This document shows, in pieces, positions 1 to 64,000 of a DNA stretch of 64,000 nucleotides (its first letter is position 1; each line of letters opens with the position of its first letter). The translations under genes were made by a program, and so were the position numbers. The notes under the pieces are model-generated. The model saw only the letters and a program-made list of their open reading frames with translations, was not told the origin of the DNA and did not search any database. The stretch is from the NCBI GenBank assembly GCA_963843795.1, contig CAWJLW010000006.1, positions 496,001-560,000 of the forward strand. Reading direction: 5' to 3'. This DNA is from an uncultured bacterium (GTDB lineage Bacteria > Armatimonadota > Abditibacteriia > Abditibacteriales > Abditibacteriaceae).

Positions 1-316
1 GCCAGCCGCCCTGTCCGTTGTTGGTAGCTTGCACAAAGGTCATGTAAACGCGGTCGATGTCGGGTCGCTCTTCGCGGTCGACTTTAATGCAGATGAAATT
101 GGCGTTCATCAATTGCGCGATCGAATCGTTTTCAAAAGATTCGCGCTCCATTACATGACACCAGTGACACGTCGAATAACCAATAGACAAAAATATTGGT
201 TTGTTCTGGCTGCGCGCTAATTCAATGGAAGCATCGTTCCATTCGTGCCATTGCACCGGATTATGCGCGTGTTGTAGCAGATACGGGCTTTTGGCGTGAA
301 TGAGTTCGTTGTTCAT
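1..316 (-). CDS. YyaL/SSP411-type thioredoxin-domain protein (DUF255), 5' part, runs off window
   Basis: Manual translation from ATG 316: [23 protein letters not shown]...[22 protein letters not shown]...[12 protein letters not shown]; not in the ORF track because it has no stop in the window. Confidence 0.9.
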
Positions 317-321
317 AATAT

Positions 322-1083
322 TTACGATGCATTTTTCAAGTTCAGATGCTGAATGAAGAATTGCAATGAATCTTGAATATGCAAATCCCAGTACTCCCAA
401 GTGTGCGCGCCAGGGTTTTCCTGATACTCGTGCGCGATTTTCTGCTCTTGCAAGTACTTGCAGAAAGCGCGATTGTCTTCGATAAGAAAATCATCGACGC
501 CGCAATCTATGCGCAGAGCCGGTAGTTGTTCGCGGTCGATTTTTTCGGCTAGCGCGTATAAATCATCTGCGCCGCCGCGCGGCTTCGACCCTAAAATTTG
601 AGCAAATTCGAGATTCAAATTTTCGTCGTCACGCAAATTATGACCAAAGCCCAAAGCGCCGGAATGCGAAACTGCTGCGCAGAACATCGTGGGATATTTG
701 AGCGCGAATTTCATCGCCCCATAGCCGCCCATTGAAAGGCCGGCCACGACGCGCCCGCGCCGGTCGGGAACCGTATTGAATGCGTTATCGACAAAATTGA
801 TCACGTCGCGGGCGATGTAAGTTTCGTATTGGCTTTTGGAAGCGTCTTTGGCGTCGCAATAAAAGCCGCGCCCTCCGTCGGGCATTACAACAATGAGCGG
901 CAAATCGCGCACGTATTTTTCGATGTGACTGAGACGCATCCATGCGCTATGATTGTCGCTGAGGCCGTGTAAAAGATACAAAACCGGAAACGGGCCAACT
1001 TGGTTTTCGGGCCAGATAACCGATAAATTCATCATCTTTTGCAGTGCGTTCTGATTGTTCATCTGTAAAATTGCGCTCGCCAT
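322..1083 (-). CDS. Alpha/beta-hydrolase esterase (S-formylglutathione hydrolase/tributyrin esterase family)
   Basis: LYLLHG, nucleophile GLSMGG, CGVDD and GAHTWEYW motifs. Confidence 0.88.
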
Positions 1084-1244
1084 TTGAAATCCTTTTTCCT
1101 TAATTTAGCTTTGAAACCGGCGATTTGAATGCCGATGAAGTAAAAATTTCACCGCAGGTGCCTGCGGGGCGTTTTGTGCCAGCCGATTATACTGACAAGT
1201 GCCCTGCCAGTACTTGCAGGTCGGTTTATTGAATTGAAAACGTT

Positions 1245-2870
1245 ATGGCCAATCCACTCCGCGATTTTTTGTTTGGCACGATGCAGCAACCCAAGCGCGA
1301 GCTTGTCGAAGCCATCGAGCCGCGCCGCACTTTCGATGATGTTATTTTGCCCGATTCCACCCGTTTAGCCCTTAAACACGCACTCAATCAAATTCGCAAG
1401 CGCGACTTGATTTTTGGGCGTTGGGGGTTGGGCGAACGCCACATGACCGGGCAAGGTTTGGCCTTCAACTTCGCCGGGCCGCCGGGGACGGGCAAAACCG
1501 TGTGCGCCGAAGCCATCGCGCAAGCTCTGGGCAAGAAACTTTTGGTCGTGCGGTATTCGGAAATGGAAAGTTTGTGGGCGGGCGAAACCGGAAAAAATGT
1601 CGCCGCCGTCTTTCATTCGGCGCGTGAACAGGACGCGGTTTTATTTTTCGATGAAGCCGACGCCATCGCGGGAAAACGTTTCGCCAATGTGACTCAAGGC
1701 TATCAGCGCGAAGCTAATACGGTTGTCAATGTGTTGTTGAAAGAATTGGAAGATTTCGATGGCGTGGTGATTTTCGCAACCAACTTAGCGGCCAACTTCG
1801 ATCCGGCGTTTGAGCGGCGCGTGCGCACACATATTTTGTTTGAAATGCCCGGCCCGAAAGAGCGCGCGCAGATTTGGCGCGTGCAGTTGCACCAAAGCAA
1901 GACACCTTTAGCGCCAGATGTCGATTTCGAAGCGTTGGGTGAAAAATACGTGACGGCGGGCGGCGATATTAAAAACGCGGTCTTGAAAGCCGCCCAAATT
2001 GCGGCGGGCGAAAATGGCGCGGACGCCGATAAGCAGATTCATCAGCGTCATTTCGTGGAGGGCATGGAAGACGTAGTGGCGTCCAAGCGCGTGATGGCGC
2101 AATCGTTATACGGCGATGGTGATGGTTCGCACCGTTCGAGCGCCGATATGCAGGCGATGAACACGCTGAACGGTTTGAGCGGCGCTTGGGAAGAATTGTC
2201 GCAGGGACAGGGCAATTTGGAAGTTCAGGTCGATGAAATCGCGCGACGTGTGGGCGAAGTCGAACTGCAGAATCGTGCTCTGCCCGGCATTGTCGAACGC
2301 TTCGATGACGCGGCGCGCGTGGCGCAAAATGCCCTACGCGACGAACTGGAAAAGCGTTTGGACGATTATAACGTGCGTCTGGAAGAAAACGGCGCTGCGC
2401 TGGGACGCCTGGGCGAAAATTACGCGCAAATAGCTGAAGGTCACGCGACCTTAAACGAAGCGGTTCACGAACTGCGTGACAATAGCGGTGCGCTACGCGA
2501 CGAATTGGAAAAAGTGCGCTCTGGCAGCGGTGAGCTGCGCGAGCAACTTGAACGGGTGCGCGGGCAACTTGAACGGGTGCGCGGGCAACTGACCGAAGGT
2601 TTGGACGAACTGCGCCAATCGCGCGCCTTGGCGCTACGCGAAGAAGGCGAGCGCGCGGCGAATCAAGAAAAAATGATCATCGAATTGCGCGACAGCTTGC
2701 CCGCGCAGCTGGCATTGCTAGACGAAAAGCGCGCGGCGGAACTACAAATTACGCTGGGCCCGCTGCAACAAGAATTGCAAGTACTTGCCGGGCGCTTGCT
2801 GTGGGCTTATGGCGCCGCAGGCGTGGCAATTCTCACGGCGATTGTGGCAATTGTAATGGCGCTGAATTGA
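1245..2870 (+). CDS. AAA+ ATPase with long C-terminal coiled coil and terminal TM helix
   Basis: Walker A GPPGTGKT, Walker B LFFDEAD, SRH ATN..DPAFERR; heptad-rich region; hydrophobic C-terminus. Confidence 0.85.
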   Translation: MANPLRDFLFGTMQQPKRELVEAIEPRRTFDDVILPDSTRLALKHALNQIRKRDLIFGRWGLGERHMTGQGLAFNFAGPPGTGKTVCAEAIAQALGKKLLVVRYSEMESLWAGETGKNVAAVFHSAREQDAVLFFDEADAIAGKRFANVTQGYQREANTVVNVLLKELEDFDGVVIFATNLAANFDPAFERRVRTHILFEMPGPKERAQIWRVQLHQSKTPLAPDVDFEALGEKYVTAGGDIKNAVLKAAQIAAGENGADADKQIHQRHFVEGMEDVVASKRVMAQSLYGDGDGSHRSSADMQAMNTLNGLSGAWEELSQGQGNLEVQVDEIARRVGEVELQNRALPGIVERFDDAARVAQNALRDELEKRLDDYNVRLEENGAALGRLGENYAQIAEGHATLNEAVHELRDNSGALRDELEKVRSGSGELREQLERVRGQLERVRGQLTEGLDELRQSRALALREEGERAANQEKMIIELRDSLPAQLALLDEKRAAELQITLGPLQQELQVLAGRLLWAYGAAGVAILTAIVAIVMALN

Positions 2871-2883
2871 TAAATCATTGAGT

Positions 2884-2934
2884 CACAAAATAAAGCGCCG
2901 CGCATTTTCAAGATGCGCGGCGCTTTATTTTGTG
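2884..2934. terminator. Bidirectional intrinsic terminator
   Basis: CACAAAATAAAGCGCCGCGCAT...ATGCGCGGCGCTTTATTTTGTG inverted repeat between convergent genes. Confidence 0.85.
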
Positions 2935-2939
2935 TTCCT

Positions 2940-3566
2940 TCAGCGACGATTGCTAAGCAAAGAAACTCTAGCGTAGCGAATATCGTTTTTGCCGACGCGT
3001 TGGCCGTAAACGCGCACCGTATCGCCCACGCGCAAGCCGCGCGGAGTACGCGAATCGGTGTAAACATTGTAAATAGTGTTGCCGATGCGAATGTCGAATT
3101 CGTCTGAAGATTTCACTTTCGTGATGCGACCCGTAAAACTTTGGCTATTGTGGCCGTAACCAGCACCATTTCCATAGCCATAACCGCCGCCGTTTCCGTA
3201 GTTGCCGCCGTAACCATAGCCACCGTTTCCATAATTGCCGCCGTAACCGTAGCCACCACTTCCGTAATTGCCACCGTAGCCGTAACCGCCACTTTTGTAG
3301 CGGCCATTGCCATTGCGTCCATTTCGATAATCATCGTCGTTATCATAGCGGTCGCGATCGTAACGGTCGCTATCGTAGCGGTCGCGATTGGGTTGGTTGC
3401 GATTTTGAGCGCCGCGACGGTTGCGATTGTCACGGTTATCGTAACGATCTTTACGGTCGTTGCTGTTCTTGGGGCGCGCTTGTGCCGATGGCATGATGCT
3501 AGTGAGTACGCCGCTGCCGATAAGAGTAATGCCCAGTAAAATGCCTGAGCGCAGGTTAAATTTCAT
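2940..3566 (-). CDS. Secreted low-complexity protein (DRYD and GGYGYGGNYG repeats) with small C-terminal OB-like beta domain
   Basis: Start at 3566 (MKFNLRSG) after GGAGG; signal peptide ending AQA; Gly/Tyr repeats. Confidence 0.7.
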   Translation of the reverse strand: MKFNLRSGILLGITLIGSGVLTSIMPSAQARPKNSNDRKDRYDNRDNRNRRGAQNRNQPNRDRYDSDRYDRDRYDNDDDYRNGRNGNGRYKSGGYGYGGNYGSGGYGYGGNYGNGGYGYGGNYGNGGGYGYGNGAGYGHNSQSFTGRITKVKSSDEFDIRIGNTIYNVYTDSRTPRGLRVGDTVRVYGQRVGKNDIRYARVSLLSNRR

Positions 3567-3728
3567 GATATTTGCCTCCTGAGAGAAAAATCGTGGCCAT
3601 AATTGTTGGCATTGATGGCTTTTAAACGCGTCCCACGAGAATTTGTTTAGATTATTTTCGTCAATCGTCTCAAGGTTCGATGTGCGCTCGGCATTCAAAA
3701 CGCCCTGCAAGTACTTGCTGGCACCAAA

Positions 3729-5606
3729 ATGAAATTAAAAGGATTAATTGTGTCTCTTTATTCCCAAAACTCCCAAACCAGTTCTGCCGCGCCCGATTTG
3801 GAAAAGCCGCTGCCCACGCGCAGCGAAATTCCCGTCGAATTGACGTGGGATTTGAACCCGATTTACACCAGCGACCAAGAATGGGAAAGCGATTTCGTGC
3901 GCATGGAAAGTGAAATCGAGAAGTTCGCGCCCTTGCAAAACACGCTGAAAAATGGCGCTCAAGCGCTGCTGCAAGTACTTGCGTTGCGCGAAGCGACCGG
4001 AATTGTCTTCGGCAAACTGTATTCATATGCCAGTTTGCGCCAAAGCGAAAATAACGCCGACCCGCAGGCGCAAGCGCGCAAAGATCGCATGGCGATGCTG
4101 GGCACGCGGCGCGGCGCGGCGACGGCTTGGATCGAACCGGAAATTTTGTCGATTCCCGCCTCGCAATTACAAGAATGGGTGGAAAACGAATCCGAATTGC
4201 ACGTTTACCGGCGCTATTTCGAAACCTTGGAAATGCAGCGCCCGCATCGCTTGTCCGGCGAGGTTGAAAATGTGCTTGCTCAAGCCTATGAAGTTATGGG
4301 CAACTCCTACAATGTTTTCACGCTGTTCAATAACGCCGATTTAAAATTTCCGCACATCAAAGACGAAAATGGCCACGAAGTCGAATTGACTAAAGGCCGC
4401 TACATCAATTTTCTGGAAAGCCGCGACCGTAGCGTACGCGAAGCGGCGTTTCACGCCATGCAAGGCAGTTATTACAACTGGCGCAACACGCTGGCCGTCA
4501 CGCTGTCAGGCGCCGTGAAAAGTCATGTTTGCGATGCGCGCGTGCGTCGATACGAATCAGCTTTGGACGCGGCTTTATCGCCAGAAGAAATTCCGACCGC
4601 CGTTTATCACAATTTAATTTCCAGCGTGCGCGAGCGTTTGCCGGTTTTGCATCGTTATTTGCGTTTGCGCAAAAAACTGCTTGGCCTGGACGAACTGCAA
4701 ATGTGGGATTTATACGTGCCGATGCTCGCCGACGTTGACAAGAAGATGAGCTATCGCGAAGGCGCAGACGCAGTCTTGAGTTCTGCGCAGCCCCTCGGCG
4801 CGGAATATGTGAGTATTTTGCAGCGCGGTTTGGACGAGCGTTGGGTCGATGTGCCGGAAAATCAAGGCAAAACCAGTGGCGCGTTTTCCGATGGTAGCTA
4901 TGCCACGCCGCCTTATATTTTGATGAACTGGCAGGACAAACTCGATTCGACTTTCACTCTCGCCCACGAATTTGGCCACTCGATTCATTCCTATCTCACG
5001 CGCCAAACTCAGCCTTACACCTACGCGAATTACACGATTTTCGTGGCTGAAGTCGCTTCTACCCTGATGGAAAACCTCTTGTCTCATCAACTGGTTGAAC
5101 GCGCGAAAAAAGATAATGACCGTGCGCTGCAAATGTCGTTGTTGAACCAATACGCCGAACGTTTTCGCAGCACGTTGTATCGGCAAACGATGTTTGCCGA
5201 ATTTGAGTTGGCAATTCATCAGGAAATCGAGAATGGTGCTTCGCTAACGGCTGATAAAATGAGCGAGATGTATCTTAAGCTCAACGAAGATTTTTATGGT
5301 GCAGAAGTCACAGTTCACCCCGACATCGCCATCGAATGGGCGCGGATTCCACATTTCTACTACGACTTCTACGTTTATCAATACGCGACCGGCATTTCCG
5401 CCGCAACGGCATTGAGCCGTCAGGTTTTGGAAGAAGGCGAACCTGCGGTCGAGCGTTATTTGAATTTTCTGCGCGGGGGTTCCAGCCAGAATTCGATTGA
5501 TTTGCTGCGTGGCGCGGGCGTCGATATGGCTTCGCCACAGCCAATTCATCAAGCGCTGGATGTGTTTGAAGAAACGATTGCGCAGATGGAAAATTTGAGC
5601 GATTGA
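3729..5606 (+). CDS. pepF: Oligoendopeptidase F (M3B)
   Basis: TWDL N-terminus, GKTSGAF, HEFGH zinc motif, AEVAST, RQTMFAEFE, WARIPHFY. Confidence 0.95.
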   Translation: MKLKGLIVSLYSQNSQTSSAAPDLEKPLPTRSEIPVELTWDLNPIYTSDQEWESDFVRMESEIEKFAPLQNTLKNGAQALLQVLALREATGIVFGKLYSYASLRQSENNADPQAQARKDRMAMLGTRRGAATAWIEPEILSIPASQLQEWVENESELHVYRRYFETLEMQRPHRLSGEVENVLAQAYEVMGNSYNVFTLFNNADLKFPHIKDENGHEVELTKGRYINFLESRDRSVREAAFHAMQGSYYNWRNTLAVTLSGAVKSHVCDARVRRYESALDAALSPEEIPTAVYHNLISSVRERLPVLHRYLRLRKKLLGLDELQMWDLYVPMLADVDKKMSYREGADAVLSSAQPLGAEYVSILQRGLDERWVDVPENQGKTSGAFSDGSYATPPYILMNWQDKLDSTFTLAHEFGHSIHSYLTRQTQPYTYANYTIFVAEVASTLMENLLSHQLVERAKKDNDRALQMSLLNQYAERFRSTLYRQTMFAEFELAIHQEIENGASLTADKMSEMYLKLNEDFYGAEVTVHPDIAIEWARIPHFYYDFYVYQYATGISAATALSRQVLEEGEPAVERYLNFLRGGSSQNSIDLLRGAGVDMASPQPIHQALDVFEETIAQMENLSD

Positions 5607-5666
5607 AAGTAAATTGGGCGCTGCAGGTACTTGCAGCGCCGGTTTCTTTGTTTCGTATGACTTATC

Positions 5667-6188
5667 ATGACACAAATCAAACGCATTTTCGCCACCGGTG
5701 CCGCAGCGGTTCTGCTGGCTTTCGTCGTTAGTATCGCGGCGAAAAACGGTATGAGCGGGAAAATTCAACCCGCACCTGCACCGGCTTTCACACTTCCTGC
5801 CAAAGATGGCGGAAAAATTTCTCTGGCCAGCGCAACTCAGGGAAAAAAACTGGTGTTGCTAAATTTCTGGTTTGCGGCGTGTCCGCCATGTCGCGAAGAA
5901 TTTCCGGTTCTAGAAAAAATCTATCGCGAAAATAAAAATCGTGGTTTTGACATTGTCGGCATTAATGCTGTTGATGATGCTGAAACGATGCAAAAATTCA
6001 TCGAGGAAAACGATTTGACTTTTCATTTTGCGCGTGACGAAAATAGCGAAGTCAGCAGCAAATATCAAGTCGAAGCCACGCCGACCAGCATTTTAATCGA
6101 TCAAAACGGACAAATGATTTGGCGCAGCGTCGGTTTAGACGAAGAAGGGCTGCAAGCTGCTATCAACGAACATTTGGACAAAGCATGA
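5667..6188 (+). CDS. TlpA/ResA-like thiol-disulfide oxidoreductase
   Basis: N-terminal TM, LLNFWFAACPPCREE. Confidence 0.88.
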   Translation: MTQIKRIFATGAAAVLLAFVVSIAAKNGMSGKIQPAPAPAFTLPAKDGGKISLASATQGKKLVLLNFWFAACPPCREEFPVLEKIYRENKNRGFDIVGINAVDDAETMQKFIEENDLTFHFARDENSEVSSKYQVEATPTSILIDQNGQMIWRSVGLDEEGLQAAINEHLDKA

Positions 6189-6808
6189 ATTCCGACTGGC
6201 AAGAAGGCATCGAATATCTCAAAAAAGACGCGCCGATGCGCACGATTATCGAGCGCGTCGGCGCACCGGAATTGGGGCGCGAACGCGATGCGTGGCGCTC
6301 GCTTTCAAGTAGCATTATCGGCCAGCAAATTTCGGTCAGTGCTGCGCGCGCGATTCGTAATCGTTTCGCGGCTTTGGCCGGCAGTGATTATCCAACGCCG
6401 GAGCAAGTACTTGCAGCCGATGACGAAACGCTGCGAGGCGTGGGTTTATCGCGCAACAAAATTCTCGCCGTGCGCGATTTAGCTGCGCATTTAAAAGACG
6501 GGCGTATTCATGCAGCGCGCTTCGATGAAATGGACGACGAAGCGATTATCAAAGAATTGAGCGCGGTGCGTGGCATCGGTCGCTGGACGGCGCAAATGTA
6601 TTTGATGTTTTCGCTGCAACGCCCTGATGTGTGGGCAATCGACGATCTGGGTTTGCGTCACGGAGTGCGCAAGTTGCACGGATTGGACACGATGCCAACT
6701 AAAAAAGAAATGGAAAGTTTGGGCGCAATCTGGTCGCCATGGCGCAGCTTGGCTTCGTGGTATTTGTGGCGTTCGCTGGAGAATGAGCCAGAAATTGCGA
6801 CGAAATGA
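6185..6808 (+). CDS. alkA: DNA-3-methyladenine glycosylase II (AlkA/HhH-GPD family)
   Basis: IIGQQIS, HhH VRGIGRWTA, DDLG, WSPWRSLASWYLW; ATG at 6185 overlaps upstream stop. Confidence 0.85.
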   Translation: MNSDWQEGIEYLKKDAPMRTIIERVGAPELGRERDAWRSLSSSIIGQQISVSAARAIRNRFAALAGSDYPTPEQVLAADDETLRGVGLSRNKILAVRDLAAHLKDGRIHAARFDEMDDEAIIKELSAVRGIGRWTAQMYLMFSLQRPDVWAIDDLGLRHGVRKLHGLDTMPTKKEMESLGAIWSPWRSLASWYLWRSLENEPEIATK

Positions 6809-6884
6809 TGCTGCAAGTACTTGCAGCACATACAAATAAAACCCCGCGGACTTTTAGCCCGCGGGGTTTTATTTTGAACCGAGA

Positions 6885-6967
6885 TGTCGCAGAGAGGACT
6901 CGAACCTCCACGCCCTTGCGGGCACCAGCCCCTCAAGCTGGCGCGTCTGCCATTCCGCCACTGCGAC
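6885..6967 (-). tRNA. tRNA-Leu(GAG)
   Basis: GTCGCAG acceptor stem, CCAGC-TTGAGGG-GCTGG anticodon arm, long variable arm, GGTTCGAGTCC; downstream of secG. Confidence 0.95.
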
Positions 6968-6994
6968 AGGAATTCATGAGGAGTTAAGAAAAAT

Positions 6995-7321
6995 TCAACG
7001 TCCGGTAATAGCTTTCCAAATGTTGTTGCCGAACAGCATTACGAACACGTACAACAGCAGTAAAACCAGAACGTGAAAAACGTTGAGGGTTGGAATCGCG
7101 GCTAGCAAAGACAAAAACACAAAGCCAATAGCGACCCATTTGGTTAGCGGTTTCAAAATGCGTTCGGTGCCGACGAGCATATCAATTTCGCCCGCGCCGC
7201 GCCCGCCTGCCGCGCCAATTCCCATTACGCCGCCTTGTTCAGCTTTGGAGGTCTGAATCGCCAATAATGCGATCAAGGCAATCGCGTCGATCACCTGTAA
7301 AATACTCACAAACGTATGCAA
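6995..7321 (-). CDS. secG: Preprotein translocase subunit SecG
   Basis: TTG start after GAGGAG; TM-IQTSKAEQGG..G..ERILKPLTKW-TM pattern; secG-tRNA-Leu synteny. Confidence 0.8.
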   Translation of the reverse strand: MHTFVSILQVIDAIALIALLAIQTSKAEQGGVMGIGAAGGRGAGEIDMLVGTERILKPLTKWVAIGFVFLSLLAAIPTLNVFHVLVLLLLYVFVMLFGNNIWKAITGR

Positions 7322-7498
7322 CTTCGCACTCTCCTCGCGCCGCCAAGCGTGCTGCAAGTACTTGCAGCACGTTAAACACGCCCGACATATTATAGGAAAG
7401 CGCGCGCTTGCGGTCAAGCACGAAAACACAGCCAAACGCGCCAGGCGCGCCGCGGCTTTGATACAATTAAACGGTTCTTATTCTCTGAAATCTCGAAT

Positions 7499-8281
7499 TT
7501 GTCAAGGAATTTTACATTGGATGCCGTTCATTTGCGCGCGCTGCTCGAAGCTGTGCGCTCGGGAGAAATTTCAACTGAAGGTGCGTTAGGTCGTTTGCGC
7601 GATTGGCCGGGCGAAGATTTGGGTTTCGCGCATCTCGATCACCAGCGCGGTGTGCGTCAGGGCTTTCCCGAAGTGATTTACGGTGCGGGAAAAACTTCCG
7701 CGCAAATCGCTGAAATCGCTCAACGATTACACGCCAATGGCGCAACGGTTCTGGCAACGCGTTGCGACCAAGATGACTTTGCGGCCACGCAACAAGTACT
7801 TGCCAACGCCAAATTTCACGAAATCGCACGCTGCATCGTGATCGAAGGCGAACGCAAGCCAGCTTTGCCGGGCAAAATCGGTGTCATTTGCGCTGGCACC
7901 AGCGATTTGCCGGTCGCTCAGGAAGCCAGCATTACACTTCGCACTATGGGCGCGGACGTGCTGGAAATTAACGATATTGGCGTGGCCGGTTTGCACCGTT
8001 TGTTCGGGCGTTTGGAAGAAATTCGTAGTTGCGACCTTGTGATTGCGGTTGCGGGTATGGAAGGCGCTCTTCCGAGCGTGGTCGCTGGATTATTAAGCGC
8101 GCCGGTTGTCGCCGTGCCAACCAGCGTCGGTTACGGCGCAAATTTTGGCGGGCTAAGCGCATTGTTGGGAATGTTGAACTCGTGCGCCAACGGCATCGCG
8201 GTCGTGAATATCGACAACGGTTTCGGCGCAGCGGCGTTCGCGGCCAAGATTTTACAAACCAATCAAAAGTCAACTTCATGA
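7499..8281 (+). CDS. larB: Nickel-pincer cofactor biosynthesis carboxylase/hydrolase LarB
   Basis: GFPEVIYGAGKT, AGTSDLPVA, DIGVAGLHRL, AGMEGALPS, PTSVGYG, VVNIDNGFGA. Confidence 0.95.
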   Translation: MSRNFTLDAVHLRALLEAVRSGEISTEGALGRLRDWPGEDLGFAHLDHQRGVRQGFPEVIYGAGKTSAQIAEIAQRLHANGATVLATRCDQDDFAATQQVLANAKFHEIARCIVIEGERKPALPGKIGVICAGTSDLPVAQEASITLRTMGADVLEINDIGVAGLHRLFGRLEEIRSCDLVIAVAGMEGALPSVVAGLLSAPVVAVPTSVGYGANFGGLSALLGMLNSCANGIAVVNIDNGFGAAAFAAKILQTNQKSTS

Positions 8282-9714
8282 AAATTGCTTATTTCGATTG
8301 TTTTTCCGGTATCGCGGGCGATATGGCGCTGGGCGCGTTGCTCGATTGCGGCGTGCCGCTCGCTGAATTGAAAAGCGCGTTGGCCACGCTCAAATTAGAA
8401 GATTGGGACATCGAAACCACGCCCGCCCTGAAAAGCGGCATCCACGGTTTGCAAGTACGCATCACGCATCACGGACAAACCGATCACGAAGAATTCGAAC
8501 ACGCGCATGATCACGAACACGCGCATGATCACGAACACGCGCATGATCACGAACACGCGCATGATCACGAACACGCGCATGATCACGAACACGCGCATGA
8601 TCACGAACACGCGCATGATCACGAACACGCGCATGATCACGAACACGCGCATGAGCATTCGCATGAGCATTCGCATTCGCACGTTCACACGCACGGGCGT
8701 TCGATGGCGGAAATTCGGGCGTTGATTGAAAGCAGCGCATTGAGCGCGCGTGTGAAAATGCAAAGTCTGGCGGTTTTCGAGCGCATCGCGCAAAGTGAAG
8801 CGCAGATTCATCACATGGAAGTTGCCGCTGTGCATTTTCATGAAATTGGCGGTCTGGATTCGATTGTCGATATTATCGGCGTGTGCTGGTGCTTGGAATA
8901 TCTGGGCGTGGAAAGCGTACGGTTTTCGCCGTTGCCCAGTTCGCGCGGTTGGGTCGATTGCGCGCACGGTCGGATGCCGGTTCCGGCTCCGGCGACGCTG
9001 TTGCTTTTGAAAAGTGTGCCGCTTGTGGCAACAGAAATCGAAGGTGAAATGGTGACACCGACAGGCGCGGGCATTGTGGCGGCATTGGGCGAAAGTTTTG
9101 GTGCGCTGCCGTCGTTTACTCCGCAACATGTTGGTGCGGGCGCGGGGCGCAAGAATTGGCCCGACCGTCCGAATTTGCTGCGTGTGATTATCGGCGAAAT
9201 GGGAAATGCAGAAAGCACAAAAGACGCGTCGCAAGTACTTGCGCCCTCAGTTGCCGCGCGTTTGCCGGGTTTGAAGTGGCAGCAATTGCAGGTCGTAGAA
9301 TGCAATGTAGACGACATGAACCCGGAGTTCTTCTCCCACGTCATGGAGCGGATTTTTGAGGTGGGCGCGCTCGATGTGTGGTTGCAACCGTTGCAAATGA
9401 AAAAGAATCGACCGGCGCATTTATTGAGTGCGCTGTGTGAAATCGAGCGCGTGCCAGATGTGGTGCGCGTGATTTTGTGCGAAACGACAACGCTCGGCGT
9501 GCGTTTGCAAGCGGTCGAGCGCGCTTCACTGCAGCGCGAAAACAGCGAAGTGGTGACACCTTACGGCAAAGTGCGCGTCAAAATCGCGCGCTGGGACGAA
9601 GAGAATCTTAATCGTGCCAAGCCCGAATGGGACGACGTGCAGCAGTTGGCGCGTGAGAATGGCGTTACCGCGCGCGAAGTTTATGCGGCTGCACAACGCG
9701 CTTTAGAAAGCTGA
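8278..9714 (+). CDS. larC: Nickel insertase LarC
   Basis: MKIAYFDCFSGIAGDM, VHFHEIG, HGRMPVPAPAT, ECNVDDM, MKKNRP, PEWDD. Confidence 0.95.
   Translation: MKIAYFDCFSGIAGDMALGALLDCGVPLAELKSALATLKLEDWDIETTPALKSGIHGLQVRITHHGQTDHEEFEHAHDHEHAHDHEHAHDHEHAHDHEHAHDHEHAHDHEHAHDHEHAHDHEHAHEHSHEHSHSHVHTHGRSMAEIRALIESSALSARVKMQSLAVFERIAQSEAQIHHMEVAAVHFHEIGGLDSIVDIIGVCWCLEYLGVESVRFSPLPSSRGWVDCAHGRMPVPAPATLLLLKSVPLVATEIEGEMVTPTGAGIVAALGESFGALPSFTPQHVGAGAGRKNWPDRPNLLRVIIGEMGNAESTKDASQVLAPSVAARLPGLKWQQLQVVECNVDDMNPEFFSHVMERIFEVGALDVWLQPLQMKKNRPAHLLSALCEIERVPDVVRVILCETTTLGVRLQAVERASLQRENSEVVTPYGKVRVKIARWDEENLNRAKPEWDDVQQLARENGVTAREVYAAAQRALES
8497..8654 (+). repeat. 18-bp tandem repeat (8 perfect units plus partial) encoding (EHAHDH)n in larC
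   Basis: GAACACGCGCATGATCAC x8 from 8497 to 8640. Confidence 0.97.
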
Positions 9715-9785
9715 AGCGCACGGAAGGCCAGAAGTGAAATGCGCAGCGATGAGTTGGAAATTCAACATCGCGCGCCAGGAGTTTT

Positions 9786-11261
9786 ATGCAGCAACGATTG
9801 AAACAATTGAAGACGACATCGCCCCCCATCATTCGGAAAATGTCGCGCGGCACTCTCACGGCAGGTTTGATCGTCTTAAGTGCCGCTGCAAGTACTTGCA
9901 GCGTGCGGGCGCAGTCGGCGGTTTATCCTACTGATGTGGTGAACATCGCTGCGGCAGCCAATGGCGGTCGCATCGTCAGCGTGTCGTCAACCATCGACAA
10001 CGACCCGAAATTTAACGCGAACAATCTCATCGACGGTCAAGTGCTGAGCGCGGCTAATGTTAAAGCCAGCGCGGGCTGGGCGTCCAATAAATTCGATCCG
10101 GTCGCGATGGACACTGTCACTTTTGGTTTTAAAGATAACGCGGTTAAAAACATCGGTAAAATTGTCATCAATCCCGCTGCGGCCTTAGCGCCCGAACGTT
10201 GGGCCAAAGATATCGAAGTGCAAGTTTCGACCGGCAGCGCCGATGGGCCGTATCGTCCGATTGCCCAAATCACACTGCGCAAAGACGCCGTGCCACAGGA
10301 ATTTTTGTTTCTGCCGACCGAAGCGCGCTTTGTGCGCTTGATGTTTCGCTCGAACTGGGGTTCAGACCGCGCCGTCGCGCTGGGCGAAGTTGAACTTTAT
10401 CAGGCAATTGGCAAAGACGATCCGATGGGAATGGTCATTGCGCATCTTGAAAGTGCTGTCACCGACCTCAAGCGTTTTCGCCAAACCCAAATCGAAGGCA
10501 CTAATCCTGGCGGACAGACTGTGAGCGCGGGTTTGAACGAAGCGACCTTGCAACTCATTCAAAGCTCGAGCGAAAGCACACGATTGCCCGTTTCAGCCAC
10601 TAATATCGCGCTGGCGAAAAATGGCGGTCGCATCGTCGATAGCTCCAGCACCTACGTTTCCGATCCGGCCAAAGGCCCCGACCCACTTTACGGGCCGGAA
10701 AATTTGATTAACGGCGAAAATTACACCGGCAAAGAAAGCGACAGTTTTGGCTGGGCCAGTCAGGGTTTTGCGCCCGGCAAGCAGTTCGTGACGATTGGTT
10801 TCAAAGACGATCGCACGCGCTTGATTTCCAAAGTCATTGTTAATCCCAGTTCGTATCAGTCGGATTTGCGCTGGGCGCGCCGCATCGATGTGCAGGTTTC
10901 GACCGAATCGGCCACAAAAGGCCCGTTTCGCACCGTGGCAACGCTCAACCTGCGACCCGAAGCCACGAATCAGGATTTTCTGATTCGTCCCGTCGAAGCC
11001 AAATATGTGCGCTTCGTTTTCTTGGCGAACGGGCCAGGCGGCATCTCGATTCCCAACGCTGATCCCGATGTCAACAGCGACCGCGCGGTATCTCTGGGCG
11101 AAATCGAAATCTACGAAGCGACGGCAAGCGGTCAGGTTCTCGATACTTTAGTCACGCGCTTCGAGCAAGTGCTGCTGGAATTGAAAACGCTGCGCAGTCG
11201 TGGCGAGGCAGAAACGACTACGGCGGTGACCGCCGATAAATCGAAAGTTCGAAAGTCGTAA
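9786..11261 (+). CDS. Secreted protein with two discoidin/F5-8 type C-like domains
   Basis: Signal-like N-terminus; internal duplication NIA..ANGGRIV..NLIDG..GWAS..ARFVR..GEVELY. Confidence 0.7.
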   Translation: MQQRLKQLKTTSPPIIRKMSRGTLTAGLIVLSAAASTCSVRAQSAVYPTDVVNIAAAANGGRIVSVSSTIDNDPKFNANNLIDGQVLSAANVKASAGWASNKFDPVAMDTVTFGFKDNAVKNIGKIVINPAAALAPERWAKDIEVQVSTGSADGPYRPIAQITLRKDAVPQEFLFLPTEARFVRLMFRSNWGSDRAVALGEVELYQAIGKDDPMGMVIAHLESAVTDLKRFRQTQIEGTNPGGQTVSAGLNEATLQLIQSSSESTRLPVSATNIALAKNGGRIVDSSSTYVSDPAKGPDPLYGPENLINGENYTGKESDSFGWASQGFAPGKQFVTIGFKDDRTRLISKVIVNPSSYQSDLRWARRIDVQVSTESATKGPFRTVATLNLRPEATNQDFLIRPVEAKYVRFVFLANGPGGISIPNADPDVNSDRAVSLGEIEIYEATASGQVLDTLVTRFEQVLLELKTLRSRGEAETTTAVTADKSKVRKS

Positions 11262-11275
11262 TGATTTAGAACGGG

Positions 11276-11309
11276 AAAAGCGCGCTGCAAGTACCTGCAG
11301 CGCGCTTTT
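11276..11309. terminator. Bidirectional terminator built on a variant of the GCAAGTACTTGC palindrome
   Basis: AAAAGCGCGCTGCAAGTACCTGCAGCGCGCTTTT between convergent genes. Confidence 0.8.
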
Positions 11310-11326
11310 TCAATTTCAAAATTCAC

Positions 11327-12421
11327 TCAATGCGCGCGCATTGGGTCGGCGGGCGTGCTGTCCATCATGCCGGAATCCATGTCGCCCATCGCGGCAGCGG
11401 CGTATTCACTTTGCGCGCGGCGTTCTTCGCTCGTTAATAGCGCCGCGCAGTGTGTGCCGAAGCGTGGATGCGCGAAGGGCAAATGCGTATCGCCGCGCGC
11501 TAAAATGTGGCTGCCGTTGGTCATGCCGGTGAGCGGATCGACCGATTGGGCGGCGCTTTCGGGAATGTCGGGATCGGCGCCCCATTGGGTAAAACTGCGC
11601 GCGTTGCAATAATGGCTGACGAAAGCGCGGCGGAACTGATCGGTCGTCCAGTTCGCTTTCGAACGATGCAGAACATGACCGCCAAAAAACACCACGTCAC
11701 CTTTTTTCGCTGTGACTAAAAGCTGCGGGTATTTATCGGCGATGCGCGCCAGATCGTTGATTTCGTCATCGGGATTGGAAACGTTCTCGACGTGCGTAAT
11801 GTCGCCGATTTTGTGGTCGCCGTAACCGTAGCCGTTTTGCGGCGGATAAACCGGTTCGTTCTGGCTTCCCGCAGCGAACCACATCGCGCCATTGCGTTCG
11901 TCGCAATCGTCAATCGCGATCCACGCGCCGCACAAACTGTCGGGATGCGTAGGGATGTAATACGAATCCTGATGCCAGCCCTGGCCAGGTTTGCCCGGCG
12001 GCTTCAAAAATAACATTGTCTGCATTGCCAGAACGTCCGGCCCAATGATCACTTCCAGCACATCTAAAACACGCGGATGCAGCATGAAACGCTCGTGCAA
12101 TTCCAGTTGGCGATGCAGCATATGAATGCGCAAAAAATACTGAGCTTTTTCAGCGGGCGATAGATGAGCGGGCGGCGCTTCCAAACCCTGTCCGGTCGTG
12201 CCGCTGTCGCCGTTCACATCGCGCTCGTTCATCGCGCGCGACTGTTGTGGCAAACGTCCTTGCATTAAATCTTCGGTGTGAACGCGCAATTCGTCGATTT
12301 CTTCAGGCGAAACCAAACCTCGCACCACCAAAAATCCTTGCTGACGAAACGATTTGTATTCCGCGACCGAAACTCGATAACGCTCGGCTCGTTCGATGTG
12401 TGGCTTTACTTCGCTTTGCAT
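11327..12421 (-). CDS. Phytanoyl-CoA dioxygenase (PhyH) family Fe/2OG oxygenase
   Basis: KPPG, WHQD, AWIAIDD, NGAM, HRSKAN..RRA. Confidence 0.9.
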   Translation of the reverse strand: MQSEVKPHIERAERYRVSVAEYKSFRQQGFLVVRGLVSPEEIDELRVHTEDLMQGRLPQQSRAMNERDVNGDSGTTGQGLEAPPAHLSPAEKAQYFLRIHMLHRQLELHERFMLHPRVLDVLEVIIGPDVLAMQTMLFLKPPGKPGQGWHQDSYYIPTHPDSLCGAWIAIDDCDERNGAMWFAAGSQNEPVYPPQNGYGYGDHKIGDITHVENVSNPDDEINDLARIADKYPQLLVTAKKGDVVFFGGHVLHRSKANWTTDQFRRAFVSHYCNARSFTQWGADPDIPESAAQSVDPLTGMTNGSHILARGDTHLPFAHPRFGTHCAALLTSEERRAQSEYAAAAMGDMDSGMMDSTPADPMRAH

Positions 12422-12442
12422 TTTTGCCCTCCGCAGTGAACT

Positions 12443-13141
12443 TTATTCGTCGTCAGTTTCCGACATTGCGGCATTCTGACCATCAATTACGACAACCCAC
12501 TCGCCCAAAATTTCCTTGCGCGCGGCAAGTACTTGCACCAACTCTTGCGCCGTACCGCGCAGCGTTTCTTCAAATTTCTTGGTCAATTCACGTGACGCAC
12601 AAATCTGGGGCGCGCTTTCCAGCGCTGCAAGTACTTGCAGCGTCTTCAAAACACGATGTGGCGATTCATAGAACACAACAGTTTCGCCACGCGCCAAAGC
12701 TTCTTGCAGCGCGCGCTTATGACGACCGGGTTTACGGGGCAAAAAGCCCAAAAACGAAAATTTCTGCGCATCGAAACCGGAAATCGAAAGCGCCGAAGTC
12801 AGGGCACACGGGCCGGGAATCGGCAGAACTTGCACTCCCAATTCAATTGCGGCGCGCACCAGAGCCGGTCCAGGATCGGAAACTCCAGGCGTTCCAGCAT
12901 CGGTCACGAGTGCCGCGCTCTGGCCATCTTTTAAGCGCTGCGCCAGAGACGCCAATTTGCTGTCGTGCGAATGTTGATGCACGGAAACCAGCGGCGTGCG
13001 AATTTCGTGACGCGATAAGAGACGTTGCGTGTGGCGCGTGTCTTCGGCACAAATGAAATCGACTTCTCGCAGGGTGGCGAGAAGTCGCAGCGAAACGTCT
13101 TCCAAGTGACCAATTGGGGTAGCACAAACGTAAAGTGGCAT
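12443..13141 (-). CDS. rsmI: 16S rRNA C1402 2'-O-methyltransferase
   Basis: ATPIGHLED, AEDTR, DAGTPGVSDPG, YESPHR, RELTKKFEE. Confidence 0.95.
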   Translation of the reverse strand: MPLYVCATPIGHLEDVSLRLLATLREVDFICAEDTRHTQRLLSRHEIRTPLVSVHQHSHDSKLASLAQRLKDGQSAALVTDAGTPGVSDPGPALVRAAIELGVQVLPIPGPCALTSALSISGFDAQKFSFLGFLPRKPGRHKRALQEALARGETVVFYESPHRVLKTLQVLAALESAPQICASRELTKKFEETLRGTAQELVQVLAARKEILGEWVVVIDGQNAAMSETDDE

Positions 13142-13241
13142 AAAATTGAGGAAATGAGAAGTGAGAAAGCAGTTCCCACGCTACAAGTAGATGCAGCGTG
13201 GGAACTGCTTTGAAAAGTTTATTTGGTGCGACAGCTAAAAT

Positions 13242-13340
13242 TTAGCGACCGCGACGGCGCATGGCGCGTTGGGCTTTACGGCGTTTTTTCTGCCAATGCG
13301 TCTTGACTTTGCGCCGGTGTTTTTTCTTATCCGAACTCAA
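13242..13340 (-). CDS. Small basic protein, bS22/AURKAIP1-COX24-like (32 aa)
   Basis: GAGGAG RBS plus TTG; MSSDKKKHRRKVKTHWQKKRRKAQRAMRRRGR; below the ORF-track cutoff. Confidence 0.7.
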   Translation of the reverse strand: MSSDKKKHRRKVKTHWQKKRRKAQRAMRRRGR

Positions 13341-13513
13341 AAGGCTCCTCCTTTTTCTAAAATTTCAGGTTGTAGGTAAATCGTAAGTCACCACGTTTTT
13401 CGCGCGGCGACGGCTTTTCCATTATAGCGAAAGTTAGTCACGCCCGCAATTTTTTAAGGCTCTTTGCGATTCTTTCATACGCTTTTGGTGCGCTTTCGTT
13501 CAATTGATAGCGA

Positions 13514-14206
13514 TTATTCGCTTTCGGCTTCGATACCGGGCGCCATGCTTTCCAACGCGGCCGGTTTGTCGGCGGGATGTTTGCGCTCTTGAAAATAATG
13601 CACGATCATCGGCAGAATCGAGAGAAATACAATGAGAATGACGGCTTTTTCCAGATTTTTTTGAATCCATGCGTTGCTGCCCAGAAAGTAGCCCAGTAAG
13701 CTCATGGAAGTAATCCAGCCAATGCCACCGATGATATTGAACAGCGCAAAATTGCGGTAGCTCATGTTCGCTACGCCCGCGACGGTGGGCGCAAAAGTGC
13801 GCACAATGGGAACGAAGCGCGCCAGAACAATGGTTTTCGGGCCGTGCTTTTCATAAAAATCTTGCGTCTTGCGCACATGATCGCGCTTGAAAAAACGCGA
13901 ATCGGGCCGATTGAATAGCGTAGGACCGATTTTGCGTCCGATAAAATAGCCGGTCGCATCACCGATGATCGCAGCGACGCAAAGTAGCGGAATCATAATC
14001 GCGAGATTGAGTAATGGTTTATCGTGGCCGGGCAGAGCAATGGCGCACAGCGTGCCCGCGATGAAAAGTAGCGAATCGCCGGGTAGAAAAAAACCGAGCA
14101 GAAGTCCGGTTTCGGCGAAGATGATAGCGAACAGTAAAAAGTAACCGCCGGTCGCAATCAATTGTTTGACGCCTTCGGGGTTGTGCAGTTGGTGCAAAAA
14201 ATCCAT
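13514..14206 (-). CDS. dedA: DedA family membrane protein
   Basis: IIFAETG..FFLPGDSLLF, ARFVPIVRTF; probable start MDFLHQ at 14206. Confidence 0.92.
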   Translation of the reverse strand: MDFLHQLHNPEGVKQLIATGGYFLLFAIIFAETGLLLGFFLPGDSLLFIAGTLCAIALPGHDKPLLNLAIMIPLLCVAAIIGDATGYFIGRKIGPTLFNRPDSRFFKRDHVRKTQDFYEKHGPKTIVLARFVPIVRTFAPTVAGVANMSYRNFALFNIIGGIGWITSMSLLGYFLGSNAWIQKNLEKAVILIVFLSILPMIVHYFQERKHPADKPAALESMAPGIEAESE

Positions 14207-14317
14207 GCTTTCAATTATACAGCGGCAAGTGAAAGTCGGAACCCACAAGATAAAACTGTAAATTCGGGCTGCAATCTTTCCATCTCCTATTTCACCGCTC
14301 GCTGTATAATTTCCCTT

Positions 14318-15313
14318 ATGACCGCACAAAAATTTGTGGCGACCCATCGCGAAGATTGGCAGCGTTTGGACGAACTGGTAGCGCGCGCCCAGAAATTTCG
14401 TCTCACTTCCCTTTCCGATGATGAATTGTTGGAAATGGGCGCGCTGTATCGTCGCGCCACTGCAGATTTGGCGCGCGCGCAGACGCGCCACGCCGACACA
14501 CACGCCGGACGCGAACTGATTCGTTCGCTGAATGCCTTGGTGTTGCGCTCCCATGCACAATTGTATTCCGCGCCCGCACCGCAGCCGCGTCGCGCATGGC
14601 ACTGGTTGAAATACGGCTTTCCAGCCACGTTTCGGCGGCAATGGAAAAATGTGGCGATTGCAGCAATTTTGCTGTTTTTGCCTTCGGTTATCGCGCAAGC
14701 GTGTGTAGTTGTAAACGCAGATTTGGCGAAAATTTTCGTGCCCGAAAGCGCTATTGAAGAAGTGCAAAAGCGCGCCGAGAAACAAATTATCACCGGTTGG
14801 GGCGCGAATACCGATTACGGCGGACTGATGTCAAGTCCGGGCGTTTCGAGCTTCATTATGACCAACAATATTCAAGTTTCGATTTTAGCTGCTGCCTTGG
14901 GCTTGACTGCAGGTATCGGAACAGCGTGGGCTTTGATTACAAACGGCATGATGGTCGGCGGGCTGGCGGGCGTGGCGACCAATGCGAAGGTCGATTTATT
15001 GTTTTGGGCGGTCATTCTACCACACGGCATTTTGGAATTAACCGCGATTTGTATCGCGGGCGGCGCGGGTTTGTGCTTAGCGCGCGCGATCTGGACGCCG
15101 GGCGCTCTGCCTCGCGGCGACGCCCTGAAACTGGCCGGAGCCGAAGCCGCCAAATTGATGATCGGCGTGGCATTTCTGCTCGTCATCGCTGGTTTGATCG
15201 AAGGTTTTCTCACGCCATTGCCGCTGCCACCGTCGATTAAATTGACTTTCGCAGCGCTGAGTGGCGTGGCGCTGATTGCCTATTTGAGCATGAAACCGCG
15301 CGGTACGGAATGA
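14318..15313 (+). CDS. SpoIIM/DUF95-family membrane protein
   Basis: W.RL..L, YRRATADLA, TNNIQVS, NG, LPHGILEL, AGLIEGF. Confidence 0.85.
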   Translation: MTAQKFVATHREDWQRLDELVARAQKFRLTSLSDDELLEMGALYRRATADLARAQTRHADTHAGRELIRSLNALVLRSHAQLYSAPAPQPRRAWHWLKYGFPATFRRQWKNVAIAAILLFLPSVIAQACVVVNADLAKIFVPESAIEEVQKRAEKQIITGWGANTDYGGLMSSPGVSSFIMTNNIQVSILAAALGLTAGIGTAWALITNGMMVGGLAGVATNAKVDLLFWAVILPHGILELTAICIAGGAGLCLARAIWTPGALPRGDALKLAGAEAAKLMIGVAFLLVIAGLIEGFLTPLPLPPSIKLTFAALSGVALIAYLSMKPRGTE

Positions 15314-15344
15314 AATATTGTGCAAGTACTTGCACAATATTTCA
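15311..15344. repeat. Perfect 34-bp palindrome spanning two convergent stop codons
   Basis: TGAAATATTGTGCAAGT|ACTTGCACAATATTTCA. Confidence 0.95.
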
Positions 15345-16331
15345 CGCCACCGCTTCCGCATGGAGCATTTCCGCGCTTTGTGCCCAGCGGCCCGCGAGCC
15401 AACCGCAGATAAAGAGCTGCATCGAATGGTAAATCATAATCGGCAGCAGAATGACGCCGAGGCCAGGATGCGCGCCAAAAATGAGATGCGCCATTGGTAC
15501 GCCTGCTGCGAGCGTTTTCTTAGTTCCACAAAAAATGACTGCGCTTTGGTCGGCGGGTGAGATTTTCAATTTGTCGCACAATCCGCGCAGAAAGAAAAAA
15601 GCCAAGCCGAATAGCAGCAAATTGCCTAAAATCGTCGGGATTAATACTTCGCCGCCGGTATTTGTCCACACGCCTTGTTTCACTGAATCGCAAAACGAGG
15701 TGTAGACCAGCAGCAAAATCGTACCGCGATCTACCGTGCTGATGAACGATTTATGCGCTTTGGCCCAATTGCCCAGAATCGGACGGCACAACTGCCCCAA
15801 AACTAAAGGCAACAAAAGCCACAACACCAAATCGAGAATTACTTTGCCCATCGGCAACGATTGACCGCCGCTTTGCAGCATCAAACCAATCCATAGCGGC
15901 GTGATGAAGATGCCGATTAAGCTGGAAAGCGTGGCGTTGAAAACTGCCACCGGCACGTTACCGCGTGCGGCTGCAGTCATGGCGACCGATGACGAAACCG
16001 TTGAGGGCAGTGCGCACAAATAGAAAAATCCCAAGCGCAAATCGGGCGATAGAAAACCGCCGAAGATTTGAAGCAATACAAAGCCGATAAGTGGGAAAAA
16101 CAGAAATGTGCAGCTTTGCACGATGAGATGCAGCGGCCAGCGTAGCGTGCCCGCTTTGAGGCTGTCGAACGATAAGGCGACACCGTGCAGGAAAAAAATC
16201 AGCGCGACGCCCGCTTTGGTAAGAATTTCGGCGTGCATCCAGCCGCCGGGCGCGCCCGGATTCGGGAACAGCCACGCCAGCGCGACCGCGCACAACAGGC
16301 CGGGCAAAAACCAATCGAATTTTCGTTTCAT
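15342..16331 (-). CDS. Bile acid:sodium symporter family (YfeH-like)
   Basis: FFLHG, LPSTVSSSVAMT..ARGN, FCGTKKTLAAG, PIMIYH. Confidence 0.9.
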   Translation of the reverse strand: MKRKFDWFLPGLLCAVALAWLFPNPGAPGGWMHAEILTKAGVALIFFLHGVALSFDSLKAGTLRWPLHLIVQSCTFLFFPLIGFVLLQIFGGFLSPDLRLGFFYLCALPSTVSSSVAMTAAARGNVPVAVFNATLSSLIGIFITPLWIGLMLQSGGQSLPMGKVILDLVLWLLLPLVLGQLCRPILGNWAKAHKSFISTVDRGTILLLVYTSFCDSVKQGVWTNTGGEVLIPTILGNLLLFGLAFFFLRGLCDKLKISPADQSAVIFCGTKKTLAAGVPMAHLIFGAHPGLGVILLPIMIYHSMQLFICGWLAGRWAQSAEMLHAEAVA

Positions 16332-16545
16332 CGCCAGCAGTGTCTTACTTCAGGTTGAATGTTGCCAACGTCGAAAATAACATGATCAAATAACCTTAAC
16401 AGGCAAAAACCAAAATAATCAATTCTACGCGCTGCAAGTACTTGCAGCGCGTTTTGGTGAGACAATGCGCTACATTTCACTGTCGATATTCAAGCGTGTA
16501 TTAGCGTTTTCGGTTACAATCATCAAAATAGGAAAAGGAGAGGTT

Positions 16546-17595
16546 ATGTTCATTATTGGCGCCGGCGTGGGTTTTGTGGCCTGGTTTTTGGCCCGCTACC
16601 TTGTCGCCGGTTTATACACCGTCGATCAGAACGAGCGTGCAGTCAAAACCATTCTAGGGCGCGCCGAACGTATCGAAGGCGCGACGACATTGGACGACCC
16701 GATCAGCGAACATTTGCGGCCTGAAGAGCGCGAGCTTTATCGTTATCCGCAGGTGCGCGTAATTCCACCGGGTGGCCCTTATTTCAAGATGCCATGGGAG
16801 CGCGTTTACAAAGTTTCCATCGCCACGCAAACCACCGATATGGCCACCGATCCTGAAAATCAGCAGGCTAATCATGGCGGTCAAATGCTAGATGCGGTCA
16901 CGAAAGACCAGCTCAACACCGGTCTCAGCGGACAAATTCGCTATCGGGTTTCCGAGCGCAATTTGTATGCGTACTTCTTCGGCATGAAGAGTCCGTTCAT
17001 TCATGTCATGGGTTATTTCGTGTCGATTCTGCGCGAGCGCATCGCCAATTTTGAAGCGCCGCAGCAGATGATTGAACTTCCCAGCGCGCAAGAAGACGAA
17101 GATTCCGAGATTGGCAAAGCGCTGGCCAAGCAAAATATGCTGGCCCAGCCCGAAGCCGCGTCGGGTATTACCATCGGCGTTTCGATTAACGATTTGCGCA
17201 AAAACCTGCGCGATTTGAACGAACACATGGAGCGCGAATGTCTTTCGTCAGCCGCGCGCTACGGTATCGAACTCGACGCTTCATTGATTACCGAAATCGA
17301 TCCACCCGCAGAAGTTGAATCGGCGCTGGCTGCGATTAACACGGCGCACAACCAGGTTTCGTCCGACATCAGTCTGGCCCAGGCCGCTGCCGATCAAAAG
17401 ATTGTGCAAAGCAAGCGCGCTGTCGAAATCGAAACTTTGCAAGCGCAGGCCGAAGTCGAACCGTTGCGCTCGGTCGCGGCGCAGCTTGGCGAACTGAAAA
17501 AACATGGCGCGAGCGCGCTACCCGCCTATTTGCGTAACGTGCGCTTGAAGTTGTATAAGCAGGCCGGTCGCGCGATTTTGGAGGTGAAGAAATAA
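16546..17595 (+). CDS. SPFH/band-7 domain protein
   Basis: N-terminal TM, YTVDQNERAV..GR, PW, C-terminal Ala/Glu-rich helix; start after AGGAG. Confidence 0.85.
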   Translation: MFIIGAGVGFVAWFLARYLVAGLYTVDQNERAVKTILGRAERIEGATTLDDPISEHLRPEERELYRYPQVRVIPPGGPYFKMPWERVYKVSIATQTTDMATDPENQQANHGGQMLDAVTKDQLNTGLSGQIRYRVSERNLYAYFFGMKSPFIHVMGYFVSILRERIANFEAPQQMIELPSAQEDEDSEIGKALAKQNMLAQPEAASGITIGVSINDLRKNLRDLNEHMERECLSSAARYGIELDASLITEIDPPAEVESALAAINTAHNQVSSDISLAQAAADQKIVQSKRAVEIETLQAQAEVEPLRSVAAQLGELKKHGASALPAYLRNVRLKLYKQAGRAILEVKK

Positions 17596-18515
17596 TGTTC
17601 ATCACAGGATTTTTAGCCACATTCATCGGTATGTTCATTCTGGTGCCGATGCTGGGCGCACTGGTGCGCACGTTTGGCATTTATACCATCGTCGAAGAAG
17701 GTACTTGTCAGGTATTTACACTGTTTGGCAAAGTTGCTGTTGTGCTGCAAGAGCCGGGCTTTCATTTCCTGCCTTCAAAGTTGGGTGCGCGTGCCTTTAT
17801 CATTAACTGGCTGGGCAAGCGGAATGTGCTGGATATGCGGCGCGACCAGACTTATTTGCGTTCGCAGCCGGTCAACTCGGAAGAAGGCGCGCCGATGGGC
17901 ATCGGTATTTGGTATGAAATGTATATCAGCGATCCGGTTTCCTATCTGTTCAAAAACGCCGATCCGCGCGGTTCCCTCGCCGCCAACGTGTCGAATGCGA
18001 CGGTGCGGTGTTTGTCAAATATGCCTTTGGATAAGATGCTCGAAGATCGCCACGCCATGAGCCGCGCGGTGCGCGAAGAAGTCTCGCCCAAGTCGCACGA
18101 GTGGGGTTATCAACTGGGTTCAATTTACATTCGTAAAGTGCATTTTCGCGACGCGGGCATGATCGGGCAAATCGAAGAAAAAGTCGTCAACCGTTTACGG
18201 CAGGTCACTTCGGCGATTATGCAGGATGGCGCGAACCAGGTCAGCATTATTCGCAGTACTGCAGAACGCGAAGCCGCCATTGAGTTCGCGCGCGCTGCCG
18301 CAATGCGCCCGACGATTGTCGGCGAAGCGCTGCAAGAAATTTCCAACGACCCCGAAGTGCTGGACGTGATGTTCGAACTTTTGGAAACACAGCGCTTGCT
18401 GGAAAGTAACGCCGAAATCACTCTTGTGCCCGAAAACCAACGCATGCTCACGCAATTGTTGGCCGCGCCTGAACCGCTGGATAATGCGTCTCAGAACAAT
18501 TCGCCACAGCGCTAA
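17595..18515 (+). CDS. SPFH/band-7 domain protein (second of an HflK/C-like pair)
   Basis: TM, YTIVEE..LFGK..EPG; translationally coupled to upstream gene. Confidence 0.85.
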   Translation: MFITGFLATFIGMFILVPMLGALVRTFGIYTIVEEGTCQVFTLFGKVAVVLQEPGFHFLPSKLGARAFIINWLGKRNVLDMRRDQTYLRSQPVNSEEGAPMGIGIWYEMYISDPVSYLFKNADPRGSLAANVSNATVRCLSNMPLDKMLEDRHAMSRAVREEVSPKSHEWGYQLGSIYIRKVHFRDAGMIGQIEEKVVNRLRQVTSAIMQDGANQVSIIRSTAEREAAIEFARAAAMRPTIVGEALQEISNDPEVLDVMFELLETQRLLESNAEITLVPENQRMLTQLLAAPEPLDNASQNNSPQR

Positions 18516-18605
18516 AGTTGAATCTCAGCATTCCAAAGACGCGCTGCAAGTTACTTGCGCAAGTATTTGCAGCGCGTCTTTTTAGTATCTCGGCTGTGGC
18601 TGACT

Positions 18606-19190
18606 TCAAAGATTGAAAGTAAGGCTGCTGGAATAGTTGCAGTTAGGGCAGAGCAGCACACGGTCGCCGTGCGCGTTGGTGCGTTCAAAACGATGGTTTG
18701 GCCCCATATAGCTGCACGATTCGCACGTCAGCCAATTGTTGGGAATGGGTGCGCTCACCGGTTGCGGTTGCAGTGCCTGAGATGGCGGACAATTGTATTC
18801 GTAGGCGCGACGCAGAAGCGTGAGCACGCGAACCAGCATCAGAGTGCTGTCGAGCGGACGCATCGTGATGAAATCATCGGCACCGAGGTTAAGAAAGTGA
18901 AACTGATCTTCGCGGCGCGTGCGCTGCGAAAGAATGACAATCGGTAGTTTGCTCGCGGCGCGAATCTGCGGACACAAAGCTGCGCTTCCAATCTCCGGCA
19001 AACTCAGATGAAGCACCACCAAATGCGGAGCGAGCTGGCTCAGCACATCAGAACTGAACTGCTGAGTTGTGATGTGACGGCAAACCAGCTTTGTACTTTG
19101 CAGCGGAGTCAAAACGGCTTTCGCCTGTTCCTTATCATCGTCGATGAAAAGCAGACGCATCTGATTGCCTGCTGTCGGAAGATTGGTCAT
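18606..19190 (-). CDS. Atypical receiver-domain protein with C-terminal zinc ribbon
   Basis: LLFIDDD, LPIVILS, GADDFI; CESC...CPNC. Confidence 0.75.
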   Translation of the reverse strand: MTNLPTAGNQMRLLFIDDDKEQAKAVLTPLQSTKLVCRHITTQQFSSDVLSQLAPHLVVLHLSLPEIGSAALCPQIRAASKLPIVILSQRTRREDQFHFLNLGADDFITMRPLDSTLMLVRVLTLLRRAYEYNCPPSQALQPQPVSAPIPNNWLTCESCSYMGPNHRFERTNAHGDRVLLCPNCNYSSSLTFNL

Positions 19191-19447
19191 ATTTTTATTG
19201 TCTATTAAGCAGTTGTCATGTGAATTCGGTTGAGCTTTGCCTGCGCAGAAAAATTCGTTTCAGGCGAAATGCCGCAGATTCTCGAGCGCGAATCCTAAAT
19301 TCTACATAATTTGGTGACAATGTTATCGGCCGAAAACCCATAAACAGCCCTGCAAGTACTTGCAAGTCCGTTTCGGTGGTTCAAAAGCCATTCCGGTGCC
19401 AGTGAGCTACACTTTTTACACAGAACAATACAGCGAAAGGGAACTTT

Positions 19448-20011
19448 ATGGCCACGGATTTAGCATCAGATGATCAGTTAGTCGAAGCGGCGCAAAACGG
19501 TGATGCGACAGCGTTTGATGTTTTGGTGAATCGTTATCAAGAGCAAATTTATCGTTTGATGGTGCGCGCCTGCCATCATCCCGACGATGCCGAAGAAGTG
19601 GCAGTGGCCGCGTTCGGGCGCGCTTACGAAAAGCTGGAGCAGTTCGAAGGGCGTTCGAGTTTCGTGTCGTGGTTGGGGCGCATCGCCACCAACTTGTGTT
19701 TTCGGCGACGAGAAAAGAAAGAATTCGAGACCGTTGCGTTGGATGAAATTAATGAGCCGCCGGACGAAGATTCGCCTGAACGACACGCGGTGCGAGAAGA
19801 GATGCGTCGCATCATCCGCGCGGCAGTGGCGGCGTTGCCTGAACCCGACCGGAGCGTTTTGCGCTTGCGCGACATCGAAGAATTTTCCGCCGCACAGACG
19901 GCATTACAAACCGGACTGACCGAATCGGCGGTCAAATCGCGCTTGCACCGCGCCCGCAAAGCCCTACGCGCGCAGTTAAATCGCGATTTCGGGTTATCCA
20001 CAGAAAATTAA
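19448..20011 (+). CDS. ECF-type sigma-70 factor
   Basis: GDATAF, DAEEV, SWLGRIATN, VKSRLHRAR. Confidence 0.92.
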   Translation: MATDLASDDQLVEAAQNGDATAFDVLVNRYQEQIYRLMVRACHHPDDAEEVAVAAFGRAYEKLEQFEGRSSFVSWLGRIATNLCFRRREKKEFETVALDEINEPPDEDSPERHAVREEMRRIIRAAVAALPEPDRSVLRLRDIEEFSAAQTALQTGLTESAVKSRLHRARKALRAQLNRDFGLSTEN

Positions 20012-20081
20012 CAGATGCTAACAAAAAGCGAGTGCAATCGAATTCGACTGCACTCGCTTTGGTGATTCTGCTGGCAAGTTT

Positions 20082-20588
20082 TTACTGAGTTGCCACTTCT
20101 TTGTGAACGTCGCGCAGGAATTGGACGAACTGACCGGCATCCAGAAAGCCGGTCGCTCCCGTGACCGGTTTGCCGTCGGCACGCATCACAGCTAAAGTCG
20201 GCAGGCTGGCGATGCGGTATTGCACCGCTAAATCGGTTTCTTTATCGGTGTCGATCTTCAGCATCACCCATTTTTGCGATTCAGCGATAACTTGCGGGTC
20301 GGGATAGGTTTGCGTTTCCAGCATTTTGCACGGTGGGCACCATGTCGCGTAGAAGTCAGCGAAAATCGGTTTGCCGGTGCGCTTGCTTTCTTTTTTCGCC
20401 GCTTCGAGCGAAGTGAACCAGCGAATTTCTTTCGGCGCGGTTTTGGTGATCGATTTTTCCGCCCGCGCGATTGGCGCGGACGCCGGAGCAATTTTGTTCT
20501 GGCAATTGCCCGTCGCCAGGCAAGCGCCGCCCAGCGTTGCACCGACAGCGGCGACGGTTAAAGTCGCGATCAAAAGTGAGTTCTTCAT
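20082..20588 (-). CDS. Exported thioredoxin-family protein
   Basis: Signal peptide, DFYATWCPPCK, SLPT. Confidence 0.88.
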   Translation of the reverse strand: MKNSLLIATLTVAAVGATLGGACLATGNCQNKIAPASAPIARAEKSITKTAPKEIRWFTSLEAAKKESKRTGKPIFADFYATWCPPCKMLETQTYPDPQVIAESQKWVMLKIDTDKETDLAVQYRIASLPTLAVMRADGKPVTGATGFLDAGQFVQFLRDVHKEVATQ

Positions 20589-20630
20589 GTTTTTGTATCT
20601 CCTGTTCTGCGCGCAAGTACTTGCACGCGG

Positions 20631-21096
20631 TTATTTTCCTTTTTGCACGGGTAAACCGGCTTCCTGCCAGCCGGTAATGCCGCCTTCGATGACGAACAAT
20701 TGGACGTTGGGCACTTCTTTCATCGCTTCGGCGGCGACTTGCGCGCGGCGTCCGCTGTGACACATCAAAAGTACTTTGGGCGCAACTGCGGCTTTCTTGG
20801 GTTCGACTTTGACTTCGCCCAGCGGAATCAGAGCACTCCCTTCCACGCGCACCGTTTCGAATTCTACAGGTTCGCGCACATCGACCATCTTCGCGCCCGC
20901 TTTCATCATCGCTCTGCGCCTGCTGGGGCGAAATGGTTTCGATGGTGGCTGCTGCTTTCGCTTCGGTCTGGGTAGCGGCCTGAGCGCCCATCGGCGCGGG
21001 TTGGAAAGGACACGACGTGCGCGTTTTGGCAAACGCGAAAACCGAAGTGCCAATAATTGCATACAGTGCGAGTTCTGTAACAAGTGATTTGTTCAT
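20631..21096 (-). CDS. Rhodanese-domain protein with N-terminal anchor (frameshift near 20,920)
   Basis: MNKSLVTEL.. in one frame; VDVREPVEF, CHSGRRA, EGGITGW in another. Confidence 0.8.
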
Positions 21097-21115
21097 GTTT
21101 GTTTCCTTTGAGCTT

Positions 21116-21580
21116 TCAGCCGCTCTTGATATACGTCCAGCCCGCTTCCTGCTTGCGAACAACTTCTGCCACGCCCGAATCGACGATGGTAGCGACTTGC
21201 AGCAAATCTTTGGGAGCGATGTTCATGCGTTGCATGGTGTTATTGCAGGCGGCGAAAACGACGCCGTTTTTGTGCAGCCCTTGAATCATTTTCTTGAGTG
21301 CGGGGTTTTCTGCCGAAGTTTTTCCCAAAACCAAACCAATGCCTTTGCCATGCGCCACAATTTCGATGCGCGTGTTTTCCGGCCCGAAAGTTTTTTGCAC
21401 GTTTTGGGCGTTGCGCAGCACCGACTCCCATTTCGGCATTCCGTCCACGCTCATCTCGAAGACGATTTTGTGGATTTTGGCCTGCGGTTTCGCCTGTGCC
21501 GATGTCGCGAAAGTCAGCGACAGCAACGCGAAACCAAAAAGCAGCGCGAACGCGGATAAACGTCTCATTTTGTTTTTCAT
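21116..21580 (-). CDS. Exported DsrE-family protein
   Basis: IEIVAHGKGI, VFAACNNTM, SGVAEVVRKQEAGWTYIK. Confidence 0.88.
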   Translation of the reverse strand: MKNKMRRLSAFALLFGFALLSLTFATSAQAKPQAKIHKIVFEMSVDGMPKWESVLRNAQNVQKTFGPENTRIEIVAHGKGIGLVLGKTSAENPALKKMIQGLHKNGVVFAACNNTMQRMNIAPKDLLQVATIVDSGVAEVVRKQEAGWTYIKSG

Positions 21581-21624
21581 GAAAATTATTTTCCTTTCCA
21601 AGTACGCCCGTTTTCGACCGTACT

Positions 21625-23070
21625 TTACACCGCGATAAATTTGGCGTGCGTCAGTTCGGCGCAGACCGGCGAATGGTGCTGCAAGTACTTGCAGAGCGCG
21701 TCAATGGCCTTCACGCCAGTCGGCTTGATTTCCTGCGCGCCCTGTGTCGATTGCTCGCCCGCAGCCGCTACTTTGTATTGCCGCTCCAAATCGAGCGGCG
21801 CGCCCGCGATGTCAAGATGTTCGACGCGCGTGCCTTTGGGGTTATTAATCGCGACTGTGGCGTTGAGGCCGGAAACGCGCATCACGAAACCGCCCTTTTG
21901 ACGGAAAGGATCGGGCGCATAAACGCTTTGCAGATTGGCTTCGATGCGCTGCAAAATCTGCGCGCCGCTCAGTTCAAAGGTCACGACTTCGGGATTGGTC
22001 GGAATGATTTGCCACAAATCGCCCAGCGTCACATCGCCCGGCAAAACCGGAGAACCATAACGCCAGCCGTGCGAAAACGCCACATCCGCGCCGGTGAGGT
22101 CGAGATAGGCATCGGTGAGCAGATTGTCCATCGTCGATTCCAAAACCGCCATGCGATTGAGCGCCGTCGCGGTTTGGCCGACAACTGTCACTCAGCTTCT
22201 CGCGGTGCGGCGCAAGTTGCTCGTTCACCACGCGCTGCACTTCGGCGTCTTCCTCGATGGATTCTTCAAGCGCGAATCAGTTGATGCGAGTAATCGCACA
22301 CTTTGCCATCGCGCACTTCGAGGTCGAGACGGCCCAGAAACGAGCCGCCGAAGCCGGATTGAATGAGCAGCGTTTTGCCGATTTGCACCGGCTTTTCCAA
22401 ACGGTTGTGCGTGTGCGCGCTGAGAATGACATCAATGCCTTCGATTTCCCTGGCGAACTGGACTTCCTGCGGAAAGCCGACGTGCGAGACCAGCACGATA
22501 ATCTCGGCGTTTTGCTCGTGACGCAGCTTCCAAATCGCTTTGGGCAGCACGTCAACGGGATCGAGAAAGCGCAATCCCAAACCCATCGGGCGCGGCATGG
22601 TCTGGGTGACAATCGGCGAAGTCACGCCGATGAAACCGACGCGCACGCCGCCGATTTCGCGCACCTGAGCACGGCTCGAACTCTTTTTCGCCCGTGTCGG
22701 CGCGCTCGACGTTGCAGCACAGGGTGGGAAACTTCATTTCCGCCACGCGCTCGCGCAAAACTTCGGGGCCAAAGCCCCATTCCCAGTTGCCCGGCGTCAT
22801 CACATCGACGCCCATCGCGTTCAAAACCGCGACGACCGCCGCGCCCTTCGTCCACTGCGCGACGGCGGTGCCGTGAATGGCGTCGCCGCAATCGACAAAG
22901 CAGCACGCGCCCGAAGTTTCCTCGCGGATTTGACGCACCACGGTCGCGGCGCGCGCGTAGCCGCCCAACGTGCGATAAGTGTCGGCGCCGTTGACGCGGA
23001 ACAGTTCGGGATGCGCTTCAAACTGCGCGTGCGTGTCGTTTTGCTGAATTAAAGTGAGTTTGCCGTTCAT
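21625..23070 (-). CDS. SoxB-like/5'-nucleotidase metallophosphoesterase, split over three frames
   Basis: NDTHAQ, DCGD, PGNWE, LVSH, SAHTH, C-terminal 5'-NT domain; ORF pieces 22552-23070, 22266-22664, 21625-22191. Confidence 0.8.
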
Positions 23071-23092
23071 AAGAACTCCCTTGGAAAAACGA

Positions 23093-24483
23093 TTATTCCG
23101 CGTCGCCGTGCGTGAGTTTGTAGCCCGCCGCTTTCCACGCTTTCATGCTGCCGGGAACATTTTTCACCTGTTCAAAGCCTTGCTGCTGCAAAACACTGGC
23201 GGCAATCGAAGCGCGGTAGCCGCTGCCGCAATACACCGCGAGGGGTTCGATCTTTTTGAGCTTCTTGGAGTACTCTTCGACTTTGGGCACAAAAGCGTGC
23301 TGCGCTCCGGCGATAAATCCTTGGCTCCATTCGTCATCGGCGCGCACATCGAGAATCTGCACGTCATCTTGCTTTTCCTTCAACTCCTGCACGCTCATCT
23401 GCTCCAGCTTCACGAACGGCATTCCGGCCTCGAACCAGCCGCGCATGCCCTGACGCAGAAAGCCAGCGATGTTTTCGATGCCGATGCGCAGCAGGTGGCG
23501 CTGCACTTTATCCAAATCGGCTTCGTTGTCGAGCACCAGCAAAATCGTGTCTTCGGGCTTGAGCATCCAACCGCTCCAGACCGGAAACTCGTCGCGCAAC
23601 GCGATGTTCATCGCGCCTTCGATGTGGCCGCCGCCAAACGCTTCGATTTCGCGCGTATCCAGAACCAGAGCGTTTTTCTCTTTGGCGGCATCGGCGAACT
23701 TTTGCGGGTCGAGCGGCTGCACGTTGGGCAGACAGCCGAGTACTCCCGCGCCCTGCGGCATTGACTTTTTTCATGCGCGGATAATAGGTCGGCGCGGGCG
23801 GCAAATCTTTCAAAACCGCCTTGACGAATTCGTCTTCGCTTTTCAGTTGCGCCTTCTCCTGATGCATGTCGCTCGTAGCCGATGGTCGAAGTCAGGCGGT
23901 CGCCGATGTTACCGCCGCAGGGCGAGCCGGAGCCGTGCGCCGGATAAATCTCGACTTCATCGCCCAGCTTGAACAACTTCTCGTGCAGCGAATGAAAAAG
24001 TTTCTTCGCCAATTCTTCTTCGCTGCCGCCGCCGATCAGATCGGGCCGTCCGACTTCACCAGCAAACAGCGTGTCGCCGGTGAAAACGCCCCAGGTTTTC
24101 TTGGAGCCTTTGCCGCCTTCAATCGAAAGCGAAATGTGTTCGGGCGTGTGGCCGGGCGTGTGAAGTACTTGCAGCGTCACCGCACCGAGTTCAAAGGTCT
24201 CGCCTTCTTTGGCCTGATGCAGCTTGAAGCCGTAATCTTTGGACACGCCGCCCACGATTTGCGCGCCGGTTTGCGATGCCAGTTCGCGCGCTCCCGAAAC
24301 GAAATCGGCGTGGATGTGCGTTTCGAAGATGTGCGTGATGCGACAGTTGTTCTGGCGCGCGATGTCGATGTAAATCGAAACATCACGGCGCGGGTCAATC
24401 ACGGCGCACACGCCCTCATCGTCATCGCCCACGACATACGAAAGATGCGCCACGCCTTTGGTTTCAATAGTTTCCAGTAACAT
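23093..24483 (-). CDS. MBL-fold persulfide dioxygenase-like protein fused to two rhodanese domains (frameshifted)
   Basis: ETHIHADF, TPGHTPEH, GDTLF, PAHG..CG; rhodanese YCGSGYRA in 23093-23761. Confidence 0.85.
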
Positions 24484-24494
24484 AATTTTTCCTT

Positions 24495-25292
24495 TTAATT
24501 AATGAGTTGAAGTGCAGCGGGCACGTTGGCAAAAGCCAGATACGCCGCCACAGCGAGCGCGACAGCCGCGAAAGTTTTTTCCAGAGCGCGGGCCGGAACT
24601 CGTCCGGCGAAGTTCAAGCCGCCCCACAATCCCAGCAGCGCGGCGACAGTCAGCGCGGCAGCCAGCGGCAACAATCCGCGCACCGCTCCCCAGTGAGCCG
24701 CGAAGCCCGCCACCGAATTGAAAGCGATGATGCCCAGCGAAGTTCCCGTCGCCAGCTTCATGGTTTGATGGGCGAAGCGGCGCAGCGCGGGCACCAGCAG
24801 AAATCCGCCGCCAACGCCCAAAAATCCGGTCAGAATCCCCACGCCCCAGCCCGCAAAAGCGCAGCGTCCAGTGCGGCATTCGTTGTCGCAAAGCGCTTCC
24901 TCAGCCCCGCCGCCGCGCCACATTTTCAGACCAACCGTGAATAGCAAGGCCGCGAACAACAACAGCAAAATCGGTGACGGCACGAGCGGTGTCAAGCGCG
25001 CGCCGATCACTGCCCCGACGGCTCCCGACAGCCCGAAGAGCAAAAGCGCACGTCCATGAACTTCGCCGTTGCGCGCTTTGATGGCGGCTCCGGCCAGCGA
25101 AGTCAATCCGACAATCGGCAGCGAAAGCGCAATGGCGGCGGCAGCGGGCAAGCCGAGTACGTAAACCAGAATCGGCACCACGACAATCGAGCCGCCGCCG
25201 CCGACCATGCCGAGCAGCAGCCCAACAGCGACGGTGAGCAGTAGGCCTATTGCCAGTGCCGTGGGTGACACGCCGACCATAAGGTGGCTCAT
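24495..25292 (-). CDS. Sulfite exporter TauE/SafE family
   Basis: GGGGSIVVVP and GVGGGFLLVP repeats, ATGTSL, multiple TM segments. Confidence 0.9.
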   Translation of the reverse strand: MSHLMVGVSPTALAIGLLLTVAVGLLLGMVGGGGSIVVVPILVYVLGLPAAAAIALSLPIVGLTSLAGAAIKARNGEVHGRALLLFGLSGAVGAVIGARLTPLVPSPILLLLFAALLFTVGLKMWRGGGAEEALCDNECRTGRCAFAGWGVGILTGFLGVGGGFLLVPALRRFAHQTMKLATGTSLGIIAFNSVAGFAAHWGAVRGLLPLAAALTVAALLGLWGGLNFAGRVPARALEKTFAAVALAVAAYLAFANVPAALQLIN

Positions 25293-25307
25293 GAGTGGGC
25301 TTCTTTG

Positions 25308-25865
25308 CTATCGTGCTTGCTGGGCAATGGCGCAACTGCGCGCTTTTTCATCGCCATGCGGCTTGTTCCACGGCGCTTTTGAAAGCACTTTGCCCATGCC
25401 GCAAAAGTCGGTAACACCTGCGAAAATCAAGCCGCACGGCACAAACCACGAAACTACGCGCAGTCGCGGCACCAGCAAGCCAAGCAACACGAGCGCGCCC
25501 GCGCCGATGCGCACCTGACGCTCAATGGAAATCGGGCCACCTTCGGCTTTTTGCGTCGCCAATCCAGCCGCTTTCCATTCTTCGATGCCGCCTTTAACAA
25601 CGAAGGCTTTGGCAACGCTTGCGTCTGCAAGCGCTTGCGCGGCTTCGGTCGCGCGCTTGCCGCTACGGCAGAGCGTGAGTACTTCGGGCGCCAGCGCGCC
25701 GCGCTGCGGGTCGCTTTTCAACTCGCCCAGCGGAACGAGCGTCGCGCCCGGAACGTGGCTTTCGAGCCATTCGGGATATTCGCGCACATCGAGCAATGCC
25801 GCTCCGGCGTCCATTTTAGCTTTCGCTTCCAGTGGCGAAATTGTCTGCACATGGTTTTCTGGCAT
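25308..25865 (-). CDS. Rhodanese plus DUF2892 (YgaP-like) protein
   Basis: LLDVRE, CRSGKRA, IERQVRIGAG, GVTDFCGM..APWN. Confidence 0.9.
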   Translation of the reverse strand: MPENHVQTISPLEAKAKMDAGAALLDVREYPEWLESHVPGATLVPLGELKSDPQRGALAPEVLTLCRSGKRATEAAQALADASVAKAFVVKGGIEEWKAAGLATQKAEGGPISIERQVRIGAGALVLLGLLVPRLRVVSWFVPCGLIFAGVTDFCGMGKVLSKAPWNKPHGDEKARSCAIAQQAR

Positions 25866-26341
25866 GATCTTTCTCCTTAAATTGGGCTTTCATAAAGATA
25901 GATACGTCCCGAAAGAAAAAGGATGCAAAATCCTAACTAACAATGGCACTCATTCGATGATAGTTCCAAGAGAGAAATTGGCGAGGACAACTCTCATTCG
26001 CAAGAGCATGAGCGGCTTCGATGAGTGGGATCTGGCTGCACAGAAGTAGGATAGGCTGGTCGTTGAGCGGAATTTTGCCGTGCGGTATGAAGTATTCCGG
26101 TTGCGGAAGATTGCCCCAAAAGAGAATTTTAAGCGGTGAACATTTGCGGGAAAGCGGCGGTAGACATTTGCTGGTGGTTTGATACCAACGCTTGGGCTAC
26201 GCAAACGGTATGGGAAGCCGCAGAAACGTGCTTTGCGGATTCAAGATGTCTTTTAAACATAAAACCCTCAGAAAATAAATTTCTGAGGGTCTATAGAAAG
26301 CGAAAAAGCCCTTACCAAGTAAGGGCTTTTTCATTTTATTA

Positions 26342-26387
26342 TGGAGCTGAGGGGATTCGAACCCCTGACCTCTTGAGTGCGATTCAA
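26342..26387 (-). repeat. att site (duplicated tRNA-Ala 3' half)
   Basis: TGGAGCTGAGGGGATTCGAACCCCTGACCTCTTGAGTGCGATTCAA identical to 44938-44983. Confidence 0.97.
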
Positions 26388-26559
26388 ACATCTCATATCG
26401 CTCCCAATTCCTTTTTTTACGCACTCGATAGGCGCTTTAAGACCGCTGTTTTTGATTAGTCAAGATCTATTATAGTAGGTCTAAAACGACTTGGCTACTG
26501 GCTGAACGCCCATGAGTTTAATCCTCGCCACAGGATCAACCTCGTTCACGCTGCCGTCC

Positions 26560-26818
26560 TTAAAGAAGAAATACAGGAGGCCTTAATGAGCAATGGAAGA
26601 TATTCTGAAACTCTGACTTCAGAGATTTCGTGGAGATAAATAGAGGAGCAGGAGCATTTAACAGAAGACCAGCACTGTGTCCGGCATCCTCGAAGGTGAC
26701 AATGAATTCAGTTTTCCCTTTCTTCGTGGTGACGTTCGTACTGGGTGCGGAGGGACGTGCCTTCGACCTGATGTTCACTGGATACTCGAAGGTATCGGAC
26801 TGCCTTTAATGTTTTCAT
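26560..26818 (-). pseudogene. Truncated, frameshifted serine recombinase N-terminus
   Basis: ATG 26818: MKTLKAVRYLRVSSEHQVEGTSLRTQ, then in another frame KGKTEFIVTFEDAGHSAG. Confidence 0.7.
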
Positions 26819-27297
26819 CTTTCGCTCCTTTTTAATTCTTCATCGGTCATCAGACGAAGACCTTTGTCTTGATTTTCGAATTGCCACATCTGCACAGCTT
26901 TTATCTTTGATGGGATGTCAAGTTCATCTTCTCCTTTGAGATATTTGAAGAAATATCCGGCGGAGAATTCTTTGTCAGAAAGAACGGCATTGAGGGCCCA
27001 TTCGAGTCTTGATTGGAGTTGTTCATCTCCTTGAAGAGAGAGAGGTTCTTCTGTCCGGCGGGAATATCCGGCCAAAGCGGAAATTTCTTCCGCATCAACG
27101 CCATACGCATCCGCAAATTTCTTCAATGTCGGCGGTGTCGGCATTTTGTGTCCACACTCAATTTGCGAAAGATGGGGCACGCTGCTTAAACCGATCTTCT
27201 CGACGGCCTCGGCCTGATTCATCCCCAGCGACTTGCGTATTTCCCGTAGCCGCTGTCCAAGACGCCGCCGCTCTTCATCACTGCCATGTCTTCTCAT
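26815..27297 (-). CDS. XRE-family HTH transcriptional regulator
   Basis: LGQRLREIRKSLGMNQAEA..HLSQIECG..P; GGAGG before ATG 27297. Confidence 0.9.
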   Translation of the reverse strand: MRRHGSDEERRRLGQRLREIRKSLGMNQAEAVEKIGLSSVPHLSQIECGHKMPTPPTLKKFADAYGVDAEEISALAGYSRRTEEPLSLQGDEQLQSRLEWALNAVLSDKEFSAGYFFKYLKGEDELDIPSKIKAVQMWQFENQDKGLRLMTDEELKRSER

Positions 27298-27495
27298 CAA
27301 TACCTCCCGCATTTCCCAGTATTATACCCTATGTTATATCTTATGCAAGGCCTAAATCAGATGAAACAAAAATAAACCTTGAAATCTGGTCTAAAATGAG
27401 TCATAATAGATAAATAAGGTGAATAATTTTGCATATTATGGCCTGTAATAAAACTTAGTTATACTTCAATTACTTATTAAAGTGGAGGTGAAATC

Positions 27496-27684
27496 ATGAA
27501 ACAAACCAAAGCTATCCTTAGCGGCACAATTGTCGACACGGCAGAGAGGGTTCGAGAGAAGTCTGGTCAGGAGAGAATTATCAATTTGATCCGCGCACTT
27601 CTTCTTCATCTGGACAGCGTTTCCGGCGATGAGAATTTCAGCATCGCGGACATCGAGTTGAAAAAGAGAACCGTTGTAGGATGA
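27496..27684 (+). CDS. Small hypothetical protein divergent from the XRE regulator
   Basis: Strong GGAGGTG RBS; Cro-like position. Confidence 0.55.
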   Translation: MKQTKAILSGTIVDTAERVREKSGQERIINLIRALLLHLDSVSGDENFSIADIELKKRTVVG

Positions 27685-27819
27685 ACTCAACTTTCCGGGA
27701 AATGTCGTTCGCCTGTGGAAAATCTTTCTTAGTAGCCAATTCTTCATTGACTTTAGTGAGAACATACAATACGTTACCGGGGTAACAAAAAAGCCCCGCC
27801 TTTTGGGCGGAGCTAACTT

Positions 27820-29933
27820 ATGTCTGAGGCAGCGACAACTCCCTCAGATGTAGTTCCATCTGTAGCTACAGAATTTTTGAATGCAAAATCACAACATGAA
27901 ACACAACACGAGATTAACATGAAACATTATACATCAACAAAACATGAAACGCAAATTATTGAGCACGATAACGATATTGAAATCACAATTTCGATGTTCG
28001 ATAGCGTCAAGGACAACCAACCAAAACAAAGCACCAGAAGGTGGAGTGAATTCTCTAAGAATTAGAGAAGTTTGTATTACCTCGCCTTAACTCCGGGGAT
28101 AGAGACGAAGACAAAAAGAAGGAAAACTTCGGTGTTCAACTTTACTCCGGGGTTTCCTACGAGAAGAATGCTCCGCGTAACAATGAAACAGCGGAGATGG
28201 TTTATATTGCCGCCGCTGACATAGATGACGGCCTCTCCTTCGAGGAGGCCATAAAATTGTCTCGTGGGTTGGAATGCCATATCTATACCACCTACAAGCA
28301 TTCTGCAGACTCTTCCAGACTCCGTATCGTCTATCCATTAGCCAGACCAGTACCAGCGGCAGAATGGCCCCAGATGTGGGATCGATTCAATGAAATGCAT
28401 GGAAATAGAATTGATTCCGCAACAAGAAATGTTTCTCGAATCTTCTTTCTTCCATGTCGCCATGAAGGAGATGTAGATTCAAGAAGTGAACCTTTTCACG
28501 GCCCCCTACTCGACCTGTACGCCCTGCCAGAGGCTAAAACGATAGATGTGTCATCCAAACCCCGAGAGGCTCGTGGAGAGGCTCACAGGGCCCTTAACGT
28601 GGACGATGAAGTCAATGATGTTGATATTGAAAAGATTGATAGAGTTTTTAAGTCTATATGGGACAAGAGAATCAAAGCCGGGGGTTCAGAAGACAAAGTG
28701 AATGGTTCTGATGCCGATTACTCGGTTCTTCGTTCGTTGACAAAGAAAGGTGTATCCTTCTCAGCTATTTTTAAAGGATTCGAAAAGGATTCCCATCCCG
28801 GACATTACAGAAAGATGATGACGCAGGGAAAACACGTTCAAGCGAGAAGATATTTAGAACACTCTTACATTAAAGCATTGGCCGAACCTGATACTCCAGA
28901 ATTCATTGAAAGTCTTTGTGAGACCAGAATCCTGACCTCAAAACTTCATCAGGCGGCGGAAAACATTGATTTTGATAGTAAAAGAGCAGCCAAGACTTTA
29001 CTGAAAGTCCTTCAAGCACACATCACAACGTTTAGCAAAACAGGTAAAGATTCATGGAATTTGTCAGTAAGAGAAGTCAAAGAAATTGCTTCAATCAACA
29101 GCATCACTACCGTTTCAAAAGCACATTACAATTTAAAGAATACTTTCAAAGTGTTAAATTGTTCAGGCCCTAGAAATGAAAAACGTTACTCTTTTACTCG
29201 CGAGTTCTTAGAACTCGTTAACAGTATTGAACTCGAAGAACAAAACGAAACGTTAGAAGATCATACTAACACATCCAGAGAGAATTCTTCTGATGTGTTA
29301 GTATGTGCGTTTAACGTTTCAAATACAGATTTCGTCGTTGGACAAACCCAAACCTCTGGTGTTTTCGAACATACTCGACGCGGCGGTCTTGGTGACAGTG
29401 CTGAAAGAGTTTATGTTGCTTTGATGAAATATGGGCCTTTGACTCTCGATGAACTTTCAGAAAAAACCAAACTTCTAAGAGCTACTGTCCGCCGAAGTGT
29501 AAGTGGAGTCTGTAATCGAAAAACTGGTGAACTCAAGACTCCTGGATTGGAGTTTTACGGTATTGTTACGGAAATCGGTGGTGTGGTTACTGTGAATCCT
29601 GACTTTGATTTCAAGTCTCTGGCTATTGATTTAGGTGTCGATGGAATTAAAGAAATTCGGGCCAAGAAACATCGAGATGAACGACTTATCCACCGGCAAA
29701 ACTTTAAAAACTTTAAAGAAATGCGCCGTCGAGAAAAGCTACTGGGAAACACTACTATGCCGTATAATACCGAACTTATCCCGGATTCCATCGAGCGTAT
29801 CCTGTATAATACCGAACAAATCCCGGATTCTACCGAGCGTATGCCGTATAATACCGAACAATTCTCGGATTTTACAGAGCATATCCCGTATAATATCGAA
29901 CAAATCCCGGATTTTATAGAACATTCTCGATGA
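27820..29933 (+). CDS. AEP-type primase/replication protein with wHTH (frameshift near 28,055)
   Basis: ADIDDG, IYTTYKHS..RLRIVYPLARPV, D.ATRNVSRIFFLP; the main frame is open from 28059 and continues the 27820-28065 ORF; GPLTLDELSEKTKL..VRRSV HTH. Confidence 0.7.
29757..29924 (+). repeat. 8 x 21-bp (4 x 42-bp) imperfect tandem repeat at the 3' end of the rep gene
   Basis: ATGCCGTATAATACCGAACAA-like and ATCCCGGATTCTACCGAGCGT-like units alternate. Confidence 0.9.
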
Positions 29934-31788
29934 ATCCGGGAATGATATTCGAGAGTCACTATCAGATAATTCCTGTGATAGGAAAAAATCAGCAAATTTT
30001 GATTTAGAATTGATGGATTCGGATATCTCCGTATCCTAACCGATAGAGGATACGGGGATAACAAATATCACAAATCAATAAATATCGAACCCAATGCGCC
30101 GATGGCTTTCACGGAATATGGCCCGACATCCCTATCCCTCTAGGCGGCGGATTCTTGGCACCATAAAAATAATTACGTATCTCAGACCGCACACAACTAC
30201 TATTTATTCGGTTGATTTGTTTGATTTCATACAAGAGAATGAAATAGTCGTCAAGACGGTTAATGATGGGAATACGTTTTATGTCGTGGATTGGAGTGAT
30301 CTAAGAACTGCCGGATATTGGGTGGAGATTGTGAGACCGATACAGATATTCTCAACAGATATTCTCAGTAGAGATTTCGATGTGACACCACAGCATTTAT
30401 CCAGATAACTGGCACGGTCTCATAAATCCCATAATGACTGCAAAAAACGTAAGAGAAAATGAAACCGATTTTCAGATAGCCAGTCTATATAATTAAACAG
30501 CGCATTTACAGGGAGATTTTAATGACTAGCACAATGAACAATACAATGAACAACACAACAAGCAAACCAAAGAGCACAGCAAGAAAAAAAGAAAAGTTGA
30601 GTTCAATCCGAAGTATCCGTACCACACTGACTACGCGCCTTATTCAAGGCAACACGATTTTCGCCGTAGCGGCTCCGGACTTCAAGACTATGGAGAAAGC
30701 CGTTGGAAGAGTTCTATCTTGAGAATGACGATGTGGACTTTGAAGGCAACGAAGACTTCTACATCATCGCTGACTTAACGACTGTCAAACAATGACTGCA
30801 AGGAGAATGTTGGTCTTTCCCGTCACGATGGACGCTCTGGTAGAGTCTACGTAGCACCGGTGACGATACTGAATATATCCGGCTCAACAAGTTTTTCACT
30901 CCCGTGCAGAATCTGGCTGACATCGAAAATCAATTCATCGCCGGAGAAACTGGCCTTCTCTTTTTCTTCGAGGAGTATGACCGGCAAACAAAGACGGTCT
31001 CTGGGCCGAATTTATCGCATGGGTGAAAGTAGTTGAAGCCGAAATGGCTGCTGACCGGATGCAGATGAAAACGATGTCAACTCTATTCAATGGCTACTTC
31101 CTCCGTTCCTACGCCGTCGAGATTCCGACGCTGCTGAACCGCTGTCGAGGTTCCCGCTGCCAGGATTTCCGTCGCCGAAGTTGAAGTCGAGGAGGAGATT
31201 CCCTTTGCTTATGCAGTGGTAGATGAAAATGGAATCTTTGTGGGATGCGTCAGACTCTTGATGATGTTTCCGAATGCGTCCGTGATTTCTACGGGAACAC
31301 GGCACCGACACGCTAATCCACATCCGACTCAAAGGGCATTCTCGATACGACTCTCTTGCCAAAACCGGCTCAAACCATCAGGCCGCATGAACTGCCGCTA
31401 TGCCCCCTGTTGGGGCTGCAATGATAGATAAATTCTTAGTAACTCACGGAAATAAATTCGAGACCACTACGCCATATTTTCGGATTCTGGATACCGCTCT
31501 TCCTTAGAAACCGGCAGTACCTGCTGCCCAATGACAGGAGGCTCTCTGGAATGGGCAAGTGAAAATTTTCAAAATTTATTTTTACTGGGACAATCTATTT
31601 GAAGGTTAAATGACCTTCGATTGGCAACAATGCGGTGTTCTGTCGATGACAGCCTAATGTCAGTGGCCAAACCTTCTATAGATATTAGTCGATTCTTCTC
31701 GGACTCCATGTTCAATGTCGCTAACTCATGTTCAATCGTGCCGGGAGTTAACTGGGACTTGGCAGTACTCAGCGAACCTTTATAGTGG

Positions 31789-32170
31789 TGACCTTGTCCC
31801 CGAGTTCATACCAGTTGTGAGTGGAGAGTTCCGGCTGTGGTTTGTTGTTTTGACCGACATCGCTGGCGGTAAATTGCCAGCGCCTGTGCGGTCTGACCTG
31901 ATTATAACTTTCGCGCCATTTCTCGATGGAATTCTGGCTTCTCGCAAGCTGGTGAACCATTCCAAGTTCAAGCATTCATCGCGTAGCTTGCCGTTGAACG
32001 ATTCAACCTTACCGTTTTGAGTCGATTAGCCCGGTTCGATAAAGTGCAACTTGACTTGATATTCATACGCCCACTGGTCGAGGACGATGCCTCGGAACTC
32101 CGCACCGTTATCGACCTGAATCCATACTGAAAGCCAGAGGACATCTTGTCAAATGGATTCACACGCGGTA
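31789..32170 (-). pseudogene. Degenerate IS3-family remnant (orfB 3' part plus terminal IR)
   Basis: [30 protein letters not shown] in broken frames; TGACCTTGTCCCC end at 31789. Confidence 0.85.
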
Positions 32171-32337
32171 CCGGTCGCGACCCACGATAAATGCTAAAAG
32201 TGCAGATCGCGGAAAATATGCAAATCTCGCCACTTTCCAGGGATATTTAAATGTAGAAAAGCCGTACACGCCATTTTAAGCCGTCGAATCAAGCTGGATG
32301 ACACCAAATCCCATCCGAACTGACCTTCTCCCCAAGA

Positions 32338-33183
32338 TTAGTCCGCTTTCAGTGAGAGTTTTTCGGCGTGTTGTTGTGCCCAGACAACGGGCGGCAAGTA
32401 GTTCAGACTCGAATGCGGCCTGAGGGTGTTGTAATCTTCGCGCCACGCTTCCAAAGTGCTTCTGGCGTCTTGGAGATCGGTGAACCATTCTTGGTTCAGG
32501 CACTCATCGCGGAGTTTGCCGTTGAATGATTCGATGTAGGCATTCTGTGTCGGTTTGCCGGGTTCTATGAAGTGCAGACCGACGCGGTTATGATGTGCCC
32601 AGGTATCCAGCGCCCGCCCTCGGAACTCCGGACCGTTATCAATTTGCAAGGTTTGTGGCTGGCCATACTGATCGCATAAGCGTTGGAGCACGCGCACCAC
32701 ACGTTCTCCAGTCAACGAGGTGTCGACTTCGATGGTCAAACAGCGACGATCAAAAGCATCTACGACATTCAAAGCCCGAAAGCGCCGCCCGCAACTTAGA
32801 GCATCGCTGACAAAGTCTAAAGTCCACAGCTGGTTAGCCGCAGTTGGTGCTGCGCAGGGCACACGGAGTTCACTTTTCAAGCGTCGTCCCCGTTTGGGAC
32901 GCAACTTGAGACCGTCTTCTCGATAAAGTCGGTAAACCTTTTTGTGATTGATGAGCCAGCCTTCGCGTCGCAACAAAACATGTAAGCGCAAGTAGCCAAA
33001 GCGTGGACGTTCGGCAGCCAGCTCTTTGAGACGTTGTCGTAAAGCCACCTCATCAGAGCGCTTGGAACGATAGCGAATGCTGGCGCGGTGACTACTTGTC
33101 AGGGCGCAGGCCCGCCGCTGGGAAAAGTTGTGTTGGATTTGCAAATGCGACACAGCTTCTCTTTGTGCAGCGGGCCTCACCAT
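32338..33183 (-). CDS. IS3 transposase OrfB (DDE)
   Basis: [39 protein letters not shown]. Confidence 0.95.
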
Positions 33184-33443
33184 TTTTTTGAGAGCAAGTC
33201 CTTCAATGCAGCGATGTCGAGATGACTTTCGGCCAGCAACTTCTTCAAACGGGCGTTTTCGTCTTCCAGAGCTTTGAGGCGTTTGGCTTCGCTGACTTCC
33301 ATGCCACCATACTTGCTCTTCCAGCGGTAATAAGTTTGTTCGCTCATACCGTGCTCACGGCACAGATGCGCGACCGTGGCACCGGCTTCGGCTTGTTTTA
33401 AGATGCCAATGATCTGTTCGTCGCTAAAACGGCTTGACTTCAT
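33177..33443 (-). CDS. IS3 transposase OrfA (HTH)
   Basis: [32 protein letters not shown]. Confidence 0.95.
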
Positions 33444-33517
33444 CGCAGTTCTCCTCAACTCAATTTTAGCCGGAGAACTCCCACTCTGTTTGGACTAATT
33501 TACGGGGCGAAGGTCAG

Positions 33518-33990
<473 letters not shown>

Positions 33991-35910
33991 TGGCGGTTTG
34001 ATTTCGTTGTGGAACCGTTTTCCGTTTTACCAAAGGCAATGGCACGAGGTCTTCAACGGAAATTTTCCAGTAGGAGATGTTCTCAGGAGCAAATTCTGCG
34101 TTGCCAGATGCCGTAGGTGAAGTTGGTTCCGGGAGCGTAAACGGCAGGGTCGGGAAGGTTTCCTGAGGTGGCTTTACGCGGCGTTGCTTTTGCGGTTTAG
34201 GCCGTTTTGTTGAGCTAGACACAAGGCCGGGGTAGTGGAACAGAGAAGCTCGTGAAGCTCGTGTCGTTTGGACAATTTCCCTTAGCCGTGCCAGTGAATC
34301 TGCATCGAGCCGTTCATCGTGTTCGCGGAAGAATTGACGGAGCGCTTCGGTCACAACTTGATAGTCAGTGAACCGGCAGTCTCCCAATTCATAATGTTTT
34401 TGTTTGATTGCCACATGGCGAATGAACTCTGCTTCACCATTAGGATTGGGGCCCCACTCATGTTCCGTGAGTTTGATAATGACGGTGATTTGTTCTGGTG
34501 GGAGTAGAAGATCGAAGGGGTCTGAGAGATCACTCTGCCGATTTTTTCCATCCGATACACCTTCCTGCGCCGGTTCTGGTTTGGGCTCCAACGTCTCCTT
34601 GAGCGCCACTTGCAATAACGCTTCGGCTTGTTCCTTGCCTTCCCGAATGTTGGATTCCAGTTGGTCACAGAACGCCATGAGAGTGTCCAGTTTTGCCACG
34701 ATGCGCTTTTGTTCGGCTAGAGGTGGAAGTGGCAAGGACAAGGAGTAGATCTGGTTCCTTGTTACATTATTCATTGAAGTACTTTTTCCAGTGCTTAGTG
34801 AATTGTAATAGTTCGCACCAAAATCCGAATTGTTAAACATCCATAGAAGTGCCGGAGTTACAAACTCACTGAAATTGAAGCGGATGGTCTTATCACTTAA
34901 AAGTAAATTTTTCGTAATGTGCTTCACAATACAACATTTACCAGCCAAACCTTTCGAACCGCTTGCCCGGCAAAAGAGAAAGTCACCAATCTTTACCTGT
35001 TTTGAAATATCTTTTGGTTCGGCTGTTGAAAAGTATTTGTTCGCATTCTCCGAGAAATAACCACTAGTTATTGAGCTTGTCTTCACTATTCCCCATTCGT
35101 TTGAGTCAGTTGCTCTTTCAGAACATTTGAAACTATTTCCGGCTTCTGACAACAATACAACCTCACCCAACCTACACCACGTCCAAGTACTCGGAATATC
35201 GAACGGCACTTCATCGGCGGCGATGACAGGCAATGGTTTATCGCGTTTGATTTTCTTGGCCGCAACGAGTTGTTCCTTCTCGGCTTTGATACGTTCCAGA
35301 AGTAATTCGGCGGGTTCGTCCGCTTCATTTTGCGGCACCAGTTGGCCTTGCATCGCTTCCCGCAAAAACGCCTGACGAAGTTGTCGCACTAATTCGAGTT
35401 GGTTACAAAGCTCGGCTGTATTTTTTGCTACTCTTTCTTTCGTTGCAAGTACTTGGGTAGCGACTTCAATCTGCTTATTTAACGGCGGCAAACTGATTTC
35501 CCATGCCAAAACATCAGAAGGCCGGATAGCTGCATAGTTCGTGGAGCCTTTGGCTTTAATCTGGTCTTGAAGAATTGTTGTCTGGCAAATAACTTCGAGA
35601 AAGTCTTGTGCTATTTTCTTGGTATCTAATTCAAACAAATAATAATGGCTGCTGACGATTGCATCTTGCAGTTCTACGGGAACGAAAACGTAGCCACCAA
35701 CCTTAGCATCCATTTCAGCGACAATAAAATCATTTGCTTTGCAAAGCTGTTGTTTCTTAGTGCGGAGATCCGCACCTTTTTTTCGCTCACGCAATACAAC
35801 ACCTTTACGATGAAGTTGCACTCTACAGAGTTTGTATTCTTTGTCGTCCGATATGGTGATGAAACCTTTCCGGTGATTTAGAACGTCGCCGAGCTTCACT
35901 TTCTCCCAAG

Positions 35911-37560
35911 TCATAACACTTCCTGCCTCATCTGCTCCAGCAAACTATGACTCTTCGAAAAGCTCTTCTCGAGCATTGCCATCAACTCTTCACTGGTGTA
36001 TTCGTGCGTTTCTTCCTGCCGGCTTGGGTTTTTGATGTCCAAATCAAACGCGGCGAAATAGATGCTATCAGCCCTATTTCGCTCTTCTCTTGCAGTCTGT
36101 TCCAGTTGGAAAGAATCATTCTGTAAGATTGTCTTCTTTTTGAGTAAAACCTCCCTGTCGTGCACGTTCGCCACGTTTTTTAGTCGGGAGTTGATGTGAG
36201 AAACTTCTTGCTTAACTCTCGCGTTCTGCTGGTCAATTTCCTCAGCATTCTCCCAGCGGGGTTGTGCCTGGGATCTCGCTTGGACAATCCTCTGTCCTAT
36301 ATTGACTTTCCAGCACACTTCCGACTCGGTGTGGTTGTTCCACCAATCACGAATCGGCTGAAACTCTTCCAATCGGATCGGTCTGGTTTTGCTGTAACTC
36401 TTTTGGCCTTCGGGTAAGCGGTGTTCGTAATACCAGACCTCATTCGTCGGTTTGCCTTTTTCAAAGAACAACAGATTGGTGGCGACCGTAGCGTAAGGCT
36501 GAAACACACTGTTGGGCAAGCGAATAATCGTGTGCAGATTACATTCGCTTAATAGTCGTTCGCGAACGCGCTGCTTCACACCCTCACCGGTCAGGCTGCC
36601 ATCGGGTAACACGATTCCGGCCCTCCCGCCCATTTTCAACAGATGGATCATCATGACCAGGAATAAATCGGCGCTTTCTTTAGTGCGGAAGTTTTGCGGA
36701 AAATTGTTCTCATTGTTATTGGCGACAATGCCACCAAAGGGCGGATTGGCCAGAATCACATCGACACGGTCTTTCTCGGTGTAGTTGGCCAATGGCTGGT
36801 CTAAGGCATCGCGAAACGTAATGTTGGGCACTTCGACATCATGCAAGATTAAGTTTGTGGTCGCCAGTAGAAACGGCAGCGGCTTATATTCCCAGCCAAT
36901 GACGTTGTTCTGAATCCAGCGCAAGGTCTCGATATTAATGTTCTCTTTACCGAGATGTTCAATCGCACCCGTCAAAAAGCCACCGGTGCCACTGGCGGGG
37001 TCGAGAACACGTTCACCAAATTTCGGGTCGACCATTTCGGTGATGAACTGGGTGATGGCGCGTGGCGTGTAGAACTCGCCGGATTTTCCGGCGCTCTGCA
37101 AATCCTTCAGAATGCTTTCGTAAAGTTCACCAAAGGTGTGCCGATCCTTAATACTGTTGAAATCAAGTTCGTTGAGTTTATTGAGGACTTTGCGGATATT
37201 GATTCCGCTTTTCATGTAGTTGTTGTTGCCCTCGAACACTTCGCGCAGAATCAGGGCGCGTTTGTTCTCCACGACTGGGATATTGCGGAGTTTGGGAAAC
37301 AACTCGTGGTGAACGAATTTCAGCAACTCTTCGCCAGTGATGCCTTCATCATCACCCGCCCACTGATCCCAGTGCAGTTCGGGAGGTATCGGCGATTTGT
37401 AATGGGCGTTGAACTCTTCAAGTTCTTGGTCTTTGTCCGAGAAAATCTTGAAAAACAACATCCAACCCAGTTGTTCGATACGCTGGGCATCACCGTTTAA
37501 ACCGGTGTCCTGCCACATAATATCCCGAATTGATTTAAGAACGCCCTGTATATTAGCCAT
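35911..37560 (-). CDS. hsdM: Type I RM N6-adenine methyltransferase
   Basis: GEFYTPR, DPASGTGGF, NPPF. Confidence 0.95.
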   Translation of the reverse strand: MANIQGVLKSIRDIMWQDTGLNGDAQRIEQLGWMLFFKIFSDKDQELEEFNAHYKSPIPPELHWDQWAGDDEGITGEELLKFVHHELFPKLRNIPVVENKRALILREVFEGNNNYMKSGINIRKVLNKLNELDFNSIKDRHTFGELYESILKDLQSAGKSGEFYTPRAITQFITEMVDPKFGERVLDPASGTGGFLTGAIEHLGKENINIETLRWIQNNVIGWEYKPLPFLLATTNLILHDVEVPNITFRDALDQPLANYTEKDRVDVILANPPFGGIVANNNENNFPQNFRTKESADLFLVMMIHLLKMGGRAGIVLPDGSLTGEGVKQRVRERLLSECNLHTIIRLPNSVFQPYATVATNLLFFEKGKPTNEVWYYEHRLPEGQKSYSKTRPIRLEEFQPIRDWWNNHTESEVCWKVNIGQRIVQARSQAQPRWENAEEIDQQNARVKQEVSHINSRLKNVANVHDREVLLKKKTILQNDSFQLEQTAREERNRADSIYFAAFDLDIKNPSRQEETHEYTSEELMAMLEKSFSKSHSLLEQMRQEVL

Positions 37561-38842
37561 TGAAATGGTTCTTCAAGTAGTTAGTCTTCTCCTGCAAAGA
37601 AAGCTCTTTGATGTACTCCTCTTCATCAGTGAGTGGCCGAGATGAGTTTAAATTGCGAACTAAGAGTATGTCCTGACCCTTAGCCAGGAATCGTGTTGGA
37701 ATTTGACGTGCTTTGCACTTCACCATGCAAACAGATTTTCCATAGGGAGATAGGGCGATACATGTCTCCAAGGATCGCCCTGGCAATGGGCTGAGGTGGG
37801 CGTTAATCTTATTAGAAAATGTTTAGAGGAACTCGTTGTTGGATTTAAAGTTTTCTAGCTCTTCAATGCCTGTGATTTCCCCATTGTCCTCGACGCCAAT
37901 GAGAAGAATCCCGCCATCGGTATTAAGAAAACTGGCAATCGCTCTCAATGGCTTGAGCCACATATCTGTTTTGTCTTTTTCGTGTCTGCGCTTGAGAGAT
38001 TTGAACTCACAGTGTGCTCCTTCTCCATTCCCAATATGCTCTTGCACCTCTGCAAGTGCTGCATCTCCTTCCTCAAAAGCACGGATGTATGCGAGTGCAA
38101 CGGAAGCGTCTTTCTCCAACTCGGCAAACTCACTTTTGTAAGATTCTGGTTCGCCGCCATAAATAAAGGTGTTGCCAATCGTCGCAGTAAGAACAGCATT
38201 TGCGAACTCACTTGGAGAACACTTGTTCTTTGCCAGCATTAAAGCCGGGAGGAAAACCTGAGAGTGCATGTTGTGCAAAAAGATGGTAACGACCTTGCGG
38301 TGTGGGGGGAGTGCATCAAACTCACTTCGAATGAAGTCAATGAACTCGCGCGATGGCTTTGTTAAAGCGGTGTTTTCTTCATCTTCATCATCATAAAGCC
38401 ACCCTGCGCCAGTGAACACTAACTGGGGTAAATTCTGATTGTTAGCACGCAAGTAATCACTAATAAAGCCGTATCGGTTAAGCTGCTGCATAGCTATGTC
38501 CGGCCCTGGCGCGATGTAGAGCGTCGGGTCAGAACAAAGTTCTGCGTCGAAATTTTCTGTGAGCTTATCTGTTCCTGTCTCAAAAGATTGCTTCTGAGTC
38601 GCGTAAAGAGCGTATGCGGAGAACTTTCTTGGCTCAGTAATTACCTGGTTCTCAAGAGTAATTGAACCCTCTGATTCGAGTTCAGATAGCATATGATTCA
38701 GCAATTGCGGGTAGTAATGCCGAATCTGATGGCCTTGTGAGGTAAGTATCGGCTGATCTTCGTACACAAGAAGATATTCCTTCCCATCCTCAATTACCTC
38801 CAAATCAATTGGGTCTATTTTGATCGAGTCGCTCTGTGCCAT
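37553..38842 (-). CDS. Schlafen/AlbA_2-domain protein with ATP12-like N-terminus (frameshift near 37,823)
   Basis: GEGAHCEFKS..IASFLNTDGGILLIGVEDNGEITGI; continuation VRNLNSSRPL in 37553-37786. Confidence 0.8.
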
Positions 38843-38889
38843 TACTGCCTCCAGTACCAGTGTTGCTTGAACTAATGTTGCCTGAACTA

Positions 38890-41285
38890 AGCGGCCTTGT
38901 AGAGTTCGTCTTCCAATTCTCTGACCGCTTCAAAGTACTTGTCTCTACCACCGAAAATACGTTTACGATTTCCAGACGAGAGCCGAACTGATTGAAAGGA
39001 ATCGCATTCAATACGTCCAGACTTTCGATGTTCTCAATGCCTTCATCAGCATATTTATCGAGCAGGGCTTCCAACACTTGCCGCGTCTGTTCGCCATATT
39101 TGGCAAAGTAGTTCCGCTTCTTTACGTTGTTGGCGCGTTCACTGCGTGTCAATGGTGGCTGGTCAAACGCGACGTGACAGATCAAATCGAACAAGTCCAA
39201 TTTTTTATCTACCGAATCCAGAAGTTCGTCGGCCATAATGCCTTGCTTTTCGAACTCCTTGATGATGGTTTCTTTTTCTCCGACTCATTCCATTTGTTGA
39301 GGAAATCACTCAGTGTCGCGTACTGCTCGGTCACGATTTCCCGCGTGTAATCGGTCAGTTTGCGCGTAATCAATTTGCCGTCTTTGCTGAATGAGAGTTT
39401 GCGCGATATCAGAACCGACACATCCACGCCATTCACGACGACCTTCTGGCGCGGAACCGAATCGCCACCAGTATCGGGCTGGCGAATTTTGGGTTTTTCT
39501 ACGGGGATTTCCTCGCCGGTTTCCTCATCGACAATCGGCGTGTCGTCGGCTTCCTCTTCACCGAGAATAGTACTCGATGTCGTCATCTTCCGCAACTGTC
39601 TTCACGCGAATCGGGTCACCGTCAAACGCTTTATCGGCAAACAAGTCGGTGGCATTGCGAAAATCGAGAATTGTGAAATAGTGTTTGTTATAAGCCTCGT
39701 TAATGCGCGTGCCCCTGCCGATGATTTGCTTGAACTTGGTCATCGAGTTGATGTTCTGGTCGAGAACAATGATTTTGACCGTTTGTGCATCAATGCCGGT
39801 CGTCATCAATTCCGAAGTCGTCACAATCACCGGAAAAGTTTCTTCCGGATTGGTGAAGTTATCGAGTTCTTTCTTTCCCAAGTCGTTGTCGCCGGTAATC
39901 CGCATCACGTATTTGTGATTCTGGGCGGCAATATCGCCATTCTGGTTCACCAGTTCGCTTCTCATTCCTTCGGCGTGTTCGATATCGCAACAAAACGCAA
40001 TCGTCTTGTCGTAGCGATTGGAGCCATGAAGAAATTCGGTTATCTTCTGCGCCACCAGTTTGCGCCGTTCTTCAACCACCAGTTTTCTGTCGAAATCGCT
40101 GCGATTGTAGATGCGGTCTTCGACGAGCGTGCCACTTTTATCCTTGAATCCTTTGGGAGGTCGCCATCCTTCGGCATCTATATCCAGAGTAATCCTGATG
40201 ACGCGATAGGGAGCCAGAAAGCCATCATTGATGCCCTGTTTCAACGAGTAGGTGTAAATCGGTTTTTCAAAGTATTCACTGGTACTGATGTCATTGGTTT
40301 CGGTTGGCGTTGCGGTTAAACCAATTTGCGTGGCGGCATGGAAGTACTTCAAGATTTCTCGCCACGCGGAATCGTCACGGGCACTGCCGCGATGACATTC
40401 ATCGACCACAATCAGGTCAAAGAAGTCGGGCGTGAACTGTTTATAGATATTCTGCGCTTCTTCCGAACCTGTAAGACCCTGATACAGCGCCAAGTACACC
40501 TCATACGCTTTATCGACCTGATGCTTTTGCACCACGGTCATGGCTCCCTTGAAGTGCTTGAAATCTCCGCGCCGCGTCTGGTCAATGAGGGCGTTTCTAT
40601 CGGCCAGAAACAAGATGCGTTTCTTCGCGCCGGATTTCCACAACCGCCAGATAATTTGAAAAGCGGTGTAAGTTTTGCCGGTACCGGTCGCCATCACCAG
40701 CAGAATGCGGTTCTGCCCTTTGGCGATGGCTTCCACCGTGCGGTTGATGGCGATTTGCTGATAATAACGCGGCTTGCGACCGCTGCCGTCGTCGTAATAA
40801 TCCTGCTCGACGATTTTTTCTTCGTCCTCGGTGACAATACCTTTGTGTTGTTTATATTTAGTCCACAATTGCTCGGGTGTGGGAAAGCTATCGTTATCCA
40901 ACTGCGTTTCGATATTTCCGCCCATGTTCCCGGCGGACATGGTTTTATCGTGAAACAGGAAACCATCGCCGTTGCTGCTGAACACAAAAGGAATCTCCAG
41001 AATCTGCGAGTATTCCAATGCCTGTTGAAGTCCCGAGCCGATGGAATGCTTGTTGTCCTTGGCTTCGATGATGGCAATCGGGATATTGGGTTTGTAATAC
41101 AGAATATAGTCGGCGCGTTTGCCTTTGCCGCGGGAATGCAACTTACCGCGTACGTAGATTTTGCCGTCTGTAAATGAGACCTCTTCCAAGAATTGCGTAT
41201 TCTTATCCCATCCCGCTTTTTCCACCGCGGGTGTGATGAATTTGGTGCAAATGTCACGTTCAGACAACGATTTTTTATCGAGCAT
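38890..41285 (-). CDS. hsdR: Type I restriction subunit, EcoEI-like, split over three frames (3' end approximate)
   Basis: [36 protein letters not shown]-terminal [21 protein letters not shown] in 38805-39236. Confidence 0.93.
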
Positions 41286-41352
41286 GGCAGGAATTCTCGC
41301 AGCAGGGGGCAGTACACAGATTTTTGAGCGGGACTGAAATGTAGTCGAATGG

Positions 41353-41412
41353 TATTCGTGCGTCCATTATTCGTGAGTACATTATTCGTGCGTCCATTAT
41401 TCGTGAGTACAT
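41353..41412. repeat. 4 x 15-bp tandem repeat upstream of hsdR
   Basis: TATTCGTGCGTCCAT and TATTCGTGAGTACAT alternating. Confidence 0.9.
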
Positions 41413-41489
41413 TATAGGTCTGAATTCAACTCGACCGGAAGCCAAAGCAGACGAGGCGCAACAACTGCGCCCCGTCTGACTTTCCGCTT

Positions 41490-42300
41490 TTAGATATCAC
41501 AACCCGCCCTCAGAATCCGGTTGGCGGCGCTGAAAATGCGTTGCGCGGATTGTTCGGGAATGTCTTCACCGGTATTCCACCAGTGTTGGAATATAGCCCC
41601 GGCAGTAGTCGGAGCCGGGAAGCTGCAAAGTTTCGCAGAGCAACATCGCCACGGCTTCGGCTTCAACCTCCTTCAGGGCGCGGGGCAAAATCGCGCTATC
41701 GCTGCAATCGCTCTTCAGTGTGTGCCCTAGAACTACATGGGTTATCTCGTGAAATAAACTCTTTTTGGGAAGTTGTGCTATGGAAGAAACCGCCACACTG
41801 CGACCAGTGGCAAAACCCTGACAATTTCCATCAGCATGATGAAAGGGCACTTCCTGAATGTCCAGAGCGGCTAAGGCGCTGGCTTTATTCCAATCGGCTG
41901 TGAACGGCTCCGGTTGATATTCGGTTCCATCGTGTTTGCGTCAGAACGAACCAATGCGATTTCCACATAAACCCGCGAATGAATTCTTGCGCATCCTCGT
42001 TTGAACCTGTCGCACCATCGCGTTTAGCTTTGGCCAGTGAGCGGCATACAAAGCGTAATCGCCTTTTGCCCTTTCTGCACGTTGCGGCCCAGAGCTTTCC
42101 AGCCCTTAAACGTATTGATCGGCCCTAAAGCAATGCCCCGCTTATCACACTGCCACGCGGCGGCCATGCAGTTGCCCAAACTGTAATTGTGGAAAACGCT
42201 ATACGCTTCCAACAGCTTTCCCGGTTCGTTACACGGCTTTGCGCAGCAGTTGCGCCCACTGCGGGTTTACCCCTTCCGTCAGTTCATTTACACTTTTCAT
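41490..42300 (-). CDS. ArdC-like antirestriction/ssDNA-binding protein (several frameshifts)
   Basis: FHNYSLGN..TFKGWKALGRNVQKGQKAI; FHEITH..EVEAEAVA; AQRIFSAANRIL. Confidence 0.8.
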
Positions 42301-42368
42301 CTGAGAGACCTCCGTTTCTCAATCTGAGGCTCAGGGGTGTTGGTAGCACTCCTGAGCCTTTTCGCTTT

Positions 42369-42536
42369 TTAAGCGGCGATTTTCATTTCAATGTCCGATT
42401 CCCACGGCTGGAAAATTTCCTTCATCAGTTCTTCATCAATCAATCCCGTCGCAAAAAGTTCCGGAATCGTGAGAACGTTGAATGGGTTTTGATAGGTTTC
42501 TGTGTCGTAATCGTAAATGGCTGTTGGCTGGTTCAT
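42369..42536 (-). CDS. Small acidic protein (55 aa)
   Basis: GGGGAG RBS; MNQPTAIYDYDTETYQNPFNVLTIPELFATGLIDEELMKEIFQPWESDIEMKIAA. Confidence 0.65.
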   Translation of the reverse strand: MNQPTAIYDYDTETYQNPFNVLTIPELFATGLIDEELMKEIFQPWESDIEMKIAA

Positions 42537-42568
42537 TTCAGTGCTCCCCGTGCTGATTTCTATACTAT

Positions 42569-42598
42569 ATTATAACCTATCTGATAGGTTATTGCGAA
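42569..42598 (-). promoter_or_regulatory. Sigma70-like promoter overlapped by palindromic operator ATAACCTATC-T-GATAGGTTAT
   Basis: TATAAT on the minus strand at 42569-42574; inverted repeat 42572-42592. Confidence 0.65.
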
Positions 42599-42668
42599 GG
42601 GGAGGCAGCACAAATCTCGCTGTATTTTCAGCCTTTTTTTAAGCATTTAAGTTGATTTTCAGAGGTTG

Positions 42669-43358
42669 TTACTGCGCAGAATTTTCTCCGGAATCGTTGG
42701 CCAAAAATCGTTTGGCTTTGATTTCCAGGGCCTTATTGGTGAGGTTGTTGATGGCGTTATCCAGAGCATCGGTAGGTGTGACATCAATCTCAGGGATTAT
42801 CTCTTTTCCCTCTTCCAAGGCTTCGTGCACCATATCGAGAGAGCCTATCGCGGTATCCACGTATTCCAACATTTCGTCTAACAGTTGGCTATCATTCAGT
42901 TGGTTATCATTCAGTTGGTTATCATTCACGGATGACGCCTTACCATCAGTATTTTTCGTAGTGGCCGACTTGCTTTTGGCTTGTTTTCTTGACATGGTAG
43001 CGGCTTCTTTCCTGCTTTCCGTTAGGAACTTCTTAGCTTTCTCAAGTGGCAACTGGCGGCGCGTGATCTTGCGAACCCGCTTGACCATCTCTTGATCGCC
43101 ACGTCCAGCGGCAAAGTCGGACAACAGTTTATGTTTTTTCGAACTATTACAGGAACCACAACAGGCGATTTGGTTTTGTTTTCCTTTGGCTCCTCCCCAG
43201 ACTTGCGCCAGAATATGATCAATCGAAACGTTGGCCTTCTTCAGGTCGCAGCCGCAGTAAGGGCACGTCCAATCCACACGCATACAATGTGCAATTCTCT
43301 CCGCTGGAGTGCATTCCCCGCCCTTGTTTCCGCTGTATGTTTCGCAACGTTTCGGCAT
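42669..43358 (-). CDS. HNH endonuclease-domain protein with acidic tail
   Basis: CPYCG..SIDHI..GG..NQIACCGSCNSSK. Confidence 0.85.
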   Translation of the reverse strand: MPKRCETYSGNKGGECTPAERIAHCMRVDWTCPYCGCDLKKANVSIDHILAQVWGGAKGKQNQIACCGSCNSSKKHKLLSDFAAGRGDQEMVKRVRKITRRQLPLEKAKKFLTESRKEAATMSRKQAKSKSATTKNTDGKASSVNDNQLNDNQLNDSQLLDEMLEYVDTAIGSLDMVHEALEEGKEIIPEIDVTPTDALDNAINNLTNKALEIKAKRFLANDSGENSAQ

Positions 43359-43395
43359 CTTTTCCCTTCACCCATCAATCACTGAACTGCTATTT

Positions 43396-43470
43396 ATTAT
43401 ACCAAACTGATAGGTTTTTACAAGGGCAAGAAGCAGGGAGTTTGAAAAAACTTATCAGATGGGATATAAT
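43396..43470. promoter_or_regulatory. Divergent sigma70-like promoters, each with AAC(C/T)TATCAG in the spacer
   Basis: Minus: TTGTAA-16-TATAAT (43423-43396); plus: TTGAAA-17-TATAAT (43442-43470). Confidence 0.7.
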
Positions 43471-43476
43471 CAGAAT

Positions 43477-43869
43477 ATGAGCACCGAAAACAATGATATG
43501 GACAAAAAGATGCGGGAAGTCATGTCGTATATTGGCAGCATCACCAGCGAGAAAAAGAAGAAAGCCTCTGCGCAAAATGGCCAATCAGGAGGACGGCCAA
43601 AAAAGCCGCTCAACGAAATTGATTGCACCTGCGGGGGCAGCGGTCTCGATCATCAAGCTGGGTGCTCTCGTGGCTGTGCTATTCGCTACGACAAAAGAAA
43701 GGGCTACCGCTGGAATAAAACTTTTGACAAACAACTATCCGCCACTTATTCAACGTGGATAGCGATCAACAAAAGTGAAGGAGCACTGACGATGAAACCG
43801 CCAATTCCCCTTCACTTATTTGGACTCTGTTACTTGCCACGTCGCTTGATCCGATCCACGGGTGAGTAG
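43477..43869 (+). CDS. Small basic protein with NG..GGRP motif and Cys/His cluster, possible DNA-binding regulator
   Basis: SEKKKKASAQNGQSGGRPKK, CTC..H..C; ATG 7 nt after TATAAT. Confidence 0.55.
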   Translation: MSTENNDMDKKMREVMSYIGSITSEKKKKASAQNGQSGGRPKKPLNEIDCTCGGSGLDHQAGCSRGCAIRYDKRKGYRWNKTFDKQLSATYSTWIAINKSEGALTMKPPIPLHLFGLCYLPRRLIRSTGE

Positions 43870-44846
43870 TGCCGGTGCTGAGTTTCAATATCTGTCTGTG
43901 CCAACAGGCAGTACTTTTGAGTCATCTGAATATTCGTGTGACCAAGCATCTCGCGCACACTGAAAACATTCGCCCCGTTCTTCAATGTCTCTACCGCAAA
44001 GGATCGGCGTAGAGCGTGAGGCGAACAGGAACCTTTGATTCCGGCACTTTTACCAAGTCTTTCCACCATTTGAAGCAGCCCCGAGCGGGTGAGTGGTTGA
44101 TTACCCCTGGCTGAGTAGAATAGTGGTGCATCCTCGTCTGAATGCCGGTGAACCTCTCGAATGTAAATCCAAAGGGCTTTGCTGGTCTCCCGCCCAAAGA
44201 AAACAGTGCGATATTTGTTGCCCTTGCCAAGTACGGTGCAGCGTCGGTTTTGTAGGTCTACATCCTTGAGCTGCAGGGAAATGCATTCACTCGCCCGACA
44301 ACCCGTGTCTAACAGCAACAGCAGGATAGCAACGTTCTTTTTCGGCGCAGTAGATTTTTGGGCCGCCTGCAGAAGAGCGTGTATTTGTTCCTGTGATAAT
44401 GGGGCTTTGATGTCCTCACGCACCTTTGGCTTGGGAATGCTCGTGAAGGGCGTCTTCTGAATCATTCCTTCAGCGACAAACCAATCGAACATGGTGCGAA
44501 GACAAGTGTGGTAGTCCTTGATCGATACGGGACGCAGAGGCCGGTTCAGGTGGTGCCTACCGAAACGACCGCCCGGCTCTTCATGGCCGTGCATCAGGTA
44601 GAGGAAGAACTGACGCAACTCAGGCAAACCACATTTCTGGTATCCCCGGTGGTTCAGGAACCACAGCAAGTTTTTGGTGAAGACCCGTTTTGATTCGAGC
44701 GAAGCTGGTGATTGAAAACGATATTCGCATTCAAAAAGCCAGTCCTGCGTAGCACGTTGTAGCTCTTCGATACTGAGGCTACAGGCATTTTCTGTGACTT
44801 TAGATTCCGTAAAGTTAAGAGGTGAGTCAGGTATTTTGCCCTCCAA
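43830..44846 (-). CDS. Tyrosine recombinase/integrase
   Basis: TGCRASE, GKGNK, HALRR, LGH, terminal Tyr; adjacent to tRNA att site. Confidence 0.95.
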   Translation of the reverse strand: MEGKIPDSPLNFTESKVTENACSLSIEELQRATQDWLFECEYRFQSPASLESKRVFTKNLLWFLNHRGYQKCGLPELRQFFLYLMHGHEEPGGRFGRHHLNRPLRPVSIKDYHTCLRTMFDWFVAEGMIQKTPFTSIPKPKVREDIKAPLSQEQIHALLQAAQKSTAPKKNVAILLLLLDTGCRASECISLQLKDVDLQNRRCTVLGKGNKYRTVFFGRETSKALWIYIREVHRHSDEDAPLFYSARGNQPLTRSGLLQMVERLGKSAGIKGSCSPHALRRSFAVETLKNGANVFSVREMLGHTNIQMTQKYCLLAQTDIETQHRHYSPVDRIKRRGK

Positions 44847-44936
44847 ATTTGAGTCTCAGAGAGCGCCTAAGGAGAAACAAAAAAGCGCAAATTCCCTTTA
44901 AATAAAGGAAAAATGCGCCTTCTGCATAAAACTGGA

Positions 44937-45010
<74 letters not shown>

Positions 45011-45136
45011 AATTCAACGCGCATTGAAATTATAATCGGAAGCCGCTAACAATGCAATGCGCAGAACGAAAATAAACCAAGAAGTGAGCTGCAAGTACGG
45101 GTGCACCATACTTGCAGCTCACTTCTTGGTCCATCA

Positions 45137-47320
45137 TTAACGTCCATCTTGCAATTGCGTTCGCACAGGTGGAACTTTGCTGATGGGGGCAGGGAAGTGC
45201 GAGGTTTGAGGAGTGAAACTGGCGCCAGATTTGTCGTTATTTAAAATGATGCCGAGCAAGTGGCTTCCCGTCAAACGAAGCACGGCTTGGGCGCGTTGCA
45301 CGGCATCGCGCGGAGTCGATTCGGCGACGACGAGAGTGACGGCTTCGGCCAGTGAGGAAAGAATTTGCGCATCGGCGAGCGAAAGGGTGGGCGGGCTGTC
45401 GATGATAACGAAATCGAAAGTGTCTTTAAAGTTTTGCAATTGGGCGCGGTTGAAATCGCTTTCCATCAGCTCCAGAATATTTTCTGGGCGCGCGCCGCTA
45501 CTCAAAACCCACAGATTACGCACGCGCGCGGTCTGCACGGCGCTATCAAAGGTGATGTGGCCTTGCAAAATATCGCTGTAGCCGGGTTCGAGCGGTAGAT
45601 CGGCCATCGCGTGCTGCGTCGGATTCCAGAAATCGCTATCGACCAGCAACACGCGGTGACCGTCATACGCCAGTGCGGTCGCCACATTCAGTGCGCATAA
45701 CGATTTGCCATCATCGGTCGTGGCGCTGGTCACCAATAATGAACGCACTCCATTTTTATAAGCCGCATCGACCAAACGCGAGCGCAGCGCGTAGCAGGCT
45801 TCGAGCATTTCGGCTTTGGCACCGACCGAAGCCATGTGCGTAAGGCGACGTTCGGCGTGTGCAGGCAGGGCGGGCAGTGCGCCCAACAAGGGCGCATCGG
45901 CGACTTTTTGCAAGTCGTCGGGCGAATGAATGCCGCGATCCATTCTTTCGAGTAGCAGAGCGCTGAGGATTGCAAGAATGAGCGCCCCGACGGCACTTAA
46001 AGCCAGATAACGTAGGCTGGCAAAACGCGAGGGCGCTTCCGGCACAGCGGGACGCAAAAAGCTGGGTACCGCGACATGAGCGTTTTTAGCCAGATTGAGC
46101 TGCGTCAAACGGTCGGTCAGCGTGCGATAAGTGGCGCTGAGCTGATCGACTTGAGCATTAAGCTGGCCCAATCGCAGTTCGATAGAAGGCAAGTTGGCGC
46201 TAACACTGCGCGCGCTGGAAAGCTGCCCTTCCAGTTGCGAGGCGCGCTGTTGCAGAGTCGCTTGTAAGGTGGAAGCGCGCTGTTGATATTCGGATTCGGC
46301 CTGCTGCCATTCTTGTCGCGCCTTGACTACGCGCGGCGCGTTCGGCTGAAAATCGCGATTCAAATTTTCGTAAGCGGTACGCGCGGCATCGGCTTGCTGA
46401 CGCAGCGAATTTAGCGTGGTGTCGCTTGTAATCGACTGAGCGCCCAATCCTGCATTGGCCTCCAGGCGTGCATCGGCGGCGCGCTGCTGCAAATCCTGCA
46501 CGCGGTTGCTGGTGGAACTGGTTTGTGAGGCGAGATCGTAAACGCCGGTCTGTTCTTTATAATTGCGCAAGTTTGCCTTGGCGGCGTTAAGTTCCTTGCT
46601 CACTTGCCTGACTTTTTGCTCGACGAACTTTAGATCATTTTTGCGCGCGCTCTGGGTGCGATATTCCATTTCCTGCTTGTAAACGCCGCCGACCGCGTTG
46701 GCCAAACGTTTGGAGGCTTCAGGGCTGTAGGAAAACGCGGTGACATCGATAATGTTTTCGGAAATCGGCGCCGAAGCGATGACGCCCGCTTCGCGCACAT
46801 TTTCGTCGCCCCAACCGGCCACGCGCAGTTCGGGCTTGAGATATTTGAGCGCGCGCGCAATTAAATCAGGACTGGTGATAATGGCGATCTGTGCTTCGGT
46901 GTCATACTGGCGCGACACCGAATCGCTACCATCGTCGATTGTAAACTGATTGCTGCCCGGCGCAGTAGGAGGCGGCAAAAGCAGCGACGCGGTCGCACTG
47001 TAAAGCGGGCGTCCGGGCTTGAGCACGCGCGACAAGCCGTAACCCACAGCGAGGAACACGACCAGCATTGGAAACCAGCGCCGCCGCAAAATCTGACCGA
47101 CGTTGCGCAGAGAAAAGCGGCGCGCCGACTGGGCTTCAACGGCGTTTTCCTGCGTCAGCATCGAAATCAGTTGCGAATACAGCTCGCGCGTGGTGTCCTC
47201 GCCGATGCCCGCTTCCGAGTTCACTGGCCGTAAAGCGCGGTCGAGCGGTATGGTTTGACGCGATGAATGATTCGAGTCGTGGGGCGTGAGTTCGGGTTCG
47301 GAAGGCGATGTCGGTGTCAT
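45137..47320 (-). CDS. wzc: Wzc/GumC-like polysaccharide co-polymerase with BY-kinase-like domain
   Basis: Two TM segments flanking a coiled coil; VTS..DGKS, LLVDSD, IIDSPP. Confidence 0.88.
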   Translation of the reverse strand: MTPTSPSEPELTPHDSNHSSRQTIPLDRALRPVNSEAGIGEDTTRELYSQLISMLTQENAVEAQSARRFSLRNVGQILRRRWFPMLVVFLAVGYGLSRVLKPGRPLYSATASLLLPPPTAPGSNQFTIDDGSDSVSRQYDTEAQIAIITSPDLIARALKYLKPELRVAGWGDENVREAGVIASAPISENIIDVTAFSYSPEASKRLANAVGGVYKQEMEYRTQSARKNDLKFVEQKVRQVSKELNAAKANLRNYKEQTGVYDLASQTSSTSNRVQDLQQRAADARLEANAGLGAQSITSDTTLNSLRQQADAARTAYENLNRDFQPNAPRVVKARQEWQQAESEYQQRASTLQATLQQRASQLEGQLSSARSVSANLPSIELRLGQLNAQVDQLSATYRTLTDRLTQLNLAKNAHVAVPSFLRPAVPEAPSRFASLRYLALSAVGALILAILSALLLERMDRGIHSPDDLQKVADAPLLGALPALPAHAERRLTHMASVGAKAEMLEACYALRSRLVDAAYKNGVRSLLVTSATTDDGKSLCALNVATALAYDGHRVLLVDSDFWNPTQHAMADLPLEPGYSDILQGHITFDSAVQTARVRNLWVLSSGARPENILELMESDFNRAQLQNFKDTFDFVIIDSPPTLSLADAQILSSLAEAVTLVVAESTPRDAVQRAQAVLRLTGSHLLGIILNNDKSGASFTPQTSHFPAPISKVPPVRTQLQDGR

Positions 47321-47472
47321 AAAAATTGGGCGGGCAAATTTGAAATTGGGTTTTTACGGCAGCTATGCAACCATCTGTGCAACCAGATGTGCAACGCGAT
47401 TCCGTGTAGGCGGGTCGCAAGTACCTGCAGCAAGTACTTGCTGCAGGTACTTGCAAGCTGCAAATTTAACTT

Positions 47473-49593
47473 TTACGGCACGAAGAAGCGGAACATACCC
47501 AGCGTTGAACCCAGCGTTTGCAGCAAGTTGGGTTTGGCAACCGTTGCGGGCACATAAATCACGTCGCCGTTGCGCAGCACGGTGCGACCTTCGGGGCCGC
47601 CGCGCACTTTTTGAATCGGGAACTTAAATTGTTGAGGCTGCGCCTTGGGATCGTTCAGGTTCTGGCGCACCAAGACGATTTCCTTGGTGCGACCACTTGG
47701 CCCACCGGCTTGGCCCAGCGCGTCTAATAACGTCAGTTCGCCACGTTCGGGAAGCGAATAATAACCGGGTTTGCTCACGGCTTCCATCACCAGGACACGC
47801 TGTTTGATCTCCTGTACTTTGACGAAATCGCCATCTTGCAGCTCGAAATCCAACGGCGTGCCTTTTTTGTAAGCGTCCAATGCATCGACGGTGATATTTT
47901 TGCCGTCGCGTTCGATAACGATCTGCGTCAGCGCCGCGGTGTCTTTGGCACCACCGGCGCGCGTCAGAAGTTCGGGCAAACCTTCGCCCGCATTGATGGC
48001 GAACGAACCCGGTTGACTGACCTCGCCCGAAACGATGACATTTTTGTTTTTTACCGGCGACAGCGTGATGAAATCGCCTTCCTGCAACGCGATATTATCC
48101 TCGACACTGGTCGCGTCCATCAACGCTTGAGCATTAATTTTAATCAGTTTTTGTGTGCCATCGGAGTTCTGACGCACAACGGTCAAGCGCGTCTGGTCGG
48201 GTGTGATGTTTGGGTCGCCCGCTTCAAAAATAGCCTGACGCAGTGTAGTGCCAGGTTTTAAACGCAACGCGCTAGGTTTGGCGACCGCGCCCGCCACGCT
48301 CACCCGAATAACTTCCGGCTCGCGGACTTGCAGCACATCGCCCGCCTGAAGCGCGAAGTTGGCACCGGAACTGGAATCGAACATCACTTTTTGCAAATCG
48401 ACCGGAATGGTTTCGTTGCCGCGTCGCACGCTGGCTGTAACTTTTTCCAGCGGCTGCGTCAGCCCACCGGCCTCGCTTAAAACTTGCAAAATTTGCGTGC
48501 CGCCCGCCACTTCAAGCGCGCCCGTGCGCGCTACCAAACCATCGACGAAAACGCGAATCGGCGCCGGTGGCAACACTGCGGTAAAAGTCAGAAAATCTCC
48601 GGCTTGCAGAGGAATATTCTGAGCGCTACGAATATCGGCCAGCGCGGCTTCCACGTCCAGATCGACGCGACGACCTTCGCGCTGTAAAACGCCCTCGAAT
48701 TTCACGTCGCTCGCTGGAGCCCGATTGATGGAAGGCGTGGAATTCGTTGCTGCGACAATCGCTGTGCCATCGGGATTATCGGCACTTGGTGCGGTGAGAT
48801 TGCGCGCCGTACCGCTATCGGCGACATCGGCGGCGAGTGTGCGGTTGAGGCCACCGGCAGCTAAAATCGCATCGCTTAAACGCGGTTCAAGCGGCAATTC
48901 GCGCGCTCCGACTTTAGGTTCGCGGTGCAGTTCGAACGCGCCGGGCGTCGCGACATCGCCGCTGATGACGATGAGACCGGGCGCAATTGGCGTTATCGTC
49001 AGCACATCCCCGTTTTTCACCGCGAGGTTGGCCGCACTGCCAGGATTTTGGATGGCTGCGCGCAGATTGATTGGGATGGGAGCCTGTCCCTTGCGCGTTA
49101 AAACGGCGCGCTTTTCGTCCAGTCGATCGCCTAATCCGCCCGCCGAAGCCAAAATTTCGGTCAGGCGCGCGCCTTTGGTAATTTCGATGGGCGCTGTGCT
49201 TACACCGGGCGCGATAATATAAATGCGCTCGGCTTCGGCCGGATGGAATTGCGTGACGCTGACCGCGATTTGTGGGTCGCGTAATTCGCGCAACAGACGC
49301 TGACGCAGTTGAGCTTGCACCTGCGCCACTGTTTGTCCGCCAACGCGAATGCGTCCGTAAAATGGCAGCGAAACCACGCCATCGGGCGGCACGACAATCT
49401 CCGCCTGATCAAATTCAGGGAAATCCTTGACCGCAATTTTGAAAACGTCCTGCGCTCCCAGCTTATAGGCCGCTGAATTAGTTGCTGTTCGCGCTGGCGC
49501 CGCCATAATTGTGGACGGTGCGAAAAACGAGCTGCTGAGAAACAGCGCGCTGCTGATGTGAAAATGCTTCTTGTGAAAACGTGATAACGTCAT
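47473..49593 (-). CDS. Polysaccharide export protein (Poly_export plus multiple SLBB domains, Wza-like)
   Basis: YKLGAQD..VPPDGVVSLPFYG; repeated V.G.V..PG..L..AGG..L..GD. Confidence 0.9.
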   Translation of the reverse strand: MTLSRFHKKHFHISSALFLSSSFFAPSTIMAAPARTATNSAAYKLGAQDVFKIAVKDFPEFDQAEIVVPPDGVVSLPFYGRIRVGGQTVAQVQAQLRQRLLRELRDPQIAVSVTQFHPAEAERIYIIAPGVSTAPIEITKGARLTEILASAGGLGDRLDEKRAVLTRKGQAPIPINLRAAIQNPGSAANLAVKNGDVLTITPIAPGLIVISGDVATPGAFELHREPKVGARELPLEPRLSDAILAAGGLNRTLAADVADSGTARNLTAPSADNPDGTAIVAATNSTPSINRAPASDVKFEGVLQREGRRVDLDVEAALADIRSAQNIPLQAGDFLTFTAVLPPAPIRVFVDGLVARTGALEVAGGTQILQVLSEAGGLTQPLEKVTASVRRGNETIPVDLQKVMFDSSSGANFALQAGDVLQVREPEVIRVSVAGAVAKPSALRLKPGTTLRQAIFEAGDPNITPDQTRLTVVRQNSDGTQKLIKINAQALMDATSVEDNIALQEGDFITLSPVKNKNVIVSGEVSQPGSFAINAGEGLPELLTRAGGAKDTAALTQIVIERDGKNITVDALDAYKKGTPLDFELQDGDFVKVQEIKQRVLVMEAVSKPGYYSLPERGELTLLDALGQAGGPSGRTKEIVLVRQNLNDPKAQPQQFKFPIQKVRGGPEGRTVLRNGDVIYVPATVAKPNLLQTLGSTLGMFRFFVP

Positions 49594-49824
49594 AAAATCA
49601 TCCGAAATTGTCGTGTCCAAACCGGCTGCAAGTACTTGCAGCGATTTGCGTGAGGCAACGCTTTGGCCCTCTGCAATTCACTGCAAGTACTTGCGGTCAC
49701 AGCTGCGTTTCAAAAATAAATTACACCGCTTTGGTCAGCAGCACGGTTGTGCTGCGAATACCTGCAGGAGCTTTTTGGATGAAATCGCGCGCGCTTCGTT
49801 CACAAAAATTTGCTGTGATTGAAT

Positions 49825-50847
49825 TTAGGCTTCGATGCGATTGGCGTAATTGCGGCGATAATAATCCTGGTAATCGTCTCCATCACGAATTGTGCGCCAC
49901 CAATCCTGATTGTCGCGATACCATTCGATAGTTTGCGTCATCGCGGCTTCAAAACTTTGTTGTGGCTTCCAACCTAACTGGCCGATTTTCGTGCAGTCCA
50001 GGGCGTAGCGGCGGTCGTGCCCGGGACGATCTGCGACGTGTTTAATTAAAGACTTGGGTTTGGCAAGTACTTGCAGAATCAAATCGGTGACATCGTGATT
50101 GGTTTTTTCATTGCCGCCACCCACATTATAAGCCTGACCGATTTCGCCTTTGGTTCCGGCCAGCCAAATACCTCGCGCGTGGTCTTCGGCAAACAGCCAA
50201 TCGCGGCGCTGCAAACCATCACCATATAAAGGCAGTGGCTTGTTGTCGATGGCATTCGTCACAAATAAAGGCAGCAATTTTTCGGGATATTGATACGGGC
50301 CGAAAGTGTTCGAGCCGCGCGTAGTAATCACTGGAACATCGTGCGAAACAAAATAAGCACGCGCCAAAAGTTCGCCACCGGCTTTGGCCGCCGAATAAGG
50401 CGAGCGCGGTTCCAACGCATCGGTTTCCACCGAGTAGCCGCTTTCGATGTCGCCGTAAACTTCATCGGTCGAAACTTGCACAAAGCGTTCAATGCCGCGC
50501 TTTTTGGCTTCTTCTAATAAAACGTAAACGCCATAAACATCGGTTTGCACGAACGCGCCCGCGTGCGCGGGATCGCCCATCAGCGAACGATCAACGTGCG
50601 ATTCGGCAGCGAAGTTAAAAACATGGCTGCAACCTTCCATCGCTTGCGCGACAGCTTTGGCATCGCAAATATCGCCCTGCTGAAACGTCACGTTTTTGTC
50701 GTCATCGAACTCGGCCAAATTTTCCAATCGTCCAGCATATGTCAGTTTGTCCAGCACGACAATTTCCGCTTCCGGCTGCTCGTTGCGCACCACGCGCACG
50801 AAATTCGAACCGATAAAACCGGCGCCGCCCGTTACCATAATTTTCAT
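49825..50847 (-). CDS. rmlB: dTDP-glucose 4,6-dehydratase
   Basis: GGAGFIGSN, DKLTYAG, AESHVDRS, STDEVYG, YSAAK, DRPGHDRRY. Confidence 0.96.
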   Translation of the reverse strand: MKIMVTGGAGFIGSNFVRVVRNEQPEAEIVVLDKLTYAGRLENLAEFDDDKNVTFQQGDICDAKAVAQAMEGCSHVFNFAAESHVDRSLMGDPAHAGAFVQTDVYGVYVLLEEAKKRGIERFVQVSTDEVYGDIESGYSVETDALEPRSPYSAAKAGGELLARAYFVSHDVPVITTRGSNTFGPYQYPEKLLPLFVTNAIDNKPLPLYGDGLQRRDWLFAEDHARGIWLAGTKGEIGQAYNVGGGNEKTNHDVTDLILQVLAKPKSLIKHVADRPGHDRRYALDCTKIGQLGWKPQQSFEAAMTQTIEWYRDNQDWWRTIRDGDDYQDYYRRNYANRIEA

Positions 50848-51566
50848 ATCTAATAAAACTCCCTAAAATTTCAAACCTGATTTTGCTCTCTCATCTTTCT
50901 GGCCAATTATGCCGAACAACTCCCTGCTGCAAGTTACTTGCGCTGCACCTCATATCAATTTTTAGTGACTTCTCTACTTACATTCATATCAAACCTTCGT
51001 ATCAAAAGCGCCGCAATTTTACGAGATTCAGCTTGGCTTGAACAAGATTTCGGTGAGTTCCATCCTAATGACCCGCATTTTTCATAACAGTGAAAAGTAA
51101 TCGGATTTGAGACTCGGCACTATTATCGCCGAACATTAATTGCTGTTTGCCGTCATGTGAAGTCGTCGGGTAACGGTAATTTCGTGCCGGAAACCGCATG
51201 GCCTTCTTGCAATCGGCTCAGCGAACGTGAATGAGAAATGTGTTCAAATGGCAAAATTCGTGCTACTGTCTTGAGTGTTCGTGGTCGTTCCGATGCCCTG
51301 AAAAATTGTAGATTTTCGCGGTTCTTAGCGTGTCTGTAGAGATGACAAGTTAGGTTCTGCGAAAATCGCAATTGCATTTTTCGCTTTGGTATTCGCCAAT
51401 GCGAAATTTGATTTGATAAATTTGCAGTTTGCGAGAGCGATAGATGACAATGGGTAGGCAAGCGGAACATCGGACGTAGAACTCCGTGCAGGACACAGGC
51501 GGAGATGAAATTTAGTTAGCTGAGCGATGCCGAGAAGTTTATGGCATCAAATTGATTGGAGAGAAT

Positions 51567-53027
51567 ATGAAGGTTGCCATTGTCCACGATTTTCTGACGC
51601 AAATGGGGGGCGCCGAAAAAGTGGTGGAAGTTTTCCACGACATGTTTCCCGAGGCACCGATTTATACCTCGGTCTTCGACGCCAAAGCGATGCCCGCATA
51701 TTACCGCACTTGGGATATTCGCACCAGTTTTATGCAGCGTCTGGTGAAACATAAGTTTTTGCATCGCGCGGCTTTATTGATGTATCCCACGGCATTTGAA
51801 TCGTTCGATTTGAGCGAATACGATCTCATTCTCAGTTCGTCATCGGCCTTCGCCAAAGGTGTCGTGACTTCTCCGGATGCGGTTCATGTTTGCTATACGC
51901 ATGCTCCGATGCGTTACGTTTGGAACACGCGTTCCTATGTGAGCAACGAAAGCATGTCGAAACCGTTGCGCTCGCTTTTGACGCCCGGATTGCATTATTT
52001 ACGTACTTGGGATTCAATCGCTTCGACGCGTGTGGATCGTTATGTCGCCAACTCTTCCGCTGTTGCCAAACGCATCAACAAATTCTATCGTCGTGAAGCC
52101 GAAGTGATTCATCCGCCGGTCGATATTGATCGTTTTTCGATTTCCGAAACTGTGGAAGATTACTGCATTCTGGTTTCGCGTTTTGTGCCTTACAAGCGCA
52201 TCGACCTCGCAGTGCAAGCGTTCACCAAGATGAACAAGCCGTTGAAAGTTGTGGGCACCGGTCGGCAGATGAAGGCGTTGCAGGAAATGGCAGGGCCGAG
52301 TATTGAGTTCATGGGCCGCGTCGATGACGTGGAATTGCCCGGCATGATGGCGCGCGCCAAGGCTTATATTATGCCGGGCGAAGAAGATTTCGGTATCGCG
52401 CCGGTCGAGGCAAACGCGTGCGGGCGTCCCGTAATCGCGTTTGCGGCTGGTGGCGCTCTGGATGTGCAAGTCGATGGCGAAACTGGTGTTTTATTCCGCG
52501 AGCAAACCGTTGAATCGTTGTGTGCGGCAGTCGAGCGCATGGAAAGCATCGAGTGGGATTCGCAGCGCATTCGCAAAAACGCCGAACGCTTCAGTACAGA
52601 GATTTTTCGACAGAAGATTCTGACTGCCATCGCTTCGACCGAAGTGGGCGACCGCCGCAAAGTGTTGAAAGAACGTCGCAAAAATGCGGTATCGCGCCCG
52701 GTGAACAACGAGCGCCGGCGCGTGTTGATCGAAAATGGTCGTCCCGTCTGGTATGATCGCCGCCACCACGGCGCTCACCGCGAAAACGAAACTTTGCCTG
52801 CGGGTGAATTGCAAAGTTCTCAGAACGATGACAATGATGAGCGTGACGGGGCAGCCGAACGCCGAGCGCCATTGCAGCAGACACCTTTTGGCCATGTGGG
52901 CGCCAATGTTCTCATCACGACTCATCACGATGAAAATTCTCATGAGAGCGAAGCACACCAAGAAAAAACTGCGTATCTCAATGGCAAGGGCATTTACGTG
53001 GAAAGACGCAGTCGTAAAAGTGCGTAA
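51567..53027 (+). CDS. GT4 glycosyltransferase with charged C-terminal extension
   Basis: MKVAIVHDFL..GGAE, RFVPYKR, EDFGIAPVEA. Confidence 0.92.
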   Translation: MKVAIVHDFLTQMGGAEKVVEVFHDMFPEAPIYTSVFDAKAMPAYYRTWDIRTSFMQRLVKHKFLHRAALLMYPTAFESFDLSEYDLILSSSSAFAKGVVTSPDAVHVCYTHAPMRYVWNTRSYVSNESMSKPLRSLLTPGLHYLRTWDSIASTRVDRYVANSSAVAKRINKFYRREAEVIHPPVDIDRFSISETVEDYCILVSRFVPYKRIDLAVQAFTKMNKPLKVVGTGRQMKALQEMAGPSIEFMGRVDDVELPGMMARAKAYIMPGEEDFGIAPVEANACGRPVIAFAAGGALDVQVDGETGVLFREQTVESLCAAVERMESIEWDSQRIRKNAERFSTEIFRQKILTAIASTEVGDRRKVLKERRKNAVSRPVNNERRRVLIENGRPVWYDRRHHGAHRENETLPAGELQSSQNDDNDERDGAAERRAPLQQTPFGHVGANVLITTHHDENSHESEAHQEKTAYLNGKGIYVERRSRKSA

Positions 53028-53047
53028 AATAATATGAGGCAATCCTG

Positions 53048-53347
53048 ATGAGCGAGATTAATACGATGGACGATTTAACCACCAGCACGACAATCAAGGC
53101 CAGCACAGGACAAATGTCATGCGATCTGGCCGGTGAAGCGGCGATTTTGAACTTGACGACCGGCATTTATTACGGTCTTGATCCAGTTGGGGCGCGTGTC
53201 TGGGAATTGGTGCAGAAGCCGACCACGCTGGGCGCGCTGCGCGATGAACTCTTGCATGAATACGAGGTCGAGGCCCAAGTTCTTGAAAGCGACCTGCGGG
53301 CATTGCTCGGCGATATGTTGCAACATGGCTTGATCGAAAGCAGTTAA
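53048..53347 (+). CDS. Lasso peptide B1 / PqqD-family RiPP recognition element
   Basis: DLAGEAAILN..YYGLDPVGARVWELV..YEV. Confidence 0.92.
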   Translation: MSEINTMDDLTTSTTIKASTGQMSCDLAGEAAILNLTTGIYYGLDPVGARVWELVQKPTTLGALRDELLHEYEVEAQVLESDLRALLGDMLQHGLIESS

Positions 53348-53401
53348 CATAAGCGTGGATAAGCGTTACATCAACGTCATGTTGATGATCGAAATTTTGC
53401 G

Positions 53402-53929
53402 ATGGCAATTGTGGCATTGAGGTGGTTGCGACCTTTACGACGTGGGATAGCTGCGCCATGGCGACGTAAGCGTTTGCTATTGGGCGCACTGCCGTTGTTG
53501 TGGAAAGTGCGTCTGGGTTTGTGGCTATCATCATTAAACGCGCTGCAAAAGCGCGTCGAGCGCTGGGGACGCGGCCGTTATTCCGCGCCGATTGATCTCG
53601 CGCGCAAAAAAACTGAAGCTCCCGAAGCTATTGGTGCCGAACTCGACATTGAACACGTCATGACGTGGCGCGAAAACCATTGGGCTTTGTCGCGCGGTGC
53701 ACGCCTTGTTCCGGCTGCGACGTGCCTGACCCAGGCGCTTTCAATGCAAGTACTTCTCGGACGTGCGGGTTATCCTTCGCGCTTATATATTGGCGTGAAG
53801 AAAAGCGTCAAAGGCGGTTTCGAAGCGCACGCTTGGGTTGAATGCGGTAATTGCATCGTCATCGGCGGATCGAGATCAGACTCTTGGACGCCACTGACAG
53901 CTTGGGATTTCACGCCGCATCGCCGCTGA
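53402..53929 (+). CDS. Lasso peptide B2 leader peptidase (transglutaminase-like)
   Basis: CLTQAL..IGV..FEAHAWVE. Confidence 0.92.
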   Translation: MAIVALRWLRPLRRGIAAPWRRKRLLLGALPLLWKVRLGLWLSSLNALQKRVERWGRGRYSAPIDLARKKTEAPEAIGAELDIEHVMTWRENHWALSRGARLVPAATCLTQALSMQVLLGRAGYPSRLYIGVKKSVKGGFEAHAWVECGNCIVIGGSRSDSWTPLTAWDFTPHRR

Positions 53930-54004
53930 TTGTGAATGTCAAAAGCGAATGCCACAAGCGAATGTTAGAACAAACGCAGACAGCAATTTTCTCACTTCCC
54001 TTTT

Positions 54005-56143
54005 ATGAGCGGTATTGCAGGTTTTTACGAATTGGCCCGTCCAGCCGAGTTCGGTCTTATCGAGCGCATGACGAAAATCATGGCGCATCGGGGGCCCGAT
54101 GGCGACGATCATTGGCAAAACAATCGCGTTGCGCTGGGTCATTGTTCGCTCATCACCACTCCTGAAGCGCAGCACGAAACTTTGCCTCTGCATAGTGCGC
54201 CCTGCGGATTAACCCTAACTTGTGATGCGCGATTGGACAATCGCGATGAACTGCTGGCGCAATTAACGGATGAACTCGAGCGCCTGCAAGTACTTGCAGA
54301 ACCGTTGAAAGCAGAAAATGTCGGTGATGGCGCGCTGATTTTAGCGGCCTATATGCGCTGGGGCGAAGGGTGTGCGGAGCAATTGTTGGGCGATTTCGCG
54401 TTCGCGATTTGGGATGAGAACAAGCAACGATTGTTCTGCGCGCGTGACCATGTGGGTGTGAAACCGTTTTATTATCATCACGCAGCGGGCGAACATTTTG
54501 TTTTCGCCAGCGAAATTAAAGCGATTTTTCAGATGCCTCAGGTTTCGCGCGCGCGCAACGAAAAACGTATCGCCGAGTATTTGCTGTTCGCGTTTTCTGA
54601 CCACGAAAGCACCTTTTACTCGCAAGTTAGGCGCTTGCCCGCTGCGCACACGCTGACTGTTTCTCGTAGCGAATTTCGTTTGCAGCGTTACTGGAATTTG
54701 AGCGAAACACCAATGCAACATGGCTTATCAGATGCCGAAGCCGATGCGCGTTTTCGCGAAATTCTGTATGAAGCGGTGCGCTGTCGATTGCGGGGACGCG
54801 CGGGCGAGGTCGGTGGATTTTTGAGCGGTGGCCTCGATTCGTCGTCGTTGATGTGTGTGGCTCGCGAAGTGAAACGCGAGCAAACGCTCGCTGGCGAACA
54901 ATCGGAACCGCTGCCAGTTTTTTCAACGATTTACGATGAGGTGCCGGAATGTGACGAACGCCAGTGGATAAATAATGTGCTCGATATGGGCGGCTTGAAG
55001 CCGAACTGGATTAAGGGCGAAAGTCGCAGCGCTCTGATGGATTTGGAAGAAATTCAATGGTTCGTCGACGAGCCGTTGTTGGCACCGAATTTATGTTCTG
55101 GATGGGCGCAATATCAGCGGGCGAGCGAGCAAGGCGTGCGCGTTTTGCTGGACGGTCATGGCGGCGATGAGGTAATTGGTTCGGGTTACAATCGCCTGAA
55201 TGAGCTGGCGCGTGCCAAACAATGGAAAACCCTGTGGCGCGAGCTGCGTTTGCTGGAGCGCAACGGCTTTTGGGGTGATGATGGCGTCTCGGCCAATGCC
55301 ATGATGCGTTTATATCTGGCGGCACTGTGGACTCCGGCGCGCCTGACACGACGCGTTGTCGCTGCCATAGCACGCCGCTTGAATCGCAACGAAAAACGCC
55401 ATGCGAGCGCGCAGAATGTTGGCTCTGCAATCGACACGAAAATTGCGGAAGGAGACGAAATTATCAACGCCGATTTCGCTCGCCGCATCGACGCGGCGTC
55501 GCTTCACGAAGCGTGGGAGCGCGAGCAACCTCGACCCAACTGCGGAGACCGCGAAACTAATGAGCGCGTGTTGGCAACTGCGTTGCAAACGATGGCTTTG
55601 GAAACGCTCGATAAAGCTGCAGCCGCATCAGGCGTGGAAGCGCGCTATCCGCTGTGGGACAAAAGGTTGGTCGAGTTTTGTTTGGCTTTGCCTGCGCAGC
55701 ACCGTTTGCGCGATGGTTGGAGCCGCTTGATTATTCGTCGTGCTTTAGAAAATGTGCTGCCTCCCGAAGTACAGTGGCGCACCAGCAAAAATAATTTCAT
55801 GGGAGAATTGCGGCGCGGGCTGCGCGTTTATGAAACCAAACGATTGCGCGCGCTGGCTCATGACGAAAGTTCGCTGCTCAAAGATTACGTTGATAAAGCC
55901 AAGCTGAATTCTTTCATCGAAAAAACGCTTGGCGATGAGCCACACAAAACCTGCCACGCTCACGATGTTCTGCGTGCGGCTTGTTTCCAAGCCTGGCTGT
56001 TGAAAACTGAGACGGAGACAGACGATGAAAATAGAAAGCAAAGTTATCATAAGAACAATCAGCCTGCAGTCCGAGAAGGCGATAGTTTGGACGAAATCTC
56101 TACATTGAAGCTTGCAAAGAATGTTTTCAGTGAGCACCGATAG
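54005..56143 (+). CDS. Lasso peptide cyclase (asparagine synthetase-like)
   Basis: MSGIAG (no catalytic Cys2), ARDHVGVKP, LSGGLDSS, DGHGGDE, RYPLWDKRLVEF; follows B1/B2. Confidence 0.92.
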   Translation: MSGIAGFYELARPAEFGLIERMTKIMAHRGPDGDDHWQNNRVALGHCSLITTPEAQHETLPLHSAPCGLTLTCDARLDNRDELLAQLTDELERLQVLAEPLKAENVGDGALILAAYMRWGEGCAEQLLGDFAFAIWDENKQRLFCARDHVGVKPFYYHHAAGEHFVFASEIKAIFQMPQVSRARNEKRIAEYLLFAFSDHESTFYSQVRRLPAAHTLTVSRSEFRLQRYWNLSETPMQHGLSDAEADARFREILYEAVRCRLRGRAGEVGGFLSGGLDSSSLMCVAREVKREQTLAGEQSEPLPVFSTIYDEVPECDERQWINNVLDMGGLKPNWIKGESRSALMDLEEIQWFVDEPLLAPNLCSGWAQYQRASEQGVRVLLDGHGGDEVIGSGYNRLNELARAKQWKTLWRELRLLERNGFWGDDGVSANAMMRLYLAALWTPARLTRRVVAAIARRLNRNEKRHASAQNVGSAIDTKIAEGDEIINADFARRIDAASLHEAWEREQPRPNCGDRETNERVLATALQTMALETLDKAAAASGVEARYPLWDKRLVEFCLALPAQHRLRDGWSRLIIRRALENVLPPEVQWRTSKNNFMGELRRGLRVYETKRLRALAHDESSLLKDYVDKAKLNSFIEKTLGDEPHKTCHAHDVLRAACFQAWLLKTETETDDENRKQSYHKNNQPAVREGDSLDEISTLKLAKNVFSEHR

Positions 56144-56300
56144 ACATTCAAATTTTGGGTTGATATAGTTTGTAAATCAGCAGTCAAGCCAATTTTTAAA
56201 GAAGTTGAAATGCTCAAGTAGAATGATGTGTCTTAAAGATATGGTTGTTAGTTTTTTTCTGCCGGATCAAACGACGTTACGCTTACAAGGAGGTGCTAAT

Positions 56301-56438
56301 ATGAAAAAGTCTTACGAATCCCCTCGTCTGGTCGTCCACGGTGACGTCGAGAAAGTGACTCAGGGTACGGCCAACGGTAACTTCACCGACAAGCAGTTCC
56401 CCGTTGACACTCCCAAGCCGCAACTGACCTTCTCGTAA
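56301..56438 (+). CDS. Lasso precursor A1 (45 aa)
   Basis: AAGGAGG RBS; leader MKKSYESPRLVVHGDVEKVTQ (YxxPxL, Thr-2); core GTANGNFTDKQFPVDTPKPQLTFS with Asp9 and C-terminal Ser. Confidence 0.92.
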   Translation: MKKSYESPRLVVHGDVEKVTQGTANGNFTDKQFPVDTPKPQLTFS

Positions 56439-56823
56439 AGAGTTTGTGATGGTCACTTGACTTTTTGAGTCGACTGAGCGTCATGCACTGAGAATCAATC
56501 CGCGTTTTGGTTCGGTAGAAAAAAGTTCGCATCCATATCTTTAGCATTATCTCTTCAAGCCATCGCGCATTAATACGCGATGGCTTGAATTTTTGGTTTT
56601 GGCGAACCCAAAATTATGCTCGATGTTTATCCCGATTGTTACTGGTGGATTTCAAGATGATTACAGAGAAATATAAAAGCCATGATTTATTCGCTCAGCA
56701 AATAACAGAACCTTTATAAATGACCATAAGAATTTTAGATTCTGGTTTATAATGGAAGGCGATAAAGGTGTTAATTTTTTTCTGCCGGATCAAACGACGT
56801 TACGCTTACAAGGAGGTGCTAAT

Positions 56824-56961
56824 ATGAAAAAGTCTTACGAATCCCCTCGTCTGGTCGTCCACGGTGACGTCGAGAAAGTGACTCAGGGTACGGCCAACGG
56901 TAACTTCACCGACAAGCAGTTCCCCGTTGACACTCCCAAGCCGCAACTGACCTTCTCGTGA
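56824..56961 (+). CDS. Lasso precursor A2 (identical to A1)
   Basis: 185-bp identical duplication 56252-56436 / 56775-56959. Confidence 0.92.
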   Translation: MKKSYESPRLVVHGDVEKVTQGTANGNFTDKQFPVDTPKPQLTFS

Positions 56962-57264
56962 ACTTAGTAAATGAATGGTGGATCATCATTCGCCAGGTTT
57001 ACTCGAGTTACAACCGCGTTTTGGTTCGGTAGAAAAAAATCTCACTTTTATCATTCTTATCGGGTTATCAATTGCCCGATTTTCTAAGCCATCGCACGCT
57101 CTACGCGATGGCTTTTATTTATTGTCGCAACACTTGTGCTTTCAGATTAACTGCCAACTACTTGCAGGGCAAAGGCTGAGGCCGAACTTGCCACGCGTGC
57201 GCCCGAGCCATATAATTGTTGTTACTATAATTACAAAATATTTTAGCTCATCGGAGATGTCACT

Positions 57265-57423
57265 ATGAAAGACATTCGCAAAACTTACCAGGCGCCGCGC
57301 TTGTTCGTTCACGGCTGCGTTGAAGACGTGACCCGCGCAACTAACAAAGGTACCAGTATCGATCGCCAGTTTGTCTGCGCCAGCATTTCAGTGGGTCCAA
57401 TCGGTCCTCCCTGCACTTCCTAA
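57265..57423 (+). CDS. Lasso precursor A3 (52 aa, two Cys in tail)
   Basis: GGAG RBS; MKDIRKTYQAPRLFVHGCVEDVTR / ATNKGTSIDRQFVCASISVGPIGPPCTS; absent from the ORF track. Confidence 0.85.
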   Translation: MKDIRKTYQAPRLFVHGCVEDVTRATNKGTSIDRQFVCASISVGPIGPPCTS

Positions 57424-57493
57424 ATTGTTGACTTTGAGTTGTTCTTTTGCAGTGATTCCCGGTTTCGTTCGACAGCAATTTGATGAACAAATT

Positions 57494-57640
57494 ATGAAAA
57501 TTTTTTGCAAAAAAAATTACTGCTCGCCGCGCCTCGTCGTTCACGGCAACATGGATCAGGTCGTATATGCTACCCAAAGCAGTGTGGGACACAAGCGCAT
57601 TAGCAGCGACCGCTATGTTATCGGTGTCTCTTTATCCTGA
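57494..57640 (+). CDS. Divergent lasso-precursor-like ORF A4 (48 aa)
   Basis: MKIFCKKNYCSPRLVVHGNMDQVVYATQSSVGHKRISSDRYVIGVSLS; leader motif kept, core atypical. Confidence 0.6.
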   Translation: MKIFCKKNYCSPRLVVHGNMDQVVYATQSSVGHKRISSDRYVIGVSLS

Positions 57641-57676
57641 AACAAATTTCAACTTGACTTTTCGATTTCTTCGAAT

Positions 57677-57711
57677 AAAAAAGCCACCGCAAGACAATGC
57701 GGTGGCTTTTT
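57677..57711 (+). terminator. Intrinsic terminator after the precursor array
   Basis: AAAAAGCCACCGCA-AGACAA-TGCGGTGGCTTTTT; related hairpins near 56557 and 57086. Confidence 0.75.
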
Positions 57712-57969
57712 CGCGTATTGCTGGTTTCCTCCATCGCCCTCAATTTCAACGGATTGTTGCTTGTTGGCCAAATTCATGCGTTGGAATTCCAACGCGGCCT
57801 TCAAGTGAGCTATAAACGCGCGCAGTCGCCTTTAATTAGTGGGTGCGCGCTTGATTTTCAGTGTGGTGCGTTGTCGTTTGATGGCCAGATTAATGGCCAG
57901 ATTGGTCGCGTTGCGCGACAATTGCCATACTCGAAGGCAAATCTCGTAATTGTCAGTTCGCATTATTCT

Positions 57970-58905
57970 ATGTCTTTTTATTATCAGGCGTATGGCTTAA
58001 ATTTCATTTCGCAGATAGAAATTCCTGAACTCGATGCCTGTGCACCCGATGCCGCGCCCGATGCGCAGATTGTCTTCTGCGAACACCCGATTCCGATTGC
58101 CGACGATGGCTTCGCGATTGATGAAGATGGCGCGGTGCGCTTGCACTTTTCAATCGTTGGCAGCTTTCGTATTAGTGGCGGCAACTTAATCGAAGTTGAG
58201 CCTCTGCCTACAGTTGATAAAGATACTTTGCGTTTGCCGCTTCTGGGCGCGGCAATGGCAGTTTTACTGCAGCAGCGCGGCCTGTTTTCGCTCCATGCCA
58301 GTGCGGTTGCAATTGATGGACGCGCGGCGATTTTTATCGGTGATAAAGGTCAGGGGAAATCGACGATGTCCTCGATGCTGTATGGGCGTGGACACGAAAT
58401 AATTGCCGATGATATCGCTGTTATTGACGATCACACAACGGCTTTGAAAAGCGCTGCAAGTACTTGCAAGCTCCAAAATTTGCTGGTGCGCCCTGGTTTT
58501 CCGCAGTTCAAGTTAGTGCCCGATGCGCTCAAAGCTTCTTTCGATCTCGAAAGCGACGAAATGCCTTCGGTTTCGCCGCTGGTCGATAAGCGCGCGGTGC
58601 GCTTGAACGAGCGTTTTCTGCAAATGCCCGCACCTTTGGCGCGTGTTTACATTTTGATGGACGGCGAGTGGAAATTGGAAGCCTTGCCGCCGCAAGAAGC
58701 GCTGCGTCATTTGATTACGCATTCTTACAGCGCGCGCTTTGGACGCCAACTGCTGGCCGGTGCGGCAGGCGCGCGCCATTTGCAAATGTGCGGTCAATTG
58801 ATCAATGCCGATGTCGTACGCTGCCTGCAACGCCCGCGCGACCTGAGTTTTCTCAAAGAAGTCGCGGCCCGCGTCGAAGCTGATATGCGTTCGGTTCAAA
58901 TTTAA
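57970..58905 (+). CDS. HPr-kinase-like lasso peptide kinase (PadeK/PsmK-type)
   Basis: YQAYGL, LHASAV, GDKGQGKST, IADD; probable start 57970. Confidence 0.88.
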   Translation: MSFYYQAYGLNFISQIEIPELDACAPDAAPDAQIVFCEHPIPIADDGFAIDEDGAVRLHFSIVGSFRISGGNLIEVEPLPTVDKDTLRLPLLGAAMAVLLQQRGLFSLHASAVAIDGRAAIFIGDKGQGKSTMSSMLYGRGHEIIADDIAVIDDHTTALKSAASTCKLQNLLVRPGFPQFKLVPDALKASFDLESDEMPSVSPLVDKRAVRLNERFLQMPAPLARVYILMDGEWKLEALPPQEALRHLITHSYSARFGRQLLAGAAGARHLQMCGQLINADVVRCLQRPRDLSFLKEVAARVEADMRSVQI

Positions 58906-59044
58906 AACTGGTGCGAAAACGCTTCGGTTTCTTTTCACAGTCCAATCGTCAAAGCATTTAAACTGAACGCAGTTGTTGCGACCTGTCTGAGATGCTTGCT
59001 TTGTAGAACGATCTGCAAGTACTTGCGGAGGTTCGCAGGCAATC

Positions 59045-60970
59045 GTGGCGGTTGACAGCGCTCAAACTTTTATTTTCTCCATGTCGATTTCGACGTCACA
59101 AAATTCGCCTTCCGACCCCAAATTTGCGTCGGCTTCGGCCAGCACAGACAAGGCTTCGCTGTGGTCGCGTGCACTAGGCCGCATTGGGCGCACATTGGCG
59201 CTCAAACGCGCCCTTTTGCTGGTATGGCAAAGCAGCCCGCGCTGGACGATTGCCTCAGCAATTTTAGTCGTAGTGCAGGGCATTTTGCCACTGATTCCGC
59301 TGTGGCTTATCGGCGTTCTGGTCAATGTGGTGAGCAAAGGTGCGACATCGCCCGATCCGTCTGCGGTTTCGCGCGAAGTCATCCTTTTGGTGGCGGCGAT
59401 GGGCGCGACGGTTTTGGTTTCAGCGAGCGCGGGTTCTTTGGCAACTTTTGTCAGTTCGGCACATGCGCAGGAAGTTTCCGATTTCATGAGCAGCGTTTTG
59501 CAGCGCAAAGCGGTCGGCGCCGATCTGGAATATTACGAAAACGCCGAGTATTTCGATACGCTACATCGCGCGCAGGGCGAAGCGCCGTTGCGTCCGGTGC
59601 GCATTGTCAATGGCCTGATGCAGCTTGGTCAAAATGCCATTGCATTAATCGCGGTTTCGATTATCTTGGCCGCCCTGCACCCGGCACTGATTTTGGTTTT
59701 AATCGTGGGCGCGATTCCGGGTTTGCTGGTGCGCGCGCGCTTTATCGGCATTAATCTGGCGTGGCAGCGTAGCCGTTCCTCGCTCGAACGCAAGACGATG
59801 TATTTCAACTGGGTGCTGACCCATTCGATGTGGGCCAAAGAAGTACGTTTGTTTGATCTGGGCGATATTTTTATCACGCGCCACAAGGTATTGCGCGACC
59901 AGATGCGCGGCGAACTCCTGGGCATCGCCCGCCAGCGCGCGGGTGCCGAAATCGGGGCGCAGATGTTTGTGGTAATTCCGATGTTCGCCTGCATCGCTTA
60001 CATCGCTTTGTTAGCTTTGAAAGGACAGATCGTTCCGGGTACATTGGTGACATATTTCCTGCTTTTCCAACGCGCGCAAACCACGGTGCAAGGCTTGCTG
60101 GGCAGCGCGTTGGGTTTGCATGAAGACAATATGTTCCTGACGCACATTTATGAATTTCTTGATTTGCAGCCCAAAATTGCCTCGCCGACAGATCCGGTGG
60201 CCCTCCCGCGCCCGATGCAAAAAGGAATTCGCTTTGAAAACGTGCATTTTTCCTATCCACTCAGCACGCGTCCGGCGTTGCAGGGCATCGATTTGCACAT
60301 CGCACCCGGCGAAGTGGTGGCGATTGTGGGCGAAAACGGTTCGGGCAAAAGTACTCTGGTCAAACTGTTGTGTCGCTTGTATGATCCTGATAGCGGTTGT
60401 CTCAGCATTGATGGCACCGATATTCGCGCAATGGACGTGACCGATTTGCGCCGCGACATCAGCGTGATTTTTCAAGATTACGTGCATTACGATCTCAGCG
60501 CGCGCGAAAATATCTGGGTCGGGCACAGTGATTTAGATTTAAATGATGAGCGCATCGAAAAAGCGGCCATGCGTTCGGGCGCGCACGAAGTGATTCAGCG
60601 CTTGCCCAACGGCTACGAAACCTTGCTCAGCCGTTCGTTTGAAGATGGCGAAGAATTGTCGATTGGTCAGTGGCAAAAAATCGCCATCGCGCGCGCCTTT
60701 TTGCGGCCTTCGCAGGTGATTGTGCTGGACGAACCAACGAGCGCGCTTGATCCGCGCGCCGAGGCCGAAGTTTTCGATAAGTTTCGCGAACTGGTGCAAG
60801 ATCAGGCGGCGATTTTAATCAGCCATCGTTTATCGACGGTAAAAATGGCGGACCGTATTTGCGTAATGCAAGACGGGCGCATCGTGGAAAACGGTTCGCA
60901 CCACGAGTTGATGGAACAAGGTGGCGTTTACGCCGATTTATTTGAGCGTCAGGCGGCGGCGTATAAGTAA
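59045..60970 (+). CDS. ABC exporter (TM plus NBD)
   Basis: GENGSGKS, LSIGQWQK, LDEPT, SHR. Confidence 0.93.
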   Translation: MAVDSAQTFIFSMSISTSQNSPSDPKFASASASTDKASLWSRALGRIGRTLALKRALLLVWQSSPRWTIASAILVVVQGILPLIPLWLIGVLVNVVSKGATSPDPSAVSREVILLVAAMGATVLVSASAGSLATFVSSAHAQEVSDFMSSVLQRKAVGADLEYYENAEYFDTLHRAQGEAPLRPVRIVNGLMQLGQNAIALIAVSIILAALHPALILVLIVGAIPGLLVRARFIGINLAWQRSRSSLERKTMYFNWVLTHSMWAKEVRLFDLGDIFITRHKVLRDQMRGELLGIARQRAGAEIGAQMFVVIPMFACIAYIALLALKGQIVPGTLVTYFLLFQRAQTTVQGLLGSALGLHEDNMFLTHIYEFLDLQPKIASPTDPVALPRPMQKGIRFENVHFSYPLSTRPALQGIDLHIAPGEVVAIVGENGSGKSTLVKLLCRLYDPDSGCLSIDGTDIRAMDVTDLRRDISVIFQDYVHYDLSARENIWVGHSDLDLNDERIEKAAMRSGAHEVIQRLPNGYETLLSRSFEDGEELSIGQWQKIAIARAFLRPSQVIVLDEPTSALDPRAEAEVFDKFRELVQDQAAILISHRLSTVKMADRICVMQDGRIVENGSHHELMEQGGVYADLFERQAAAYK

Positions 60971-61037
60971 ACAAATGCTTGGCAAGTAACTTGCTAAACA
61001 TTTGACATCAGAACTTCGGGCATGAAGCTCAACAGTT

Positions 61038-62291
61038 ATGGAAATAGAAAAATCACATTCCGATAGCCAGAGTGCGATGCGTGCGCGCGAAGTCGTGGTT
61101 TTGTGCGCGCGCGCCCACCTGTCGGACGATGCCGAAGCTCGTCTGGCGCGGGTGCGCGCTCAGGATGTCGATTGGCCGCAGGTTCATTCACTGGCAACGC
61201 GTCATCGCGTTTTGCCCTTGTTGTTGCGTCAGCTCAAAAATCGCGATTGGGAACAAGTGCCCGAAGGTTTGCGTTTCGCATTGGAACAGTTTTTTCAATT
61301 CAACGCCGCCCACACATTTTCGCTATCACGCGAATTATTGCGTTTAGAGCAGCTCTTCAAAGCGCACAACATCGCCATGACCAGCTTCAAAGGCCCCACG
61401 CTGGCGGCAACTTTGTATGGCAGTCCGGCGTGGCGTCAGTTCGGCGACCTCGATATCTTGGTGTCGCGGCGCGAAGTTTTGCGTGCCCGCGAACTGTTAA
61501 TGCAAAGCGGTTATCGCTTGCGCGTGCCACTGGATGCCGCACAGGACGCGGCGCATTTTCGGGACGATTCCGTTTACGATTTGATGCGCGATAAGCCCGA
61601 TGTGATGCTGGAAATGCACTGGTCGCTGACCACGCGTAGCTTCGCGCGCCCTTTGCGCTTGGAACATCTGCTGGCCAATCTGCATCGCGCGCCCCTCGCG
61701 GGTGGAGAAGCGACTTATTTGGGCCGCGAGGATTTGCTGTTACTGTTATGCATTCACGGCACCAAGCATTTGTGGGAGCGATTGTCGTGGATTTGCGATG
61801 TCGCCGATTTTTTGCGCTTGCAAGACGCAGAAAATCCCATCAATTGGGAACGAATGCAGCAGTTGGCCGAACGATTTGCAGTTAAACGGATGGTGGCGCT
61901 GGGTTTGATTTTGGCGCACGATATTCTGGATGCGCCGCTGCCGACCGAAATCGAAAAATGGGCGCACAGCCAAAAGCGCGTGCAGGTACTTGCCGCCAGT
62001 ATCGAAGCGCACTTATTTACTGAAGAGAAAAAAGACGATTCAGAAGAAAGTCCCGAACACTCGGAAATCGCTCTGGCGCGCTCGCTAATGGACACGATGG
62101 ACGCTTGGCCCGACCGCGTGCGCTTCGCGTGGCACATTTTTTCGACGCCTTCGGTTGAAGAGCGCGCCGCGCTGGTTTTGCCCGGCCCATTGGAATATTT
62201 ACGACCTGTTGTGCGCGCCACACGCTTAATTTCCTCGCACGGCGCACAAGCTATAGCCGCGCGCTTTAATAAGGACAAGGTGCGCGGCTAA
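61038..62291 (+). CDS. Nucleotidyltransferase, NTP_transf_5-like family
   Basis: HRVLPL, FKGPTLA..Y..RQFGDLDILV, EMHW, HGTKH.W.RL.W..D. Confidence 0.88.
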   Translation: MEIEKSHSDSQSAMRAREVVVLCARAHLSDDAEARLARVRAQDVDWPQVHSLATRHRVLPLLLRQLKNRDWEQVPEGLRFALEQFFQFNAAHTFSLSRELLRLEQLFKAHNIAMTSFKGPTLAATLYGSPAWRQFGDLDILVSRREVLRARELLMQSGYRLRVPLDAAQDAAHFRDDSVYDLMRDKPDVMLEMHWSLTTRSFARPLRLEHLLANLHRAPLAGGEATYLGREDLLLLLCIHGTKHLWERLSWICDVADFLRLQDAENPINWERMQQLAERFAVKRMVALGLILAHDILDAPLPTEIEKWAHSQKRVQVLAASIEAHLFTEEKKDDSEESPEHSEIALARSLMDTMDAWPDRVRFAWHIFSTPSVEERAALVLPGPLEYLRPVVRATRLISSHGAQAIAARFNKDKVRG

Positions 62292-62318
62292 AGGGTGCTG
62301 CAAGTACTTGCCAGAATC

Positions 62319-63581
62319 TTAGCGCTTACGCTGCACGAACAATAAGAGCAATCCGAAAAGCAGTAGCCAGACGATGGCGCGTCGCCGTGCGCGGCGCGGC
62401 GCGTTGTCTTGAATATGTCGATAAAGCGCTTGCACTTTGCGCGTGGTGTTCTGAATGGTGAAATGTTCGCGCACCCGCTTTTGCCCCATTTGCCCCATTT
62501 CGAGCGCGCGTTCAGGATGTTGCAAAAGCCACAAAAGCGCTTCGGCCATCGCGTTCGAATCGCCCATCGGCACCAGCAAGCCGGTTTCGTTTTCCTTGAT
62601 AATTTCTACCACGCCCCCACCGCGCGTCGCGACCACCGGTTTAGCTGCCGCCATGCCTTCCATCACGACCTGACCAAAGGGTTCGCCAATTGTCGAAGCG
62701 TGGGCCAGAATGTCCAAGTCCGCAATTAAACCTGGCACATCGTCTCGAAAGCCCAGCCATTCCAATCTGTCGTCCAGTTTCAATTCGCTGGCCAGTGCCC
62801 TCACTTCGCGTTCGTAGTTGTCTTCGCCAAACATCGCCGAACCGATAATTTGAAAGCGTACCTGCGGCCATTGTTCGCGCACCTTTGCGGCAGCGCGAAT
62901 GAAAACATCCTGACCTTTCCACGGACTGATGCGTCCGACCAAACCGATCAGCGGCTCGTTTTCCAAGCGTTGGCGCGCGATTCCGCGAGGCTCGACGAAA
63001 CCGTCATGCACTACGCGCGTGCTACTGTCGCTTGGCAATTCTAGTGCATCGAGAGTCGCCTGGGAATTGACGATGAGATACTGAGGCACCAGGCGGCACG
63101 CCAATCGAAACAGGGCCGCGGCTCGCGGCGGCAGATAATCGTCGGCGATGCGGTCTCGAACGTGCCACACGATGGGAACGCTGGCCAATCGTCCGGCCAA
63201 TCCGCCCAAAACATCGGCTTTAAGTGAATTGGTGTGCAAAATTTGAGCGCCGCGCCGATGCAGAAACCAAGACAGTCGGATGACGTAACTTAGCGCGTTC
63301 AAAGCTTGTTTCAACCGTAAGCCCATGGAACCATCGAGCGTATCTTTGCGGGTTTGTGAGATCTGCTCGTCAAGAGGCAAGATGTGAGTTTCGATGTTTG
63401 CCGCGCGCAGTTGGCTTGCTAAATCGCCTTCTTCGCCCAGCACAACAACCGGCGTGTAAAGCGCTGTGTCGATGTGGCTTACCATGTTGAGCAGTGAAAT
63501 TTCGCCTCCACCCAGTTTGGCGGTGTGATCGAAATAAACGATTATCGTGGGTTTTGAGGATTGGGAAGTTCGAGAAAACAT
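62319..63581 (-). CDS. GT4 glycosyltransferase with C-terminal TM
   Basis: GGGE, GRISPWKGQ, EPFGQVVMEGMA. Confidence 0.92.
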   Translation of the reverse strand: MFSRTSQSSKPTIIVYFDHTAKLGGGEISLLNMVSHIDTALYTPVVVLGEEGDLASQLRAANIETHILPLDEQISQTRKDTLDGSMGLRLKQALNALSYVIRLSWFLHRRGAQILHTNSLKADVLGGLAGRLASVPIVWHVRDRIADDYLPPRAAALFRLACRLVPQYLIVNSQATLDALELPSDSSTRVVHDGFVEPRGIARQRLENEPLIGLVGRISPWKGQDVFIRAAAKVREQWPQVRFQIIGSAMFGEDNYEREVRALASELKLDDRLEWLGFRDDVPGLIADLDILAHASTIGEPFGQVVMEGMAAAKPVVATRGGGVVEIIKENETGLLVPMGDSNAMAEALLWLLQHPERALEMGQMGQKRVREHFTIQNTTRKVQALYRHIQDNAPRRARRRAIVWLLLFGLLLLFVQRKR

Positions 63582-63806
63582 GGCGGTGAAAAAGTGCGCT
63601 CTTATCTGATGAAATTTAAGTGAGTTCCTCATTAAGTCGTGCGAAATTGTGGTTCTGCTTATAACATTTTCTATGCCTTGCTAAAGTCTAATCACACGCG
63701 ATATTCTAATATCTCTAACGGGACACGGCGATTTGCGCACTGTGTCCGGCACCAAAACAGACCGCAAGTACTTGCAGCGCCCCGACCTCAACTTCGAAAT
63801 CATTTC

Positions 63807-64000
63807 ATGAGTTCCCTCGAAACCCCACCCGCACCTCCGCTTGATACCGCTCTTGAGGAAAGTGCTATTGACACCGAAAAAAGTGCGGCCGAAAATATCG
63901 CTGAGCCAGAGGTGGCCGAATCTGCAGCAGTAGAAATTCAGCCGCCGTCGTTATCGAACAAAGTTTATTCGGGTGTTGGTTGGACAACTTTAGGTTCTTT
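63807..64000 (+). CDS. Probable Wzx-type polysaccharide flippase, 5' part
   Basis: MSSLETPP...SLSNKVYSGVGWTTLGS resembles the N-terminal L..K..SG..W motif of this family; truncated by window end. Confidence 0.55.
   Translation, partial: MSSLETPPAPPLDTALEESAIDTEKSAAENIAEPEVAESAAVEIQPPSLSNKVYSGVGWTTLGS

Follow-up and report, generated by a model that had tools for sequence, protein, structure and literature searches.

A genome-wide GTAC-centered palindrome with helically phased A/T arms in a relative of the Abditibacteriaceae, and its possible role as a self tag in natural transformation

What does a 12-bp palindrome do that recurs, letter for letter, 25 times in a single stretch of bacterial DNA? 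The window analyzed here, 64,000 nucleotides from an uncultured bacterium whose closest named relatives are the Abditibacteriaceae (Armatimonadota), holds these 25 exact copies between positions 450 and 63775, with 0 in 100 dinucleotide shuffles, and 34 copies at up to one mismatch (0.12 expected). A preliminary description had arrived by hand at 25 copies, 12 in coding sequences (CDS) and 13 intergenic, and the same counts were obtained from our own gene calls, which define CDS and spacer throughout the window. Counted genome-wide against a second-order Markov null, as that description had suggested, the palindrome is present in 2,567 exact copies in 4.3 Mb (0.60 per kb), on 11 of 11 contigs, where 0.2 are expected. 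An assembly artefact is excluded: contigs built from the short reads of run X1 agree with the window at 99+%, and one piece (3741-4066, 0 differences) spans the copy at 3971; X1 may be the source sample and is not counted as a second population. Few differences were seen between X1 reads and the genome. Rfam returned only three tRNAs in the window, literature searches retrieved no publication on the motif, and a hot-spring methylome paper contained nothing on the Abditibacteriaceae-type family.

The consensus is very sharp (2,567 exact and 506 one-mismatch copies genome-wide), and the dyad core of 12-16 bp, centered on GTAC, tiles the genome at about 1-1.5 kb. AGTACT, first taken to be the core, has to be shortened: only GTAC is invariant, the A beside it is the most variable among the 12 positions, and one dialect splits AGTACT. 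A form with one extra base (GCAAGTWACTTGC) accounts for 66 copies genome-wide. All variants listed earlier for the window were recovered, as one-mismatch copies (1206-1217, in a divergent spacer; 5623; 7792; 11287; 61982), a two-mismatch copy (24161) and insertion forms (18546 and near 50929 and 60982). Variants may adjoin one another: at 18546-18570 the insertion variant GCAAGTTACTTGC is directly followed by a one-mismatch copy (18559-18570), and at 47417-47454 one exact (47430-47441) and two one-mismatch copies form a tandem triplet in 13-bp steps.

Copies inside genes are read as a handful of peptides. In the window, LQVLA is encoded at 2777-2788 (CDS 1245-2870, plus strand), 3971-3982 (pepF; the copy covered by the identical short-read contig), 12627-12638 (rsmI), 50063-50074 (dTDP-glucose dehydratase) and 54286-54297 (CDS 54005-56143, plus strand), VQVLA at 12525-12536 (also rsmI), EQVLA at 6403-6414 (CDS 6185-6808, plus strand) and SQVLA at 9231-9242 (larC). 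CKYLQ is found at 450-461 (CDS 322-1083, minus strand) and 21681-21692 (CDS 21625-22191, minus strand), and the ASTC frame at 9888-9899 (CDS 9840-11261, plus strand) and 58456-58467 (CDS 57970-58905, plus strand). Genome-wide, the 752 CDS copies inflate the peptides QVLA, KYLQ and ASTC 13- to 35-fold over permutations. They align in register with orthologues (of 80 compared, 14 have a gap no more than 4 residues away and the other 66 have none nearby), and they sit at residues of low identity (local identity 0.21-0.48 vs. 0.61-0.64). CDS copies have therefore arisen by substitution, in frame and where the protein is little conserved, and not by insertion. They also keep away from intergenic copies (median distance 1,059 bp vs. 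646±30), and gaps between copies are under-dispersed (CV 0.70 vs. 0.79 and 0.85 in two nulls; 0.56 in genome G009). CDS copies thus fill gaps, making the spacing more even than random.

Along the chromosome the distribution is uniform, with 47-83 copies per 100 kb on contig C6 apart from its ends, and the count along this contig gave no ori/ter clustering. A positional motif of the matS, parS, KOPS or Chi type was rejected on this ground and because G006 half-sites have no strand bias; the partition or macrodomain site considered in the preliminary description is not supported. No gene has an unusual cluster of flanking copies (maximum 6 in 1.5 kb). Genomic islands are without copies. In the window, the copy at 21681-21692 is the last before a 25.7-kb gap (21693-47429) that has one-mismatch copies at 35445 and 47417 and no exact one; inside it lies an integrated element (tRNA 44938-45010, duplicated att at 26342) with an integrase and a type I restriction system.

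Among 31 genomes of the class, an AGTACT-type tag was found in 7, in five dialects that all share GTAC, and was absent from 24. No such tag was found outside the family in a 301-genome sample of the phylum, and samples of 20-60 kb from each of 12 motif-poor genomes contained no other abundant word. The dyads are perfect in all dialects; in G006, 93 of 93 half-site pairs have the same offset. The G006 half-site, RAGTACGGTCGAWWT, differs at two positions from the extended Haemophilus USS, a likeness for which we estimate by hand a chance of roughly 1 in 20. One dialect is a 26-bp dyad also present in a temperate phage, and the G006 dialect occurs in a temperate phage at close to host density (26 sites in 52 kb). 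The density on the phage was noted as an observation against an uptake tag. In a GyrA tree of 26 rows (G013 and G022 left out; G001, G016 and G034 without a hit), the motif-rich genomes need 2 changes, and a single origin is not rejected (p-AU 0.114).

Each palindrome lies at the center of about 110-120 bp in which A/T tracts are phased at 10.5 bp. At 19-60 bp from the dyad the AA/TT oscillation has an amplitude of 0.041 and a period of 10.5 bp (bootstrap 10.4-10.7), compared with amplitudes of 0.005-0.008 in TTT-anchored controls and 0.0025 at random sites. The oscillation persists in arms without the first tract, in each of the four site classes and in 2,053 isolated sites, and reaches to about 60 bp on either side, weakening further out. 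At four-fold silent codon positions the amplitude is 0.036 (null maximum 0.025), and the signal is also present in spacers, which excludes alpha-helix periodicity behind the oscillation in CDS; the genome-wide AA/TT autocorrelation (about 11.1-11.2 bp) is ruled out as its source by the TTT-anchored controls. The phased arms are marginal in G001 and weak in metagenome relatives, where no null was computed, and the profiles of G012 and the phage rest on 47 and 26 sites. These arms are new here, and neither they nor the dialects nor the terminator form appeared in the preliminary description. The arms are symmetric and phased, and a symmetric protein therefore probably bends or wraps duplex DNA at the palindrome.

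The explanation to which we give an even chance, reached by weighing these patterns together, is that the palindrome may mark duplex DNA as self, at the level of the species, for natural transformation, and that drive maintains it as it does DUS/USS or HIP1. The tag would act in uptake (a type IV pilus/ComEA/ComEC route) or in the subsequent recombination step. A dimeric reader would bind the GTAC-centered dyad and bend or wrap its arms, and fragments with a good site would enter or recombine more often. Drive would then spread perfect sites with curved flanks through the chromosome at every position that tolerates them, and a single site per fragment would suffice. A shift in the specificity of the reader would let a new dialect replace the old, and its loss would leave the tag to decay; a reader that the cell can do without agrees with the swapping of sites and the wholesale loss of thousands of them. 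The genome encodes ComEA, ComEC and DprA together with a complete pilus locus, and DprA was not found in motif-poor G031, a genome 84% complete.

Several comparisons with known tags favor such a self tag. The earlier reading of the motif as a lineage-specific chromosome signal of the HIP or uptake-sequence type is supported by copy number, dialects, in-frame CDS copies and even spacing. With DUS/USS the palindrome shares a density near 1 per kb (USS 0.80, DUS 0.89; PMC2817400), a sharp consensus, even spacing, absence from islands, terminator co-option, flanking AT tracts and, in G006, a USS-like half-site; in-register substitution at low-conservation residues and peptide inflation are likewise described for USS/DUS genes in the relevant sections of PMC2817400, and clade dialects with a fixed inner core in those of PMC12616744. 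It differs in its perfect two-fold symmetry (known uptake sequences are not palindromic, according to the part of PMC2817400 that deals with them), in phased A/T arms on both sides to about 55-60 bp, in the different phylum and in that no ComP/PpdA-like receptor was found in the pilin loci compared. HIP1 (GCGATCGC) and the alternate HIPs are, in the parts of PMC4390886 and PMC5861425 cited here, also genome-wide palindromes in and between genes, with conserved positions, palindromic extensions, lineage variants around a 4-base core and an orphan methylase, and those parts do not mention phased arms. The present word is, as first claimed, a different one, of 12-26 bp as opposed to 6-12 and in an Abditibacteriaceae-like host outside the cyanobacteria; it is 70% intergenic, has terminator forms and has no methylase matched to it. 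The HIP1 palindrome is reported in two studies to raise transformation (10.1101/2024.09.10.611283; PMC13756078). In the papers cited here, tags this strong are described only for two proteobacterial families (DUS/USS) and the cyanobacteria (HIP1, with a function open for decades), and the palindrome is a further, independent case of a genome-wide tag, in Armatimonadota. Its five dialects, set beside close relatives that lack the tag, amount to a built-in comparative design. The phased arms of 110 bp give a structural feature to look for around HIP1, DUS and USS and define a probe for the reader, and within the family the motif can serve in practice to mark islands, to point to phage hosts and to bin metagenomes.

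Against a transformation tag, ComEA (29 of 31 class genomes) and pilin (26 of 31) are equally present in motif-poor relatives, and the minor-pilin locus has the same gene order in 4 motif-rich and 13 motif-poor loci. The five-turn arms on both sides exceed the two AT tracts of USS and, like the helical phasing of neighboring copies, suit an intracellular wrapping protein.

Several candidate readers were considered. ComEA and ComEC were rejected for their equal presence in motif-poor relatives. The minor pilins and tip protein are not favored, their loci being syntenic in motif-rich and motif-poor genomes without a rich-specific gene (the tip-protein alignment has just one motif-rich row and is uninformative); no receptor gene specific to motif-rich genomes was found in the pilin loci compared. 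A FecR-type pilin had no full-length hit in motif-rich G009 and full-length hits in many motif-poor genomes. HU is ordinary, histone folds and Lrp were not found, and GyrA has no rich-specific feature among 5 aligned. Two tandem-AP2 proteins (C6:2124483-2125031 and 1248447-1248965; weak Pfam AP2, atlas 0.96) were attractive because PfAP2-G binds GTAC (PMC7083873). They occur in 7 of 7 motif-rich but also 11 of 24 motif-poor genomes, in two clades neither of which spans all the rich ones, and their recognition strands are near-identical across dialects. Of the co-occurring genes suggested earlier, an orphan methylase occurs, no pilin was rich-specific in the loci compared, and the RAYT-like gene has its own GTAG repeat.

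A possible, though clearly less probable, alternative is a nucleoid protein that wraps about 110 bp at each dyad and tiles the chromosome every ~1.3 kb as nucleosome-like chromatin or loop anchors, site and arms being kept by selection on structure. The oscillation at silent positions and in all site classes argues for it, and the arms have the same phase in G009 and G006. The AT maxima lie near 14.5, 25, 36, 46 and 56 bp from the dyad, which we take to match the nucleosome pattern. Further support comes from 234 close copy pairs in helical phase (10.3-10.6 bp), the scarcity of gaps below 400 bp in G009, an unchanged density in the ribosomal-protein cluster (17 copies in 30 kb) and the age of the sites, relatives of the same dialect having 7 of 17 at the identical codon (0.16 expected). 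A nucleoid role has also been argued for HIP1 (PMC5861425). However, histone folds were not found (PF00808 in 0 of 5 genomes, PF09123 in 0 of 31), nor was Lrp/AsnC (0 of 5), HU is single and ordinary, and dialect swaps and total loss are hard to accommodate for an essential architectural protein. Moreover, curved arms alone suffice for in-phase neighbors, stretches of 26 kb have no sites, and a crude spectrum of copy positions, with its strongest peaks at 2-3 kb and one at 34 kb, gave no outstanding period at 10-90 kb, the range of HIP1 periodicity. Were wrapping nonetheless the function, which we hold only tentatively, the chromosome, coding sequence included, would have been rewritten to provide one wrapped unit per 1-1.5 kb for a dimeric protein that reads the GTAC dyad, and protein and site would have diverged together into dialects.

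Methylase-directed repair or conversion, reportedly proposed for HIP1 by Elhai, would make and keep the palindrome around a methylated GTAC; we regard this as unlikely. In favor of the methylation option of the preliminary description, GTAC is the invariant core, one conserved orphan beta-class enzyme with a DPPY motif is present in 7 of 7 motif-rich genomes (in G000 as the sole PF01555 match), and GTAC has an observed/expected ratio of at most 0.21 in 13 of 15 motif-poor genomes with the enzyme and of 0.80-0.83 in three related genomes without it. Against it, the enzyme also occurs in 15 of 24 motif-poor genomes (22 of 31 overall), G002, G030 and G013 lack it yet are GTAC-depleted, and depletion of CTAG and GGWCC follows the GTAC pattern. 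In addition, G000 yielded neither a C5 nor a Dam-family enzyme, the 66 insertion copies break GTAC, and methylation fails to account for the 12-26-bp dialects, the gap-filling and the phased arms.

It is very improbable that the copies are strong DNA-gyrase sites, with GTAC as the 4-base stagger and periodic arms wrapping the GyrA C-terminal domains. The E. coli gyrase motif, as given in the part of PMC6379681 describing it, is similarly symmetric and 130 bp long, with a 36-bp center and periodic arms around a 4-base middle; each of 5 genomes has one type II topoisomerase A subunit, and the enzymes vary by species (PMC12324340). That motif is nevertheless degenerate, without a fixed 12-mer core, its period is 10.75 rather than 10.5 bp, and its AT tracts, read by eye from a supplement row, lie ~18, 29, 38, 49 and 60 bp from the dyad, a phase shift of ~4 bp relative to those here; GyrA, as noted, has nothing specific to motif-rich genomes.

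REP/BIME repeats are mainly intergenic palindromes, lineage-specific and present in hundreds to thousands of copies. An origin of this kind, by mobile hairpins spread by an HUH (RAYT) nuclease or a merely favored terminator hairpin, agrees with the ~70% of copies that are intergenic (1,417 of 2,416 spacers contain one) and with arms whose covariation in convergent and tandem spacers is that of hairpins, but is largely refuted, since the 752 CDS copies (30%) are in-frame substitutions without extended arms, the occupancy of divergent spacers equals that of tandem ones (266 of 479; 1,233 copies for 2,206), the single RAYT-like gene has a GTAG repeat of its own on its flanks (15 copies) and is unlinked to the palindrome, G006 has no PF01797 hit, Rho is found in the genome, and G.U-type variants show little strand preference.

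The hairpin form itself is predicted, from stems and folds, to reflect frequent co-option of the palindrome as the tip of two-way terminator hairpins. At least 5 extra paired bases occur in 203 of 295 convergent copies vs. 29 of 752 CDS copies, and 187 of the 295 have an extended stem with a U tract. In the window, a 34-bp two-way terminator-type hairpin between convergent genes (11276-11309; -28.8 and -25.2 kcal/mol, z about -6) has a one-mismatch copy (11287-11298) at its tip, and in another convergent spacer the exact copy at 15322-15333 is extended by 11 paired bases (15311-15344; folded). Two more convergent spacers hold copies at 6813-6824 (4 extra paired bases) and 62300-62311. Divergent spacers hold copies at 3707-3718, 7354-7365 (6 extra), 16434-16445 (7 extra), 19352-19363 and 63764-63775, and tandem spacers at 20613-20624, 59015-59026 and, 55 bp apart in one spacer, 49628-49639 and 49683-49694. 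Reading of the core at the RNA level was rejected, as G.U-type variants in tandem spacers divide 26/29, 25/11 and 8/10 between sense and antisense. One core variant is skewed to the lagging strand, with 42 of 118 on the leading strand.

The preliminary description's count of 25 exact copies of the AGTACT-centred palindromic 12-mer (invariant GTAC) in the window was reproduced, with none in 100 shuffles. The proposed genome-wide enrichment was also confirmed: all 11 contigs of the genome (G000; 4,299,948 bp) carry the 12-mer, with 2,567 exact copies against 0.2 expected under a second-order Markov model, and the most frequent 8- to 18-mers are all centred on it. The consensus extends to CTGCAAGTACTTGCAG, with an A tract 8-11 bases 5' of the core and a T tract 8-11 bases 3'; a further 506 copies have one mismatch and 66 a single base inserted at the centre. 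A positional bias relative to origin and terminus was not borne out, as density on the main contig (C6, excluding the first 100 kb and last 23 kb) is flat at 47-83 copies per 100 kb across both GC-skew turns. The final 23 kb (C6:3600001-3623414; 67% GC, no copies) is likely foreign or mis-joined. The longest copy-free gaps measure 26.5 and 25.7 kb, the latter in the window, whose sequence was confirmed by short-read contigs.

Among named sequences, PepF from the window is closest to those of Abditibacteriaceae (62-63% identity), and named matches of an orphan methylase agree with this placement. The exact 12-mer occurs only 0-3 times in each of 20 relatives. RAGTACTY reaches 2,695-4,371 copies in six of 31 class genomes and 0-396 in the remaining 25, many of which fall under the reversed-pattern control. 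Across a phylum sample of 301 genomes, a scan blind to split dialects such as that of G006 found more than 2,600 copies in five, all Abditibacteriaceae, and at most 396 in the other 296, which upholds the view of a lineage-specific chromosome signal. Dialects, read from the fetched DNA of each genome, were GCAAGTACTTGC in G000, CAAAGTACTTTG in its congener G001, WTCGAGTACTCGAW in G009, G032 and G033, YGAGTACTCR in G012 and, in G006, where RAGTACTY is scarce, a dyad of 26 bp, RAGTACGGTCGA-WW-TCGACCGTACTY. The 93 inverted pairs in 340 kb of G006 all share a single offset, and single halves retain a worn second half. With this split dyad added to the six RAGTACTY-rich genomes, seven of 31 are therefore rich. 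No abundant word was found in 20-60-kb samples of 12 poor genomes, namely 11 others and G031, which belongs to the same genus as the rich G006 and G009. A GyrA tree accounts for the rich genomes with two changes, and one origin followed by losses was not rejected. The G000 dialect also occurs in metagenome contigs (58-71% GC) that encode proteins with a mean identity of 66% to those of G000; of 80 loci of full length there, 62 passed the filter. RAGTACTY, abundant in some relatives, has been all but eliminated from others: G005, G007, G008, G011, G025, G027 and G028 hold 0-7 copies in 4-6 Mb (controls 117-348), a near-absence that maps to genera g2 and g5.

With our own gene calls for G000 (3,551 genes, 85% coding), 1,799 copies are intergenic, 752 lie in CDS and 16 at a border; 1,417 of 2,416 spacers of at least 20 bp hold one. 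The QVLA frame is preferred (494/752 CDS copies). When 80 CDS copies were compared with orthologues in G001, G009 and G006, 66 had no gap within four residues, so that gaps are somewhat raised over the 8% background, and local identity was 0.21-0.48 versus 0.61-0.64. Ten of the 80 fell at the other genome's dialect site (1.2 expected), a coincidence inflated by shared tolerance of variable positions; same-dialect relatives kept 7 of 17 at the identical codon versus 0.16 expected. The G006 dyad is likewise placed in frame within core genes. The copies thus originate by substitution and are then retained. CDS copies lie a median of 1,059 bp from an intergenic copy, compared with 646±30 bp for random CDS positions, and gap lengths vary less than under two nulls (CV 0.70, compared with 0.79 and 0.85; 0.56 in G009, with few gaps below 400 bp); CDS-to-CDS distances in G000 do not depart from a matched null. 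For the 234 pairs of copies in G000 separated by 15-110 bp, distances show phasing at 10.3-10.6 bp (R 0.32, jitter-null maximum 0.24); such pairs are almost absent from G009.

Our best reading, which we hold at about an even chance, is a transformation-linked self tag of the uptake-sequence type, kept by drive. Drive acting on incoming DNA fragments would account for the perfect sites imposed on core proteins, for the filling of gaps, and for the swapping of dialects and their complete loss. The tag's population features match those described for uptake sequences (PMC2817400, PMC12616744, PMC7811141), and HIP1, itself palindromic, has been linked to transformation (10.1101/2024.09.10.611283, PMC13756078). 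The tag may work like a DUS- or HIP1-type tag; by membership tests it belongs to neither family. Against the uptake-tag reading count the two-fold symmetry and long arms of the element, and no receptor was found among the genes compared. Competence genes are not confined to rich genomes: ComEA is present in 29 of 31 class genomes, ComEC in 5/5 checked and DprA in 4/5 (not found in poor G031), and pilus locus gene order is identical in four rich and 13 poor genomes. The tip gene of G006 is not at that locus. In G000 several genes at the type IV pilus locus (L175:3799-20000), those for the tip protein, a pilV-like protein, pilC and pilD, are fragmented, and in relatives they are intact; assembly indel errors are the probable cause.

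AA/TT frequency oscillates around the dyad, with maxima near 14, 24, 35, 45 and 55 bp. Its amplitude at 19-60 bp is 0.041 (0.040 even in arms lacking the first tract), compared with 0.005-0.008 around TTT tracts distant from the motif and 0.0025 at random sites, and it drops with distance (0.021, then 0.012) and with core mismatches (0.029, 0.021, 0.006). Isolated sites, 2,053 in number, give a period of 10.5 (10.4-10.7), against a genome background of about 11.1-11.2, and the oscillation is present in all four site classes. Protein helix periodicity is excluded as the source of the CDS signal because four-fold silent positions oscillate too (0.036, null maximum 0.025). Arms in G009 (amplitude 0.025, null maximum 0.012, period 11.0) and G006 (0.015, 0.013, 10.5) share the phase of G000; the G001 signal is marginal, and G012 and the phage offered too few sites. 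The phased arms lead us to infer that the core is recognised, in double-stranded DNA, by a two-fold symmetric protein that bends or wraps some 110-120 bp. The arm phase presumably fits nucleosome geometry; searches for histone-fold or Lrp proteins found none (PF00808 0/5, PF09123 0/31, Lrp/AsnC 0/5 genomes). A nucleoid protein wrapping DNA at the sites would best account for the phased arms but leaves the dialect swaps unexplained, and we regard it as a tentative, rather unlikely explanation. Stand-alone tandem-AP2 proteins (L544:4483-5031 and L545:5447-5965) form two paralogous clades and occur in 18 of 27 genomes of the family and none of four others of the class. They were rejected as reader of the dyad: besides 7/7 rich genomes, 11/24 poor ones have them, and they do not differ between dialects.

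Maintenance of the palindrome by a methylase-repair process (PMC4390886) seems improbable. A methylase does co-occur, as a single conserved orphan beta-class adenine methylase (L106:1483-2253; 56-75% identity across the family) in 7/7 rich genomes, but also in 15/24 poor ones; GTAC depletion follows it loosely, with exceptions, and other palindromes behave likewise. The gene is broken in G023 and G028, and five members of genus g2 gave no match. We give very little credence to DNA-gyrase sites: the E. coli gyrase motif is comparable in size and symmetry (PMC6379681), but its consensus AT tracts lie about 4 bp further out, and GyrA, aligned from five genomes, has no feature specific to rich ones.

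In convergent and tandem spacers, but not at CDS copies, bases on the two sides of the core change together so as to stay paired (z up to 17); an extended stem together with a U tract is seen at 187 of the 295 convergent copies, and two example hairpins fold with z of about -6. These forms are predicted to be two-way intrinsic terminators. Copies are just as dense in divergent spacers and across the ribosomal-protein cluster, and termination is therefore a side use. A RAYT-like Y1 gene exists (L228:1100-1900; C6 near 752,000), flanked by its own paired GTAG-type REP repeats (14-mer, 15 copies in G000) rather than the dyad, and REP or terminator hairpins are a highly improbable origin of the sites.

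A temperate phage, so called from its integrase, ParA/B, terminase, portal and capsid genes, has G006-type sites too (26 in 52 kb), some of them within terminase and portal genes. In another phage of 40% GC (IMGVR_UViG_3300009514_000019; L428, L429, L471) the word TGCAAGTACTTGCAC occurs 10 times in 35.7 kb, nearly always directly upstream of genes; none of its proteins matched G000, and the word is probably a phage operator or promoter element with no relation to the tag. Contig C4 of G000 looks phage-related, is poorer in the motif (24 in 100 kb) and has several proteins in common with IMGVR_UViG_3300034031_000030, whose portal protein of 2,236 aa includes additional fused domains, one of them Nudix-like (L281:2960-9670).

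Within the window, the 25.7-kb copy-free gap contains a low-GC element (26342-45010) integrated at a tRNA gene (44938-45010, minus strand), at least 30 bp of whose end is repeated at 26342 as a duplicated att. It carries a tyrosine integrase (43830-44846), type I restriction genes R, M and S and an IS3 transposase. The adjoining GC-rich block (21693-26341; 59%), with rhodanese, sulfite-exporter-like and metallo-hydrolase genes and no exact copies, is probably a separate acquisition. At 53094-58905 lies a lasso-peptide-type cluster with an isopeptide cyclase above the NCBIfam cut-off (54005-56143), an HPr-kinase-like gene, an adjoining ABC transporter and a short precursor-like ORF near 57265-57423.

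Follow-up and report, generated by a model that had tools for sequence, protein, structure and literature searches.

Why should a Schlafen nuclease be joined to a domain resembling the chaperone Atp12, and why should the gene for this fusion lie within a type I restriction-modification (RM) operon? Schlafen fusions are proven anti-phage tRNases, though their accessory domains are mostly unexplained, and for Atp12 we know of one job only, holding F1-alpha in ATP synthase assembly. The locus was examined in the window, by which we mean the whole 64,000-nucleotide stretch of DNA analysed.

The fusion gene and its element

The ATP12-like/Schlafen fusion gene (37553..38842, minus strand) comprises 429 codons in one frame, broken by a single in-frame TAA, and aligns end to end with an intact 432-aa homolog (P0002, 57% identity). 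Residues 1-258 (38069..38842, minus strand) form the ATP12-like domain, the predicted sensor, while residues from about 274 to 429 (37556..38023, minus strand) form a Schlafen/AlbA_2 domain. The original assignment of the C-terminus to AlbA_2 holds, with PF04326 matching the 339-aa ORF at E 1.5e-10 (42 bits against a cut-off of 25.3; 54.1 bits for the intact homolog) and the part past the stop belonging to the same domain. The Ex4ExK catalytic motif (38000..38023, minus strand; E274, E279 and K281), a form of the Ex4(E/D)xK motif defined in PMC13056530, is intact in the window protein and kept in 64/64 fused sequences.

The gene had been predicted to lie between hsdR and hsdM and to overlap the hsdM start, and this is what we find. 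All on the minus strand and collinear, hsdR (38887..41285, with an EcoEI_R_C-type C-terminus), the fusion gene, hsdM (35911..37560) and hsdS (33818..35914, with homology to about 34580 and a frame continuing into a tail) follow one another, and the hsdM start shares 8 nt with the 3' end of the fusion gene. The fusion gene is therefore inside a type I hsd operon, the position typical of PrrC-type nucleases. The operon belongs to an att-bounded element (26342-44983, 18,642 bp) with a GC content of 0.46 compared with 0.53-0.54 in the flanks. The element carries a tyrosine integrase (43830..44846, minus strand), and its integration site is a tRNA-Ala(CGC) gene (44937..45010, minus strand) in which positions 44938-44983 form one att copy; the second copy (26342..26387) completes a 46-bp identical direct repeat. 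An IS3 insertion and an HNH remnant are found near the fusion gene, and a 289-nt poly-A run 4 kb away from it.

Contrary to the frameshift originally proposed for the fusion gene, its lesion is the in-frame TAA at codon 340 of 429 (37823..37825, minus strand), either a consensus error or a strain-specific nonsense change, and the frameshifts, three of them, sit in hsdR. As assembled, the protein would end within the Schlafen domain. We favour a sequencing error at codon 340. A 99%-identical copy (P0153) has Glu at this codon and is broken at other places, and the frame past the stop is still conserved. The assembly is moreover error-prone elsewhere, with two frameshifts in fusA, one in gltA and the poly-A run nearby. 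These observations argue against a somewhat less probable reading, compatible with any family function, in which the window copy is a degenerating pseudogene within an RM island that is itself in decay. That reading draws on the presence of one nonsense codon and three hsdR frameshifts within 3.7 kb, on the nearby IS3 insertion and HNH remnant, and on the housekeeping matches, which have no in-frame stop save one in a weak sdhA-like match. No read or contig spans codon 340, as judged from the contigs of one sequencing run with 0.09 of the words, and no RNA run was listed as containing the sequence. A genome-wide error rate computed from the genes of relatives was dropped because antisense ORFs confound it, and named genes were used instead.

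The fold of the N-terminal domain

The likeness of the N-terminus to ATP12, originally judged by eye, is borne out by the family profile, Foldseek and VIA structure matching, and the Atp12 fold of residues 1-258 is confirmed at the level of profiles and predicted structure. At E<0.001 the family profile matches Atp12-family chains only (2r6i, E 5.6e-10; 2zd2 and 2p4x, E 4e-7). The AlphaFold model of the domain (pLDDT 93) yields four Foldseek matches at E<=0.001, all of them Atp12 (E 3.4e-6), and in VIA the Atp12 matches reach Z 17.6 and 16.9 with the next match at Z 3.7. The superposition at Z 17.6 aligns 230 residues (rmsd 3.5), structural identity to Atp12 is 10-14%, and both the wrist and the hand domains of Atp12/ATPAF2 superpose (P. 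denitrificans 2P4X, 2R31 and 2ZD2; A. tumefaciens Atu1473 2R6I). HHalign gives a 96% probability to a canonical-looking ATP12, and the ESM Atlas returned ATP12 as a lead only (0.81). Single-sequence searches of Pfam, NCBIfam and the PDB (phmmer) with the window protein did not detect ATP12, and the protein has no match to PF07542; of 127 relatives, 17 match this model at E<=0.05 and one exceeds the gathering cut-off.

The residues on which the chaperone depends are replaced. In Atp12, W57 and D202 (P. denitrificans numbering) are critical for F1 assembly (PMC2719352). When mapped through one canonical-looking ATP12 and the family-profile alignment, close to where the alignment ends, their equivalents in the window protein are L55 (family column: L 56, F 31 of 104) and T219 (A 70, S 13 of 104). 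As aligned, the ATP12-like family is thus without the chaperone-critical Trp and Asp, and it has conserved motifs of its own (D105, GPE, H193 and CxxxEY). It also differs from Atp12/ATPAF2 in its effector fusions and its patchy, mobile spread. Between the two closest homologs the N-domain (152/253 identical) is not more variable than the nuclease (90/169), whereas the pSlfn5 sensor is more variable than its nuclease (PMC13056530).

Effectors and neighbourhoods of the family

The architecture is already catalogued as pSlfn30 in Supplementary Table 2 of PMC13056530, and the window gene is not its first sighting. This class ('ATP12-like.pSlfn') has two members, WP_021761464.1 and WP_171267275.1 (Supplementary Tables 1-2, PMC13056530), one of them without a defence neighbour, and is likened to the window gene by architecture, the ATP12-like domain being N-terminal to Schlafen in both. 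Likewise, the entry 'Rubredoxin-related.ATP12-like.pSlfn' (WP_163695853.1, 458 aa, type I RM within 10 kb; same tables) can be likened, by architecture and length, to a family member (L060) sharing the rubredoxin-ATP12-like-AlbA_2 order and the 458-aa length. pSlfn30 exists as table rows only, ATP12 being absent from the main text of PMC13056530, and a literature search on ATP12 with Schlafen, phage defense, HEPN or 'ATP12-like', in which supplements were not covered, gave no relevant paper among those listed. The table is confined to Schlafen fusions, so that stand-alone members and fusions to HEPN, TIR or kinase fall outside it.

The ATP12-like domain defines a rare, patchy family that is newly described here. 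The fusion is absent from 60 relatives (0/60) and likewise from 60 relatives of the Acidobacteriota host (0/60), and an N-domain search of Acidobacteriota, in which 6 candidates were scored per genome, found the domain in 4/401 genomes. A preceding full-length profile search had been swamped by AlbA-only matches (130/401). The N-domain had no match in the phage collection; 9/9 plasmid matches span AlbA_2 alone; and the viral contigs gave two AlbA-only loci and seven motif matches, all seven false, with no N-domain found.

Among 151 proteins, the N-domain is joined to Schlafen in 63, to a HEPN RNase in seven, and to a TIR domain and a Ser/Thr kinase in one each; 43/151 are stand-alone and effector-less, some forming their own clades. 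Two apparent stand-alone members are split fusions (L074/L092; L057). The HEPN tails are recognized as such because their RNxxxH and Ex3K motifs are invariant in 11/11 aligned sequences (motif Rx4-6H, Ex3[KR] after PMC3710099) and because the C-terminal half of the HEPN-type model matches LsoA (Z 10.0, rmsd 3.3, 140 aligned), AF0298 (Z 9.8) and RnlA (Z 9.4), with many HEPN chains at ranks 3-16; the fold is helical, hence the single Z values are moderate. The anti-phage RNases LsoA and RnlA are the best structural matches to this domain of the HEPN-type relatives, not to the window gene, and the relatives differ from them in having the Atp12-like domain in place of the NTD/NRD domains. A sensor-effector design is supported by this replacement of Schlafen with a HEPN RNase, TIR or kinase.

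The predicted enrichment of homologs in defence loci is observed. In metagenome loci of at least 3 kb, a set in which clearly stand-alone members are not represented, a defence gene lies within 6 kb in 13/22 distinct loci as compared with 1/9 chance-match control loci (Fisher one-sided p 0.018), the loci being partly related and the controls mostly housekeeping genes. Six of the 22 have no defence gene and three are ambiguous. The neighbours include type I, II and III RM, McrBC, GmrSD, Zorya, Hhe-like and DrmD-like genes, as well as DGQHR, DUF499, DUF1156/PLD and Mrr. HEPN-type members adjoin Zorya, Hhe-like and DGQHR genes, and 3/4 of their loci have defence neighbours, so that the association is independent of Schlafen. 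Linkage to type I RM is far from obligate, being present in only 1/22 long metagenome loci. The family rate of 59% within 6 kb is not higher than the 69.6% reported, with a wider 10-kb window, for prokaryotic Schlafens in general, of which 30.4% are without defence neighbours (PMC13056530). One clade occupies a non-defence operon: in two Acidobacteriota genomes (G147 and G111) the fusion follows an FHA protein and a 5'-nucleotidase, and the operon is an ordinary one whose GC3 resembles that of the host. PADLOC did not point to ATP12 and returned only a weak pAgo-Schlafen match.

Candidate functions of the fusion protein

Taken together, the fold, the catalytic motif, the operon position, the mobile element, the effector exchange and the frequent defence neighbours suggest that the fusion protein is probably a one-protein sensor-effector anti-phage RNase carried in defence loci. 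The gene would be co-expressed with hsdR, hsdM and hsdS through translational coupling. In Atp12 this fold holds a protein subunit before its assembly. Because both residues needed by Atp12 for F1 assembly are replaced, the domain may now bind a different protein, for which a phage protein or an assembly intermediate is the likeliest candidate. Binding of such an infection-specific protein would switch on the nuclease, with predicted tRNA cutting, and translation would stall and phage yield fall by analogy with RorSlfn5, for which nuclease activation, a translation stall and reduced phage yield are described (PMC13056530). RorSlfn5 (Schlafen-Ig-like) and EcoSlfn7 (DUF262-Schlafen) are also single-gene Ex4(E/D)xK Schlafens with an accessory domain near defence genes (PMC13056530); they differ in the accessory fold, and in the window gene the accessory domain is N-terminal. 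Against an anti-phage function stand the effector-less members, the loci without a defence gene, the FHA/5'-nucleotidase operons, a defence rate no higher than that of Schlafens at large, an N-domain no more variable than the nuclease, and the broken state of both the window copy and hsdR. Furthermore, of the Schlafen systems assayed in PMC13056530 only 2/7 were protective, and one of the two pSlfn30 members has no defence neighbour.

The original prediction of a sensor-effector backup defence is partly supported: its fold, Schlafen motif and defence enrichment are borne out, and the sensor-effector design gains strength from the effector exchange. Its further likening to PrrC fares less well. 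PrrC combines an ABC-ATPase with a HEPN anticodon nuclease in EcoprrI, and its gene, like that of the predicted RNase in the window, sits inside a type I hsd operon. By analogy, the fusion protein would bind the type I RM complex and its nuclease would fire upon inactivation of RM by an anti-restriction protein of the phage. Consistent with such a role are the coupled position within the hsd operons of the window and of L001, an independent acquisition between hsdS and hsdR in a different subclade (L071), a locus with an hsdR end directly upstream (L072) and the type I RM neighbouring the entry from M. sarraceniae. However, the window and its sister sequence L001 share one site and thus count as one event, and the relatives adjoin many unrelated systems. 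The window protein also has no ABC-ATPase, and its nuclease is Schlafen rather than HEPN. We therefore regard guarding of the RM complex as improbable; the operon most likely serves as a vehicle and adds a second layer of defence, rather than being what the protein senses. For PrrC itself, the abstract of PMC3874168 outlines the mechanism, and the system is named in the discussion of PMC13056530.

It is still less probable that the domain keeps its ancestral ligand, free F1-alpha, the nuclease firing when infection or stress upsets the assembly of ATP synthase. The whole fold is conserved, including the last two helices used by Atp12, the N-domain is strongly acidic (41 D+E vs 19 K+R), and the genome has an intact F1-alpha while a canonical ATP12 was not found in it. 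Yet the W57 and D202 equivalents are replaced, the structural identity to Atp12 is low, and no atp genes occur among the scanned neighbours. An RNase regulated by stress or a metabolite, or a dispensable passenger accumulating in variable loci, is unlikely as well, although slightly less so than either guard; the FHA/5'-nucleotidase operon context conserved in G147 and G111, the effector-less clades, the six loci without defence genes and the share of Schlafens lacking defence neighbours fit this explanation. The exchange of Schlafen, HEPN, TIR and kinase, the defence genes beside HEPN-type members and the hsd-operon setting of the window gene's own clade argue against it.

Returning to the anti-phage sensor-effector, the domain is likely a reusable infection sensor, because relatives join it to other toxic enzymes, often beside anti-phage genes. 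More tentatively, this sister family of Atp12, the F1-assembly chaperone of mitochondria and alphaproteobacteria, may be a general, exchangeable immune sensor of bacteria in which an unassembled phage-machine subunit or the host's free F1-alpha switches on the fused effector. If so, a family that lacks the chaperone residues, is present in defence loci and is connected with no fewer than two unrelated RNases would represent a new class of sensor, with a bearing on the origin of the Atp12 fold. Intact homologs exist for both the Schlafen form (P0002) and the HEPN form (P0053).

The Atp12-like domain and its fusion to Schlafen

The N-terminal domain of the fusion protein (gene at 37553-38842, minus strand) has the Atp12 fold. 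Single-sequence searches gave no ATP12 match for the fusion protein. A profile built from the query and 38 short relatives retrieved just three PDB sequences below E 0.001, each a member of the Atp12 family (2r6i, E 5.6e-10; 2zd2 and 2p4x, E 4e-7), with matches spanning positions 14-210 of 259. The AlphaFold model (104 sequences, pLDDT 93) gave four Foldseek matches at E<=0.001, all Atp12, and VIA aligned it with Atp12 at Z 17.6 (rmsd 3.5, 230 aligned) and 16.9, the next match having Z 3.7. The C-terminus scores above the PF04326 cut-off, and the Schlafen catalytic motif Ex4(E/D)xK (PMC13056530) is present as E274-E279-K281 and kept in 64/64 aligned fused sequences. The original prediction of an ATP12-like N-terminus, fused to a Schlafen/AlbA_2 domain, is borne out on both counts by fold and motif.

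According to PMC2719352, F1 assembly by Atp12 requires Trp57 and Asp202, and the final two helices of the protein act as a mimic of the gamma subunit. Mapped through a canonical-looking ATP12 (HHalign 96%), the Trp57 position corresponds to L55 of the fusion protein, where 87 of 104 aligned sequences have L or F. The Asp202 position lies where the aligned stretch ends and corresponds to T219, with A or S in 83 of the 104; judged by sequence, the domain is a non-canonical Atp12. The canonical-looking protein is encoded at L116:1098-1811; this contig, 3 kb long and part of a genome of the Acidobacteriota phylum, may be a contaminant. Among 14 control genomes, PF07542 matched in Deinococcus radiodurans and Caulobacter, one of the two above cut-off.

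The fusion is real and well supported, and has been catalogued and never studied. In PMC13056530, supplementary file 21 catalogues the class 'ATP12-like.pSlfn' as pSlfn30, with 2 members and a group defence score of 0.5, together with a single rubredoxin-ATP12-like-Schlafen protein; in its file 20 these three entries have 0, 1 (RosmerTA) and 4 (type I RM) defence neighbours. The supplements covered are files 1-12 (one excepted), 20 and 21; ATP12 is absent from the main text. Literature listings contained no relevant work tying ATP12 to defence, Schlafen or HEPN.

Operon, mobile element and apparent premature stop

On the minus strand the gene order is hsdR (41285-38887), the fusion gene (38842-37553; 429 codons, one frame), hsdM (37560-35911) and hsdS (from 35914). 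GGAGG lies 5 nt upstream of the fusion-gene ATG, and the final 8 nt of the gene overlap the hsdM start. P0002, the closest whole homolog (432 aa, 57% identical, open throughout), occupies the same position between hsdR and hsdM-hsdS in an Acidobacteriota MAG. The operon is carried by an 18,642-bp element (26342-44983) with a GC content of 0.46 vs 0.53-0.54 outside, whose ends are an identical 46-bp repeat of the tRNA-Ala(CGC) 3' end (26342-26387 and 44938-44983); a tyrosine integrase adjoins the tRNA gene. An 18,788-bp ENA contig with near-identical gene pieces, approximately the size of the element, might be its excised form.

The fusion gene had been described as frameshifted; the lesion is instead a nonsense codon, because the frame is continuous but for one in-frame TAA, at codon 340, and the frameshifts, three in number, sit in hsdR. 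Codon 340 is Glu in P0153, a 99%-identical fragment from the 18,788-bp contig, on which other gene pieces are frameshifted. Core genes of the assembly carry errors (two frameshifts in fusA, one in gltA; 20 queries, 15 matched), and the genome's only long homopolymer, 289 nt of poly-A at 33518-33806, is probably an assembly artefact; it is flanked by an HNH remnant (33810-34043, E 4e-4) and a single-copy IS3 (32338-33458). The density of the lesions, four within 3.7 kb, counts against assembly error, and the listed sequencing run holds scraps of the region only, with codon 340 outside its coverage. On balance we lean towards sequence error as the origin of the TAA.

Rhodanese, metallo-hydrolase and nucleotidase-like genes at 20600-24500 appear split over frames, consistent with local assembly errors. 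The hsdS frame extends ~250 codons beyond HsdS homology (33818-34580), the tail having no Pfam match and ending near the HNH remnant. A 578-aa element ORF (28197-29933) has a C-terminal HTH, a tandem peptide repeat at its end and an N-terminus with, by eye, a primase/replication-like appearance. A short ORF at 41566-41850, without a match in a Pfam search, contains a HEITH motif that presumably, again by eye, resembles ArdC-type metallopeptidase domains.

Effector exchange, neighbours and possible function

With residues 1-260 as query, phmmer gave 156 representatives at E<=0.001, of which 150 were listed; among the matches listed, a Pfam scan assigned PF07542/ATP12 to 17 of 127 relatives of at least 200 aa at E<=0.05, one above cut-off. 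AlbA_2 is fused to the domain in 63 of 151 proteins, 43 are complete stand-alone domains, 31 are fragmentary or unclear and 14 have other tails (7 HEPN-type, 1 TIR, 1 Ser/Thr kinase, 2 truncated AlbA_2, 3 without assignment). RNxxxH and Ex3K, the HEPN signature (PMC3710099), are invariant in 11/11 HEPN-type tails (7 proteins and 4 loci, two loci being near-copies of listed proteins). The model of P0053, a HEPN-type relative (pLDDT 80.5, 11 sequences), gave no match at E<=0.001 by Foldseek alone; its first half matched Atp12 (Z 17.5) and its second half the HEPN RNases LsoA (Z 10.0), AF0298 (9.8) and RnlA (9.4). In a midpoint-rooted FastTree phylogeny of 150 N-domains, built with no outgroup, Schlafen is the widespread partner, HEPN is confined to one 12-row clade including three stand-alone domains (support 98), and TIR and kinase fusions have one origin each. 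Good support also attaches to several clades of stand-alone domains. The family is rare: it is absent from 60 relatives and from 60 relatives of the Acidobacteriota host, and 300 other genomes of the window's own phylum gave one marginal match. In the phylum of the Acidobacteriota host, 401 genomes, that host among them, yielded 3 fusions.

A metagenome motif scan yielded 58 loci, 39 verified by the N-domain profile; excluding 16 loci shorter than 3 kb and a single duplicate left 22. Neighbours within 6 kb comprised 167 ORFs, a set that also includes short loci, L001, L034 and L035, and 91 proteins were searched against NCBIfam and 96 against Pfam (7 of these family members). A defence gene lies within 6 kb at 13 of the 22 loci, several labels being below their families' curated cut-offs: type II RM (L103, L091), McrBC (L085), type I RM (L071), Hhe/ProA-like helicase (L055), DGQHR (L070), Zorya (L096), GmrSD (L058), DrmD-like helicase (L101), type III-like RM (L062), DUF499 (L051), PLD/DUF1156 (L061) and Mrr-helicase (L053). 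Three loci are ambiguous (L074, L087, L089) and six have no defence gene within 6 kb. Nine distinct control loci of at least 3 kb, from the 19 unverified (51 of 77 ORFs scanned), include one with a defence locus (SMODS/ThiF); for 13/22 vs 1/9 the Fisher p of 0.018 is overstated because the loci are partly related and the controls mostly housekeeping. Enrichment of homologs near defence genes supports that part of the original interpretation. The 13 include three of the four loci of HEPN type, and the defence link is therefore not due to Schlafen alone. These data provide evidence for the Atp12-like domain as an exchangeable module that, in defence loci, is shared with effectors of the HEPN, TIR and kinase types.

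The data establish the fold, the catalytic motif, the coupled position, the mobility, the exchange of effectors and the frequency of defence neighbours. Beyond these we favor, with some reserve, a scheme in which the Atp12 fold would bind a protein ligand, probably phage-derived, and so activate the fused nuclease, while the hsd operon would carry and co-express the gene. The nuclease would then cut tRNA, like the prokaryotic Schlafen system RorSlfn5. A PrrC-like guard of RM is decidedly unlikely. Type I RM does recur, in the window and L001 (counted as one event), at L071, where the gene sits between hsdS and hsdR and belongs to another subclade, and at L072, where an hsdR end lies upstream of the gene, but it accounts for only 1 of the 22 loci. 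Guarding of host F1-alpha is very unlikely, given the non-canonical residues at both Atp12 positions; in its favor, atpA is intact in the genome (completeness 92%), where the search for a canonical ATP12 gave none.

A non-defence regulator or passenger is unlikely. A counter-example to defence context is found in two Acidobacteriota genomes, where a zinc-ribbon/FHA protein, a secreted 5'-nucleotidase and the fusion form a conserved operon (G147 and G111; L034:7061-10529, L035:9563-12926). These fusions have a GC3 of 0.82-0.91, like their neighbours, and fall in a 15-member clade mostly without the GPE motif; the FHA/5'-nucleotidase-linked clade is possibly domesticated and non-defence.

Among other arrangements, two ATP12-like-Schlafen genes stand in tandem at L053:2580-5196, adjoining the Mrr-helicase gene. 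At L074:569-1814, and likewise at L092, the N-domain is read in one frame and AlbA_2 in another that overlaps it, in both of the assemblies concerned; this is a split gene or recoding site. Two ATP12-like-Schlafen proteins, P0085 (E 8e-12) and P0068 (weak), have an adenine methyltransferase domain as well, so that RM-like parts are fused to them directly.
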